Source: Adineta vaga (lineage: Eukaryota > Animalia > Rotifera). Taken from it: a DNA stretch of 64,000 bases. Location: positions 13,082,001 to 13,146,000 of the forward strand of contig CP075497.1 in NCBI GenBank assembly GCA_021613535.1. Direction: 5' to 3'. The translations under genes were made by a program, and so were the position numbers. A model generated the notes under the pieces. That model worked only from the letters and a program-made list of their open reading frames with translations. It searched no databases and was not told where the DNA came from. Position 1 is the first letter of the stretch. Each line of letters begins with the position of its first letter. Positions 1 to 64,000 of this stretch are shown here, one piece after another.

Positions 1-2423
1 TTTTTTTTAAATCAACTATCGTCTAACTATATTTCTATCTAAATATATCATGACTGCATACTCATATATAAAGAAAAGTATAGATCCCTATATCACTGTA
101 TAGTGTCAAACGATATTATAAAAATATAAATTTGTACGACAGAAGTAATTTTATTAATGATTTTCTTTTCTCATACGATGCTATAAAACAATACTCGTTC
201 GAACAAAACGAGTAAATTATCACATAACTATATCACTTGGGTGACCACAAAAAAAAGATATGTGAATTAAAATAATAAACTTCTGTATGATTACATTCTC
301 TTCAATAATACTATAAAGAACATTCATTTATCTTAAATAAGTAAAACCTCATGCGATTATATTCTGCTCGTAAATAGCATAAAAGTAGTTCATTCGCATC
401 AAATGAATAAACTTTCATAACATTATACTCTATTCGAGAATGGCATAAAAATAATTCATTGTGACGGATTCCATAAATTGCCACATGAATATATTCTTCT
501 TGCAGATACTATAAGACAATTCACTTAAATAAGCTAAACAAAGTTTTATATACTTATATTCTCTTCAACACCAGTATAGAAGAAATATTTACTTAAAAAA
601 AATAAATCAAAATTCATTTTACCATGTTCTTTTCATCAATAATAAAAATACTTTGTTTACATGAAATAAATACACTTCCACATCATTATGTTCTTTCCAA
701 ACGTACCATATAATAATCCACATCAGTATGAACAAAATAAAATCCTGAATTATTATATTATCTCTGACGGTGCTGCAAAGAAAACCCGTTTCAATAATGA
801 ATAACATTACAAACGAATGTATTGTCCTCGAAGACGCTATTAAAACATTTATTTAAAGTAAATACAAAACTTCCATATTATCAAATTCTCTCCAACCACA
901 ACCTACAAAAATATCCATTTAAATGGAATAAATACAACTTCGTATTATCATCTTCTATCGATGAATACCATCAAATAATGCTTATCAATAACAAGTAAAT
1001 GAAAGGAAATATCATCGCATCGTATCCAACGATACTACGGGAAACAAAACCGTTTGAGTGCAGAAAATAAAGTTTGGTACAATAAAATCAACTTTTCCAA
1101 TAGCGTACAACTATTAATTTTAATCCAATAACTAATATTTTCTCCAACTATACTCTCTCCAACGACTCTAGAAAAGAAGCATTATTCGAACTCAATAAAG
1201 AAACCTAAGACAAAACTTCAATACTATCAACCTTCTGCATCATACTACTGAAATACTTATTCCAAATCATTATATGTAAACATATCATTCGAACTATACC
1301 AATTTCAAGGTAGATTACTCCCATAACGTATGAAACAACATCTATACAACAAATGCAAGTTATCGATTTCGTCAGCACATTTGATCTTACACTCAAATAA
1401 CCGATTCATATTCCACGCACTGTTTAACAAATACGGAAAAAGTGAGGGATCTATGTATCCACTGATGCATGTTTCGCCCTACCCCACACTGAGCGATATG
1501 AATAGTTGAATTCAAGTTTCAAGTATTACACATGTGCATATGGAGAGAAAAAATATGTGTTTGAATATAAGAAGCATTCTTTTTCAAACTATATCTGAAA
1601 AACCCAATCCGTAGTCAAATCGTTAAAATTTTTGTGAAACCAATCGATTTTCTGTATGAATTGCTTTTAGCCATTTCGGTTTATCTCCAGCTGTCATTTT
1701 GATTCATCTAACAGGATTTTTCTATGAATCAGTTTAATTGAAGAAACAAAAACAAATAATATTATGTGCGGAATAGGGTGTGGGTGAAGATGTCCTATAT
1801 TGACTCACACTCACCCTTGATGTGCCGTTCTGTGACGGAATGTCATGGCCACTGTCAATAGATCAATATGAGTTAGACTCTGGATGCAGTCCTACATGTT
1901 TCATGTTGAAAAGTAGATATTTTTCTGTAAAGCCTTCAGTAATATCCCCAAAAATGTCCGTTCGAATGTTACAAATATATTACATTAATATATTCGTTTG
2001 CTTAATTTTGCTCATGTGTATATATAGACTTTCGGTTATGTCAGCAAGCGACAGCGTTCTTTCTAGTTTTCTATTGGCGGATTAGCGAATCCAACAAGAA
2101 AGAAGAAAAATCACACATGGTCAGAACTACATTTTATGTTTGGTACGTATTAACTTTAGACACAAACGTCTTGTTTTTACTAGAAAATTTAATTGATATT
2201 TAATACATTTTCGAGAAACAAATTAATAATCTATCGTGGATGTGGGTATGTTTCATTGACCATTAGATCCAAACCCATCCTCACTGGTCTAGTTATCGGA
2301 TAGTTTTGAAGTTTCGAGTGAGTCGTACATAGAATCTATTTATTGTTCTCATCTAAAGATATTCTCAACAAAATATGTTATTCTTCAGTGGTGTCACTTT
2401 TTTGTCTGTGTTTTAGATTGAAA

Positions 2424-3518
2424 ATGTCAGAGACACTGCACAGTGGAATTGAGTTCTTCTCCGTTGAACTATGGCGAGAAGTTTTTGATTATTTCAATTC
2501 AAATGATTTATGGTACTCATTTCGTGATTTGAATAAAAGAATTAATGAAATCATTGATCAGACAATGTTACATTTAGATTTTGCAAAGCATGAGAATTAT
2601 GATTATTATATGAAAAATATTTTACCATCAATAAATGGGGCTAATATTCGATCATTAAAATTACAAAACTTCAATGAAATAAAACATTTTTTCTCTATCT
2701 ATTCCCTTAATTCATTGATTCAACTTCGTTTACTATCATTAACTTTTATGAATTCTTTTAATGATAATTCATTTCAATTCTGGAATCAACTTTCATCTTT
2801 GAAATATTTACAATCATTGAAAATTATGTTTCGAGGCTATTCTGGGTGCGGTTATTGTATTGAAGAAAAGGAATATATTATTCGTTCGATATTTAATAAA
2901 GATTTTTGTCCCTTATTAAGATCTTTTAGTATCGAAGCTTGTAGTAGAAGAAGTTGGAAGTCCACAATTCCTTCGTTAATACCAACAACTAAAGCAACAC
3001 ATATGGAATATATGTCGATTGACTCGTTGGCTTTTATTGATTTAATTAAATTACTTCCTGCTCTACAAAATATTAAATCATTTCGCTCGGATCATGAATT
3101 AACTTATGATAATAAACAGCAGCAAAACATGACAATTCCAATGCCATTGCTGTGTAAGTGTATTCGACTGCATATACACTTATCAGAAGATATGACATTT
3201 GAACACATCGAATATTTATTAAAACATACACCAAATTTACAAGATTTATGTTTGCGGAGTTGGCATCATTTACTTAGTGCAAATAAATGGGAATCAATAC
3301 TATCAGTTCAATGTCCGAAATTGTTAAAACTTGAATTAATATGTACTGGACCCATTGGAGATGATTATTTTCATCAAGCATCAGATAATTTTCAACAAGA
3401 GTGTGCAATAATACCATTTTGGACTGAACGAAATGTTACAATTACAGATGATGAAGATCATTCGGCTCCTGATTATCGTTCTAATATTATAATTCGATTT
3501 AATATCGAAAAAAAGTGA
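2424..3518 (+). CDS. F-box/LRR protein (bdelloid-type)
   Basis: N-terminal F-box-like IEFFSVELWREVFDYFNSNDLWYSFRDLNKRINEII followed by LxxLxxLxL repeats. ATG at 2424 follows a ttttag acceptor; the end may continue via a GTGAGT donor near 3514. Confidence 0.8.
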   Translation: MSETLHSGIEFFSVELWREVFDYFNSNDLWYSFRDLNKRINEIIDQTMLHLDFAKHENYDYYMKNILPSINGANIRSLKLQNFNEIKHFFSIYSLNSLIQLRLLSLTFMNSFNDNSFQFWNQLSSLKYLQSLKIMFRGYSGCGYCIEEKEYIIRSIFNKDFCPLLRSFSIEACSRRSWKSTIPSLIPTTKATHMEYMSIDSLAFIDLIKLLPALQNIKSFRSDHELTYDNKQQQNMTIPMPLLCKCIRLHIHLSEDMTFEHIEYLLKHTPNLQDLCLRSWHHLLSANKWESILSVQCPKLLKLELICTGPIGDDYFHQASDNFQQECAIIPFWTERNVTITDDEDHSAPDYRSNIIIRFNIEKK

Positions 3519-4186
3519 GTTTCATGCAGAAAGTATTGTGAAGACAGAATCGAAAAATCAGGAGTGTCGTTTATTTAGCCAAGGAGATATATCATGGTCA
3601 AGATATTTTTGTCTGTTTTCTCTCCTTCTCACGACACATAGTTACCACAGTCATGTGTTCACTCATATTATTCGTATTCTTTAATGACGGAACTCACATC
3701 TCGTCAATTTAATACAGATTATAGACAAAATAATTAGTTTAACGATCTACAGCATCTCATAGATTGTTTTCGAAAGGTGCGATGTGGTAAAAAGATGAGC
3801 CTCATAGTGCTATCAATTCGGAGCTGCGAAGACTTTTTTATATGATATAACCAGGTATACTTCGAACCATAAAAAAAATAGTGCCTCCAAACAACTTCAA
3901 ATATGTTCTTATTTTTCTTCTTATTTTAGTTAAAACAACTAAATGAATAGAACGAAACAGTCAAATGACGTCCACACAACGTATGGAACCCTATAAACGA
4001 ACATTATTTTCCCACTGCTATTACTCTAAACTATCTTACTTTTTGTTAAAAGTTCGTCTTTCGTTTCTTTTGTTGTACTTTATTATCAAGCAAGCTATCA
4101 AATATCAGAAAACAAATACAAAGCAAGAAGAGAAAAAGTCAAGGGCGAAACGACTGACTTTGTGACTTAAGTCACTTAAATGACTT

Positions 4187-4292
4187 GGGTGTGGGTGTGG
4201 GTGTGGGTGTGGGTGTGGTGGTGTGGGTGTGGGTGCAGAAGAGAGACATCCTCACCACACCCACACCCACACCCACACCCACCCTCAAGATG
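4187..4292. repeat. Inverted telomeric-repeat unit (GGGTGT)n-spacer-(ACACCC)n-CTCAAGATG
   Basis: Read directly from sequence; 14-nt spacer CAGAAGAGAGACAT. Confidence 0.95.
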
Positions 4293-4564
4293 TTGAAGTG
4301 TCGAACGAAACTCTTTATCCATATGATACAGATTCGTATTTAAAATAGAAATAAGAAAAAACTTACTTTGCTAATTTCACATATAGATTTTGTTTAGCTT
4401 TGTGTTGATCAAATGTTATAACTGTTTATTTAGGTTATTTTTCTCAGCTATTTGGATGAGCGTGCGCAAACATCTCGTCACACCCTCAAAATAAATTTTA
4501 TCATTTCTGAAATTAACAAAAAACTTTGAGATTTTCATGCAGAGTTCATGTCAATCAATTCTTA

Positions 4565-6072
4565 TTAAATCGAAACGATTCGATTATTTCCATGATCTGC
4601 AACATACAGATTTCCTTGCAAATCAAATGATAAACCAGTAGGATAATTCAATTGATTTGAAGTCTTTCCTCGTCCATTTCCTCCAACAATAATTGAACCT
4701 TCTCCATCTCCTCCACACCATCCCATTATTCGGTGATTGATACAATCTGCCACATAGATCTGATTGCATTCATCAACAAATAATCCTTGCGGTTGATCCA
4801 ATTGATTGAGATTGTTTCCTTGATCATTTCCACCAGCAATTAATTTTCCTTCTTTGTTGTCATTATAAATCTTCTTTAAGTTCCATCTTCTTACTTCATT
4901 TTCCTCATCATCAGAAACATAAAGATATCCGTCTTGATCCATTGTTAAACTCCAACAACAAATATTTTGAATGAGAATCTCTTGTTTTTGATCGTGTGAC
5001 CATCGCACTACTCGTTTATTTGAATGATCAGCAATGATGATGGAATGATTTTCTTGATCAACAATCACACCTGTTGGATGATTAATTTGATCCATTCGAT
5101 TTCTCCAACCATTGCCATCTGCAATGATTTGTCGTTGTTTTTCTCCACATTTCCATTGAACAATACGATTATTTTCCCAATCCGAAATGAAAACTGTTTT
5201 ATTTTTATCAACAAAGATTCCATACGGATTATAGAATTGATTTAGTTGATTTCCACATCTATTTCCTCCTGCAAGTATCGTTCCATATTGTTGAAATTTG
5301 CTTTCTAAACGAAGAAAAGCACTTAATTTGAGAAAATTTCCTAAATTTTTGTTTTCTTGTTAAATTTGATAAATGTTCAGTTGATGATGGAATTGAAATT
5401 GCTATGAAAAGGTGAAACAAATGTAAGATAATGTGATGCTGTTTCTCCTAAATGAATAATTGTTAAATTTTCTCCAGTTTCCATTGTACTAACAATTTGA
5501 AAGTAAGTTCCTAGAAGAAGAATAATTTCATTTTCATCTTGAAAATATGAATGAGATCGAATTAATTTTCCATTTTGACATTCAATGTTAAATATTGTTT
5601 GTTGATTATTTATCCCAAGTAATTCTTTCGTAAATTCAATATTTCCTGTACATGAACTGATTCCCCACCAGAACAGATTTTCATTATCATATTCATCAAC
5701 TAAATTACTACGAGCAGCACGATAAATAATTCCTTTAAATGAAGGAAGTTTAAATAAAGCAGTACAAAATAATTTTAGAAAAAAGAAACCATAAAACTAA
5801 TTGATTTCGATTTTTGATCGAAGATTTTCATTTAACAGAGTAGATAAACTTTTATGTGGGCGAGGCCATTGCATTGTATATAAATTAATTGAAGTTGATT
5901 CATCTTGTGTTAAACCATCATTTGGTTTTTGACAATTTAATTTTGCAATTTCAACTATTGAATCATAGTTATGAATAAATGATTTGACTGGTTTAATTGC
6001 TTCTTCTAATGATACAAGTGGAATTAATATTCGATTTAGTTCTTGATCAGCATCAAGAAATCGTTCCGTCAT
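4565..6072 (-). pseudogene. ADP-ribosyltransferase + NHL-repeat protein, disrupted
   Basis: MTERFLDAD...GLTQDESTSINLYTMQW continues past TAG 5797 as LKLFCTALFKLPSFKGIIYRAA..WWGISSC..HSYFQDENEIILL (R-S-ExE-type ART). An NHL exon follows (AGGNRCGNQLNQFYNPYGIFVD; YVADHGNNRIV). Compensating frameshifts and a stop lie near 5780-5815. Confidence 0.8.
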
Positions 6073-7003
6073 TTTGAGTATTTTTTCGATCGTTTTGGTA
6101 TGTAAATAAAATTGTTCGACAAAGATTTTCTTCTTTTTCTTTTGTTTGATTCAATAACAAAAGAAAGAAGAATTCTTTCGTTTTTTTATTTCCCGAGTAT
6201 TTTGATTACATCCTTATAACTCTTTCAATAAAAAACTCACATTTGAATTGTATTGTCTCATCATCTGCAATCTTTCAAAACTTCTCATACAAAATAAATG
6301 ATTACAGTCTCAAGTTACATGGTTCACTAAATTTATTTATAAAAAACATGATTTTATTATTCTCTAGTTTTTTCCCAGCTCGATTTCTAAACAATCGTAG
6401 ATTGACAGACACAAATATAAAAGAGAAGAATGAGTAATGTACCCGTTATATTTTTCTATTTCTTTCGTCTGTCAACTTCTTTCAGTTTTTCCCTGTTGGA
6501 GAATAACTTTGCATTGTAACTCATAAGAAGTGAGTCAGTGGGGATTTTTGTGCGAAAAAACACAGTTGCTTACAGATAAAATAAATTGTTCGCTTACTAT
6601 AAATGTTATCAGAATTTTTTCCAAAAACTAATAATCAAAATGAAAGACAAAATACAAGATAGTGAAATATCTCTCACTCCTGCGATATCTGAGTCTGTGG
6701 ACAAGTCAATAATACACATGGTATCTCTTCAATGCATTAACGATAACAATCGTGTTATAGCGGCTAATCATAGTGGATTGGTGATAGAAAATTCAACTAA
6801 ATCAACTAAACAGAATGCTCAATGGTCAATTACTTATTATAATTATCTATGGATTTTGATTAATCATGCTAATTCAAGTAGTCTTATTTTCAATACAAGA
6901 AACAAGCATATTAGCGAACCATTGAAAGTGAATGATGGTCATCGTCGCTTGTTACTTCGAGTATCTTCCAAAACTTGTAAAGAAAACCAATTTGCGAGTT
7001 AAT

Positions 7004-7450
7004 GGGGAATTTGATTTTGCGGCAAATTCAAATAAATGTCAATATTATCTCCGCAAAATCGATAAAAATAAATCTTAAGATGAACATTAAATTCAAACTA
7101 AATACTGAATTATCTATTACATCAAGCAATTTCAGCAATGGACCATGTGTTAACGCCTAGACATTATAGAGGCGACGATTTCAACAGTGCAAGTGATATA
7201 ACGGTTTAAGTGATCTTAGCGGTCTAAGATGTATAGTTGTCTAAAAGATATAGCGGTCTTAGCGGTATATCCCTCTTAGACCGCTAAGACCGCTATATCT
7301 TTTAGACAACTACACATCTAAGACCGCTAAACCGCTATATGATCAATACTGTGGTATATAACTTAGCTAATATAATTTATGTAATTTTTTATTTTGTTAC
7401 AAATCAAGTATTTATTTCCAAAACTATTTTGCCGCAAAATCATATTCCCC
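7004..7450. mobile_element. Putative MITE with about 24-bp terminal inverted repeats
   Basis: GGGGAATTTGATTTTGCGGCAAA at 7004-7026 matches the reverse complement of TTTGCCGCAAAATCATATTCCCC at 7428-7450. No clear TSD. Confidence 0.5.
7216..7330. repeat. Near-perfect 51-bp-arm palindrome (hairpin)
   Basis: 7216-7266 and 7280-7330 are reverse complements with a few mismatches and a 13-nt loop; the arms are built from TAGCGGT sub-repeats. Confidence 0.9.
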
Positions 7451-7748
7451 AGCTTATGAAAAAAACTGCAATAGTTGAATATTACATGTATCTAAATGAA
7501 GCGCAAAAGAAAGCCGTAACACAACTTTTTCAAGGATAGAAATATATTTCGTTTTCGTCGGTAGGGAGTCATGTTACATGCATGTCTATAAAAACATGCC
7601 ATCACGTACTCTCTTCCATCTGCTGCGGTTAACTTTTAAATACGAATTTTTAGATATGCTTCTCGAATAAGCAAATTAAGATTCGTCTCTCGGGTGAAGA
7701 CATTGCTAATATATGACTAGTGCATTTTTATCAAATCTTGTCTTTCAG

Positions 7749-10709
7749 ATGAATACAGACAATAAAAATTTTGAAATATTTTCTCTTATATGGCTCGATG
7801 AGCATGTGAACAGCGAAGACACTCTAGATACAACACAAAAATTACGTTCTATTATCAATCATTTGTTAAAATTTCAAGATGTAAAACAATGTCAGAAATA
7901 TATTGAACAAACATAAAAAAAGATCGATTAATAATTATTGTTAATAATCAATTAGGACAAGAACTATTGCCATCAATTCATAATCTTCGACAAGTTATGT
8001 CAATCTATATTTATTGTATGGATAACAAGAGCAATGAACAATGGACTTGTAAGTTTGCAAAAGTATAAAGTTATATGATAAAAGACGAATTTGATATGAT
8101 GATTTTTTTTTCTTAGGTGAAAAGTGTTATGGTTGATCTTACAGAACTTGTCTCTCGCATTGCAGAAGATTATAAAATTCAAAAAAAGGTAGAAGAACCA
8201 TTATCAATCAATATTTTCACAACAAATATTAGCGGAGATAAATCAACAACAGGAATAAATGGTCAATTTGTTTTTTTTCAAATTCTCATTGATTGTCTCT
8301 TACGATTAGAATCTACTGAAACAGATAAAATTGAACTTATCAATCTTTTTAAAACTGAATATGAAGATAATCTTAGTGAATTAAATAATCTTCGTGAATT
8401 TGAAGAAGAATATTCATCAAATAAAGCATTATGGTGGTATACAAAAGAGTCATTCTTTTACAAAACTCTGAATGCAGCATTACGTACTCAAAATATTCAT
8501 ATTATCTTTTTATTTCGTGAGTTCATCTCAGATATGTATCTTTCATTGCAGCATGATCAAGCGAATAATCCTTTACAAGTTTATCGAAGTCAGCTGATAT
8601 CGAGCAATGAATTAGATTATTTAAAAAACAATGTGGGTCAATTCATTTCAATAAATTCATTCTTTTCTACTAGTACAGATCGCGCAACAGCTCTCTTCTT
8701 TTTGGATGATACAGCTTCATTGATTGATTTGAAATTGGTGGGAGTCTTATTCGAGATCGATGCTGATCCCCGACTGGTTAAGACAAAACCATTTGCTGAT
8801 ATCAGTAAATATAGTCATTTTGATAATGAATCAGAAGTACTTTTTATGATCGGTACAATTTTTCGTCTTAATGATATTAATTGTAATGATGATCATGTTT
8901 GGATTATTAAAATGAGTTTATGTAGTGATGATGAACATGCTTTGAAACCAGTTCTCTTGCGCATGAGACAACAAATTGGAAAGGGAAGAACAAATCTTCG
9001 AATATTAGGAAGGATATTATTGGACATGGGGAGATTTGATTTATCTGAAAAATATATTAAACGTTTATTAGATGAACGTGCATTGAATGGACATTTAATT
9101 TGCAGCTTATATGAAGATCTTGGTAAAATTGCTTCACAAAAAGGTGATAATGATATGAGCATTGAATGGTATCAAAAAGCTCTTGAAGTCCCAAAACCAA
9201 ATATATCAACTGGTATGTACAATATAACAAAGTAAACAAATAGTCAGATATCCTGCATCAGAATTCGAGTTAAAGTAAACCAATGATGGATCAAGTTAGA
9301 ACTCTAAGAGTTTTAACTAATGCATTATTCACAGAGAAACTTCAAATCCTTTGAAAAAACCCCAAAAATACTTGTACTAACGAAAAAATTAATTCTCTCC
9401 TCCATCTAGCAGAATTTTAATAGAATTATTAATAGATAAAGCACTAGTTAACAATTTTTCTAATGTTGGTACACCTGAAATTGAGGGTTAATGTGTAGAA
9501 TAGGTAGAACACATTGAGTTCTATCTATATCGATGATTAGTTTCGTTTAGACTTCTTTATCTGCGAACCACAAGGAATTTTCGTTAATATACAGGCTTTT
9601 CTATCGATTATATTTAAACCACGACTGAATCTGTTAGGCTTCCTTTTTTGACGAATTCAACCGAGAAAAACTGTAATTATAATCTAGATATCCTATGTAT
9701 AATACTTAATTCTTTTCTTTTAATTGAAGAACATTAAAACAAAGATATGATAAAATACATGAAATAAACAAATCAGTCTTACAAAAGAATCTTTTTTTAC
9801 TTTTCTTTCCATTTAGATACAAAATGGCGACAAAGAGGAACTCTCATTGCGGAAGGCAAGATTAGAGGACTGACATACGGTATTATCTCTTGTCCTTTAG
9901 GCATATGTAGTGATAATGATGAAAATATTTACATTGCTGATTATTTGAATCATCGTTTTATTGAATGGAAATCTAATGCCATAAATGGTCCAATTATTTT
10001 TGATGCGACTACAACAGCTGAAATGTATTATCCCAAGGATGTGATTATAGATAAAGAAAAGAATTCTTGGATCACTTCTGATTGGTATAACAGACGAGTA
10101 ATGCGATGGTCTCGGGAAAATAATACAAAAGAAGGAGAAATTCTCATTAAAAATATTAATTGTTATGGATTAGCAATGGACAAGGATGGATCTCTGTATG
10201 TGTCTGATTACAATAAGAATGAAGTGAGGCGATGGAAAAGAGGAGAAAACGATAAAGAAGGAATATTAGTAGCAGGTGGTAATGGAAAAGGAAATAATCT
10301 GAATGAACTCAATTCGCCTACTTTTATTTTCGTTGATGAAGATTATTCATTGTATGTATCAGATCAGAGAAATCATCGTGTAATGAAATGGTTAAAAGAT
10401 ACAAAAGAAGGAATCGTTGTTGCTGGTGGAAATACTAATCTGAATGGGTTTTCACAACTCTCCTGTCCTGCAGGAGTGATTGTTGATCAATTGGGTCAAA
10501 TCTATGTGGCAGATTCTTCCAGTAATAAAGTGACACGTTGGTGTGAAGGAACTGAGCAAGGAACGATTATTATTGATGAAGGCGGATTTGAACCATCGTC
10601 TAAGCTCGATCATCCCAGTCGTCTGTTATTTGATCGAGAAGGAAATCTTTATGTAGTTAATGGCGGAAATAATCAAATACTAAAATTTGAAATAAACTCT
10701 TCAAAATAA
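7749..10709 (+). CDS. Receiver-like N-domain + ADP-ribosyltransferase + TPR + NHL beta-propeller (one frameshift)
   Basis: Exons about 7749-8062, 8117-9212 and 9817-10709 splice in frame. ART motifs VYRSQ, FFSTS, DNESEVLF; two TPRs; NHL repeats. A single-base loss at about 7914 in an A-run gives TAA plus a frameshift. Confidence 0.8.
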
Positions 10710-11082
10710 GTTCATTGATTGGAAGAAATTTTTCATTTTCTTATTAATTCATTTCAATATTTGTAAAAGACAAGAATAAAATGCGTTGTGACAGTATAAA
10801 CATTTCCCTTTCAACTTCAAGATGGATCCATTGGATTCTGGCGAACGAGTGTTAAATTCATATAGTTCTATTTATCTTTTCTTTAGATAAGAAAGACATG
10901 AACATTTCATTTATTCTAACCAAATATACATTTACTTCGAACAAAAGTACTTCACATTTAGATTTCTATATATCATTTATTGCTCAAGGAGAATTGAGAT
11001 AAGGATTTTATTATTCATATGCCACAATAGAAGAATATAATATATACCGATACAGAGATTTCTTCGAAAGATTATTTTCAAT

Positions 11083-11535
11083 ATGGACACTAGAAGACGT
11101 AGAAATATTGAATCGACAACTTGGTTTGATAATTTACCTATAGAAATTCTTCTTACAATATTTGATTATTTATCTTCGAATGATATTATTTACACATTCT
11201 TATTCTTCAATATGAGATTTAACAATTTGATAATACAAAATCAACGTTATTTACATCATTTACAATTACCTTACAGAAACTTGACTACATGGGAAAATAT
11301 TCTTTCAGTTATTGGTTATCGAATAAAATTCTTAGATGTCAATACATTTGATTTCTTATTTTTATTAAAATATTTTCCAAATTTGAAATCATTTACTTTT
11401 TCTTCGGCGAATTATTTCTTGGAAGATCATTTAAAATTATTCATCGAAAGTAAACATTTTCAACAACTACATTCATTCAAAGTAGAAAAATATCAAATTC
11501 TTCTCAACCATTTATATTCTTGTGCCTCATTAAAC
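11083..11535 (+). pseudogene. F-box/LRR gene truncated at a telomeric-repeat unit
   Basis: FDNLPIEILLTIFDYLSSNDIIYTFLFFNMRFNNLI F-box and LRRs run directly into GGGTGT repeats at 11536; no continuation seen downstream. Confidence 0.75.
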
Positions 11536-11653
11536 GGGTGTGGGTGTGGATGTTGGTGGGTGTGGGTGTGGGTGTGAGTGTGGAGATACGTGATGAGAAT
11601 ATGTCACACCCACACTCACCGCCACCCACCCACACCCACACCCTCACCCTCAA
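11536..11653. repeat. Inverted telomeric-repeat unit
   Basis: G arm, spacer AGATACGTGATGAGAATATGT, C arm ending CCCTCAA. Confidence 0.95.
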
Positions 11654-12005
11654 CTGTTCAGATTTGAAAAAAAAAGTTAAAAATAATTTTTTCTCAAATC
11701 AAAAATTCGTTCAAAATGACGAATTTCCACTTCTATATATACATGTGCGTCGCCATTATTCAATTACAAACCTCCATATTGGAGAGTTGCTATTGGTACG
11801 CGTGCGGTACGTGAGTCACCGACGGTACGCGTACGGCATGCATACCGTACGCGTACTTAGAGCGAACCTATCGACATGGGTAGAAAAGAAAAGTCGATCG
11901 AGTCTGTAAACAATTTTAGGAATAAAAATATGGCGATGAAAAAAAGCTATACTTCCTTTATCACAGAGAGACGGCATCTTTTCACATAAGATATTTCTAT
12001 TTGCC

Positions 12006-14471
12006 ATGTATTCCAATGGAACGTGGAACGTAAACGTAGATAAATTGGTAAGAAGCGACTGTGTCCATCGAAGGTCGTTCATCTACCCCACTGCAGATAC
12101 CCATGGCGAACAATGCTCGTTACGAAGCTTTTCTCTCGTCGAGTTGAATTCCCACATCGACCAATCGAGCGAAGATTATTTGGATTTTACGACACAACTA
12201 CGATGGACTAACAGCACTTTAATCACGTTCACTACTGTTGACGAATGCATTGATTTTCTTGTTAAGAACAAAAGTGAACGGATCTTCGTTATTCTATCCG
12301 ATAAGCTCGGAGAAACGATAGTGCCTCGCATTCATGATCTAAATCAACTTGATTCGATATTTATTTTTGACAAAACTCAAACATCGCATCAAGAATGGAT
12401 AAAAAACTGGCAAAAAGTGAGAGGTGCACACTGCCAATTAACTTCAATTTGTAACTCTTTAATATCCATCATGCGGCAACGTAGCCAAAATGTTGTTCCT
12501 ATTAGTTTGGCATCGGCTGATATTGGATCGAAGACGAGTTTGGACGAACTTGATCATACCTTCATGTACACTCAATTACTGAAAGAAAGTTTATTAGATA
12601 TTGACCATGACAACACTGAATGCGTTCACAAGTTTGCTGACTATTGGAGACTTCAATGTCCGTATAACACATCTGAAATTGCTAAATTTGAAAAGGAATA
12701 TCCTCTTCACAGTTCGACTTGGTGGTATTCTAAAGCACCATTTCTTTTTGAGAAGATTAATGAAGCTTTACGTACTCTTGATGTCGATGTTACATTGAAA
12801 ATTGCTTTCTTTATGTGTCATCTCCATCGAAATATTCAACAGATTCACTTGGAACAGTCCAGTAAACATGAAAAATCATTTACAGTGTACCGTGGACAAG
12901 GTCTATCAATGGCAGACTTCGAAAAGTTGAGAAAAGTAAAAGGTGGACTGCTCTCATTCAATAATTTCTTGTCCACGAGCAAGGATGATGAAGTCGCGTT
13001 TATGTTCACTGAGAGCAATATAAACGGAACCGATTTAATTGGCATTCTCTTCAAAATCAACGTTAATTCGGCAGACTCATCGATTCCTTATGCTTTCCTA
13101 CGAAGTGGTCTCAGCGGTCATCTATCCGAAAAAGAAGTTCTTTTTTCGATGCATACTGTCTTTCGTATTGGTGAGATCGAACAAATTGGAGATAATAACC
13201 GGCTTTGGCGCGTCAATCTCACTGCGACTCATGACAGAGATCCGCAGCTTAGCGCTCTTACTGATCGATTGGAGGAAGAGACTCAAAGAGGATCGAAAGG
13301 ATGGTCTCGACTGGGCAAAGTGCTACTTAAACTTGGCGAAGCCCATAAAGCCGAAGAATTATACCAATTATTACTCAATGAAGAATCTAATGAAACCGAA
13401 AAAGCCGTTTTTTACAGTCTGATTGGATATTGTAAAGTAGACCAAGGAAAAGTGGGTGAAGCAATCAAATTTTACGAAAACGCAGTTGAAATTGGCGAGA
13501 AAAATCTCCATCCATATGATCACGCTTTGGCGATTTTTTTTAATAATCTGGCCTCGGCGTATGGAAGAATAAGCAAGCATTCCAAAGCACTCGCTCTATA
13601 TGAAAAAGCCCGGGAAATATATGGTAAGAAACCGGATGATAAAAATGAATTATTAGCAATAACTTATAATAATATGGCTTTCACTTACGATCGTATGGGC
13701 CAATACGAACAGGCTTTATTCTTTTATGAAGAAGACCTAAATATCAGCCAAAATATGCTTCCTTCAAACCATCCCGACTCGGCGATTACTTACGGTAATA
13801 TCTGCTTAGTATACAACAATCTGCATAAATATGCTGAAGCGCTCGACTCTATCAAAAAAGCACTTGAAATTCAGGAGAAGATTCTTCCATCAAATCATCC
13901 CGATTTAGCTACTAGCTACAACAACACTGGTTTCGTTTATGCTAGTTCAAAAAATTATTCAAAAGCACTTCCATTCTATGAAAAAGCTTTGGTAATTCGG
14001 GAAAAAATGAATCCGCCAAACTATTCCGATTTAGCCCAATCTTATAACAATATGGGAGACTATTACCACCATCATGAGAAAAATTATGATAAAGCACTTT
14101 CCTTTTATAAAAAAACACTTGAAATTCGACAAAGTGCTGATCCTCAACACCCACATGATTTATATATCTGTCATAATAACATTGGTCTAGTGTATACCGA
14201 CATGAATAAGCATTCTGAAGCACTTTCCTTGTTTGAAGAAGCAAAGAAATTTCTGAGGAAAACCGTTCGTGAAGGTCATCCTGATTATGCTATCTTATAC
14301 AGCAACATCGGAGGTACGCTGACAAGAATAGGTCATTATCGAGCAGCACTTTTACGTTACAACAAGGTATTAGAAATTCGAAAAAACATATTACCTGCAA
14401 ACGATCCCAAACTATTAATCTGCTATGCTAGAATTGCCATACTGTGTTACAAATTAACTAATCAGGGATAA
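12006..14471 (+). CDS. ADP-ribosyltransferase-TPR protein (receiver-like N-domain, R-S-E ART, kinesin-light-chain-type TPR array)
   Basis: VYRGQG, FNNFLSTS, SEKEVLF followed by about 9 TPRs (e.g. HPDLATSYNNTGFVY). Single open frame; true start uncertain. Confidence 0.9.
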   Translation: MYSNGTWNVNVDKLVRSDCVHRRSFIYPTADTHGEQCSLRSFSLVELNSHIDQSSEDYLDFTTQLRWTNSTLITFTTVDECIDFLVKNKSERIFVILSDKLGETIVPRIHDLNQLDSIFIFDKTQTSHQEWIKNWQKVRGAHCQLTSICNSLISIMRQRSQNVVPISLASADIGSKTSLDELDHTFMYTQLLKESLLDIDHDNTECVHKFADYWRLQCPYNTSEIAKFEKEYPLHSSTWWYSKAPFLFEKINEALRTLDVDVTLKIAFFMCHLHRNIQQIHLEQSSKHEKSFTVYRGQGLSMADFEKLRKVKGGLLSFNNFLSTSKDDEVAFMFTESNINGTDLIGILFKINVNSADSSIPYAFLRSGLSGHLSEKEVLFSMHTVFRIGEIEQIGDNNRLWRVNLTATHDRDPQLSALTDRLEEETQRGSKGWSRLGKVLLKLGEAHKAEELYQLLLNEESNETEKAVFYSLIGYCKVDQGKVGEAIKFYENAVEIGEKNLHPYDHALAIFFNNLASAYGRISKHSKALALYEKAREIYGKKPDDKNELLAITYNNMAFTYDRMGQYEQALFFYEEDLNISQNMLPSNHPDSAITYGNICLVYNNLHKYAEALDSIKKALEIQEKILPSNHPDLATSYNNTGFVYASSKNYSKALPFYEKALVIREKMNPPNYSDLAQSYNNMGDYYHHHEKNYDKALSFYKKTLEIRQSADPQHPHDLYICHNNIGLVYTDMNKHSEALSLFEEAKKFLRKTVREGHPDYAILYSNIGGTLTRIGHYRAALLRYNKVLEIRKNILPANDPKLLICYARIAILCYKLTNQG

Positions 14472-14791
14472 TATTCGACTGAATAATTAAGACGGAGAAA
14501 CATTCAGAAACGTTTCATTATGTAGAATGATACCACTAAAAACTGCATTTACTTCTATCATTAATAAAGGTTAAAATTGTGAGTTCTAACTTATCTGATG
14601 ACTTGAAAATTTGATTTTTCAAAACATACACTCTTGGAGAATAGATGGTCGAAATTATCGACATGTAGAATTTATTACACTGAGCTTTTATCACAATTCG
14701 CAATATGCAGTGAATATGCCGTCATAGAGTGTTAGATTTTCTATCGTATGTTAGTTTCAATTAGAACTGAATAAAAACATAATTGATCGCT

Positions 14792-16828
14792 TTACCATTT
14801 TCCTTCATGGGTACTTTTATTTATGCGTAGTTGTATTTTTGGAGTGCGAAGATATGCACGACTGTGTTCGAATAGACAACCCCATGGTAACGGATATTTA
14901 GCGGTATCAACACCAATTGCTTGTGTCCATTTAGTTCTTCGATTGACTAACTTAAATTTATACGCATCGCAATCGATCGTTAATTCTAATATATCATTGA
15001 TTTCCCACAAGTCTTGATCAGACAGAAGTGGTGCACCAAATTTGATTTGAATGCGTGAAATGTCATTGTAGTCATGGATCATCTTCATGTAAAATTGAAG
15101 TGTTTTACTTTCACAAGATAATATTTGGAATTCAATTCGATGAACACCAGCTGAATATTTCAAACACGTGGCGCCATACTGCCGAGAACTCTCCCAGCTA
15201 ATGACTTTTCCATACTCTGATACTCTTCTGACATCATTATAATATGGTGCTCGTATCCCATTTTCATCACATCCAAACGCGACAAATCGTTCCTCGTTGT
15301 CTTCTGTTCCACATCGATGGCAATATTGTACTGTATCATGAAGATTATCTTCGATGTTTACAAGCTCTGTTCTTATTAACTTTCTGTCATAGTAGTGAAG
15401 AATACTAAAATTAGTTGGTAATTTGGAATATGTTTTGTTTGGATCTAAAGTGTCATTACGAAGGATAAATTTGACATTATCTTTCCTTGAATGCATAAGA
15501 TCAGTAAATTTCCTCATGAAAAGTCTCCACCTGGCATCATCATTGACTATTAAATGATCATTGATAACACCAATAAATAGATCTTGTTCTTTCTCGCCAT
15601 ATTTACAGATCATGAGACTCTCCGTAGTATGGCTATCAACTAAAATGCATCCACGATCTGATGCAATGCGAAGAAAATGAATTTGTTCGTTTTGAGGATA
15701 GCTTTCTTTGTACATTTGGACAAGTTTATCAAAAGAAGTATTGATTTGTTCAAGAAATGCCCTTTCCTGCATGTCATTACTGCGAACTTTCACCAAATTT
15801 TGGCTTAACATTTCGCGATACGCAACATGAGCATCAAGCAGCTCAGCATACCGTTTTTCGACGCTTTTACATGTTGCATCTGAAATGCAAACTGAAACAC
15901 CTTCGTATATTTCATAGTAATCAGCATATTTCTGTTGTATTTTAAGTAAATGATCCGCATTTGATTGAATTTTGAATAAAGTCCCTTGACTTACAAGCCA
16001 ACTGTCCAAACCATCGACAGATATTTTCAATTGACGTTTGAGATTGTTGATCGGATAAAGAATATATTCAATTGGCTTAGCATGTAAAACAATTTTTTCC
16101 ATGGATTTTGGCAGATCTTTAAAAAATGCTAAACTCTCGTCAACAGTTTGTGGTAGTTGATTGGTAAACTTGATATCGGTGTAGATTTTAACATGAAATG
16201 AATTCTTACTTATTGTCGACGTTTGTTTATATTCTGCACCGGCTTCAACCGAGCCGGACGAAAGAGCTTTCACTTCGGCTAGCATAACTTTCAATTTACC
16301 TTCGACTTCACATTTGTTTTCATTCTTTTCGACGCGCCTTTCGAAGCTTGCACTGACACAGAAACCATAAATAACACCGATAACGATATGCGTGGCTTCG
16401 TTCGGTTGTCGTTTAAATGTAATCAATTCGTTTAATTTCTTGTTGTTATTTAGAATGGCTTCTTTGAATTGTTTTGATCGGATTGTTTCACGGTAGAAAA
16501 TTGACGCTTGGACAATATGACTCGTTTTCGGGGATTCTGTTAAGAATTTGAACGAACCACTCGGTTTCGCCAGATCAGATAAAATACTCGCAGATAAATC
16601 CAGACCAATTTTAAATTTGTTAAATTTATCAGTCATCGTATCACGAAAACTATGCTCATAAACAGTGCTTGTGCAAGGCGAGGTGTCCAAGATATTGTCA
16701 TCTAATGCAACTCCAGTTTTTAAGCAGGAATGCATTAAAAACCGATCGCGTCGCATGTCATAATAAGAACCAATATCATGATTTGAATCGTCTAACGCTT
16801 GTCGATTTATATAATCGTTCGCTAACAT
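14792..16828 (-). CDS. Stonustoxin/verrucotoxin-like MACPF/CDC-type protein with C-terminal SPRY-like domain
   Basis: RQALD..IGSYYDMRRDRF, EATHIVIGVIYG, LPQTVDESLAFFKDLP and AKPIEYILYPI resemble the stonustoxin N-terminal motifs (ALG..LG.LYD.R.D, ATHVV..I.YG, P.T..EA......LP, A.P....L.PL). A helical region and a beta-rich YSAGVHRIEF..DILELTIDCD..PLPW domain follow. Coding region has no introns. Confidence 0.75.
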   Translation of the reverse strand: MLANDYINRQALDDSNHDIGSYYDMRRDRFLMHSCLKTGVALDDNILDTSPCTSTVYEHSFRDTMTDKFNKFKIGLDLSASILSDLAKPSGSFKFLTESPKTSHIVQASIFYRETIRSKQFKEAILNNNKKLNELITFKRQPNEATHIVIGVIYGFCVSASFERRVEKNENKCEVEGKLKVMLAEVKALSSGSVEAGAEYKQTSTISKNSFHVKIYTDIKFTNQLPQTVDESLAFFKDLPKSMEKIVLHAKPIEYILYPINNLKRQLKISVDGLDSWLVSQGTLFKIQSNADHLLKIQQKYADYYEIYEGVSVCISDATCKSVEKRYAELLDAHVAYREMLSQNLVKVRSNDMQERAFLEQINTSFDKLVQMYKESYPQNEQIHFLRIASDRGCILVDSHTTESLMICKYGEKEQDLFIGVINDHLIVNDDARWRLFMRKFTDLMHSRKDNVKFILRNDTLDPNKTYSKLPTNFSILHYYDRKLIRTELVNIEDNLHDTVQYCHRCGTEDNEERFVAFGCDENGIRAPYYNDVRRVSEYGKVISWESSRQYGATCLKYSAGVHRIEFQILSCESKTLQFYMKMIHDYNDISRIQIKFGAPLLSDQDLWEINDILELTIDCDAYKFKLVNRRTKWTQAIGVDTAKYPLPWGCLFEHSRAYLRTPKIQLRINKSTHEGKW

Positions 16829-18136
16829 ATGTAATAATTAAAAACGTTCTCTAAACATATTCAAATAAACACACGTTCTGAGGAATGTGTTACTAAAAAT
16901 ACCCTTCTATTAATATATTCCCGCGTTATTTATCGCATACTTTAGAGAAAAACTAGTCAACATTGTGGTGATTATCGGGCTAACATGGAGGGTAAACTTT
17001 TGATTTAACTTTCTCATGAAATGTCGTTATCGACTACGAGAGTATTTTAAAACAATGCCTGTTGACTATACTGACATCGATAAAAAGATATGAGATTTCA
17101 CTCTGCTTCTTTTTCGTAAGCTGTTTATGACATCGTATTGCATAAAAGTAATAAACCGTATATGCACACATCATACACATTGGAAGAATGGAAAAAAATA
17201 ATTGTGTAAAGAGCATAAAATTTCTTGATGACTCTCACCTTCAACCACACTTTCGTCAAAGTCTATGAAATTTCCAATTTATTTCATTGGTTTCGCGTCT
17301 CTTACACAAAAAATAATGAAAATGAGAAATTGCTGAGCAAAGTTCATAATAGAACTCCTACATAGTATCTAAATAAGTTAATAGAATTTCGACTTGCATA
17401 GTGCCTTGTTCTTCAAAATTAAAGATGGTTTACACGAAGTTTCTTTCTACATTTCGAGCTGATCGGAATTTTACCTTGCTCATAATGATCTTTAGCTGAA
17501 ATGCTATTATACTTTTATTTGTACTGAAAAATAAAACATTCTTCTGTATATCCAAATCTACTTTGACGGTAAAAGTAAATCTCGTCTCAGTGAACACCTT
17601 CATCAAATACTAAAAGGTTATCCAAAGAAGCAAAATGTCTTTTTCTACCAGCTAACTTTTTCCAATGGTCATTTGCTTGATCTAAACTCATCTGATCATC
17701 TAAATAACTTGATATTTGTTCGATGATGAATAGTGGTGAAACATTCACAGTTGAAAAAAATCGAATTGATATAATACAAAGATCATCTTCAATCGTAACT
17801 TAATGTAATACCTTATACGATATATCAAGATCTTCTGTATTGTAGTTGAGGTGTATTTGATTTGATTTCTCATCCGAATAAACTAAATAAAGGAGTAAAA
17901 CGTTGAAAAACTCGCTCAATAATATGACTCAATTGTCACTTAGCTAGTTATTGAAATGTGAAATTTTTATCTTTTTAACAAAAGCTTTCGCATATATATC
18001 GTTAATATATTCGATAAAATCACCAAGATCAATGATGCGATTTTCATTGCTGATAATTTTTGTTATTGAATGAACAAACAAGAATAAAGATGAACGAACT
18101 AAATGATTTTCTCCGAAATTCCCTAATCTTTGAATA

Positions 18137-18455
18137 TGTGGGTGTGGGTGTGGGTGGGTGGGTGTGGGTGCGGAAGAAGGTTTAAAACACCCACACCCAC
18201 ACCCTCACACACACCCTCAAGAGGGTGAGGGTGTAGGTATTTCTTCTTCTTTCAAATCCACAGCGACATCCACCCACACCCACCCTCAGGTTTTGTGGAG
18301 AGAATTCCGAAAAAGCTTGGTCATAAAGAACAGATATTCTAAAAAGCCAGGTTATGGATGGGATTGATGTGTAAATATGCTACCCACACCCACCCCTCAA
18401 GAAAGTCTAGGATAACAGGTGATCAAGAGCTAATGGTGTGAATGTGGGTGAGGAT
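18137..18455. repeat. Cluster of three inverted telomeric-repeat units plus a lone arm
   Basis: Units at about 18137-18221, 18221-18288 and 18351-18401, two ending CCCTCAAG. Confidence 0.9.
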
Positions 18456-18822
18456 AAAGATGTTATGATGGTTCAATGCTTACTGTTAGTAACATATATA
18501 ATTTGTTCATAAAAAAAAATGCGAAGTGAATAAACTTGTTTAGTCACGATAAAAAAATAATGCAACAATCGACTGTTGTCGATAGTAAGAGAGACTTGGA
18601 AAAAGAGCTTAAATCTATTTCGTGTACTTTTAACAGATAATCTATTGATATTTTACTTCGATTCCATATAATTATATTTCGCATAAAACATTTATTAGAG
18701 TCGCCATCTATAAAGATACAATACAGATGGATATCATTTTTCCTTTCTTCTTAATTAAATTTTTCGTGTTGTTTCGATATTAACTTAACTGTTATTCATA
18801 GTAGATTATACCTCATTGAAAT

Positions 18823-20719
18823 ATGAAAGGCTCAAAGCGAATAGAAAGTAATTATGTTAATGAAAGTAAAAAGAAAAAATTGAACAGTAAGTTTTTAATG
18901 AATATTTCTATATCATTTAAAATTTTATTCATTTAGTCAAAACAGGTGATTCAGACAGGTTAGTTTTCTGAGAATATTTTGATGAAAAATTTGTTCCTCT
19001 TTTTTTTCTCAGTTCATTAACTCGTTTTGAAAATCTTCTCAAAAATACTACTCGTCCTATTCATATCAACATGTCATCAATGTCGAAATTAAATTTTCAA
19101 AATTATCATACAAATATGATTAGATCAAATATTAATCGAATAAAATCTCTGCATTTATCAAATCTATTTTCTATTGATTTATTTTTCACAAAAGATATTC
19201 TGACATCAAAATTAATTCGACTTGAACATCTTATTTTAAATGAGATTAAAATTTTATCAATCTTCTTCCTTATTTAATATCTTTACCTTGTCTATCTTCA
19301 TTAGTAATCTCTTGTATAAATGAAAATAAAAGTATAAAGAATTTTTATTATGGCATATTGTGTTTACCAATGTTAAAATATTGTAAAATATCCTTGAACG
19401 AATAATTACTCATAGAATCACCATTATCTATTTCAATAAATGAATTTAGTCCAATTGAACATCTGATTATCAATAATAAATTAGAAATAAGTGAATTAAA
19501 TGCACTTTTATCATATCTTCCTCAACTTCGTCGTTTATCTATCGATAGTTTATATCAATCAAATGATCCAATAATTCCATTTTCAATACAAACAAATTAT
19601 TTAACACATGTATCTCTATATCTAACAGATATTTCTTTTGATCAATTTGAAATATTCATTAAAAATATTTCTCATCAACTTCAAGTTTTATATATTACAA
19701 TAGATAATGATACAACATATTTAGATGCAGATCGATGGGAAAAATTAATTGTATCTTCTATGCCGTATTTACGAATTTTTAATATTCATTGTGAATATTT
19801 TTCAAAAGAAGAACTCGTGATCGAATCATTATTTCTTCTCAATTCTGGCTTGATCGATAATGGTTCTTTACATCTACTGCTGAATCATCAACAGATAATG
19901 ATCGTTATCGAGTTCTGTTTTTCACAAATCCATACAGGTATTACAGAAAATATTGTTTTAACCGGATATATATATATATATAGTTTATTTTTACTTTGAA
20001 GGAATAAAATCTATACATTATATGGAAGTCCACATATAAATATGTTATCAAATCGTCAGAAAATGAATATGAATTCAGTTCAACATCTTGATATTAGAGA
20101 AGAACAAAAGATTGATGATGATGATGATGGTAGAAATTATTTTCCAAATGTTACTGAACTCACTCTTGCTTATGATGATATTAATGTAGATGGAAATCAT
20201 CTTTCGATTATTCTTAGTCATATTATTCCTTTAGTACAACTTACCAAACTAAATATTGATGCTGACTCATTTCCATTCGAAACAATGCTTCAACTCTTAT
20301 ATTCAACATTAAATATTCATACTTTAACTCTCAATCGTATCAATTTTGATAGCATAAATTTCATATCGATTAAACAAACTGAATTTTTTCAATTAATATC
20401 AAATAAAAATCAAATTAAGAATTTAGATATTGATGCATTGTATGCATGTGAACAAATCAAATTACTTATTCATCTTTGTCCTCAATTAGAATGTCTTAGA
20501 ATGCAGTCAGCAATTGATGATTTTGACGAAATTTTACGATATCTCTTATTGAAAGATAACAGCAATATTCGATGTTTATTTTTTATAAGTATCGTCAATT
20601 TATCTTCAGAAGATATTGCAAATATAGAGACTATGATGAAATCAAAGGAAACTGTTGATGATTACATAGTGAGAAGCATAACGCAAGATTTTGATCATGA
20701 AATCTATTTGTTGCGATGA
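18823..20719 (+). pseudogene. F-box/LRR family gene, frameshifted
   Basis: Typical family segments (RIKSLHLSNLFSID, SPIEHLIIN, YLPQLRRL, YLDADRWEKLI, FPNVTEL) are spread over several frames, with introns. Confidence 0.7.
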
Positions 20720-20842
20720 TGACCGTTGTATAACATTTTTCATTTTTATTTAAATAGATTTTGTTCTTTTTTTTCTTCTTTCTCATCTATTGTACGCCGT
20801 GAAGGGTTGATTTTTGTTGTTTAACCATATAGAATAAATCAT

Positions 20843-20905
20843 CATCTGAGGGTGTGGGTGTATGTGTATCTTCTCTATACCAACACCTTCACCTACACAC
20901 TCTCA
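20843..20905. repeat. Inverted telomeric-repeat unit
   Basis: CATCTGAGGGTGTGGGTGT...CACCTACACACTCTCA. Confidence 0.8.
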
Positions 20906-21289
20906 TTTATAATGAAATTCAAAGTGGCGATTTCGAAAGAAAATGATTGTTCCTAAATGTTACTAATACATCAAATTTATTACGAAGATTACTGGTGTAC
21001 TATAACAGCAACTTCAGATTTATTTTTTTCTTCATGAATAGTTCAAAGTTGACGATAATAATATTATGAAATTTTATTCTCGCATGATTCTACTTTTTCA
21101 ATTGATGGTACAATGAAAGAAAATTGTTTTGAATTTAAAATACAGATAAATATATATCTTATTTTATATTCTTAATTTGAGTTCTCATGATTACATATTG
21201 AATAACGCATGAGTCCATTTTCTTTTTATAATTTTATACTAAACCAGACGTTCTTGATTCATATACATAAAACTTAACAAAGATTGGTC

Positions 21290-21480
21290 AGGCACTGGTA
21301 TACTTTGTAGAAGGTTCGTTATTCGTTGCTTCAATTACATTCAATACTTTGAATAATGCTTACGGTAAAATAAGCACTTCCTCTTCATCTGGATATTGCG
21401 ATAATGGTGGTAGATTTTCTGAAACACATGTCAGATCGGTAGCTGTGTTACATGGATTGGAAAATTCAAATATAAATATC
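21290..21480 (-). pseudogene. ADP-ribosyltransferase C-terminal exon remnant
   Basis: Minus-strand translation IFIFEFSNPCNTATDLTCVSENLPPLSQYPDEEEVLILP*ALFKVLNV contains the ExE motif and an in-frame stop. Confidence 0.7.
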
Positions 21481-21893
21481 TGAATGATTTATGAATATTT
21501 ACTCGATTTATAAATCCATCTTATTTATAAATGAATACTTTTGTAAATAAATGCCAGTATGTTATATAAGTATTGAACCAGTTCACGTTTTCATTTACAA
21601 AATAAACACGATATTTACACAATCAATATATGTTGATTCGATTTAGAAAATTGTCGAATGATATGTAAGCAGTTCATTCGATGCATTCTTTGTTTATATA
21701 ATACAGTTCTAAGAAACAATGATTCACAAATAAAAATGATCCCATGAAATGTAACATGAGCATCAAACAAAATCTATCTAAAAGAGTAACAAACGAAAAA
21801 GCAAGTTAATGTAGATAAAGTGATTAAGTTATTTTCACCATTTTACGTGTCAATATCAGTAAAAAACATCCCGATGCCGGAATATGATTTTCA

Positions 21894-22011
21894 GTGTGGG
21901 TGTTTTTATTATCCATCCACACCCATACCCACACCCAAACCCACATCCACACTCACACCCACACCCACACCCACACCCACACCCACACCCACACCCACCC
22001 TCACCCTCAAG
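21894..22011. repeat. Inverted telomeric-repeat unit with a long C arm
   Basis: GTGTGGGTGT, spacer, then (CACACC)n ending CCCTCACCCTCAAG. Confidence 0.95.
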
Positions 22012-23203
22012 AAATATTAAATAAGAGAAAAAGAAAACAAAAATGTATTCCACATCAATCTTGTTTTATTTCCTTTGTAATTAATTATCATCATCTCTAT
22101 AATTTCGTATTTTTTTTACTCAACTCGTTAAACTGAGTAATCAGTGGGAAAAAACTAATTACTAAACAATCAGTATCGCGAGCGCATGATATTCCACTTA
22201 CATTGAATTTCATTCTTCATTTCATTTTTTTCTCTGTAAATAAAATAATTAACGTTGAGTTAACTTTCAATCTAACAGAAAAGAATTGTCGTTGATAATT
22301 TAATAAAAATTTATTGTGTCAGTTGTTTAGTTCAGATGGAATTTGTAATCATTTAGATTTTTTTCATATCGAAATAATATATGGAAAAATAGACAGATAT
22401 TTTTCTTTAGAAAATATTTCTGTCGATACTTTTATTTTGATATGGCAAAAAGATTTTCTATTGAAAATGAATCTATGAAATTATCGAAGGAGAATATAAT
22501 GATGAAAGTCTCTTCAGTTTTTCAAGAAAAAGAAAATAATGAGTTTTTTGTTTCTTTAAAATAAAACGAAGAAAGATATTTTGAGAACATTAATTAGAAT
22601 TCAGTGTATAGAGTAAATCATTTTTCTTCATATAGTAAAACAAGAGTTGATCAATCATTTTCAGATTTATCTTAATCAATTCGAATTAATTGTTAACTGA
22701 ATATTTAAACATTCAGTTATCGACAAACCGTTTGATATATTCAGATTCGGAATGAATCGTAAGTATTCTTTTGAATTCTTTTCGTTGCATATCAACTTTG
22801 TTTACAAGAGCAGTTTTTTTGTCAACAAGTTAATCTCTGATAAACTGTGTTTATCGACTGTTGTATGGATGTTGAAAAACACAATATCTAAGAATGCTTT
22901 TCAATGGACTCAAAAATGAAATTGATTTAGCTTATAATGTTTATTTGTAGAAAATGTTATTCTGAGAAAGAGCAAAAGTAGGTACAGATCTAAGTGCCAA
23001 TTAAGCTGAGACGTAGAGGTCTTGAAGAAAATTTTATTGCAAAATCTTATTTTTCTCTTAAGATTATGTCGTCGGAACTTGATCTAAAACTTGTCCCAAA
23101 TGAATCGCTCAATCAAACTGACTTGAAAATGAAACTTTAGACAATCTAGACATATTACTGTCGATATAAAAATGTTTCAAAATATATACGTTGTACATTT
23201 AGT

Positions 23204-23587
23204 CACGGGTTTACCATGGGGGAAGACGCGTGAGGCGTCACGTTCTTTCTACTCTCAGAAATTTTGATTTTTTTACTGCTAAATGTGAACGAAAGAAGGT
23301 GTTGCGCCCCTCCCCTTGCTTCCAGGAATTGGAAGGCGCGTGAGATATTGAACCTCCGAAACTTCCGAAAAATAAAGTCTGGTTTCTGTAGGCTGTATCA
23401 GAAGCTGGAGGAGGGTATAGCGTTTTTTCTTGTCGTCACTTTGGCTTTTTAGGGAAGTTTTCTGTAACGCTCCTGCTCACTTTCGAATTTTCTGCTGTTC
23501 GAAAATAAAAAAAAAAGTTTTCATACTAAATTTAAACTAAAATTGGTGCTGCGTCCCCCCATCCTCAACACTATGGTACGTCCCTGA
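23204..23587. mobile_element. Possible degenerate non-autonomous DNA transposon
   Basis: Imperfect inverted ends CACGGGTTTACCATGG and CTATGGTACGTCCCTG, with GC-rich subterminal blocks in AT-rich DNA. Confidence 0.35.
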
Positions 23588-25485
23588 TAATTCCATTTAA
23601 TCAGTTTTTTATTAGTTTTATTGGAAGTTTGGATAGCTGGGGTCGCATTGTAACCCATACATTAGAAAATATCGTCTTAGGTAGACCTAACTACAACACA
23701 ATTGTGCCATGTTTGAATCAGAGTTTTCAAAAGTGTGTAATATTAACGTGCAGTCATAATCGAAGTATCGCCAAGAAGGAAAGTGCAGATCTCAGACTTT
23801 CAGCTTTTCACTATGGTTTTCCGTATAGAAACACTGTTTCAGTATCTCAGGAACTTTGAGCAATACTGAGTAGGATGGTGCAGCGCTTATCCAATTGAAC
23901 ATTGCAGATGTGCGTAGTGGTGATGAAAAATTTGCAAATAGTTCGTGACTAGGCATGTGCGAAACTGGAGCTGGGACTGAAAAATAAAGTTTAACAGGAA
24001 TCGGAACCGGGACTCAGATATTTTACTTCGTAATATTAATAGTTTAGAAAGAAGGACATTTCTTAGTGTTGTTCGATTAGGCAACAATTCTTTCGCATCA
24101 ATCAGTTTACCAAAGTATTTACTAGTATTAAATATTTACCTGATAAGTTCCTCGAAACCTTAATTATGAGTAATATTAAATGGTCGTAAACCGAATATAA
24201 ACATTTCAGTAGTAGTATGATGAATTTTTTGTGTAAAAACGAAGTTAACCAGGTGTCACCTGAGAAATACCTTTAAATGATGAAGAAATACGTGGATGAG
24301 TTTGTATTGAAGGTTTTTTGTTGTTGAACATTTAGTTGAATGTTTTTTCATCACATTAGCTCCACCTGATGCATTCCATGATAAAACTTTTTGGCATTCA
24401 TTGCAGATATTACATTTCTGACGAGCATTATTGATATAAATTTGCCTAAAGTTATCTCAATATGCACTTTTTGTAGCAGAAAGTATCATAAAAGACAATG
24501 ATGCATCTTTTTTCGAACTAGTTGTCCGACTTCTAGCTGTAAGTTTTGACGATAAGGTGTTTTCGTGAGCTCCGTTTATTAATGAACAAGAACAAGAGAG
24601 AATAAGAAACACACGTATATAGATAAGATATAGAGAGAAGAGAGAGAAGAACTAGATGGCACACAATGTGCAAAATATGAAAGAGAACAAGATACACGCA
24701 CGTATATATACGTTTATGTACTGGATAATTCCTTCATATATGTGATGATACGAATAGAGAAAACTTCAATACTAGCTTATCAAATTGTTTTTTTTTTAAT
24801 TGAGTCAGACATTGAAAATGTATTGAATAAATAAAGTATCGGTTATTTGAATTACAATCGAAGAATTGAATTGAAAACATAGTAAAAATGATATAACATT
24901 AATTATCAGTTTGACCTGACTAGATTAAAACAAGTTTCTTCATAAATATCGCTATATAAGTCTCTAGATATCTCTTGCAGATAGTGCCAATTTAGTGTAT
25001 CTCTTTCGGTAATAACGTGGATGAACGTTTCCATAATATAAAACAAAGACTCATAAAGATATCATCAATGGGATCGGGACCAGGACCGAAAAAACTGGTG
25101 GCGAACATGTATAGTCTGGAGTGGAGATGAAATAACGCATAGCCGAAGTTGTCTACGTTCGGTATGCACGGTGGAATATGTTGCGACGATAGAATATAAA
25201 ACATTCCAACATGCTTATATCGATAGTCCCTGCCGTTTCCTAACAAGTGAAGTGTGATGAACAATAGCAGAAATTTCCCCTAGTACATTATAAATGACAT
25301 AAACTGTGTTGAACGACATTAGTAAATTATACGTTAAAAATATAATATTTAAACAAAACTATGATACATTTGTCGCTATTCATTGAATCAAGTTCCATCA
25401 GAAACCATCAACATAGATTGTCATTCTCAATCGTTACCGAGATCGTAAAACCAACTTCTGTAGTTAAAAGTATGTTTCTTTGTAG

Positions 25486-28400
25486 GGGCAAACATTCCCG
25501 GACGAATTTCTGTGCTATGGCAGAAACTGAAACATTTTCTTCGAAATTTCAATTTGTTTCCATCCATACCACCTTCAACAGATGCATATGAACTCCGTAC
25601 TCAAATAATATCAACAAGAGTATTCATTATTCTATTCACTTTATCATTAACAATTCTTGTCTTATACACTTCACTGCAACGAATTACAAAAACAATCTAT
25701 GTCGAAACACCAACACTTGATCAATACTCACAACTATATTCAACTTATTCACCTACACTATCATGTCCATGCACTCAAATATCAATCAATTATCAGAAGT
25801 TCATTCACATTCAATACAAGTTTCATCAAGTATGTGAGAGTTTTTTTATTACTGAAAACTGGATCTATTATATCGCTGCGCCTCGCGGAAGCACAGTATA
25901 TTTCACTGATTTTCAATGGACTGGCCCATTAGCATTTCAAGCTCTGAAGATGTTTTGTGAATTCACAAATAAAACCATCGATGATAGTTTGCATCGATTC
26001 TATTCGAATCAATATGTCACTTCATCAGTCACACCTTCACAAGTATTCACAAAACAAATCGAAACGTTAACTGAACAATTCAAATTATCAACAATAACCA
26101 GTATTCTGTTGTCTCTTTCTTTAATTCGAGAGACAACTCAAAGCAATGGTTTGTATTCCGGTGCAGGTACAAATTACTTATTTCTTATTATAAGCGGTAG
26201 TAAGCATGTTGCTGAGGCATCATTGTCTCACTCTAACTGCTCCTGTCGGTTTTCGTCGAAATGTGTTGAACAATCTTCATTTTATCAATATCCAGTCTAT
26301 GAGCCCATATTTTCTATTCCTGGGTTTTACACGGGATGTTATATTATTGAAGCACTACTGCAATCGACTCTCGAATGCTTTTACAATAAGAATTGTACCA
26401 ATGAATTAAAGAGATATCTTTATTCACCGCTCTTAACAAATGTTACAGTACTTGATTCATTATTACCAAGTCAATATTCACAAAACACGACTATTGAACA
26501 TCTTATGAATAATGCGATGATTGAAGAATGGAATTCAACATCACCGTTTAATAACTATTATAATGAATGTAAACCGAAAGAGTGTGTTTATACAATTGAA
26601 ACAAGAAATGATGTGACTTATATCGTGACGAAAGTAGTTGGAATCGTTGGTGGTTTAGTCACAATCTTGAAATTTGCTGTGGCAATGTTGATCAAGTTAA
26701 TAAGAAAGAAGAAAGAACGCTTACAAACAAACATACGTAAGTTAGGAATAAAAGAGTTTGTTCAATTTTTCGTGGAAGGAACATTGATCTTGATGACTAT
26801 GGTTTGAAGATGACACTAAGAAATTGTCGGCTTCTGATCTAGTTGTGAAAATGGGATATAAATACAGAAAAGAGTTTAGAAAAACAGTATAATTGTATGT
26901 ATATGTAAACGATATAGCTTATATATTGCCGATCAATTCGTCAAATCAATTAAAGTGCGCTTCACGCGTAAACTCAGAACTTGAAGCTGACTTACTCATG
27001 TAGATCTTATAATATTGTTCTCAGACCTACTGAGCCATATGAATTAAGTTTTCTCTCGAGAATACGATAAGTATAATCTCAAGTCGAAAGTGCTATTGCC
27101 AAAATAGAAGAAAAGTAGTCGATACCCGAAAATAAAATTGTCATAACAAGAAGATTTTATTCTGTTTTTGAGAGAAAACTTCTTGAAAAGTTTATTAGTT
27201 TCAAGAATTATGTCCTAAAATAGGGATGCGTAGGTGCGCTCCAATTTGGAGTTTACACACTGTGGAGTTCACGTTTTTGGATCAATCCGTCGCTCGTCTA
27301 CTCATCGCAATGAATGACACGAACAAATGGACTGAAATCTTGCAGGTTTACGACTTTGAAGAATAAAACAAACCATCATACAGCTAAAAGGAATTCTTTT
27401 CATTATACTTGATTCTATTGAGAGGTCGAACAGTTGTTCTCGGGATCAACTAAGAGGGTGAGGAACAGATCTAATTCCGTTTAGATGTGAACTATCAGAC
27501 TTCGTCTAAGTGTAGCACGCATTTCTATTTACTTTAATATTAACATTCCATTTCGCGAACAACTGTTCTAAACCTATTGTGACGAATTCAGATAACATCA
27601 CTTTAGAAAGACATTACTCTACAGGTAATCATAGAAAAAGAGCATTCATTCCAGCACTCGTTCAATGTTGATGCATAATGCTGCATATAAGTCAGCCCTA
27701 GTAGTACCGACCGTAGTCATTTTGCTCTCTCTAGTAGTAAATGTTACAGTATGATGAAACTTTGATCTATTCTATAGTTTTTAGGAACGAATTTAAGACG
27801 CGTTCGACTGTATGGTTCGGAGTGCGAGCGAATATAGGATATATGTGAGCCATGACAAAAGGAGTCCAACGATATCGCGATCGATGAATATGCAGAGATG
27901 ATGCGAGATTAACATCAACTTTCAAACTATAGAAGTCATTTTTCGATGCAATAGTCCATCCTATAGAAAGTCCTTTGTTGAGCTCATGTGGGACCACCCC
28001 CATACCACCCAAAACACAGGTTGGTATTAAAAGGGTTGAAATCGAAGTGATAGCTTACTTCTATCTGCACAAACCATTACAATTCGATCTAAGTTTATTG
28101 TTAGCAATTTTTTTCAAGGACTTACGCCTTGCCAACGGATTCGCCGCTTGTTTTTGAAATGCAAGTTGTATCTTATAACCTTTAACGTATTTCCATCAAT
28201 ACCATCTTCAACAGATGCATATGAGCTTCGTACTCAAATAATATCAACAAGAGTATTCATTATTCTATTCACTTTATCATTAACAATTCTTGTCTTATAC
28301 ACTTCACTGCAACGAATTACAAAAACAATCTATGTCGAAACACCAACACTTGATCAATACTCACAACTATATTCAACTTATTCACCTACACTATCATGTC

Positions 28401-31400
28401 CATGCACTCAAATATCAATCAATTATCAGAAGTTCATTCACATTCAATACAAGTTTCATCAAGTATGTGAGAGTTTTTTTATTACTGAAAACTGGATCTA
28501 TTATATCGTCCCGCCTCCTGAAAGCTACTTGTACACCACTGAATTTCGATTCACTGGTGCACCTGCATTTCAAGCTCTGAAGATGTTTTGTGAATTCACA
28601 AATAAAACCATCGATGATAGTTTGCATCGATTCTATTCGAATCAATATGTCACTTCATCAGTCACACCTTCACAAGTATTCACAAAACAAATCGAAACGT
28701 TAACTGAACAATTCAAATTATCAACAATAACCAGTATTCTGTTGTCTCTTTCTTTAATTCGAGAGACAACTCAAAGCAATGGTTTGTATTCCGGTGCAGG
28801 TACGAACTATGTACTGTATGCTAGAAGCGGTAGTGGGGCGGTTGAAACAAGAGAAGTAGCTTACTCTAACTGCTCCTGTCGGTTTTCGTCGAAATGTGTT
28901 ATAAGATCTTCAATTTCCGAGTATCCAGTGTTCGAAATCTCATTTTCGATTCCTGGATTTTACACGGGATGTTATATTATTGAAGCACTACTGCAATCGA
29001 CTCTCGAATGCTTTTACAATAAGAATTGTACCAATAAATTACAAAGTTATTTTGATTCACCGTCATTAATGAATGTTACAGTACTTGATTCATTATTACC
29101 AAGTCAATATTCACAAAACACGACTATTGAACATCTTATGAATAATGCGATGATCGAAGAATGGAATTCAACATCACCGTTTAATAACTATTATAATGAA
29201 TGTAAACCGAAAGAGTGTGTTTATACAATTGAAACAAGAAACGATGTGACTTATATCGTGACGAAAGTAGTTGGAATCGTTGGTGGTTTAGTCACAATCT
29301 TGAAATTTGCTGTGACACTGTTGATCAAGTTAATAAGAAAGAAAAAAAAGCAATCAAGAATACATCTGAGTAAGTAAACGTGAAAGAATCGAAAACAAAT
29401 GATATTTAATATCATCATCATCATCATGTCCCATAGGCTTAGCGTCCGTTGGGGCCCAACATTTTACGGGATCAGATTTTTCGACGCCTGTCGATCTTGC
29501 GCAAAGTGGAACAGTCCCTGTCCACTGCGTTGATACCACTCCGTTATGCCATTCAACCATTCTCTGCATGGACGCCCTCGCTTAGATTTGCCCTTCATTT
29601 TACCAAATACTAGGTGTTTGAATAATCTGCTGTCGTCCATTCTGCAGATGTGGTCAAACAACCTCAACTTTCTCTTCTTAATGGTGTCTATTATAGTCTC
29701 TTTTTTAGATACCCTTTTTCGGATATCTTCATTCCGTATCATATCTTGCCAATTTATTCGTAGAATTCGTCAGTAACATTTCATTTCAAAAGCCAGTAGT
29801 TTTTCCCGTCTGCTTCTTTTAGAGTCCATGTCTCTGATGCGTATAATAAGACGCTGAACACACATGTGTTTAGGATTCTAAGCTTGTTTTCTATCCTCAA
29901 TTTCTTGCTACTCCATATGTGTTTCAGAGAGGCCATTGCACCTGTCGCTTTTCCTATTCTTCTTTTTATTTCCTCTGAACAGTTATTGTCCCATGTTAGC
30001 AAGCTGCCTAGATATTCAAATTTTTCTACGTTTTCAATGGTATTTCCTGCTACCTGTATGTTGTAATCAATATTCCTGTCTCCAAATGCCATGGTTTTGG
30101 TTTTATTTATATTCAAGATCAGTCCAGCTTGTTCGGCAGCTGTTTTAGTTAGCTCTATTTGGCGTTGAAGTGAGCTAACATCTTCATCTATAAGGTCAAT
30201 ATCATCGGCGAATCTTAGGTTATTTATTAATGTTCTGTCTCACCTGGTCCATTACTCGCTCGAGATATGCGATGAAGAGAAGTGGTGACGGTGGGTCGCC
30301 TTGTCTAGTCCCTACATCTGTTCGAAACCACTCTCCATAATCTATACCAATGCGAACAGCTGACTGAGACTTTTCGTAAATATTTTGTAACAAGGTGACC
30401 ATCTTTACGTCGACACCATAAGATTTTAGCATAGCCCAAATAATTTTAGGGTTGATCGTATCGAATGCTTTTTGAAAATCTATGAAGCAGTTGTATATTT
30501 TCTTGCCCTGTCTTTTTGCTTTTTCAACTAATAGTCTAAGCGTTAATATTTGATGTACAGTACTCCTGTCTTTTCTGAATCCTGCCTGCTCTTCGGATAG
30601 ATACGGGTCCAGTTGATTTTTCAATCTGTTTAGTAGTACTATTAGTAGTACTTTTCCTGTATGATTAATAAGAGAGATCGTTCGGTAGTTTGAGCAATTG
30701 CTGAGGTCTCCTTTCTTTGGAATAGGAACCAATATAGATTTGCCCCATTCTTCTGGAATTGTACCTTCATGCCATGCTTTGTTACAGAGTTTATGTATTT
30801 CGCGTGATAGCAGTTCGCCCCCAGCTTGTAGCATTTCCGCTGTTATGCTGTCTGATCCTGGACTCTTATTTCTTTTTAATGAATTTATCGCTGCTTGTAC
30901 TTCTGAGTACAAGATATCCTGAGGACCTTCATTTTCAGGAGGTGCAATGTCTTCAAGTTCTTTCACCATCCCGTCCCCACCTCCAGGATCTTTATACAGA
31001 CCGCTACAATACTGTGTCCACCTTTGTTTAATTTCGTCATTTGACTGTAACATTGTCCTCTCTTGACTTCGTATGACATTTAACCGAGGTACAAATTCTT
31101 TACTTAGCATTTTTATGAGACCATATGCTTCTTTTGTGTTTCCAATGCTTAGACCTTTTTAGCTTTTCTTTTTGTTGATACAGTTGCCTCTACTGTGGTT
31201 TTGATAGCCTGCTCTATCTTTGTGGCATGTTCTTCTAGGCTACACGTTGGCTCTATCTCTTTGATTTGTTTCGTTAGAGCAGCGCTGTATGATTGTTTTA
31301 CTTTCTCATCTCTCAATCGGTTCACATCAACTCTGTCATACTTTTGTGATTTGTTGTGCAATTTCGTGAGTTTCAAGTTGATATTGCACAACACTAATGA

Positions 31401-34345
31401 ATGATCTGAATTTATGTCTGCACTCTGAAATGTTCGACAGTTTGTGACCGAGGTCTTCCATCTTTGCTGGATGAGTATCAAGTTAATCATATTCTTATGA
31501 ATGCCATCTAGTGACGCCCAAGTCCATTTTCGATTTGATTTATGTTCAAACCGTGTATTACTGAAATTTTAAATGGTGTTGCATCTAATCTTGCCGAAGT
31601 TATTTGTGAGCTATTTGGATTGTAGCCTATTAACGGCTTTTTCGCTTGAATGCTTAATAAAAACCACACACCCTTCGTATGTGAGGTCTCTTCTCCTGAC
31701 CAAATGAAATTTCCTTTCGGTGTTTCACCTTTTCCTGTCCATCGGACTTCTGAAATACCATTTATATCGTATCTAAATCGTTTCATTCCATTTCTGAGCA
31801 GTTCTAGCTTGCCTGAAGGCCATAAAGTCTGCACATTCCATGTTCCTACTGTCAGAATAGTTTTGGCAAGTTTTAGTTTTTGCGTGTTTTTCGTCGTATA
31901 TGAATTCTTCCCAGTCGCCAATTTTTCGACTCTGCCCTGTTTACTCGACAGAGGACGCGAACCTTGTTTTGCCGGGCATCATCCGAGCCGGCATGAATTA
32001 TCTCCAATAACGTTCATGGTTGGTTTCTTTCGTCTTGTTCGTTTTACAGACGGTAGTATCTGCACCCTTCCGTCAAACACTCGTCCTTCATCCGAACTTG
32101 TAACCGGCACGGAGCCCGCTGATCAGCGGTCTCCATGATGGAGTTGATATTTAATATATCAGTCTTTAATGTAAGTCTATTGGTCTTTCACTCGTAGCAT
32201 ATACATACAGTTTCTTTAACATCTATTAGTAAATTTAACTAAAATAAATCAATTTGTGTGAATGACATTTGTTTAAGCCGCCATGGTTGAGTGGTTACGC
32301 TGTTTGGCACGTAACTACAAGGTACTGTGTTCAAACCTCGATAACATCATCCATGGAATGATCTTGGACAAGTCACTAATGGCTAAGTTGTCTAAAATGA
32401 CTCGTAACATATGAGTTATTCGTACTGACTACACGCTTAGTCACTATGTCGGACGAAAGAGAGTGCAGATACCACCGCCCGTAAAAATAAAAAGATAGTA
32501 GAACCCGGCTGCATGTGGAAAAAAATAAATGATAACCGCGGCCGGTCCCTACGGGCGTTTAGCCTATGGGACGTTATTATTATTATATTACATTTGTTTG
32601 CATTGTTAGTCCACAATTTTTTATTATATCGGCTTATCATACGTTGATATGAGCAGTTGCAACCATGTTTATTGAGATTTTGTAAAAATAATAAATCGTT
32701 CAAAGTAATTGCATACATTTATTATATATAAGGTTCCTACACTGTGCTAAGGGAATCATCTGCCAACATATTCATGGACGTTCGTTCAGCATAAATGCAA
32801 ATGGACGACTGCTGTGTGATATTACACCAGTTTCCATGCTATTATTCTCTGCCATGACAAAATACAATCGATTTTTACTTGCATGATTGAGGAATGAAAA
32901 TAGACGGAATAGCCTATCTCACTGAATATTACTCAACTATACTCATCTAAACTTAGAGACTCATTTCGTGTACGAAGATAGCTGTCAAATGATTCATATA
33001 TCCAGAACTGACTGATTGAATAAGAGCACTTTGACGACATATGAAAGGTAAAGAGATATTTCAATCATCCTTTTTTTTAAGAAAGAAACAATGAGAAACG
33101 AATTGCTGAACTATGGCAAAAACTGAAACATTTTCTTCGAAATTTCAATTTGTTTCCATCCGTATCACCTTCAACAGATGCATATGAGCTTCGCACTCAA
33201 ATAATATCAACAAGAGTATTCATTATTCTATTCACTTTATCATTGAAAATTCTTGTCTTATACACTTCACTGGAACGAATTACAAAAACAATCTATGTCG
33301 AAACACCAACACTTGATCAATACTCACAACTATATTCAACTTATTCACCTACACTATCATGTCCATGCACTCAAATATCAATCAATTATCAGAAGTTCAT
33401 TCACATTCAATACAAGTTTCATCAAGTTTGTAAGAGTTTTTTATTACTGACAACTGGATCTATTATATCGTCGCGCCTCGCGGAAGCTCTGTATTTCGCG
33501 AAGATTTTCGAAACACCGGTCCATTAGCATTTCAAGCTCTGAAGATGTTTTGTGAATTCACAAATAAAACCATCGATGATAGTTTGCATCGATTCTATTC
33601 GAATCAATATGTCACTTCATCAGTCACACCTTCACAAGTATTCACAAAACAAATCGAAACGTTAACTGAACAATTCAAATTATCAACAATAACCAGTATT
33701 CTATTGTCTCTTTCTTTAATTCGAGAGACAACTCAAAGCAATAGTTTGTATTCCGGTGCAGGTACAAATTACTTGTTATTAGCGAAGACGGGTAGTGTCT
33801 CTTTGATTCATTCTCCAATGTCTTATTATGGATGTTCGTGTAGTATTTCGTCGAAATGTGTTTTACAATCTTCAATTTACGAATATCCAGTGTCTAAACC
33901 CGTATTTTCTATTCCTGGGTTTTACACGGGATGTTATATTATTGAAGCACTACTACGATAGACTCTCGAATGCTTTTACAATAAGAATTGTACCAATAAA
34001 TTACAAAGTTATTTTGATTCACCGTCAATAATGAATGTTACAGTACTTGATTCATTATTACCAAGTCAATATTCACAAAACACGACTATTGAACATCTTA
34101 TGAATAATGGGATGATTGAAGAATGGAATTCAACATCACCGTTTAATAACTATTATAACGAATGTAAACCGAAGGAGTGTGTTTATACAATTGAAACAAG
34201 GAATGATGTGACTTATATCGTGACGGAAGTAGTTGGAATCGTTGGTGGTTTAGTAACAGTTTTGAAATTGTTTGTGCCACGATTAGTTAAATTCATTATG
34301 ACTTGTATTAAGAAATGGAAAGGAAGGGTGGCTCCGCATAATTAA
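25486..34345 (+). CDS. Three-module membrane protein gene (each module TM-Cys-rich ectodomain-TM); third module disrupted
   Basis: Exons 25486-26736, 28119-29369 and 33082-34345 are joined by phase-1 GTAAGT...AG introns that keep frame. Motifs LSCPC, CSC...C, GCY..EALLQSTLEC, ECKPKECVY, GIVGGL. Module 3 has a 1-nt deletion near 33440 and TCG>TAG at 33959. First exon not located. Confidence 0.8.
29413..32144 (-). mobile_element. RTE-type non-LTR retrotransposon, TSD-bounded and decayed
   Basis: APE endonuclease (LTVGTWNVQTL, GISEVRW, SDH) and RT (NYRTISL, FIDFQKAFD, QGDPPSPLLF, RFADD). (GAT)n 3' tail; 13-bp TSD TGATATTTAATAT at 29400-29412 and 32145-32157. Multiple frameshifts; antisense within an intron. 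Confidence 0.92.
32275..32589 (+). mobile_element. tRNA-derived SINE with RTE-derived body and tail
   Basis: A box TGGTTGAGTGG and B box GTTCAAACC. The 3' end GGTCCCTACGGGCGTTTAGCCTATGGGAC+(TTA)n matches the LINE 3' end. 10-bp TSD ACATTTGTTT at 32265-32274 and 32590-32599. Confidence 0.85.
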
Positions 34346-34899
34346 TGATTCAAAACTGATTCAAATTATGCAGAAAGAAAAATATACAAGGACGAAAATC
34401 ATCACTCATAAACTAAAGCGAAGAATAATTTTAAAACTCATGGTTTTTGAGTACTGTGTCTCACAGGTTTGATTCAATACATTTTTTTTGAAAAATATAG
34501 AAATAATATTCTTATGATTCGGTTTGTTTAAGAAAGTTTAGGTAAACAAACATAGATAACAAAGAAGATTGGAGATAGAATTTCGATTTAGGTGTCTGAG
34601 TGCAATCGAGATACAATGAGCAAATATCAAGCTAAAATAATGTGTACAAATGATAGATCATGAAACTCTTTGAAAAGAAGCAAATGTGATTTTATGTAAT
34701 ATCTATCTTATATTCGTATAATGTCTTTGTAATAGTGACATTTCATATTCAACATTTAAATTTCACAAAGTTGAGGTCTTAGAGCTAAAATCTCGAATTG
34801 AACAGAAATGTGATATCAAATGTTTATGTAAAATAGAAATTCTACTCACGTCAGTCAAATTGTTTTCATTTTACTAAATCGTTTTAAATTGCTTTGCTC

Positions 34900-35140
34900 C
34901 GATTATTTTTGTATTCGCGGACTTGACTCACGATCAGTATCAAAATATGACGTGGATATTCTTTGCCAACAATATCTTCCATCAATGGTCAATCGAATTA
35001 TCCCCCACTGTGCCTCTCCGATGGTGAAACTTCACAGCAATCAGCATGGTTCATTGATAAAGACTCGAATTTTGATCAATTTCCATATTTGCGAACACTT
35101 TACTTGCATGATTTGATTTCTATTACAACGATTAAGAAAA
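34900..35140 (+). pseudogene. F-box/LRR-like fragment interrupted by a MULE insertion
   Basis: PPLCLSDGETSQQ..FDQFPYLRTLYLHDL..TTIKK; the reading resumes as IMLNCYR after the TSD at 35865. Confidence 0.45.
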
Positions 35141-35855
35141 AGCTTGTATTTATTTGAGCAATAAAAATATTGGAATGAGCAATAATTAAAACATGATTTA
35201 GCAGTAACTTCCGAGCAATAAGAAAACATTGTTTGAGCAATTTCATAATATTAAATGAACAATAAATAGTTTATTATATAAGAATATTAATTTCATATTT
35301 AAGCAACAAAAAAAGGAAAAAAACTACGTTATTTTTCTTCACAATTAGCAAGAAACAAAAGGAAAATGGAATATATAACTAATCATTGAATCAATGAAAC
35401 TTTTTTTGCTTTTGCTGGTCTACCTTTTTTTCTTTTTGTACCAATTTCTACATTTTTTGCCTCAGGTGGAGGTTTGCAATATTTTAATCTAATGGACATA
35501 CCAATGGTGTGCTTTCAAATATAGTTTTTCATGAATGATGGACAGGTGCAGGGTGTGGATGTGGGTGTCTTTGTTATATTCAGACCCACCCTTACCCTCA
35601 CACCCACACCTACACCCTCATCCTCAATATTACTTGAAGGTTGCATTTCCATGTCATTTTCAGAATCAGACATATAGTCTGCTACACGTTTCGATTGAGC
35701 CATTTGTATTAAATGAACGGATTATTATTGCCCTTTTTATACACGCATTGTTTTATTTAAATTAATTATTGGTCATTTCATCTAATTATCCCTCATTCAT
35801 TATATATATATATATTGCTCATTCAATATATTTAGTGCTCAATTAAATATAAGTC
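35141..35855 (-). mobile_element. Internally deleted MULE (Mutator-like) element
   Basis: About 45-bp imperfect TIRs and a 9-bp TSD TTAAGAAAA (35132-35140, 35856-35864). Minus strand keeps a putative transposase N-terminus (MAQSKRVADYMSDSEND) and a SWIM finger/AT-hook C-terminus (CTCPSFMKNYI*KHTIG..KRKKGRPAKAKK). Confidence 0.85.
35551..35627. repeat. Inverted telomeric-repeat unit at a MULE deletion junction
   Basis: GGGTGTGGATGTGGGTGT, 15-nt spacer CTTTGTTATATTCAG, ACCC...CCCTCATCCTCAA. Confidence 0.9.
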
Positions 35856-36307
35856 TTAAGAAAATAATGTTAAATTGTTATCGAGTATCTTATTGTTATG
35901 GTCAATACAACCAGGACATCTATTTATATCCTATGTTAAAGTCTTTCGTGTTTTCTTTTACTTTGTTGTTGATTACTATATATATTTCGTTAAATAAAGT
36001 TAAAGTCAGTTATGTTCTAACGAACTATTCACTAACGTCTCTGTATCTTTATATAGCGAGCATAACAAAAAACAACACACAGTGCAGAAGAGAAGGTAAA
36101 TTTTTTTCTTATTATGTCAGCTGAAGATTTATTTGTATTGAGTAAAACTCTTTACAATGATCGGAAATCTGGTAAATATGAATATTTTATTGAAATAATT
36201 CGAAAGAAGATAAATAATCGTCTATTGATAAATTGACTAAAATAGAAAATCTACTTGACATACATATATTTTGCTCATTTAGATAATAAAACAAAAATCA
36301 AATTTGA

Positions 36308-38125
36308 ATGATACCACGACATTTTCAATCGATAATACAGAAGAACATCTTCTCACATTGTCATCGTCACTCGAACACATTTTGATGATTTATCTGATGA
36401 AATTCTTCTAATAATATTTCATTATTTATCACCAATTGATGTACTTCAATCATTTTGTAAATATAACGAACGTTCATTTAATTGTATTTGAAAATATCGA
36501 CAAAATATTGATTTAAGTAAATTATCTTATTCAGATTTTCAATATATTCTTCCATTACCTATAAATAAATATTATCAACTAACATCATTAACTATTTGAA
36601 ATAATTAATTCATCAAATTTTATTTCTAATGATATTATTTATCTTTCATTTATTCAATGTTCAAAATTTAATCTATATAATATTAAATTACATTTGAATA
36701 AATTTCCATTCTTAGAATCTTTATGTATTATTTCATCGAAATCCAATGATAATAATAATAAAATAACAACTATTGATTATGATATGATTGAGAAATATCA
36801 TCAATTTTCATCTTATAAATTAATAAAACTTGAATTAAATATAAATAAATGTCTTAAAAGATTAACAATAAATTTGCAAACAATTGATGATCTTATGATT
36901 ATTTTTGATGGATTTATTACCAAATTTAATTTTTCTTAATGTTATCATATGTTCTAAAACGACATATAATCAATCATTTAAATTTGAGAATTATTCAGAT
37001 CGATTAATGTTAAATTTAGTCGAATTTCATTTAGAAACAAATGAAAATATTCTTAAATCACTTAGTTTTTTACAAAAATTAATAATTAATATTAAAAATT
37101 GGTCTAATAAAGATGAAATTTCTTTAAGAAATATTTACCTCAACTTCATTATTTTTATTGTTCAATTCAAACAAAATATACTGATGATATCAAAGTAAGA
37201 AGAAAATCTAAAAATCATTTTTTCTGTACTCAAAAAGTCAGTGCGTGTTCGACCGTCTTTGTTAACACGATAATTTTCGACAGGAAAGTCAGACTGTCAT
37301 GAAAATTTTGTATACAGCTCAATCTCATTAATATCTCAGTCGAATTCAAAGATGAGTCTGTTCGGAAGAACCATTCCTGAGTTATTAGAAATACACCTTT
37401 TTCAGTACATATAACTTTTGGATAAAATCTGAAATTTTCGCATTTATTTATTTAGATTTTTTAAATCATTAGAAAAATCTTGGGCAATATGTTATAATTC
37501 AATATGTAATCATATTTATACAATTCCTTGGTATTTTGAACATTTAAATTTATTAATGTTAGATGAAAATGATTTAGAAAGTATTTGTTTAAATGTTAAA
37601 TATTTAATTGTTGATAAACAAAGTGAAAATCTTTCACAACGTCTTCCAAATATTTAATCTCAACAGAATATATTTCATCTCAAGAACTTCATCAATTTCG
37701 TTCTCTTAAACATTTAATTATCGATAATAAAGAATTAATATTTCCATTTTTATCAAAACATATTAATAAATTAACATTATCAACAAGATTAGAAATATTA
37801 AATCAATCAAATATTTACTTAAATGTTCGACATTTAATTGTAAAAGAGAATGAAATTGATTCATTATTAAAATTAAAAAGTCGTGTTAAATGTTTTCCAA
37901 ATCTTAATTCAATTGAATTAAAATTAAATGAAAATAATAATTGTCTTAATTTGTTACTTGATGGTGAACATTTACCGTATTTATTTTTACTTAAAACAAA
38001 TTGGATTGGAGAATATAGATATTGTTCAAATATTAAAATATGGTTATCTGCTCATACACCTTTGAAATATACACCATTTTCATATTATACAAATAAGGAG
38101 AATAATTGTTTAACTATTGATTTAT
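36308..38125 (+). pseudogene. F-box/LRR pseudogene
   Basis: TRTHFDDLSDEILLIIFHYLSPIDVLQSFCKYNERS F-box followed by LRR-like segments with many stops and frameshifts. Confidence 0.7.
37235..37400. mobile_element. Possible short non-autonomous element in an intron
   Basis: GC-richer insert with motifs (GACCGTC, AAAATTTTGTATACAG, GAATTCAAAGATGAG) reminiscent of DINE/Helentron-like elements. Confidence 0.3.
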
Positions 38126-39876
38126 AATCATTGTCCTTTTTTTCTTCTATTTTTCTCTTCATCTCTGCATAGAATGAAATTCGTACTTTATCATCGTCGT
38201 GTGAACAGAGACAAACAAAGATTTTAATGAAAGGAAACAGTTACTTATGTTTATTGCACTTTATTCGAGAAATTCAATATTTTACTTTCTGCATTTGCAA
38301 ACGATCGGCTAATTAATAAAAGATTTTATTTTGTTCAAAGCTACACTATGCCATCTGCCCATCAATTTTAGCTTCAATGCAACAAACGCGTTAATATAAA
38401 AAGAGAGAGAAAATTAGATATCCGATCTCCTTATATTCTGTTCCATTTCTCTGAATCTCGTTGATTACTTCAATGATACTGCGCTATCACAAATCATTAC
38501 TCGAATTTTCCATCTCAATGCTTTCAGTAAGTAGTGATTTGTTGTGTTTGAACATTTTTAGAAATTTAATCTAAAACTTGTAGAATAATTTTAAATGGCA
38601 AAGAAAAAAAAAAGCAATTTAAGAGATATTATTTTATTATTACAAAGAATGTCTCTCACAGTTAGATAGAAGAGTCCATATTTATAAGAATTATTTTCTC
38701 TATTACATTGTACTCGGGATCGAACATCGGATATGAAATCAAATAAGAGCTAATAAGATTTTATGCAGAGAAGATTCTTTGTCATAGACACGATCATCAT
38801 ATTAATCGAAATCACAATGTTTATTGAACTCTTATATCATAACTCGGAATTTGTTCACATATAATTAACACATTCGATGCAATGAGTCTTACCACGGTGA
38901 TGGACCATATTTTAACAAGAAATTGAATAGAACACATCTTGAGGGTCGAATGCCGTGAAGCACACACCTATTCGATGTCCGCTTTTAATATATATTGGTT
39001 CTCAGAAATCGCTATAAAGCATCAAATCATAGAACAACACTTTCTTTTTCTTTTTTTATCAGACAGAAGGTTGCACTTATACAGTGTGACATCTGCTATC
39101 TGCCTCAGTATTTTTTAAATTATTTATTGCATAGCGTATAATGCTTTTCCTTGAAACAATCAAGACAAAGATCACAATATGAACAGAAAGTTTTTATTTT
39201 CTTTGCTGTTGCATTAATTTCTTCTCTCTGATTTTGTCGTAGCAATCAGAACTGCATCTTCGGACATATCGTGGTCATCATCGAGTTTGTGCTTCGTCTG
39301 ATTTTTAATTGTTATCTCATACCAGATGTTAGCTTTCAAAATAGTGCACCAAGGAGTACAGATCCCATAAGGGTGTTGCAAAGCTGAATAATGATTACTT
39401 CGCTTTTAGTATAGTTTTCCTTGTATATCAAATAGCTATTAACTCTTGTCGTCCCAAAATCAATCCAAATAGCACCTTTCGGTACCATTCTACAGACTAT
39501 CTGAGACTATCATGCAACGAATTGAGTTCACTAAGTGAGCTATAGAGCTCTTTTCTGTATTGGTTTCTTTTATACAAAAGGAGAGAGAAACAATAAATAA
39601 GATTCTACAAAGAAGAGAACGATAAATAGCCAGTAGAACATAATGCAAAGATCAGTCAGTACATTTATTAGAAGTTAAAAATGAATATCTTAAAGAAGTT
39701 TTCTAAGAAAACTGAATCGGATCAAATTTATTATATTTTAACTCATTGTTTTTCTTCTTTAATATTTTAAGTAATTGTGTATTGGTCGTGATGTCCTTGG
39801 AAAGTTGATGGTTTCAAAAGGTGTTTCGATTCCGAAACAAACTATTCTGATTGTTTAGTTCTATTTATTTTTTATC

Positions 39877-42800
39877 ATGAATTTTAAAGCTCTACTTCAT
39901 TGGCTCTATGAATGGTTATCTACTTACAATCTTTTTATACCTGAAACAGATGTGAATGATGATGATCAAGAAGATTCAGTAGCTGTTGTTCGACACCAAA
40001 GATATACTACTTGGTTATACGTTCTTCTCCTTTTGAGTAAGTAAAACGTACATTTGTTTTTGGAAATTAGTATATATAGAAGAAATAAAAATAAAAATAT
40101 CTGATGATTAATCAAGCAAAAAATGATTCTATGATGATTTCAATGAATTTGACCTGTTTTTCTTCTTTTAGTATCACTCTACGTTATTTTCTTCATTTCT
40201 TTCACAAGACCTTATCCTCGAACGATTATTGTTACAGATGTGACACCATCTATCTTCAATGAATTACGTCTGAAATATCCCACAACTCTTTCATGTCCAT
40301 GTTCAAAAACTACAATACCATTTCAAACTTTTGTTTCTAATTCTTTTACATTTCATCCTATTTGTTCGAGTGTTTTCGTTGATCAACAATGGATCGAAGG
40401 ACTGTATTTAATCAATGCAAGTGACTTTGGAGCATTAGACTTTCGTACGACGGCTCATTCTCAGGTAAATGAATAGATGCTATTGAAGAAATCTCTATTT
40501 TCACTAGAAAGAAGTTTTAATTACAACTGGATCAAAAGTTTTAAATGCCTGTCATCTGTGACTACATCCAAAGGAATTTATAATTAGAATTGTACAAAAA
40601 AGATTAATTTATGAAAGACTTCACTAAAATTGTTTTCAGTGATAAATCTATGAGTTTTTATTAGCTCCAAATTGATAAGATATAGAACGTATACTTTTAT
40701 ATCAAGTGTATTGTAAGAATTAATATGTTTACTTTATGGAGACCCCTCCCTATATAACCCCAGACATTGGGAGAAATCGTATTTTTGAATTTCGAACTGA
40801 ACTTTTACCTATAGAGAGATCTGAATTGAACTATAGCTTTCGGAAGAAAACTGAGAAGTTTTTAACACGGTCTTTTTAAGATATAAACTTGTACGATATA
40901 AATCCTTTTTTTTTGGTTTTTATCTGCACCACATGTAATGTCTACAGACAAAAAAATAATTGAAATCAGAAGAAGAAGATGTCGAATGTTTATGTACACC
41001 GATCTCGAATCGTGTCGTCTATGATAAATTGATGAGAGCTCAACTGTCATATCGTCCTAAACCGCAATTGAATCTAACCTTTAACTTTCTATCTAAAATA
41101 TTTTCAGCTTTTCTACAAAAACATCATAACTTATAAGCAAAGAAGACAGATACTAAGCAAATTAAGAACTATCATATGGCTTTTTTTTATAAACTGCTCA
41201 ATTTATTCATTAGAAATGAGATCATTAAGAGTTTGATGGTCATAGTAAAGTAAGTCATTGAGAATTAGAGTTATACAAAAATGTATAGAATTTTCCCGTA
41301 AATCATTGTGATTCGCCGCGTATTCTACTTTAATATTTCTAATTCGAAATAATTCTTTTATTTGACTTTATTTTGATTTAGTTCAAACTTTTATCAAATC
41401 TTTGTTCATATTCTAAAGATACAATATCTCAAGTACAAAATGATCTCAACAATACAGAACTTGTCAGTGTTGATCTTATGTCTGAAGAAAATATTCGAAA
41501 TGAAGTCGATGCCATTGTTGAACTATTGAGGGACAATGTTGCCTCTCATATTCGTTCCTCCTTAACCTATTTAAAAATAATCAATCAAGCAAATTACTTA
41601 ATCACCTCTCTCAATACAAAAGCAATCATTTCATATGATAGTTCTAAACGTGAAATTATCGGTCAATGGCTAATTAATTCTGCTATTTCATTCGAAACAG
41701 GATGGGACACGCCTGCTTGTATCGACATAGTTAAAGTTCCAATTAAAAATGCTACTTTTCTATCACCCATATATTTTAGCCTACTTTCGTTTGAACCTCC
41801 TTTTCTTGCTCCTATTACAATTGTGAACGGGTTCTTTGCAAGTTGCACCACACTTGAAGCACTTCTTCCAAGTACTCTCGATTGTTTATATGATATTAAT
41901 TGTATTGAATTATTGATCGAATACTTTCCATCACTCAGTCAAGTATGTATCTAGATTGATGTATTCCAACGTCAAAAACGACGTCTTAAACGATGTGAAA
42001 CGGCTAGAAATTTCTACTGTGATTGCAGTGGGTGGTGATCGTAAGCCGTGCGTAAATTGAACGATACAGTCTATGTACGACCGTTTACGGTTACTTCACG
42101 GCGTATACAGGTGCTGTTCACTAGTGACGACCTGCGTGAGAGATAGTTTTGATCACGATCATTAATGTTACACTATTTATAGAGTAGAGCTGTGTAGTTT
42201 TCTGAATATCTGACTCGGTAATCATAATTGAGACCAAAAGAAAAAATGCCGGAAGCAAAAATGAGTGATGATGAAGTAGATTTCTACTTCCATACATTTT
42301 CATTTCAACATATTTGTTTTCCGATATTTTTATTCTCGTGTTTACTCCTTACCTCGATTGTGTAAATGATAAGAGAAAAATTCTTATCTAGATGCAATTG
42401 AATTGGACCAATTCTGTTCTACCTGCAAAACAAGAAAATCTATCCTTGGAAGATCATTTACTTAAATTTTTCGTTCAAGAATCGTTAATCAAAATAAACT
42501 ATTTCGATTACTTTAATCAATGTGCTCCCGTATCGCTGCTGTACACTGTCAAGCACAAATCAACTTTTCATATGGACTTACTATGTTAATTAGTTTTTAT
42601 GGTAGTCTCATTATTGTACTTCGTTTTATTACGCCAATAATAACGAATCTCATATTGAAGTTGAAATTCTATTTGACAAACAATCATTTGAATAGAGGTA
42701 ATTTGTTTTGAATATTATCAAAATAAAGTCATTCTAATTTGTAATTTATGTAGGATTTACTGAGAATTGTGGAATATTTTTACACAAATTTCGGTCGTGG

Positions 42801-45800
42801 ATAATAAAGTTGAATTTATTCAAAGAAAAAGAAGCTCGAACAGAAAATGATATAAAAAAACAAAAGATTATTACATATGTCTATTTGATCCTGAACCGGT
42901 ATGTTTACTTCTTTTTTGGTCACTGAAACCTACATCCAAGATAGGTTTTTCGTGGACTTTCTGTTAAAAAAAGATTTTAAATTATGTTATGAGCGATTTG
43001 AGTTGCAGTTCAATAAGATTTCGATTCAAGAAAAAGGGGACTTTGCTCCTACCTTAATCCTTTTCTATGATCTTAAATTCTTAGTTATCATAGATATTCT
43101 AATTTGGAATAGTCATTCAGTTAAAGACACCATTGAATTTTGTAAACCGCAGTTTCTTTTCTTTGTATTACTAGGTGCCATGATTATTGTTCTTCTCTTC
43201 ACTTCTCAAAGTAGTGAAACGACTATGATAACAATAGAAAAACCTTCGTTTACTATGTACAAAGAATTGCAAGCGTCATATTCGAAAACGTTGACATGTC
43301 CCTGTTCTAGCATTAAAATACTTCATCATACATTCATTTCGTTGACTCCAAGATTACATGAAGTGTGTACAAGTGATTTTGTTAGTGATCGTTGGATTTC
43401 AATCTTGAACAAAGTCAAATCAACTCGAATAGCTGCAGACTGGCGTAGTAACGCTTTTTCACAGTTTCAGTTGTTGTCAAGTATTTGTCAACTAGCTAAT
43501 CAAACGATCGAAAATGCTATTACTCACTTTATCAATCAATCCTTCATCAGTTCAAGTGTACTCAATGAAATTGATTTTGATATTCAATTAAATTCAACTC
43601 TCAAACAACTCTATCAATCAACAATCATCTATTTTCGTCTACTGACTGACACAGCACTACTTTTTTTAAAAGTCGATCAGCCGTATGCCGTAATACCACG
43701 AAAGAATACTGAGAATAGCATTAATTTTAATCCAAATCTTGTTGAAAGTATCGTCACGAATGAAATGAACAACGAAACATTAGTAGAGGTATGTCTATTT
43801 TTCAGATGATAAAGAGGGGGAGTTGTTAGGCCACAAAACTCATTTGTCAACCGACTAAAAATGATTATTCTCAAAATTGAACATGAATGCTCGGATTCGG
43901 TGTATATCTATTCACATCCTCAAATTGTTTTAGGCTATGAAGACCTAAAAGGAAGTTTCGTAAATACGATACATCTTTATATTATACAAATAATCGAAGA
44001 AAAATTCGAAAGAAATTAATTTACAGTTTGTAGATTACAATACTACGGATATTATGTGAATATTTCTTAGTATACAACTACCAAGTATTATACTGAGTAT
44101 TCAATCACTGGAATAGATAGAAAAGTCCGTCTGTTGTGATCAAAAAATTACAGAGGAAGCATTGCACCCTCATACCCCGCCCCTCCGCGGTTACGCCACT
44201 CTAGTTCTACATGACAAAAGTGATTTTTTTACTATTCATTGATACACAAACATAGTTTTTTGCTTTGTTTTTTAGTTGGGTTTTCGTTTTACTAACAAAT
44301 ACGATCAATTCCGCATCAATCATTTGCGTTTGTGCTACAAATCCCAATTGTCATAGTGCAGTTGCTATTTACGATGTTTCTCCTGACTATGAAAGTCCAA
44401 TAATCAACATCGATTTCATAGTACCTGGCTGGAATGCAGGTTGTTTTGTTACTGATTTTCTTTCGTTCTCAACACTTGAATGTTTCTATTCGTATTCAAC
44501 TTGTTTATCAACTCTCAATTATCACATAAAAGAAATATACTTTAAAACTGAGCCAAATCCATCATGGTTTGATGTTCGCCCTCTCGTTTACAATCGAATG
44601 TTAAGTCATTTTCCTCCAAACACAACAATTGCAAAGATAATTAAAGATATGATGGTTGAAACATGGAATCCATCGTCTTCATACAATCATTATTATAAAG
44701 CATGTGCACCAAGTTACTGTACTTATTCTCGTGTAATTCGTACAAACGGTGTTATCGATGTGTTTTTAAAACTGATTTCTACGATCGGTGGGATTTCTGT
44801 CTCCTTACGTTTTATCACGCCTAAACTGATCGAATTTGTTGATGCTTTATCGAAGTTTAAGTTTAGACGACGACGACGACAACAACAACAACAACAAGGT
44901 AATTCTAAATATGTTAACAGTATCTTTCAAGAGAAGATTTTACAGTAAAATTAAGCTATAAAATACTGGCAACTCAATGAAAATGATCAAAATTTTGAAC
45001 ATCTCAGTTGAATATCATCATAGATAAAAATAGATCTTCCTATTTCTTATTTATTTGACAAGCATTTACTTCATAAGAATAAAATTTATCGAGTTTTTTA
45101 TTTTTTGTGTACAGTTCGTTTAGGATTGTACGACAGATTGAAAATGATTGTACGGCGTTTGACCACGTTGATGTATACCACTGTCGTTAATTTAAACATC
45201 TTCCTTCTGCGAGATTTTCGAAGTAATATTGATCGAATGACAGCTAATCGACTTGGTCAGTGGGCTACTCGTCTGTACATCGTTTTGTTCACCATCGGTT
45301 TTGCTATTCTCGCATTATATACCACAATTCATCCTCGACTTCTAACGAAAAATTTTGATAAACCGTCTCTCAATCGATATAATCGTCTTGTACATGTTTA
45401 TAAAGATCAATTGGAATGTCCATGTTCACGGATTGCACCTACACACAATAAATATGTTGACATTCAACCAATATTTCATGAGGTAAGAAATTATTATATT
45501 GAGGATCCGACCTCGGAGTCTAAATACTTCCTGAATATTTTCAAGCGAAGTTTCCTCTAAATTTTATTTTGTTTTTCCATGTAAACTATATGTTATAGAA
45601 GAACACATTGAACGCAGTAACATCCAAAAACATACTTTCTATTCGATCAGACCGACGTTTGTTTTCGATTTCTTTTTCTTTTTTCTTGATTATAGATTTG
45701 TTCCAGTCCATTTGCTTCAGATGAATGGAGACAAAATGTCACAATTAATCTTATTCCGGACTTATCTCTTTACGATTTATACGACTATCGCCGTTTTCTC

Positions 45801-48400
45801 TCGGCTCATTTGCAATTTCTTTCTGGTTTATGTGAACTTTCTACTGAATTAATTCAAAACTCTGTCAATCAATTTCTATCGTCAGTACTTGTCACTCGAC
45901 GACTTCTATCAGAAAAAGATTTTCGCACACGTCTTCATGTACAGATTGAACAAAGCAAATCCAATGGTCCTACTACATTTAGTAATCTTTTCTTCTTAAT
46001 TCGAAGTTTATATTATGGAAATAATCTAATGTCCACTTATGGAACAAATTTTCAGTATTTTAAACTTTCAGAATCATTTGAGAATGTTGCATCGATTCGA
46101 ACTATGATTTATGACAATAATTGTAGCTGTGGATTGCATTCAAATTGTACAAGTCAAGCAAGTTTTCTCATAACAAATTCTTCTCATCCTATTGAAATCA
46201 AAGGTTTGAAAATCGGATGCACACCAAGTGAATCATTTCTTGCATCAACTCTCGAATGTTTCTATGATATTTCATGTATTAATCTTATTCAAGAATATAC
46301 AAATTATACAAACAAAGTAAATGTTACAACTATTCCTATTCCTCTTCTCCCGACAATGATCAATCAATCATCGATCAATACTACTATAGCTGAACTTGTC
46401 AACAATCTGTTCATTGAAAATTGGACAACGACAATGAATTATTCATCCTATTTTGAACAATGTTCTCCTGTGTTGTGTTCATATACCTATTTTCAAGAAT
46501 TCAATTCTTTGTACACGATTACTCTTCTGTTTGGTTTACAAGGTGGTCTCACCATCGTTCTCAAATGGATTTCTCCTAAAATAATTCAATATTTAACAAT
46601 AGTATATCAATATCGTCAGAAGAGAAAGAGACGTGTTCAACCTGTTTCCTCTGTCGAAATGATGTCTACCGAGAGTGTTGCTGCAGTTGATTCCACATTG
46701 ATATCTACTAGCACAACATCTCTGTATGTCAATCTTTATTTTCATTTTATTTCTAATGTACAATTGTTTTCTATAGAACGAATTTTCCAGTACGATGTTC
46801 TTTCAAACTTATTTTGAAATGTCTATTACTATTTATTTTATTGACAAGTCTCATTATATTTTCTATTTACTTTCTACGACAAAGAAATAATCAAGATGAT
46901 CTAACAAGTATGAGAATTGTTGAGCATCTTGAGGGTGTGGGTGTGGGTGTTCACAGAAGTTTTCTTTTGAGGAAACCTAAACATATCTTGAAACTCTTTA
47001 CTATAGCTCTCTGGATGAATACGACTATCAATGCAAGTTCAAATACAACAACAACTACTACGGAAAACAAAACAACACCGACTGCAACTATGACAACCTG
47101 TTTTTCAACGAGTGCGTAGATTAAAAATACTTCTTTTCTCGCTTATCATCTTTCTAGTCAATGGGAGAACCAAATCGAAAGTTAACGAGGAAATATTATA
47201 ATTAGACATCATTCTTTTCCCAAATGTATTTAACTTGAACAATGAAAATAACGTCGTTGTTTTTTCTTCTTCTTAGCATCAAGTTGTCAATTAAATTTTC
47301 AATCGATATCAATCGATGTACCTTGCGAACCGGAGTCAAACGTTGTTAGCGATTTCAACGGTGATAGTCGATTAGATATCGCTTTCTGTTGTACTCAAGA
47401 TAATAGCGTCAATATTCTGCTTGGTGATGACAATACAACGTTCAGAATACTGATGAAACATTTTTTAACTGATCGTATAGATCCAGAAGGCATTACCATT
47501 GGTGACTTTGACAATGACAGTAAACTGGATGTTGCCGTTGTTAATCAGCGGAACGATGGTGTGGTTGTAGTCTTTGGCAACGGTGACGGAAGCTTCACAG
47601 CATTAGTAGAGCTTTCAACAAACAAGGATATTACTCAAATTAGTACTACTATTGCTGATTTCAACAATGACACTTATTTGGATATTGCGAGTATTAGTGT
47701 GAAAAGCGTTAGTGTATTTCTTGGAAATGGTGACAGAACGTTTGCAATACCAATGTCATTTTCGATTGGAACGGGTATTCCGTCATCATCACTTGCCGTC
47801 GGTGCCTTCAACAGTGACAAATACTTAGACATAGCTTTTGTGGATTTTTACAAACATCAAATTGGCCTATTATTTGGATATGGTAATGGATCTTTTGCAG
47901 CAAGAAAGACGTTCTTTATCTTAGGTGCTATGTCTCCACTTGAAATGGATATCGGTGATATGAATGGCGACACGTATCTAGACGTTGTTATCTCTAATTG
48001 GCTACAGAACACTATTATCATGATGCACGGATCCGAAGATGGTACTTTGGGTGCACAGAAGAATTGTATCCTAAGTGGTGAATCTATATATCACACAACA
48101 ATTGCTGTTACTGATGTCAATGGTGATGGTCACATGGACGTCGTTCTCGGTAGAATAAGGCCACACGGTGTAATTGTGTTACTTGGACAAGGAAATGGAC
48201 GTTTTGAAGAGCAAACCATATTTACGACTGCTGAATGGAACGATCTACCATTGGAAATTACTATTGGGGATTTAAATAATGATGGTTGTCAAGATATAAT
48301 CGGTACGAATAGCTTTACAACTATTGTGCATATTCTTTTGAACACATGTCAATGCTGCGTGCCAAAGATTCTCGAGAGAACTTCTTTTGTACGTCAATGA
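39877..48400 (+). CDS. Multi-exon membrane protein: three divergent TM-ectodomain-TM modules + extra TM + Thr-rich stalk + FG-GAP repeat domain (at least 2 frameshifts)
   Basis: ATG 39877 (MNFKALLHWLYEW). Module cores LSCPC (about 40290), LTCPC (about 43290) and LECPC (about 45415), each with a STL(E/D)C motif and a C.P..C.Y-type motif before a TM. TM at 46814-46880, NTTTTTTENKTTPT stalk, FG-GAP repeats (GDFDNDSKLD, GDMNGDTYLD, DVNGDGHMD) at 47277-48400. Frame problems near 42530 and 42895. Confidence 0.75.
46925..46950 (+). repeat. Single telomeric arm with the shared terminus, intronic
   Basis: CATCTTGAGGGTGTGGGTGTGGGTGT. Confidence 0.85.
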
Positions 48401-49184
48401 TTCTCATGATACTTTCTTCGACGAAGTTCTTATCTTTACTTTCCAGAAAAATCGCATAAAATTTGTTCTAAAAGGTGCATCTTCAATTTCTTTTCATATA
48501 TATTGATGAGAAAGTATGTGATTTTGAGCAATTCCTCTACTTATACTTTTTATTTCTATTGTCTTATCAAGCTTCTTCTGCTCTTTGTTTTTTCTGATCA
48601 GCTTGTCTGCCAATATTTTCAAAATACAGTGCAATACATAGATACTGCCTTTAAGTCTATGGGTAAAATAATCATCTCAATTTTCTCTAACTATTAATCA
48701 CATGGACACTCTCAGTGAATATGGGTAAGAGATGAGGATTTAAATAATCATAAGAGTGCACAATCATGCTCTATCTAAATACCGTAAGAACGATGCGTGG
48801 CAGCTGCTGGAGGTATCTGACGGATTTCTTCTCGGATTACTCTAGCACACTTGAAAGCCAATGAAAACTTATAAAAATCTTCTATCGGAGATAGTGAGGA
48901 GGTTTATATGTGCTGTTGAGGGTATGTCATACGTTATGGATTCGTATTCAGAGTGGTCTGCTTTAAGGATTTCAAAGTCATATATAAGCAAAAACACAAT
49001 TGGCACAGAATTTGGCGTTTGTCAATATATACCTAAATACTACTGTAAAAATCTATTTATAGCTGAGTATTTTGCTTAAGCAGCAGCACCCACATCCTTC
49101 GAACCATAGCTGACGTTTCGACTTGGGACTCATGTTAAATTCCCTCTTCTCCGTGATTCTATGTTTCGTTTTCAACATATTCAA

Positions 49185-49440
49185 ATCTAAAGTGAGACCT
49201 ATTATTTCTTCGATGCATGGACCAACGAATAATCTATCACATTTCCCAGATCATCTTATACGACCATTATTCGAATATGTAGCAGAACAAACGACATTTA
49301 TCAGTGGTATTGATCTTGTACGAAAATTAGAACAATATTAAGAAAATGGTCGTTTATTACATTTGATGTAACCGATCGATATACAATGATACCAAGAAAT
49401 GGAGCATTAGAGGCATTAGCACGATTTGTGGTTAAAACAT
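49185..49440 (+). mobile_element. Penelope-like (Athena-type) reverse transcriptase fragment
   Basis: KVRPIISSMHGPTNNLSHFPDHLIRPLFE..TTFISGIDLVRKLEQY*ENG, then in a shifted frame TFDVTDRYTMIPRNGALEALARF (RT motifs up to FDxxxLYTxIP). Confidence 0.8.
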
Positions 49441-49491
49441 CGATCAGAGGCAATATTAATAATTAGAAGACTTTCTACTTTTATTTCAAAT

Positions 49492-49525
49492 ACACACCCA
49501 CCCACACCCACACCCACACCCTCAA
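49492..49525 (-). repeat. Single telomeric arm downstream of the Athena RT fragment
   Basis: ACACACCCACCCACACCCACACCCACACCCTCAA. Confidence 0.85.
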
Positions 49526-50429
49526 CTTTCATCATTAACACAAGTCAAAATAAGTTTTATGGCGAATTTCTTAGCAACGATTTGTTATACCAATTCTGTT
49601 ATTTGATTTTATATTTATACTCTAACTGATCAAAAATTTCGTGTCGAATTCAAACGTTGTATTCAATTTGGATTAAATATTATTTTGACAGTGAGTGATA
49701 TAATGCATCGTTTGCCTTTGAGAACTCGAAAAGTATTAAATCAGCATATGAATACAAACACGAGAAAAAATACTGTGCGTCCTATCTAACAATTATAACT
49801 ATTTTATAGACAATCTTTTTTTCTGATGTTTTCATCAATACTCATCGGTGTTAATAAGAGATGCATTTGTGTGTGCATGTGTGCAACTCGATGCGATAGT
49901 TGAAGCATTCTGTGATCGTAATTTTGACCTTGTTCAAAGATTTTATTAAATAGCTGATGTTGTAAAAATAGTTCCTATTATAATGATTTCATTAACAATC
50001 AGAAATTCAGTTTTTCTCTCACATTATCATGATTTGAGACATTTTTACATACAAAATGACAAGTAGAAGATATCCATTTGGGTTTTTTCCAACTTATTAT
50101 TACTTTTGATTACTTTTATCTTAAATCGATAGTTTTAGTGTGCATTTTTTATTATTCATTTGAAGAAATCCTTCTCATTCAATAATGCGATAAGAAAAAT
50201 CGAGTAATCATGTTTATAGACCTATAAACGTTATTTTTTCTTTCATTTTTCTTTCTTTATCTTTGATATATTTTGGATGTGGATGTGCTTGTCTTATACA
50301 ATAGTATATTCACAGCTTTAACTCATATGTGAACATCATCTGCATCTTAATAATCTATCACCATCTATACTCAGATTATAACTTTGATTAATTGCTTTAA
50401 TTTTTGTTCTAGATTCTCAACTATTCGGT

Positions 50430-52478
50430 ATGTCGTCGAAAGATTATATAAAACGACCAGCTTTAGACTCTCTCCATCATGGTATTGGTTCTTACTATGA
50501 TATACGACGCGATCGGTTTTTATTGCATTCTTGCTTTAAAACGGCAGTTGAATTAAACGATCATGTGTTGAATAAAACATCTTGCAAAGGCACTTTTTAC
50601 GAACATAGTCTTTGTGATACTATAACCGAAAAATTTCAAAAATTTCAAATTGATTCAAGTCTATCTGTTAGTCTCTTATCTGACTTGGCAAAAGTCAGCG
50701 GCTCATTCAAATTTTTAACGGAATCATCAGAAACAAGTCAAATCGTGACAGCATCAGTTTTCTATCGTGAAACAGCTCAATTCGAACGTTTAAAGGAAAC
50801 CGTAATTAATAACAATGAGCAGTTGAATGAATCAATTACATTCAAACAACAGCCTGATGACGCAACGCATATTGTTATCGGCATTATTTATGGTTTCTGT
50901 GTCAACGCAACTTTTCAAAGACTAGTTGAGAAACATGAGAAAAAGAACGAAATCCAAACTAAATTAAAATTATTATTAACAGAAATCAAACCAATTTCAT
51001 CTGGTTCTGCTGGTGTCGATATTGAATGTAACCAAACATCGAAGATAAACAAAAATTCATTCAGTGTCAAGATCTATGCTGATTTTAACCTAGGTGAACA
51101 ATTACCACAAACTGTTGAAGAAACTTTAGCATTTTTTAAAAAATTACCAGATTTTACGAAAAAAGATCTTTCTTCAGCTAAACCAATTGAATATATTCTT
51201 TATCCAATCAACAACTTGAAACGTCAATTAAACGTGCCGATCGATGATGCAGACACTCGAGTTTTAAGTCAAAGAATATTACATAAAATTCAATCAAATG
51301 CTGATTATTTACTTGAAAAGCAACAGGAATACAATGATTACTATGAAATGTATTCTCGCGTGTCAGCATGCATCTCAAACACATCTTGTGAAACGATTAG
51401 AGAACAAAAAGAGCAGTTGATAGTTGCTAACGTCATGTATCGCGAAAAATTAGGTCAAAATCTTGTGAAAGTTCGTAGCAGTATCATGGAAGAAGATGAA
51501 TTTCTCAAGTTGATCGATATTTCGTTCGATGAACTTAAACGCATGTACAAACCAAATTACATTCAGAAGAAAAAAATTGATTTCCTTTGTCTTGCATTAG
51601 ATCAGGAATGCGTTTTAAGCGATGAACACACCAGCGAAGATCTGATACCTTATAAATATGGTCAGAACAAACAAAAATTATTTCTGGGTGTTATTAATGA
51701 TCACTTGATAAACAGTGATGAGGAAAGTTGGAGAGCATTTATGAAGAGATTCCTTGGCATTATGACTCTGTGTGGCAAAGAAGCCAGATATGTTCTTTGT
51801 AATGATGATTTAGATGCAACGAAATCAAATTCAACATCATCGAATAATTTCCGTATTATGCATTATTACCATGGAAAGTTAATCGAGACCGAGATTATTG
51901 ATATAAAAGACAATCTTCCTCTTCAAACATTGTATTGTAATCGATGTGGTGGAGAAGATAATGAAGAACGATTTGTAATTTTAAGAAATGAATATGCAAG
52001 TCCAATAGAAAGTAGTGATGCTACCGATAGACTCATGAACTATGGGAAAGTTGTTGTCTGTGAGCCTTCATCATTTGACGTTGTTACATGTTTAAGATAT
52101 TCAAGTGGTGTTCATCGTCTTGAATTTCAAATAGTATCCTGTCAAGGTAGAACACTTGAACTTGATATAAATATGTATCGCCTTAACAATGACATTTCAC
52201 ACGTGCAAATAAAATTTGGAGCGCCATTACTAACTGATTCAACCTGTTGTAAAGAAAAAGATATATTCGAACTGAAAATTGACTGCGATGCACCTAAAAT
52301 TGAACTGATTAACCAAAGAACAAAATGGACAAAAGGAATAGCTGTTGATATTGTTCGATATCCGTTTCCGTGGAGATGTTTATTTAGATGCAGCCGCGCT
52401 TATTTGCGGGATCAAAAAATAAAACTCTGCTTGAAGCAAGTTTCTCATCAGGGAGAATGGCAAAGCATAATTAGCTAA
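50430..52478 (+). CDS. Stonustoxin-like MACPF/CDC-type protein with SPRY-like C-domain (paralog of 14792-16828)
   Basis: Collinear with the 14792 ORF: RPALD..IGSYYDIRRDRF, DATHIVIGIIYG, LPQTVEETLAFFKKLP, AKPIEYILYPINNLKRQL, YSSGVHRLEF, IDCD, PFPW. Confidence 0.75.
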   Translation: MSSKDYIKRPALDSLHHGIGSYYDIRRDRFLLHSCFKTAVELNDHVLNKTSCKGTFYEHSLCDTITEKFQKFQIDSSLSVSLLSDLAKVSGSFKFLTESSETSQIVTASVFYRETAQFERLKETVINNNEQLNESITFKQQPDDATHIVIGIIYGFCVNATFQRLVEKHEKKNEIQTKLKLLLTEIKPISSGSAGVDIECNQTSKINKNSFSVKIYADFNLGEQLPQTVEETLAFFKKLPDFTKKDLSSAKPIEYILYPINNLKRQLNVPIDDADTRVLSQRILHKIQSNADYLLEKQQEYNDYYEMYSRVSACISNTSCETIREQKEQLIVANVMYREKLGQNLVKVRSSIMEEDEFLKLIDISFDELKRMYKPNYIQKKKIDFLCLALDQECVLSDEHTSEDLIPYKYGQNKQKLFLGVINDHLINSDEESWRAFMKRFLGIMTLCGKEARYVLCNDDLDATKSNSTSSNNFRIMHYYHGKLIETEIIDIKDNLPLQTLYCNRCGGEDNEERFVILRNEYASPIESSDATDRLMNYGKVVVCEPSSFDVVTCLRYSSGVHRLEFQIVSCQGRTLELDINMYRLNNDISHVQIKFGAPLLTDSTCCKEKDIFELKIDCDAPKIELINQRTKWTKGIAVDIVRYPFPWRCLFRCSRAYLRDQKIKLCLKQVSHQGEWQSIIS

Positions 52479-52873
52479 ATAGATTGTGTTCTCGATAATT
52501 CCAATTTAAGATATCATAAACCATTACATTATATTATTTACAAACGTTTATTTCTTTTCTTCTATTTATTCCTTATTCTGCTATTTGTATATATTACGAA
52601 AAAGTAGCGTAGAGTAATACTAACCATATATGTATTTATAATTTCGATTATATATTCTTAAGAAAAACCATGACGAGGGTGTCAGTGTGAGTGAGGATGA
52701 TGTAAGTATCGAACATTCGGTTACCAACAATCTGAAGATTTTATGACGCGAAAATATGAATAGAAAGAGCTTTGTATTTGCTATTCAAAACAAATAATAA
52801 AAATACACGATATTTCTTCTTTATAATTTTATTCTCCATTGAATAAAAATTTTTTGGTTAATCAATAAATCTA

Positions 52874-53252
52874 CTACACTGAAATAACATCAAATCCTGC
52901 ACGAGAAAAGTGAACATTAAGATTGTCTGCCTTTTCATTACAAAGACGAAGTACGATCTCGTAATCATTTGCTGTAATAAATGTTCCTTCAACTGATATC
53001 CGACCCATATCATCAGATGTAACTTGTGACCGTTGTCCAACATGCCATTCATTCTTTGTTTTATTTTATACATAAGTTGGTTCAACTGGTTCAGCTTGTT
53101 TAGCTACTGCAAAAGCTTCTTCCAAAGTCATCTCATTATTTCTATCATGACCTATAATGCTGTAATACGATCAAACCATGAAATAAACTTTGTTTTAGTT
53201 AAACTTGGTAAAAGAGCTTTCGTTTTATGATTTAAATTGTTTTTTTATCACC
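52874..53252 (-). pseudogene. C-terminal fragment of a bacterial/fungal-type glutathione S-transferase
   Basis: ISWFDRITA/GHDRNNEMTLEEAFAVAKQAEP..VGQRSQVTSDDMGRISVEGTFITANDYEIVLRL..NLNVHFSRAGFDV fits the W.DR..A.GHG..EA..A / DYG..V.G / VHFPR.GF pattern. Stop and frameshift present; 5' part missing. Confidence 0.65.
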
Positions 53253-53254
53253 CA

Positions 53255-53306
53255 GAGTATGGGTGTGTGTGGGTGTGGCTCAGACTATACGCTTAATCCA
53301 CACCCA
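53255..53306. repeat. Inverted telomeric-repeat unit at the GST truncation point
   Basis: G arm, spacer CTCAGACTATACGCTTAAT, CCACACCCA. Confidence 0.8.
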
Positions 53307-53404
53307 TGCTACACTTTTACTCTTACTCTGCTTACATTGTTGTTTTATTTTATTTAAGAAAAAGAAAATGTTTATTCATTCGACAGACATGTCCTCAGTT
53401 TTGA

Positions 53405-54833
53405 TTATACTATTGTAGAATGTCGATTTATATAATTTTGATCAAAGAAAACCATTTTTTCTCTTTTTAGAAGAGATTGCTTTTCATTGGTATTTATCTT
53501 TTGAATAATTCGTGTTCGATATTCATCATCTTTTTGTTCCATTTCTTTACGATGTTTGAACGGAACACGACAAAACCAAATAATCATTATCAAATGAAAT
53601 ATAAGAAAAAGACTAAAGAAAAAACCAAGTGCAGCACGATCTATATATGCAATCCAAGAATCTTTCGGTACACGAAAATCTGGAGTTTGTTCATAAATAA
53701 TCACACTAATAATACTATGCCAAATAGCATGTAAAATAAGGTTAAATATACATAAAATACCATATATATCCAATAAAGTAAGATATGATATTGTTGGCTA
53801 TATAGACAGAAATATGTAGTTATATTATCTGTTTGAATAAATGAATTCTACTTACTAGAGATCGATTAACTGTCCAACGAAATGAAATCGATGTGAGAAG
53901 AAGTGTACATGAAACTTGAAGACGACTTACTACGTATCTTAAAAAATAAACATCTGATTAATATTTTATGATATTATATATTAAAAGAATTTACTGTAAT
54001 GGTAATCCAAATGCACAAAATGAGACCAAAGTAATTAATAAAATAAGACAAAAACCATTCCAAAAGAAATATTGTGATTGACGAGCTTAAAAAAAGAAAA
54101 CTTTATCAAATTTTATTTTCTTCTAACTATGCATACCAACATGACAAGTTACTGTCAAAACAGAACGTTTTCGATCTTCTGTATTTAAATTTGTCAATTG
54201 TTCATCATCATCATCATCATCTTCATCACCATCATTTTGAAAATGAAATTCTTTTATAAATCGTTGTTCTGTATCGATATGTTCATATAAACACCATTCT
54301 TGTTGATCAACAAATGCTTCACGATTAACTCCACTATGATTGAATGGATCAGCTATTAAAATGACTTTATTATGAAAATACATTGATGTTATAGATATTG
54401 ACAAATCTTGAATATCACTTGGAAAATGATGTAATTCAAGTTTTTCCCAAAATAATCCTTTTATTACACGATGTTCACAAACATAAATTTTATGATCTCT
54501 CGGATTGATTTTAGCACTATATTTAACTTGTTCTTTCAAATCACCTAAAGCATTTTCGATATACAATTGTGGATGCCAATAAGATTCATGATATTGTTCG
54601 AGAGAAATCGATTTTCCATTGATAAGACGTTCCTGATCAACAGATGGAATGATAGATAAGAATTTATCTGATGAAACTACCCATCGAGATTCGATAGATG
54701 CATGAGCTTGATATTTTTCATTTAATGTATCAATTTCACCTAAATATATCATAGAAATTTTGTTTAATATGTTCAGAAAATGATTTACCTATTCGAAGAA
54801 AAACAAGTCGAACATAGACAATTGTCGCACGGT
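53405..54833 (-). CDS. Cys-less (Pro-loop) pentameric ligand-gated ion channel subunit
   Basis: Five visible exons with about 50-nt introns. IGEIDT..YQA..W, WHPQLYIEN, LELHHFPSDIQDL (Pro-loop without Cys), YFFWN, RLQVSCTLLLTSISFRW (M2), SLPTISYLTLLD. First exon not located. Confidence 0.85.
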
Positions 54834-55420
54834 CTGAAGGTAACACAAGCATGATGAAAGAAAGAAAAAATGATCGTATTGATATTGGAACATATTTTAT
54901 TTATAAGTTTTCTTTACTGTTATTTCTTTATGTATAGAAGTGTAAGCGAATACATACAAAGTAAAAATAAATATTTTAAATATGATTAAATCGAAATAGT
55001 AAAAAGAAATACTCTAGTATTGATATTTGATGAATAATTTACGATATGTTTATGTTGATTTGAGATATGTAGAGAAAGCCTGAGTGTGAGTGTGAGTGAT
55101 ATTACTTGTAATTTATTACGATATTAGATCGAAGAAGGTAAAACTTGATAGGTTATGTGATATTCTTTTTTCTTCATATCTCAGTTTGTGATCTATTGCA
55201 ATAGAGATATCTTACATCTTTCAATTAAAACCTATATGAATAATACTATTGTCCTATGTTTCGATAACCATATAATATAGAAATTATTTATTGTAGTAGG
55301 TGAAAGGGTGTATCTCATTCTTACCCAAACTATCTCTGTTGAGTATTAGACTTTCACTGGCTCTTTTCAAATAGTATTTATATAAGTTTAATCTAACTCG
55401 ATTCTGACTTTATTTTAACA

Positions 55421-56222
55421 TTAGTTATTCTTACGATCGGGAATAATCCTTTCGATCGTATATGAAGTTTCTTCATAATTGATAATTTTAATACCGTAAG
55501 TATTGTACATAGTAATGATACAGCAGCAAATGTGAAGAGTATTCGAAAATAATACACCGATAAAGAGATAAAAAAATGATAAAATTAAGAATATGGAATA
55601 CAAACTGGTATGAGAGCTATTATCATGATAACTATACGTTGAGCCATTTTCAGGTCACGTTGAACACGTAATAAAACATTTGTCGATATTATACATCTAT
55701 GTTCGTTGTCTGAACATAACGAACACAAACAATATTGTCAGCATATATATAAATGAAATTACCAGTAAACATAAAAACCATTGGAAATACTAATCCATCA
55801 ATCCACATAAGAACGATAAGTAACAGTTGAGTTTTTGCTGATAACCAATTGCTACGTGTAGAATAAAAAACAATAGTATATCGATAGATTGCTTGAAGAA
55901 GAAATGAACAGATAACGATAGCATAAAAAACATATATCAAATAACCTCGAAATATACACAAATGATCTTGATATTGATTTACTCGAAGATCATTTTGTAA
56001 TCTAAATATACCTATCCAGCACATAATACTTGTATGTATCACTGTAGCTAAACATGAATTTCCAACAAATAACATTGGAACTGTATGACATGTTTTGTCA
56101 ATCATAATGATTGATAAAAATATAGTAGAGAAAATATGATGATTAAAACAAAACATATAATAAGATTCAATACTGATGATAGAAGAATTTGAAAGAAAAA
56201 CTAGAGATGATGTTGTATCCAT
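55421..56222 (-). pseudogene. Rhodopsin-type GPCR-like gene, frameshifted
   Basis: DKTCHTVPMLFVGNSCL, LCIFRGYL, SFLLQAIYRY (TM3 end) and further hydrophobic segments broken by frameshifts. Confidence 0.65.
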
Positions 56223-56810
56223 TTTGTTTTGTTGAAGATAAACTTGATATATGTATTTCTAATGCTATGTTGTTCAAGTGATACTTTCGAATGTTAATCA
56301 AACATTCATGAGAATCAGCTTTTTCTTCAATAAACTTCATAAGATACTTGAAATATTATTATTTCTGTTTCTTTTTCATCAGAAGAAAATAAATTACAAA
56401 AAAAAACTGAAAAGACCTTAGAGGACATTCTCTACAATACGATAATGCAAATCATGTCAAGTGAGTATCAAACAAGAATAGTAATGGGCTCAGCTCTATC
56501 TCATGTAGTTTGTACTTGGAAGTTGCTTTTTTTTCGTTTTTATAATAATGAAATAGCTTTCTCAATATGGATGGTTATAGACATAAAAGAAGTTTCTCGT
56601 TGTTAGGTGCTCAGAAAGGGTGTGGGTGTTAGATGTAATATTAACACCTACACCATCAAGATTCAGACTTGTATATTACGTAGCTAAATGATGATTTTGC
56701 TTATTTAGGGCTTGAGAGTCATATTGTTAGCCTTATGATAACATAGTGATAAACTCCTCGCCCTTGAAAATTTTATTTCATAAAATATAAAATCAATATA
56801 AGATGTGTGT

Positions 56811-57528
56811 TCAGTTTTCAATACAGTAAACATGGGCCATACGAGGAAATTCTGATCTCTTAATTGTATATGCGACATTAACTTTGAATTGAACAAAGAA
56901 TGGTAATGATTCAAATTTACTAACTGCATCCATACTCAAAGCATTTAACGTCCCATACACAATCAATTGAAGAGAAATATGTTTTAATTTGTTATGTGAA
57001 CCCAACATAAGTGTCCACCAATATGGATCCAGTAAACTTCTATCATTTCGATACCAGGTACATTCACAAAAGTATGTACGAAGATTGGGACAACATGGTA
57101 ACAGCAATTCAATGAATTTACTGATACACATATTGAAATAATCTTGAACTCCTCCTAAACTGAGTTTTTTCATGTTTGGAAGACACATTCTGATTTGAGT
57201 AGATAATAGAGCAGATGACACTGTAGCATCGTCATCATTTGGATAAACATGAAGTTTTGCTGAAAATGAACGGAGTTGAGGACATTGTTCCAAAATTCGA
57301 ATGGCCAATACATAATGAACCATACTCACATCTATATGGAGAAGTGATGGAAAATAAAGTGTACATATATTGTCAACGAGTGGCAATTCTGCATAAAATA
57401 AAGTTCCTTGTAAATACAAACGTTGAAGTAAAGGACAATTTAGACGAAAGAAATTCATTGTAGGTGGATCAACACATGTACGATCGTTCCAGTGACCACT
57501 AATGCTGAGCGAAATAAGGATCGAGAAA
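56811..57528 (-). CDS. LRR protein C-terminal portion (F-box/LRR family), 5' part absent
   Basis: CPLLQRLYL, FPSLLHIDV, CPQLRSF, LPNMKKLSL, CPNLRT; the frame stays open up to the telomeric arm at 57529. Confidence 0.6.
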
Positions 57529-58820
57529 GGGTGTGGGTGCGGGTGAGAGTGTGTATATTTCTGCTATCGAACAGCCCACATCTATATCCGCACCCAAATA
57601 CTTTATTCGACGTAGTTTTTGACGCTGATTTTGAATATGTAATTCATTTTGTTCTCAAACCAATAATAGCAATAAAAATCGATCAGTACCAAGTCATTTT
57701 TTATTCGTTCTGGCTAGTATTACAAAAGAAATCCGGTTTTTCACAACGACAAAATCTGAGAAAAATAAATAGGTACTATTGTAGCCCACGTTCTGGCGGT
57801 TCGAATGAGATATGACAGTTGATTCTATCTCTTGAAATAAAAAACAACATAGACTTACACGATTCTTCACGGATATGTGCTTTTTCAGCATATACGGATA
57901 TGAATGTTAGACAGGACTTTTTCAAGCTTTTTTGGTTTTCAATCTGATAAAATAGCATTATCCCGATTCAGTTTTTCATGCTGTTTCAGAATATGGTGTT
58001 TAAGGAACCCTTTAATATGATAAATGATATTAAATTTTAGCAGTTTTTGTAAAGAAAGTAAGATATATGACGTTTTCAGTCATTGAACGTATTTAGCGAT
58101 TTTCGCAGCCAAAGATCGATCAAATCTAAACAATTTATATATATTCGTGATCAGCGTTTCATTCTCTATCAAACCATATAGAAACAAACGAGAAAAACAA
58201 ATTCCACTGAAATTTTGCATTGTTGGTACCTTATACTGAACGTTCAATTGACATAAGAAACCCTCAAGGGTTTTACATTAAAGTTGCTAAGCTTTTAAGG
58301 ATTCGCGAACTAGTTATTGGTTTTGGATAACTAGCACGAAACCATGTCTGGTTTGGTTTAAAATATTCAGAACTTTTTGAAAACTGACGAACCATCAATG
58401 GTTTCGTGAACCGCATAGAGAACTTTCAGAACTTTCAGATGGTTTTTGTTGTCAACTACCGAACCTTCTGGACCCTGCTGAACTTGAAATAGTTCGGCAA
58501 ATCAAGGACGAAACGTTTTTAATTTTTCTGAACTTAAAATCGATTGGTGGAAGCATAGAGAACCTTTTAGGTTCGGTAAAACATCAAATTTTTTTACAGT
58601 GTAATAGTTATGCATATAGTGATAACAAATTATGTACTCATTACTATGACTCAATCCGATCGTACTTCTTTCAACTTTATCTTTACTTTTACGTCGGATG
58701 TTTCTTTTTATGATAGTCACTCATGCTTGTCCATACTTGTTTTTTCATCTGTCATAGAAAACGAAGAGATGAAATATTTACATTTTTGTACGGTCGGAAG
58801 TAGACGAAACAAGAAAACAA

Positions 58821-59646
58821 ATGAATACAAGACGTGTATCAATTGATCAGAATGAAGTAGATTTTCTTCTGTCTGATGATAATACATGTAATTCAAATAT
58901 TGAATCAACAAACCTAAACAATCTCAATTTTCCATGGGCATTAATTAACGTAATTAAGATATTTAAGAAAATTTGGCAACAAAGATCAAAGGAATTTTTC
59001 CAGCAACAATCAAAGTTTAATAAACATTTGCTATTTCCATATTATCTTCAACTTTTAGTGGTATTCCTCATTTCCATTGTCTTTGTTCCATATGGTCTCG
59101 AATCTCGATATGACGGTTATTATAGATATCCTCTGTTATTTACTTTTTTTCTTATTCAAGGTTTATTTGGTCTTTTTATTGTCTTAATTCATACGTGCTC
59201 AATTTTATTTTGGTAAATAAGTTTTGCATTTTATATTAATCAATCGATTTGAATTTATTCGAGTTTTTTCTAGTTGGACACCGTCAAAGATAGCAAATTT
59301 GTCGTTTGAACAGCGATTTATTATTCAAATTCTCATGGCTTCTGCTAATCTGATTACCATTTTTTGTATCATCTGGCTTTTTATTGGTCATGTTTGGGTC
59401 ATATTAACAATGAAAGAGTATACCACAGGAAACAACAATAATCACCTGAGAGCAAGCATTTTATTCAGCATTATAGCATTTATAGTTCAATATGCTGTCG
59501 GTATTTGGTGCCTTTATTCTTGGATTCAAAATAATTCACAAATTCTACATCGAACAAACGAATATATTAAATCTTCCAATAGAAAAGAAACAACCATACA
59601 TGAAAAAGTTGCTAATCGAAAAATTGATGTTTTGATCCATATTTAA
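58821..59646 (+). CDS. Multi-pass membrane protein of unknown function (two exons)
   Basis: ORFs 58821-59212 and 59274-59646 separated by GTAAAT...TAG; four hydrophobic segments. Confidence 0.6.
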
Positions 59647-61247
59647 TTTATCAATTTTTTTAAAAAAAAACTTTTGTTTATTCATCACAAACTAATCCAA
59701 TTAGTTAGTTTTATTAGATAGAAACTTATTCATATAGATTTTTTTTAACATGTTCAAGTGTAAAAGAAACTTTTATTTATTATTTCTTCTTTGATCAAAT
59801 CGTATTTTAATTACATTTATTTTTATTGTCATACCAGTTGAAGATATGTCTCGATAATAAATTTCTTCTTCTCTCTAACTACAATCTGCTCATTCCATGA
59901 TTATAGTTTCGATGCATATTATTGGATATCTGAGAATATTCTTAGAAACTGTCGTTCCTAACCACGTAATAATACATTTGACTGTAATGATTTGACCATT
60001 TTGAGTAATAATGTAAGATTATTTTTGTCGAATAAAATTTTCGCACGAGAAACTTTTAAAATCAATAGAAAGTTAGCGAAAAGTTGTTTATTAACATCGA
60101 TGAATATGAATGTGTCTCAACAGCGAAGGAGTGGAGCAGATAATGGCGTTGCCAGGGAAAGGCAAACGAGTAACTGTCAACTCCATGTTGAGGCTTGTCT
60201 ACTAAACTTTCAGCATTTTGAAGGGGTGGGTGTGGGTATCAGTGAATACAAGAGACCCACACACACACACTCACACCATACTGTCATCCTCACCTTTACA
60301 TATGAAGCTAACAGAAAGATCGCCGAATTTCCAAGTCATTCTAGACCAATGAACATTATTTATTATAAATATTATCTTACAGGACAAAAAGTAGACAGTT
60401 ATATTGCTTTTTTTAAACATATTAACAATATCCACCACCACCCAAAGCACCTAGTTCTGCATCAAGAAACGGATGAGACATTGTGTTGATCTTTGTTTGA
60501 TAATCGTCGAATGAAATAATAAAAATGTTATTAACGAGAAACGTTACTCATTGTATTTATATATTTATTGCGCGTATGAGATGAGTATATAAAAAGAACA
60601 TCACAAAACGCCCATTAACTCATTCTCTCTTTGACGTCACGAACGTATACGTCATATCGACTGTTTCTAAAGTTTACCATTGGCGTATTTTACTTTTGAT
60701 ACATAGTACATTCTCAACTTGGAAAAGATCCGTATATTTTTTTACTGTTGAGGAAGATATCAGTTGTTATCGTTTTGTCGTATGCCATACATCATTCACC
60801 TCGTTTGGCGTTTGTTGCTGAAACAAAGGACCTTGAGACACTCGAATACCATTTAGTATCAACTGTGCCTCTTGTGTTCAATCGAAACTATTCTATAATC
60901 CTAGATAACACGCTTTTTCATCCTGTTAATAATGATCAATTCAAATATTCAATGTCTTATTAATTGAACTCGGGCGAAGTTTTTCCTCATTTGTCGTTTT
61001 TGATTTTTCGATTAAATATCTTTATTATACAACTTGAATGAATTTTAAATTGCCTTATCAAGAAAATGTGGGTGCGGGAGAGGGTGAGATTAATGTGTAA
61101 ATATACTATCCTCACCCACACTCTCAAGATGAATGATAATTGTTGATAAAACTGATCTCTATGTTGTATTTTGGTTCATCTACATTTATTATTAAATAAA
61201 AATATAGTTAAATTTTTCACTAAATTAATCAATAAAAAATGAATATC

Positions 61248-61520
61248 TTATTTCTCAGGATGAAATAAATAGTGTACAAAGAGTTTAGCAAATTGATATG
61301 TGGGACTATTCGCTAGAGGATTTAAATCTACATATTCATAGTTATAATGAACTGGTTTGGGCGCAGAAGCAATTGCATGTGCTGAGTGATGTTGATGAAC
61401 ATAACCACGAGCATTTCTATGATATGGTTCGTTATTGTGATTGATATGATTGTTCATTCGATTATGAACTTGCTGTAAATGCTGAGCAGTTCTAGTATGC
61501 ATTCCAGTTGGGTTGCTCAT
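61248..61520 (-). CDS. Small His/Asn-rich hypothetical protein
   Basis: ATG in an AAAATG context, 90-aa low-complexity ORF, AATAAA-like AT-rich 3' region. Confidence 0.4.
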   Translation of the reverse strand: MSNPTGMHTRTAQHLQQVHNRMNNHINHNNEPYHRNARGYVHQHHSAHAIASAPKPVHYNYEYVDLNPLANSPTYQFAKLFVHYLFHPEK

Positions 61521-62175
61521 TTTGAATGTTGTTATGAAGAAAAATAACCAATATAGTGAATGTATTTTTTTCTCATGATAGAAAGTTTCTGTATTATATA
61601 TAAATATTTCTTGTGAAAATCATTGATGTGAAGCAGCGCTGAAGCATGAAAAGAAAAATACATACGAATGATTTCATCAATTTTTTACTAGTTAGTTCTC
61701 AACAAAAAAAGTATTCATTACGTTTGTGAACAATTGGAAAAAGGCAACAACAATGATGATGTTAACTGGTTCTTTTCATATTGATACTTTGTTTAAGTTT
61801 ATTCAAATATAATAATGAGAGTAAAGGGTATATGCAGTCTTGCGAACAATAACTGATGAATTCTATCAAGAAATAGAAAATATATATTTCAAGATTGTAC
61901 ATTTAAATATAACAATAGCAATGATCTACATTTACTTTCTCCAATAAAAACGAATAAATAGTACACCGAAGCAAAAAGAAAATGCAGCTTCTAATTTAAA
62001 ATCAGATTCTATCGAAATAACACTGTATCAAATGGGCGGACAAGGCTTGAATAGTGTTCTTTTATATAAAAAACATGTGTCTTGACTACAATATATCTAA
62101 AAGTACATTGAACAAAAAGAGATAGATAATACATATCGAATAACGTCTATGTTATTTTCAACCCATACTTTGACA

Positions 62176-62497
62176 TCAATCCAACGACCCTTTTTTTGCA
62201 GCAACACCACCACCACAACAACAATCAAGGCAAATTAGAACACTTATGACAATGAGAACATAATGCCACCATTGTAATCCGTCACTATCGTTACTTCTTA
62301 GATTAGTTTTGGCGCGTTGTAAGTCGTCTGTAGAAAGCGATGCCGATTCAATAGATCTGGCTGTATTGAAAGTATTTTTCGAAGAAATCGAGTTTTCAGA
62401 AGGATATACCACCGTACTGTCATTATCTTCCTTCTCCTCGTTGATACTATGTTTTTCCGATGCTGATAACGATGAATTCGAAAAAACTTTTTTGTTA
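62176..62497 (-). CDS. 3' part of a single-pass membrane protein (Ser-rich ectodomain, TM, Cys cluster)
   Basis: GLQWWHYVLIVISVLICLDCCCGGG; the upstream frame runs into a telomeric arm at 62498. Confidence 0.5.
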
Positions 62498-63535
62498 GGG
62501 TGTGGGTGAGATAAGAGTGAAGGTGAGAGCGGGTAAAAATAACAACGATACCCGCACCCACACCTTTCGTAGACAAATTTAAATATTTTGAAGGAAGTAT
62601 ATTTGGTGGTGAGAAGAGCGAGATTCTTCGACTCGAAAAAGTACAAAGTATTTTCGCATCATTAGTAGTTCAAGTTCTAACAGATCATGTGAAAAAAAAG
62701 CTGTTTACTTGAAGTTTGTATTGCCTACACCTGACTTGCTGAAAGTCCCTTTAATCTCTTCTTTAAAATGACGTAATAAAATATGCGTATTAGAAAAATC
62801 AGTACCTATAATTCACTCAATCGTCATGCAATCAATGAAGAGGATTATCATAAATATTGTTTTCAAGTACTTTTTATTTTATTCATCTTAAAAGATTTAA
62901 TGATGCATACAAAATAAAAATGCCTATGGTTTTATTACTTATTGTTTGATGAATCGATGGAAAAAATTGTTAATTTGCAAGTCTAATCAACATAGTTAGC
63001 AAATCTTATTTAAGAACAGTTCTTCATTTTATACTGTCTTTATAATCTTTACGATACATTCGTTTCTTGTAATACCTGCTGATTATACACTTGTGAGATG
63101 ATATTTTTTTCAATTCTAGTTCTAATTTTGGCTCCAGCAAAGATTCTTGGTCCGAGCATGTGTTCTGAGTATGTTTCTCTTTTGATTGTAGTAGCCGTAT
63201 TAACAATACGGGCTTTTTATAGGAATACAGTAGACTCAAACGTGGGAGTTAAAACTAGTCTAGTTATAACGTGTACATTGCATTTGAAGTCCAAGGTTAA
63301 CTGAGTCTTTGATAGTTCTCCAATGGTTGTTTCTAATTAATTTAGTCACCTACTAACACGTTCTAAGAGCTTGAAATTACATTTATAGATTTTTTCAACA
63401 AACATAAATATCAAATAACGATACTTAATCGGATCATTTTAGATAATATAAGAAAGAAATTTATCAAAATATGTTCCTTAACACTACTTATCTATCAATG
63501 ATGTTATTTTCAATTTATTTAATTTTCTTGATCAG

Positions 63536-64000
63536 AATTGATCAAATTAGTGCTCAAGGTGATGTCAAAGAACGAGCTGCAAATTTTCTGGCTCGTGTTG
63601 GTTTAACTATTCCTCCACAAGGCGTAGGTGAAGATACATGGATAGCACTTTGCGAAGTGAAAGCTCGCATTACGGATGCTGGAATATCACCGAAAAGGGA
63701 CACACGAACGTGTACAAAAACAACAGGTGGAGAAATTTTAGAAACACGTGTCATTCGACGTGAGGAATGGCGTTGTTCTTGGTCAACAGAATCATATTCT
63801 TCTGGTACTTTACTTAATTATCAAAATACACTTGTCAACCAGTATAATTCTGGTATAAAACTGGCTATAGAAGCAGGAGATAAAGCGGCAGTTGATTATA
63901 TGGAAACAATGAAAAGTCAACATACTCAAAATCTACAAGTGGCGACTAACCGAGATGCAGCTAAGCTAACAGCAACAGCTACAAGTGCAGCTTGGTGGAG
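63536..64000 (+). CDS. Exon of an unknown protein, open to the window end
   Basis: Stop-free frame after a ttgatcag acceptor: IDQISAQGDVKERAANFLARVGLTIPPQGVGEDTWIALCEVK...ATATSAAWW; coding-like composition. Confidence 0.6.

Follow-up and report, generated by a model that had tools for sequence, protein, structure and literature searches.

Why does the DNA between the genes of a bdelloid rotifer carry, many times over, telomeric repeats arranged head-to-head around a short loop? This question is raised by a window of Adineta vaga chromosome 6 (the whole 64-kb stretch of DNA analysed here, ~750 kb from the chromosome end), in which we count 17 units composed of a G-rich arm, a loop and a C-rich arm. 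No description of such hairpin units was found in the searchable literature. They bear on the open question of how bdelloids cap and rebuild broken chromosomes, and bdelloid subtelomeres are the place where foreign genes, transposons and rearrangements accumulate. Transient neotelomeres have reportedly been proposed in 2026 for the repair of broken chromosomes in these animals.

A preliminary description of the locus considered each unit to be an independent scar or patch of DNA repair, in which both break ends had been tailed de novo with telomeric repeats and rejoined through an unrelated short linker. Our results are best read in another way: the units belong to a repeat family of bdelloids whose members are very short palindromes of 40-130 bp. 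Instead of being one-off repair scars, they are copies of a repeated element that comprises several families, occurs genome-wide and is located between genes and where rearranged DNA begins or ends.

Results and discussion

Telomeric hairpin units in the window and in the genome

By a seed-based count, the window contains 13 strict G→C pairs, while 200 first-order Markov simulations average 0.055 and never exceed 2. DNA hairpin folding is predicted for 14 of the 14 tested units, with z from -1.9 to -6.6 (Table 1). Each of the sites listed previously, about 15 in number, is real and has a short loop between a G-rich telomeric arm and a C-rich arm, and the claim that arm lengths vary independently holds. 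What the list overlooked is a long member, a perfect 22-nt inverted repeat (46929-46950 versus 49504-49525) enclosing 2.55 kb with an FG-GAP gene and a reverse transcriptase (RT)-like fragment. The reported cluster of three units at 18.1-18.4 kb is present, with the correction that its third unit is 18349-18402, whose G-arm is degenerate; units 2236 and 20843 are decayed copies. The layout of the module in Adineta is TCTTGAGGG(TGTGGG)n - family-specific loop of 15-35 nt - (CCCACA)nCCCTCAAGA.

Table 1. Hairpin units and the long member in the window (window coordinates; z, folding score)
Position	Strand	Feature	z
1776..1816	.	hairpin unit, short arms, without canonical termini	-2.4
2236..2283	.	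decayed hairpin unit, mutated arms	
4187..4290	.	hairpin unit, G-arm 49 nt, C-arm 27 nt, right terminus CCCTCAAGA	-6.6
11536..11655	.	hairpin unit ending on the right in CCCTCAAC; arms split	-5.4
18138..18222	.	hairpin unit, right terminus CCCTCAAGA abuts next unit (18223)	
18223..18289	.	hairpin unit, G-arm begins directly at end of terminus of unit 18138..18222; fam3-like loop	
18349..18402	.	fam4 hairpin unit, degenerate G-arm, right terminus CCCTCAAGA	
20843..20905	.	decayed hairpin unit, left end CATCTGAGGG	
21896..22012	.	hairpin unit, G-arm 7 nt, C-arm ~110 nt, right terminus CCCTCAAGA	
35551..35628	.	hairpin unit within 710-bp MULE-derived nonautonomous element (35134-35844), at joint of missing transposase core	
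46926..46950	+	long member, left terminus (ATCTTGAGGG + G repeats)	
49493..49527	+	long member, right terminus (C repeats + CCCTCAAC)	
53261..53305	.	fam2 hairpin unit	
56618..56662	.	fam1 hairpin unit with short variant of the loop; CCATCAAGA at right end	-4.7
57529..57595	.	hairpin unit, left border of 4.6-kb segmental duplication; paralog G-arm 69 nt	
60224..60300	.	hairpin unit, ~30 nt past 3' end of minus-strand transcript	
61068..61130	.	fam4 hairpin unit, right terminus CTCTCAAGA, ~30 nt past 3' end of minus-strand transcript	
62498..62564	.	hairpin unit, inner stem GCGGGTA/TACCCGC	-4.7

The G-then-C geometry noticed in the window is near-exclusive genome-wide: the strict pattern GGGTGTGGGTG-N5-35-CACCCACACCC gives 386 matches in the G→C order versus 3 in the C→G order, some sites being counted twice, in two registers. 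The left chromosome end of C4, which is a true telomere, is built of CCCACA repeats with CCCTCA variants, so that both hexamers are telomeric in A. vaga, and the comparison supports the telomeric identity ascribed to the arms. All six chromosomes carry the loop families described below, for the most part in subtelomeric DNA rich in genes, and C1 has zero sites between 2.2 and 11.5 Mb. Units are also found in Adineta steineri, with termini as in A. vaga, and in Rotaria sordida, where they are devoid of the terminus.

Loops form recurrent families

The spacers between the arms had been regarded as mostly unrelated. Instead, they form recurrent families, present on all chromosomes within unrelated flanks. 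The fam1 loop (GTTAGATAGATGTARTAC) has 75 matches at ~50 loci on all six contigs (control 0), the fam2 loop (TCAGGCTATACTCTTAA) is present in at least 33 copies with unrelated flanks (control 0), and the fam4 loop gives 88 matches versus 1 in the control. Even for the seemingly unique loops of units 57529 and 60224, related loops occur on other chromosomes, and identical small units recur at many loci. Inverted termini TCTTGAGGGTGTGGG.../...CCCACACCCTCAAGA are common to fam1, fam2 and fam4 copies. Templated loop families together with shared termini imply that whole modules are copied and that the arms are not products of two independent telomerase additions. The copies show that the module is transferred whole to new places and that, after arrival, its arms gain or lose hexamers and decay by point mutation. 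A collapse of the spacers into a few families had been named beforehand as an outcome in favour of an ordinary miniature inverted repeat transposable element (MITE), and collapse into families is what we observe.

Units at borders of rearranged segments

The suggested link of the units to DNA breakage and rejoining is borne out by their position exactly at the ends of homology between paralogs and at a deletion joint. At positions 67514, 77047 and 89410 paralog homology stops exactly at a unit; at 57529/80344 it stops inside the G-arm. One unit in A. steineri divides an 82% block from a 95% block. In the window, unit 35551 marks the deletion joint of the MULE derivative (35134-35844). The two flanks of the unit are non-contiguous in the other copy in four paralog comparisons, the five comparisons having been started from homology borders, which biases the sample towards joints. 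Relative to the unit, segment borders fall at three different points (the outer G end, the inner G-arm and the outer C end); there is thus no fixed crossover point.

The paralog of unit 57529 carries a fresh, perfect G-arm against unrelated DNA (69 nt versus 17 nt between the two paralogs), and the arms of A. steineri paralogs differ by one hexamer. Many copies are decayed by point mutation, with no compensatory upkeep of pairing. Neither an allelic empty site nor a de novo event was seen: DNA contigs of two runs retain five of five units in the 56.6-62.6 kb region, and all differences in these contigs match the paralogous copy.

Proposed copying of the module into DNA ends

We see about an even chance that the palindromic module is copied into DNA ends or breaks and that its telomeric arms later provide homology for telomerase-tailed ends. 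New copies would arise mainly at free DNA ends, without a staggered-cut transposase. A 3' end, often with a telomerase-added G tail, would anneal to a template at its C-rich arm and be extended across loop and arm. Either another copy, used during repair synthesis, or a hairpin RNA copied by a reverse transcriptase of the Athena type may act as the template; the extended product would then be joined to the other DNA end. Copying at free ends would account for the lack of fixed target site duplications (TSDs), for the independent arm lengths and for the units at joints of rearranged, duplicated or deleted segments. As the arms are telomeric, telomerase-tailed ends could later anneal to those of resident units, which would lead to duplications starting inside the G-arm. 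Several results speak against this reading: no hairpin transcript was seen; no hammerhead or Athena 3' end adjoins the units in 264 kb; and the loss of left and right termini is symmetric, giving no hint of the 5' truncation that one-strand reverse transcription should leave.

Copying of the module at breaks would, if real, represent a new way of repeat spread, and the units a record of past breakage. The units are abundant, precisely definable and present between nearly every gene pair in subtelomeric-type regions; since they mark exact borders of duplicated or deleted segments, they offer a concrete signature to be sought at new repair junctions. More speculatively, and rather improbably in our opinion, the hairpins would be working joints of a cap-and-rejoin system, in which telomerase-tailed ends are re-attached via the templated hairpin module, gene-sized segments (including the foreign FG-GAP gene at 46.9-49.5 kb) are captured, duplicated and shuffled, and a cut in the loop gives two capped ends again.

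Termini and flanks

Non-telomeric palindromic terminus TCTTGAGGG...CCCTCAAGA closes 33 of 94 arms (35%), with junctions TCTTGA/GGG... on the left and ...CCC/TCAAGA on the right. Of the units scored, 5 have it on both ends, 23 on one end and 19 on neither, a distribution compatible with independent loss. In 264 kb we count 15 occurrences of CCTCAAGA and 13 of TCTTGAGG, versus 2.2 expected. The terminus TCTTGAGGG is absent at the telomerase-type junctions examined, which begin directly with GGGTG. Outside the unit ends, T is found at -1 in ~90% and A at -2 in ~67% of cases, on both sides. A rolling-circle-type DNA transposon would likewise be expected to have a defined terminus, a TC at the 5' end and an A...T preference in its flanks. 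The match to Helitron-like elements is incomplete: 5' TC is present and an A/T flank is found at about two thirds of ends, but the 3' end is AAGA and not CTRR.

These features could point to a nonautonomous DNA transposon, either a MITE/foldback or a tiny Helitron-like element, whose enzyme, supplied in trans, would recognise the TCTTGAGGGTGTGGG termini and insert the element between A and T without duplication. The location at rearrangement borders would then be a secondary effect of the fragility and recombinogenic nature of palindromes and dispersed repeats. Inverted termini of ~20 nt shared by several loop families and conserved in A. steineri, as well as the flanking nucleotides, argue for this possibility. 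The same holds for two larger relatives, one of 338 bp, which has inverted arms of ~100 bp and ends in the same termini as the hairpin units, and the long member (46926-49527) with its perfect inverted termini. We nevertheless consider such a transposon somewhat unlikely. A fixed-length TSD, the other outcome previously named in favour of a MITE, was not found, in agreement with the earlier failure to see a consistent one, and complete copies show the A...T flank preference only; an ordinary MITE is therefore not established either. The sole filled/empty paralog pair has a 7-bp repeat and 17 extra nucleotides (filler DNA) and misses both termini. Also unfavourable are the 3' AAGA, the absence of an autonomous partner in 344 kb and of any transposase near the units, the non-contiguous flanks and the Rotaria units devoid of the terminus. 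Should the units be an ordinary transposon, it would still be unusual in using the host telomere repeat as inverted ends, and these ends would probably seed rearrangements.

Cis-elements, repair scars and introns

Roughly one unit is found per intergenic spacer in the window, and the same spacing is seen in five consecutive intergenic spacers of the A. steineri locus L040. This regularity, two units ~30 nt past poly(A) sites and the units at borders of moved segments could indicate maintained cis-elements: telomere-seed pairs at preferred break sites, gene-cassette recombination sites, or terminators or insulators between packed genes. By geometry alone, cutting the loop would yield two sides that each end in telomere repeats of the correct orientation. 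Point mutation of many copies without compensatory maintenance, borders at varied unit positions and the lack of a recombinase tied to the units make this function improbable, and intergenic placement is expected of any tolerated insertion in a gene-dense genome.

Independent repair scars are very unlikely. They would agree with the G-then-C geometry, with the location at joints, and with arms that vary independently in length and are no more complementary to their own partners than to arms of other units. Neotelomeres and Athena fragments are reported at A. vaga breakpoints (PMC13564844). Contrary to scars, however, the units have templated loops instead of unrelated linkers, recur in identical form and carry a terminus that telomerase-type junctions lack, and their arm architecture is consistent within families (the fam2 C-arm has 2-3 hexamers in 12 of 12 assessable copies). 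The telomeric arms, the geometry and the connection with breakage thus survive from the scar interpretation, while two independent additions around an unrelated linker do not. Loop families contradict it for most units, and it could apply just to founder events or truly unique loops. Scarcely credible are introns or introner-type elements with their own GT...AG (AGG/GTGTGG...CTCAAG/AT). GT and AG are suitably placed in the termini, but RNA contigs over 56.6-62.6 kb (two RNA-type runs, contigs only, hence limited sampling) contain one ordinary 61-nt intron and a joint across 0 of 5 units, and transcribed pieces end outside the units.

Comparison with known systems

MITEs and foldback elements resemble the units in being short, multi-copy and near genes, in having longer relatives with the same ends, and in terminal inverted repeats common to families with differing interiors. 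The hairpin units differ in the lack of a fixed-length TSD and of an autonomous partner in 344 kb, in stems made of host telomere repeat that vary by hexamers, and in the many copies at rearrangement joints. Bacterial REP elements and integron attC sites are prokaryotic and served by known HUH or tyrosine recombinases. They too are short, imperfectly palindromic intergenic sequences, conserved at the ends and variable in the centre, with a frequency of about one per gene; the hairpin units, however, have no tied recombinase, and the borders of moved segments do not lie at one fixed position.

Two eukaryotic systems employ telomere-like inverted repeats. TBE1 and Tel-1 of ciliates are telomere-bearing transposons with C-rich repeats at the element 5' ends and an encoded transposase; their repeats are inverted as in the units but face the opposite way, and the transposase is a further difference. 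SFE of the nematode Oscheius tipulae is the palindromic break motif of programmed DNA elimination, where a central cut generates two telomere seeds. It shares with the hairpin units both the telomere-like inverted repeat inside chromosomes and its geometry, but we know of no evidence for DNA elimination in bdelloids.

Bdelloids themselves have the telomere-attaching Athena/Terminon retroelements (Gladyshev and Arkhipova 2007; Arkhipova et al. 2017, via PMC6431247 and PMC3846280). Like the units, they have C-rich reverse-complement telomeric repeats, including the TCACCC variant, that pair with G-rich ends; they inhabit subtelomeres, are capped by telomerase when truncated and use free DNA ends without an endonuclease. 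In Athena arrays all repeats point the same way and a hammerhead ribozyme adjoins the C repeats, whereas the units are non-coding, with opposed repeats and no ribozyme. Neotelomere "scars" and short interstitial telomeric stretches of A. vaga subtelomeres (PMC13564844; PMC2861651; PMC8494291) similarly place telomeric repeats inside chromosomes at breakpoints, with subtelomeric enrichment. In the passages searched they are described as repeat stretches, with no mention of a head-to-head module, conserved termini or loop families. Our scan of 344 kb for the hammerhead motif gave a match only at the C4 end, and an Rfam search gave nothing; one canonical Athena 3' junction, used for comparison, lies at 2.7 kb of C4.

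Hairpin units of telomeric repeats and their genomic setting

The genome assembly (G000) comprises 100.8 Mb in six contigs with 32% G+C. The window (G000:C6:13082001-13146000) belongs to contig C6 of 13,893,210 bases, its right edge being about 750 kb short of the right end of this contig. All window sites listed in the preliminary description indeed have a G-rich telomeric arm (G-arm) and a C-rich arm (C-arm) with a short loop between them. By seed count, the window contains 13 strict G-then-C pairs, against 0.055 in 200 Markov simulations, and each of 14 units folded as single-stranded DNA forms a hairpin (z from -1.9 to -6.6). The predicted bias in orientation holds in a scan of the whole genome, where the strict pattern has 386 matches and the reversed C-then-G pattern only 3. 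The 264 kb around the window contain 47 G-then-C pairs versus 7 C-then-G pairs, the latter mostly representing just two adjacent units. Most of the strong arms seemingly devoid of a partner have one that is decayed by point mutation, and the true density of units is therefore about one per 4 kb.

The units inhabit subtelomeric and intergenic DNA. On contig C1, strict sites occupy two zones, 0.13-2.2 Mb and the part past 11.5 Mb, and are lacking in the stretch between them, and units of the first loop family (fam1) are likewise biased to chromosome ends on C3. Rfam at gathering threshold gave no match in the window and 220 kb of its flanks. Both TGTGGG and TGAGGG, assumed at the outset to be telomeric, are telomeric here: the left end of contig C4 is a terminal CCCACA array with CCCTCA variants.

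Loop families and the conserved terminus

Loops of the units had been regarded as mostly unrelated spacers. Pattern listings across the genome, from which all family counts are taken, show that they fall into recurrent families, and that copies of the same family have unrelated flanks. The fam1 loop GTTAGATAGATGTARTAC between arms has 75 matches, distributed over all six contigs (control 0), and the fam2 loop TCAGGCTATACTCTTAA is present in 33 copies despite restrictive anchors (control 0). For the fam4 loop GATTGATGWGTAAATATRCYA, represented in the window by units 18349 and 61068, there are 88 matches versus 1 in the control. A fourth family, with the purine-rich loop GAGTGAAGAAGATATAC, recurs both in the genome pattern listing and in the flanks of the window, and even for units 57529 and 60224, whose loops seemed unique, related loops exist on other chromosomes. 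The architecture of fam2 is reproducible: one arm has three to four hexamers, and the opposite arm has two to three in every assessable copy (12 of 12). Hairpin modules and their families exist, and the modules get copied.

Outside the telomeric repeats, the palindrome continues as a conserved terminus, which reads TCTTGAGGG... at the left end and ...CCCTCAAGA at the right end and is common to fam1, fam2 and fam4. The 264 kb contain 15 occurrences of CCTCAAGA and 13 of TCTTGAGG, versus 2.2 expected, nearly all at arm ends. The terminus is kept on 33 of 94 arms, and arms with and without it do not differ in length. It is found at both ends of 5 units, at one end of 23 and at neither end of 19, which fits independent loss on the left and right. 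Outside CTTGAGG, the tally of unit ends gave T at about 90% of ends, then A at about two thirds and then C at about a third, the left and right sides being symmetric. The tallied ends showed no direct repeat beyond these flanking preferences, and a fixed target duplication is absent. An ATG behind TCAAG is unlikely to open a coding sequence: in 10 of 11 cases the ORF behind it spans 8-38 codons.

Clear telomerase-type junctions open directly with GGGTG, without TCTTGA. They include the cap at +77.0 kb (distances are from the window start), which closes a truncated 450-bp repeat, a perfect 69-nt array at +80.3 kb, and the arrays adjoining the Athena hammerhead at the C4 end. TCTTGA as the default start of telomerase addition was provisionally rejected, as long perfect arrays at clear healing junctions open in this direct way.

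Longer members and relatives

Unit-type termini are not confined to the short hairpins. The perfect inverted termini of a long member flank 2.55 kb with an FG-GAP gene and a reverse transcriptase (RT)-like fragment; a candidate degenerate tRNA in this member was left unconfirmed, ARAGORN having returned no tRNA. A foldback element past the window ends in the hairpin terminus as well. ARAGORN found no tRNA in it either, and about ten more copies of its 140-bp core were observed at 80-86% identity. Unit 35551 is located within a MULE derivative, where the catalytic core of the MULE transposase is missing; the derivative has since spread together with its unit, and at least ten further copies, on five chromosomes and with 89-93% identity, all carry the internal telomeric hairpin.

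Features of the window, its flanks and other loci (L002 and L003, flanking DNA; L027, left end of C4)
Feature	Position	Description
710-bp non-autonomous MULE derivative	35134-35844	N-terminal and SWIM-end coding remnants, minus strand
MULE derivative inverted ends	roughly 35143-35185 and 35813-35856	~45 bp
Inverted termini of the long member	46929-46950 and 49504-49525	perfect, 22 nt
RT-like fragment of the long member	49140-49480	contains stop codons; motif ...FDVTDRYTMIP...
338-bp foldback element	L003:1894-2223 (+85.9 kb)	22 kb past the window; ~100-bp inverted arms
Segmental duplication	55090-62178 and L002:2598-L003:1092 (+76.6 to +85.1 kb)	~22.9 kb apart, 94-97% identical
4.6-kb duplication	57529-62178 and +80.4-85.1 kb	
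Athena-type 3' junctions	L027:2541-2760 and 5502-5580	canonical; G-repeat array, then reverse complement of the hammerhead core (CTGATGAG...CGAAAC); opposite orientation to the terminal C-rich telomere 2.5 kb off
TPR-ADP-ribosyltransferase gene	12006-14471	
MACPF/SNTX-like genes	14792-16828 and 50430-52478	opposite orientation; proteins 55% identical
Tandem modules	25502-34269	three of ~1.15 kb, 91-92% identical; ORFs 409-431 aa long, without Pfam match
RVT_1 reverse-transcriptase fragment	30220-31110	minus strand
NHL-repeat gene segments	4510-5336 and 9788-10678	mutually inverted
Palindrome in A. ricciae	L029:9601-9832	perfect centre; 116-nt arms, 98% complementary; just upstream of a MACPF-like gene
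Tandem repeat	L031:8165-8450	roughly 50 bp, ACGCGT-rich; adjoins an assembly gap

Units at rearrangement borders

Comparison of the 264 kb with itself revealed a handful of recent duplications. In five comparisons, four in the 264 kb and one in A. steineri, a unit lies exactly at the end of homology. At +67.5 kb, a duplicated segment ends at the left edge of the unit; past that edge its DNA bears no relation to the two other copies. Homology ends at the first base of the G-arm at +77.0 kb and begins one base past TCAAG at +89.4 kb. The 4.6-kb duplication starts inside a G-arm, whose length differs between the copies (17 nt and 69 nt); the DNA left of the arm is unrelated. In A. steineri, one unit divides a block of 82% identity from a block of 95% identity. 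Because arms cover only about 1% of the DNA, exact coincidence at four of about a dozen borders is not due to chance. Units coincide with rearrangement borders in this sample, which is biased in that homology borders were the starting point of the comparisons, and arms change on the scale of hexamers. A 450-bp piece in the segmental duplication is bounded in the order G-arm, piece, G-arm and resembles a retro-copy that was truncated at the 5' end, attached to a telomere and capped.

A single pair, +95.4 kb versus +91.0 kb, suggests that a unit was gained or lost; it displays a 7-bp direct repeat and 17 extra bases, and no canonical termini. A BLAST search for empty paralogous sites with window positions 1-20000 against the genome returned gene families only, no match spanning any unit.

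Transcripts and DNA runs

Assembled contigs of public runs were inspected for the region 56.6-62.6 kb. Two RNA-type runs contain a single intron, of the ordinary GT..AG type and 61 nt long, and none of the five units is bridged by a joint, leaving the idea that units are introns unsupported. The ends of two transcribed pieces, at 60332 and 61158, are each about 30 nt away from a unit, and TTTATT, which reads AATAAA on the minus strand, is located about 30 nt inward of either end. From these two cases we infer poly(A) sites of genes on the minus strand; units may be situated immediately beyond such sites. All five units are kept in DNA runs. G>A at 57590 and a 6-nt insertion behind 57593 are identical to the paralog at +80.4 kb and hence represent cross-mapping rather than allelic variation.

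Origin and spread of the units

We propose that new copies of the modules would be made at free DNA ends, the 3' end pairing with the C-rich arm of a template and then being extended. The same mode of attachment to G-rich overhangs has been proposed for Athena/Terminon RNAs (PMC6431247). The arms would later act as homology for telomerase-tailed ends, and annealing of such ends to arms would give rise to duplications starting inside the G-arm. Neotelomeres and Athena fragments at breakpoints have been reported from A. vaga lines (PMC13564844).

The main rival explanation, less probable but still plausible, is a conventional DNA transposon with these termini and an A|T target; the T and A preferences outside the shared terminus speak for it, the absence of a fixed target duplication against it. 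The preliminary description had interpreted the units as scars or patches of a repair route in which both broken ends receive telomeric repeats, from telomerase or an Athena-type RT, and are rejoined through a short linker. Two independent telomerase additions with a random linker are opposed by the loop families, the shared terminus and the terminus-free telomerase-type junctions. Loop families, conserved terminus and longer members argue for copied modules and disfavour the scar model, which at most may still account for how founder copies arose. Complementarity of a unit's own arms showed no excess over arms of other units (median rank 0.52), a measure unable to separate the models because all arms are telomere-like anyway.

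Reports on A. vaga describe neotelomere scars and, for subtelomeres, "short stretches of telomeric repeats" (PMC13564844; PMC2861651; PMC8494291). We found no description of the hairpin module in the searched portions of the literature, and an earlier account is possible, notably in the key Athena/Terminon work.

Other bdelloids

Loci of other species were reached via homologous TPR and MACPF proteins and form a small sample. The same kind of unit is present in A. steineri, with two units in 23 kb at one locus and five to six in 23 kb at another; these have the TCTTGAGGG/CCCTCAAGA termini and loop families of their own. In 23 kb of Rotaria sordida there are three units, which lack the TCTTGA-type terminus. 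No unit was seen in A. ricciae (about 78 kb from loci that overlap in part), in 23 kb of Rotaria sp. Silwood2 or in one further 23-kb contig, samples too small to claim absence. The A. ricciae sample covers the ortholog of window 12-17 kb, with the TPR protein 80% identical and the MACPF gene adjoining. Small as it is, the whole sample shows that units of this class predate A. vaga and that there is turnover of the loop families.

The TPR-ADP-ribosyltransferase gene and the first MACPF gene of the window form an orthologous pair in A. ricciae, with a MULE transposase gene between them. The NHL-repeat segments of the window are members of a subtelomeric family that numbers about 40 copies with 68-84% identity.

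Follow-up and report, generated by a model that had tools for sequence, protein, structure and literature searches.

The window analysed here is a 64,000-nt stretch of Adineta vaga DNA (contig CP075497.1, positions 13,082,001 to 13,146,000). It contains three modules in series, here called m1, m2 and m3, which are separated by two putative introns. The features, with positions in the window, are as follows.

25486..26736, + strand: module/exon m1, 1251 nt, phase 1-1, open frame, type-A tail; predicted to encode a cytoplasmic head, TM1, the ectodomain, TM2 and the type-A tail (topology from the AF2 model of a sister module)
25608..25676, + strand: TM1 of m1, module residues ~32-54, within a long hydrophobic helix (24-54) of the AF2 model
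26622..26702, + strand: TM2 of m1, module residues ~370-396, within AF2 helix 367-405, with invariant G376, G379 and G380
25875..25931 in m1, 28508-28564 in m2 and 33470-33526 in m3, + strand: patch 1, in the models a coil preceding the first long ectodomain helix
26178..26252 in m1, 28811-28885 in m2 and 33773-33847 in m3, + strand: patch 2, a beta-hairpin region with a conserved C-x-C at its end
26268..26309 in m1, 28901-28942 in m2 and 33863-33904 in m3, + strand: patch 3, a turn in the next beta-hairpin
26403..26438 in m1, 29036-29071 in m2 and 33998-34033 in m3, + strand: patch 4
26737..28118, + strand: putative intron 1, 1382 nt, bounded by a phase-1 donor and acceptor
28119..29369, + strand: module/exon m2, 1251 nt, phase 1-1, open frame, type-A tail
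29370..33081, + strand: putative intron 2, 3712 nt, containing a decayed LINE-type retroelement
29464..31921, - strand: fragmented non-LTR retrotransposon, RVT_1 and DUF6451 spread over several frames
33082..34345, + strand: module/exon m3, terminal module ending in a type-B tail and a stop, degenerate

The initial annotation had described three near-identical stretches, and they are present at the stated positions as open stretches on the + strand. It had also treated the modules as exons, which the acceptors, the donors and their phase bear out. In each of m1–m3, a phase-1 AG acceptor (TTGTAG/GG in m1) precedes the conserved head by exactly 29 nt, a spacing that recurs in 13 further modules elsewhere in the genome. 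The type-A tails of m1 and m2 are both followed by a phase-1 GTAAGT donor (ATAC/GTAAGT at 26737 and CTGA/GTAAGT at 29370, respectively). The type-B tail with its stop occurs in m3 only. The tail order at the locus is A, A, B; three other arrays show this order as well, and two have A, B. This splice and tail grammar is followed by the three window modules and by the modules of ten other arrays. In two other arrays, in-frame introns of only 61 and ~85 nt lie between the donor and the next acceptor. Together with the structure of the relatives, the grammar points to m1–m3 being consecutive exons of one gene. Splicing of the modules in series would give a predicted six-TM protein with three ectodomains.

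The modules could instead be three independent genes of one module each, arranged in tandem. Each would have a promoter of its own and begin with a tiny 5' exon that has escaped annotation, and ordinary interlocus gene conversion would homogenise them. The spacers of 1.4 and 3.7 kb are indeed long, as introns in other arrays measure 61–500 nt. Beyond the donor, m2 meets an in-frame TAA after two codons and m1 stays open for just 20; moreover, single-module relatives with their own ATG exist (P0036, P0038). However, there is no in-frame ATG in the head of m1, m2 or m3 and no in-phase ATG leader exon within the m1–m2 spacer. The donor and acceptor phases match, so the modules join in frame, and the type-B stop tail is confined to the last module both here and in five other arrays. 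Relatives also carry three modules per protein, in one case in a single uninterrupted 3708-nt ORF. Separate genes are therefore rather unlikely. An ATG-bearing first exon of the window gene was searched for and not found.

It is also conceivable that the modules are alternative, mutually exclusive or skippable exons, with one or two used per transcript, similar to the choice in Dscam or protocadherin genes. All exons are symmetric (phase 1-1) and equal in length, so any subset joins in frame, and the diversity is concentrated in loops. Such a choice is impossible, however, in the relatives that carry all three modules in one ORF. Most annotated relatives consist of two or three modules in series, and the terminal tail is found in the last module only. 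Exon choice at this locus thus appears very improbable.

A single module is predicted to consist of a short cytoplasmic head, a TM helix, a glycosylated ectodomain, a second TM helix and a basic cytoplasmic tail. The ectodomain between the two TM helices comprises ~310 residues and is Cys-rich; across 77 sequences, eight Cys are invariant and four are conserved in at least 90%. In the AF2 model of the sister module, helices 24-54 and 367-405 flank a mixed alpha/beta domain (pLDDT 88), and the model of the ectodomain only has a pLDDT of 92. No Pfam family matched the module even at E <= 1. Foldseek with the module model returned nothing at E <= 0.001 (best E = 2.6), and comparison of the ectodomain-only model with 48,161 chains gave Z of at most 4.5. 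The models suggest a confidently predicted fold without a solved relative. DEG/ENaC/ASIC and P2X proteins are trimeric two-TM channels whose subunits have both termini inside the cell and a large ectodomain rich in disulphides. The window subunit resembles them in topology, and three modules per chain would be equivalent to a covalent trimer. Assignment to DEG/ENaC/ASIC (Pfam ASC) or P2X was rejected: Pfam gave no match at E <= 1, and ASIC2a reached only E = 6.4 with a TM-score of 0.11.

A search with the module sequence gave 246 matches (best E = 5e-204), with 45–58% identity across 94–100% of the module. With a profile, 3332 cluster representatives were found at E <= 1e-3, mostly three-module proteins of 1200–1280 aa, and all the named ones belong to Adineta or Rotaria. 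The window gene is a member of a very large family of membrane proteins whose named members are all from bdelloid rotifers: it has the full-length similarity, the TM-ectodomain-TM topology with the Cys set, and the splice and tail grammar of this family. For example, the Adineta ricciae protein CAF1323976.1 (P0122, 1261 aa), is a three-module six-TM member. The window gene shares with the family the topology, the head motif, the 12 conserved cysteines, the division into type-A tails (internal) and type-B tails (terminal) and probably also the number of three modules per gene. Unlike in other family members, the window modules are split by putative introns of kb size, and m3 is broken. The window modules are 80–85% identical with an almost invariant scaffold, whereas in annotated proteins from other species the identity between modules is usually 20–33% and reaches 66% at most.

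At the DNA level, the whole modules are 91–92% identical in each pair, and 300-nt direct repeats among them are 88–97% identical. The differences are concentrated in four short patches, the head and the tail. The claim that dense differences sit in discrete patches holds when the differences are counted: the variance-to-mean ratio per 33-nt bin is 5.8–9.1. The two longest stretches without a mismatch between m1 and m2 measure 280 and 239 nt, versus ~60 nt expected under random placement (0/10,000 permutations). Between modules, patch 1 has 16–23 nt differences per 57 nt, patch 2 has 26–41 per 75 nt, and patch 3 has 10–17 per 42 nt. In patch 4, a single nt separates m2 from m3, and 11–12 nt separate m1 from either. 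The peptide strings previously listed for patches 1–3, as well as the sharing of NKLQSYFDSPS, were all found in in-frame translations; due to a frameshift, the strings of m3 can be read only by stepping across it. The patches coincide with the most variable loop segments of the whole family (entropy of 2.8 bits versus 0.9–1.4; 2.79, 2.84 and 2.79 bits for patches 1, 2 and 3).

It turned out that silent sites follow the same division. Synonymous divergence (dS) is 0.05–0.09 in the framework versus 0.57–1.0 in patches 1–3, and among codons for the same amino acid, silent differences make up 14–25% in the patches versus 3–6% in the framework. Overall, silent sites are 4–10 times more diverged in the patches. 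Thus, the patches are older or unconverted, not simply fast at the protein level. The mosaic sharing reported earlier was also recovered, since the sister pair changes by segment (chi-square 116, df 18, P = 2e-16): m1 pairs with m3 in the head and patch 1, m1 with m2 in patch 2 and the tail, and m2 with m3 in patch 4. The flanking introns lack similarity to each other.

Near-identity of this kind may arise as an artefact of assembly or polishing, that is, from a collapsed or duplicated repeat. Repeats of more than 90% identity are hard to polish, and the frameshift in m3 falls in a homopolymer. We compared the locus with contigs from independent 2013 short reads, and the check showed no collapse: the framework contigs are roughly three times as deep as the unique flanks. 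The unique flanks of each module are carried at ~72x and the shared framework at 217–266x, and one 1584-nt contig covers the entire m1–m2 spacer, reaching into both modules. In addition, a homopolymer error cannot account for the TAG in m3. The genome contains only three copies that are more than 75% identical to the module. An artefact is thus extremely unlikely.

The pattern of scaffold and patches is best accounted for by duplicate exons of old age that have repeatedly exchanged short tracts through gene conversion. Their introns, heads, tails and loop patches have diverged deeply. Repeated conversion of short tracts would have homogenised the structurally constrained scaffold, including its silent sites, and the four loop segments, the least constrained positions of the family, would have remained different. 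The idea of a conversion-homogenised scaffold is supported by the unrelated introns, the significant segment-wise mosaic, the long identical runs, the low silent divergence of the framework and the lack of an outside donor for patches 2–3. The same island pattern was found in five other arrays on three chromosomes; there, one perfectly identical tract of 390 nt ends at patch 1. Some other arrays of this genome have these patches homogenised as well. To keep all four patches different while all five framework blocks are homogenised, either a number of independent short tracts or selection is required. Selection may favour ectodomains that are not identical, or a mismatch of 30–50% in the patches may block heteroduplex extension. 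GC3 is 0.25–0.26 in the homogenised parts and 0.29–0.34 in the patches; as it is not raised in the homogenised parts, the signature of biased conversion used in protocadherin clusters is absent.

Conversely, the exons could be recent duplicates, with an age corresponding to a dS of ~0.05, in which the patches then diverged fast through strong positive selection or locally targeted mutation. In the patches both dN and dS are high with a ratio near 1 (0.57–0.90), as untargeted local hypermutation would give, and the patches are loops. A genome-wide search also found no outside donor for patches 2–3 and no further copy of the patch 2 sequence. However, recent duplicates should have alignable introns, and none were found. 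Different segments support different sister pairs, which point mutation cannot yield; patch 4, the head and the tail are each common to a different pair. Other arrays show whole patches that are identical beside a diverged framework. Such a germline mechanism is not known from animals. We consider a recent origin of the exons quite unlikely. One three-exon gene whose scaffold is homogenised by short-tract conversion, with the patches left different, is the explanation we favour, with a probability of about 0.65.

The initial annotation had further proposed diversified ligand-binding surfaces, as in a variable immune or chemosensory receptor, for which dN/dS above 1 in the patches would be expected. 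The dN/dS of patches 1–3 is 0.90, 0.71 and 0.57 for the three module pairs and never significantly exceeds 1, which counts against this proposal. Fisher's test found no difference between pN and pS in the patches (P 0.11–0.86), although three sequences give it little power and selection at individual sites may have escaped it. Thus, the variable segments lack the dN/dS above 1 that marks the positively selected loops of Ig or MHC type.

Regional concerted evolution with escaping islands is known from protocadherin, MHC and Ig clusters; here, it would act between exons inside one gene. In Ig and T-cell-receptor V segments and in MHC, the scaffold is conserved, short loops hold most of the differences between paralogues, and gene conversion is known to reshuffle these families. 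The window modules are similar in having a conserved scaffold and short loops with most of the differences among tandem paralogues. In contrast to Ig, TCR and MHC, the window gene has no Ig or MHC fold, its loop dN/dS is not above 1, and there is no signal of somatic rearrangement.

A closer parallel in layout is the fugu Pcdh2 cluster, where regional gene conversion of variable protocadherin exons is described in PMC1852091 (Noonan et al. 2004 cited therein). Both systems have tandem large exons, each with an ectodomain and a membrane span. Repeated conversion has made one portion of the exon near-identical at silent sites in both systems, and another part of the ectodomain escapes and holds the diversity. 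However, each protocadherin exon serves as an alternative first exon behind a promoter of its own and is spliced singly to constant exons, whereas the window exons have acceptors and are probably used in series. There is one converted 3' block in protocadherins, and there are five blocks with four interspersed islands in the window gene. The converted protocadherin parts have raised GC3 according to PMC1852091, in contrast to the window gene, which shows no rise. The window gene was rejected as a clustered protocadherin, because it has no cadherin domain, every exon is preceded by a 3' splice acceptor of its own, and the last one ends in a stop.

The setting is a rotifer-only family with thousands of members and no annotation, Pfam model or solved fold. 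Its hosts, the bdelloids, have long done without conventional sex, and gene conversion acts on them as a major force. If selection keeps the islands apart, the family is a candidate variable recognition repertoire in long-asexual animals. If mismatch alone blocks conversion, the locus shows decoupling of scaffold and loops without selection, a null model for claims of "hypervariable" receptors. Bdelloids might even carry a large lineage-specific repertoire of covalent pseudo-trimeric receptors with a new fold, in which conversion keeps the scaffold and selection keeps the patches different; this we regard as speculative and improbable. In that case, each protein would present three non-identical binding sites, and an ancient asexual animal would possess germline recognition based on a framework and hypervariable loops (immunity, chemosensation or self-recognition). 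The splice grammar, with symmetric phase-1 module exons and different tail types for internal and terminal modules, offers a rule by which such genes can be annotated correctly.

The modules differ in their state. Between m1 and m2, the framework has 0 replacement and 9 silent differences (P = 1e-6), and both are under strong purifying selection. All of the replacement changes in the framework (8/8), including a Lys in TM1, lie on the m3 lineage. The breakage of m3 had been missed earlier: a T7 run is reduced to T6 at 33437-33442 (a 1-nt deletion), and TCG is changed to TAG at 33959-33961. Therefore, an intact three-module product is impossible from this haplotype. The terminal exon m3 has decayed recently, with a LINE element in the preceding intron. 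This retrotransposon (Pfam matches RVT_1, 1.2e-22, and DUF6451, 3e-11) is multi-copy in the genome, with a read depth 4–8 times that of the unique flanks.

The three plus-strand exon-like modules m1 (25486-26736), m2 (28119-29369) and m3 (33082-34345) lie in AT-rich DNA (~31% GC), and the window (G000:C6:13,082,001-13,146,000, where G000 is the Adineta vaga genome searched and C6 its contig) is located ~0.75 Mb off the end of a 13.89-Mb contig. Their reading frames and the element between m2 and m3 are as follows.

25512-26807, plus strand: open frame of m1
28148-29377, plus strand: open frame of m2
29464-31921, minus strand: decayed LINE-type (non-LTR) retrotransposon with RVT_1 and DUF6451 in several frames, between m2 and m3 in the inferred second intron
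33150-33527, 33545-33961 and 34031-34345, plus strand: m3, in three pieces

The patch peptides named in the initial annotation were all present in the translations of the modules. The 409 aligned codons were split into a framework (293 codons) and the variable patches P1 (19), P2 (25), P3 (14) and P4 (12), plus head and tail, and dS and dN were determined by the Nei-Gojobori method.

Table. Divergence among the three modules.
Segment; dS; dN; dN/dS
Framework; 0.05-0.09; 0-0.012; not computed
P1-P3; 0.57-1.0; 0.46-0.57; 0.90, 0.71 and 0.57 (three module pairs)

Since multiple hits in one codon can inflate dS, we restricted the silent count to same-residue codons, and it turned out that silent differences made up 14-25% in the patches vs 3-6% in the framework (P = 0.02 to 0.0002). 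The longest identical runs of m1 and m2 were 280 and 239 nt; in permuted alignments the mean maximum was 60 nt, and 0 of 10,000 permutations gave runs as long. The mosaic sharing described earlier was also found, as the sister pair varies by segment (chi-square 116, df 18, P = 2e-16).

Table. Modules grouped together in individual segments.
Head: m1 and m3
P1: m1 and m3
P2: m1 and m2
P4: m2 and m3
Tail: m1 and m2

The introns had been called unrelated, and when 1.2 kb on each side of the modules was compared, no similarity between the flanks of different modules was detected. Recent duplication would leave alignable introns, and none are present; point mutation alone cannot give different sister pairs for different segments. 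Repeated gene conversion between old duplicate exons would make the scaffold near-identical down to its silent sites, in keeping with the conversion-homogenised scaffold proposed in the initial annotation. It accounts for flanks that are unrelated, for long identical runs spanning silent sites, for the older silent divergence of the patches and for the mosaic. No outside donor for the patches was found by searching the whole genome, in which the P2-P3 sequences have no other copy.

To assess whether the near-identity is an artefact of assembly, we placed contigs from two runs of 2013, neither of which went into the assembly of the window, on 24400-29900. Unique flanks had a depth of ~72, and contigs of shared framework only had 217-266, that is, ~three-fold; this rules out assembly collapse. 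A single 1584-nt contig bridged the entire m1-m2 spacer, and the 100.8-Mb six-contig genome contained no further module copy of >75% identity. Thus, the three copies are real. At 26179, two of the 2013 contigs (runs X2/X3) pass from shared framework into patch-2 sequence resembling m3, with ~3 of 30 bases unlike m3 of the window. This variant may come from a divergent m3 allele, or the other haplotype may carry a fourth module.

The scaffold-and-patch pattern is general in this family. Elsewhere in the genome, module pairs within an array (tandem modules at one locus) are 51-86% identical, and m1 shares 45-50% identity with modules from different arrays. Two neighbouring modules on contig 5 are 100% identical over ~390 nt from the exon start to patch 1, after which they diverge sharply. 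In five other arrays (contigs 1, 3 and 5), divergence is highest in P1 and P2, and often in P3 and P4, with dN/dS of 0.6-1.0. In the Adineta steineri protein P0001, adjacent modules likewise agree almost fully in the first framework block and diverge in patch 1. In some pairs from other arrays the patch itself is identical (e.g., P3 on contig 1 and P1 on contig 3), so protection of the patches is not absolute. The closest analogue of the process is the regional gene conversion of protocadherin variable exons. Converted protocadherin regions have raised GC3 (PMC1852091); our test for biased conversion revealed no raised GC3 in the homogenised parts. Unlike in protocadherins, the exons here probably stand in series within one protein, conversion occurs in five blocks parted by four islands, and the fold has no known counterpart.

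The patches are also the most variable positions among 75 family members from other sources (entropy of 2.8 bits vs 0.9-1.4), in which the patch segments carry small indels. In AlphaFold models they are coil or hairpin-turn regions of lower confidence. The initial annotation had regarded them as diversified ligand-binding surfaces, with patch dN/dS as the test. This was not borne out: average dN/dS is ≤1 and statistically no different from 1, in a set of three sequences, too few to resolve selection at single sites. Selection for non-identical ectodomains could keep the patch islands distinct. Passive escape could do the same if weakly constrained loops diverged until a mismatch of 30-50% blocked heteroduplex extension. 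Within the window, conversion has reached all five framework blocks and none of the four patches. Because this pattern is more orderly than in other arrays, it leans slightly towards selection over passive escape, which is not proof. An immune or chemosensory role of the modules is a hypothesis.

We also assessed whether the modules form a single gene or three genes. All three heads lack an in-frame ATG. For comparison, modules were taken from ten further arrays of this genome. Thirteen of them have a pyrimidine-rich AG acceptor exactly 29 nt ahead of the aligned start, and the window modules have AG in the same spot (25485/6, 28118/9 and 33081/2), always in phase 1. Type A tails consist of a basic stretch followed by a phase-1 GTAAG donor; type B tails are C/W-containing, end in a stop and lack a donor. 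Type B is confined to the final module of an array, and the order is A, A, B in the window and in three other arrays and A, B in two. The acceptor-to-donor length is exactly 1251 nt for m1 and for m2, so they are symmetric exons and their joining preserves the frame. In two other arrays, the donor-to-next-acceptor introns are just 61 and ~85 nt and joining is in-frame. From this splice grammar we infer that the window modules are joined into one gene product. The related protein P0124 (1235 aa) is encoded by one uninterrupted 3708-nt ORF with three complete modules on a 29%-GC metagenomic contig; thus, three-module proteins exist independently of predicted splicing.

The m1-m2 spacer contains no in-phase ATG leader exon. 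As for the start of the gene, enumeration of in-phase ATG-to-donor stretches for exon 1 gave weak candidates only (24166-24232), and tblastx against seven other arrays revealed no conserved upstream exon. Spliced-leader trans-splicing at the acceptor was set aside, as there is no in-frame ATG downstream. In m2, a stop lies two codons past the donor, so read-through could give a two-module product, which is conceivable from the sequence. None of the runs recorded as RNA contained the locus. A low-depth run guessed to be RNA (X1, with another organism label) gave a 186-nt contig matching m1 perfectly at 25491-25675 and starting 5 nt past the predicted acceptor. X1 also yielded a minus-strand piece, 27521-27771, within the m1-m2 spacer; because this piece is intronic, the contig is unusable as evidence of splicing.

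The module m3 is a terminal exon that has decayed recently. Its frame is broken at 33437-33442, where a T7 run has become one T shorter, and it has TAG at 33959-33961, where m1 and m2 have TCG. The frameworks of m1 and m2 differ by 9 silent and 0 replacement changes (P = 1e-6 against neutrality), which indicates that purifying selection has acted on both ever since their last homogenisation. The eight framework replacement differences all fall on the m3 lineage, and one of them puts a lysine into the transmembrane segment TM1. The retrotransposon at 29464-31921 has a read depth 4-8 times as high as unique DNA and shows many variants; therefore, it is a member of a multi-copy family.

All searches and folds were carried out per single exon rather than on the joined three-exon protein. 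Pfam gave no family for m1 and m2 even at E ≤ 1. A word-based protein search found 246 relatives of 45-58% identity, the named ones all from Adineta or Rotaria, and an exhaustive profile search with the ectodomain alignment gave 3332 cluster representatives. Most of the best profile matches have 1200-1280 residues and match the profile in three stretches, and those named are Adineta or Rotaria proteins. Counting a module only if it covered at least 60% of the family profile, we found three modules in 68 and two in 69 of 146 profile-search proteins. Literature searches found no account of this module family.

In the AlphaFold model built on 77 family members (pLDDT 88.4), helices at 24-54 and 367-405 flank a mixed alpha/beta ectodomain (55-366), in which two long helices run antiparallel. 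Modelled alone, the ectodomain reached pLDDT 92 and pTM 0.86, above whole-module confidence. Eight cysteines are invariant and four more are conserved at ≥90%. The middle domain carries several N-x-S/T sites, in keeping with an extracellular or lumenal position. Since P1 precedes the first long helix of the antiparallel pair and P2 follows the second, the two should lie at the same end of the helix hairpin; by the secondary structure of the model, P3 is the turn of the hairpin that follows. Neither the whole module nor the ectodomain alone had a Foldseek match in PDB at E ≤ 0.001. VIA-align matches of the whole model cover the TM helix pair only (Z up to 7.7 over ~75 residues), and the ectodomain alone reached a best Z of 4.5 against 48,161 chains. 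In the ESM Atlas, search by shape and features returned rotifer clusters only (410, 592 and 957 residues), apart from a ciliate lead, Y80K_N, rejected as weak (TM-score 0.30, feature score 0.78) and without Pfam support. The modules are unrelated to ASIC/ENaC or P2X, with which they have topology alone in common. The locus is a member of a bdelloid three-module family and not of the ASIC/ENaC, P2X, cadherin or Ig families. Complex prediction for the ectodomains of m1 and m2 scored 0.07, counted neither for nor against binding.

The neighbourhood is rich in other bdelloid-expanded families (ART-TPR, NHL, MACPF/SNTX-like, FG-GAP and LRR), which is only circumstantial support for the immune or chemosensory reading. 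It also contains a second gene of the module family.

2343-3518: LRR-like ORF
8117-9235 and 12006-14471: ADP-ribosyltransferase plus TPR ORFs
9945-10709: ORF with NHL repeats
14792-16828, minus strand: stonustoxin-like MACPF protein
39877-48361, plus strand: second gene of the module family, with far greater divergence (30-53% identity)
47285-48400: FG-GAP repeat region, after the modules of the second gene
50430-52478: stonustoxin-like MACPF protein

The second gene has three modules, each split over two or more frames, and together with the FG-GAP region it is colinear with P0210, a 1922-aa protein of Adineta ricciae. Among the other long relatives examined, P0139 and P0184 end in FG-GAP repeats and P0214 does not; no FG-GAP was found beside the other m1-like arrays examined. 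Many family arrays (loci L004-L030 on contigs C1, C3, C4, C5 and C6) lie 0.3-2.5 Mb from contig ends, for example at 0.31 Mb on C6, at 0.34 and 0.55 Mb on C5, and at 0.41 Mb and 15.11 of 15.22 Mb on C4. The subtelomeric regions of A. vaga are dynamic (PMC8494291), and the placement of the arrays fits such regions.
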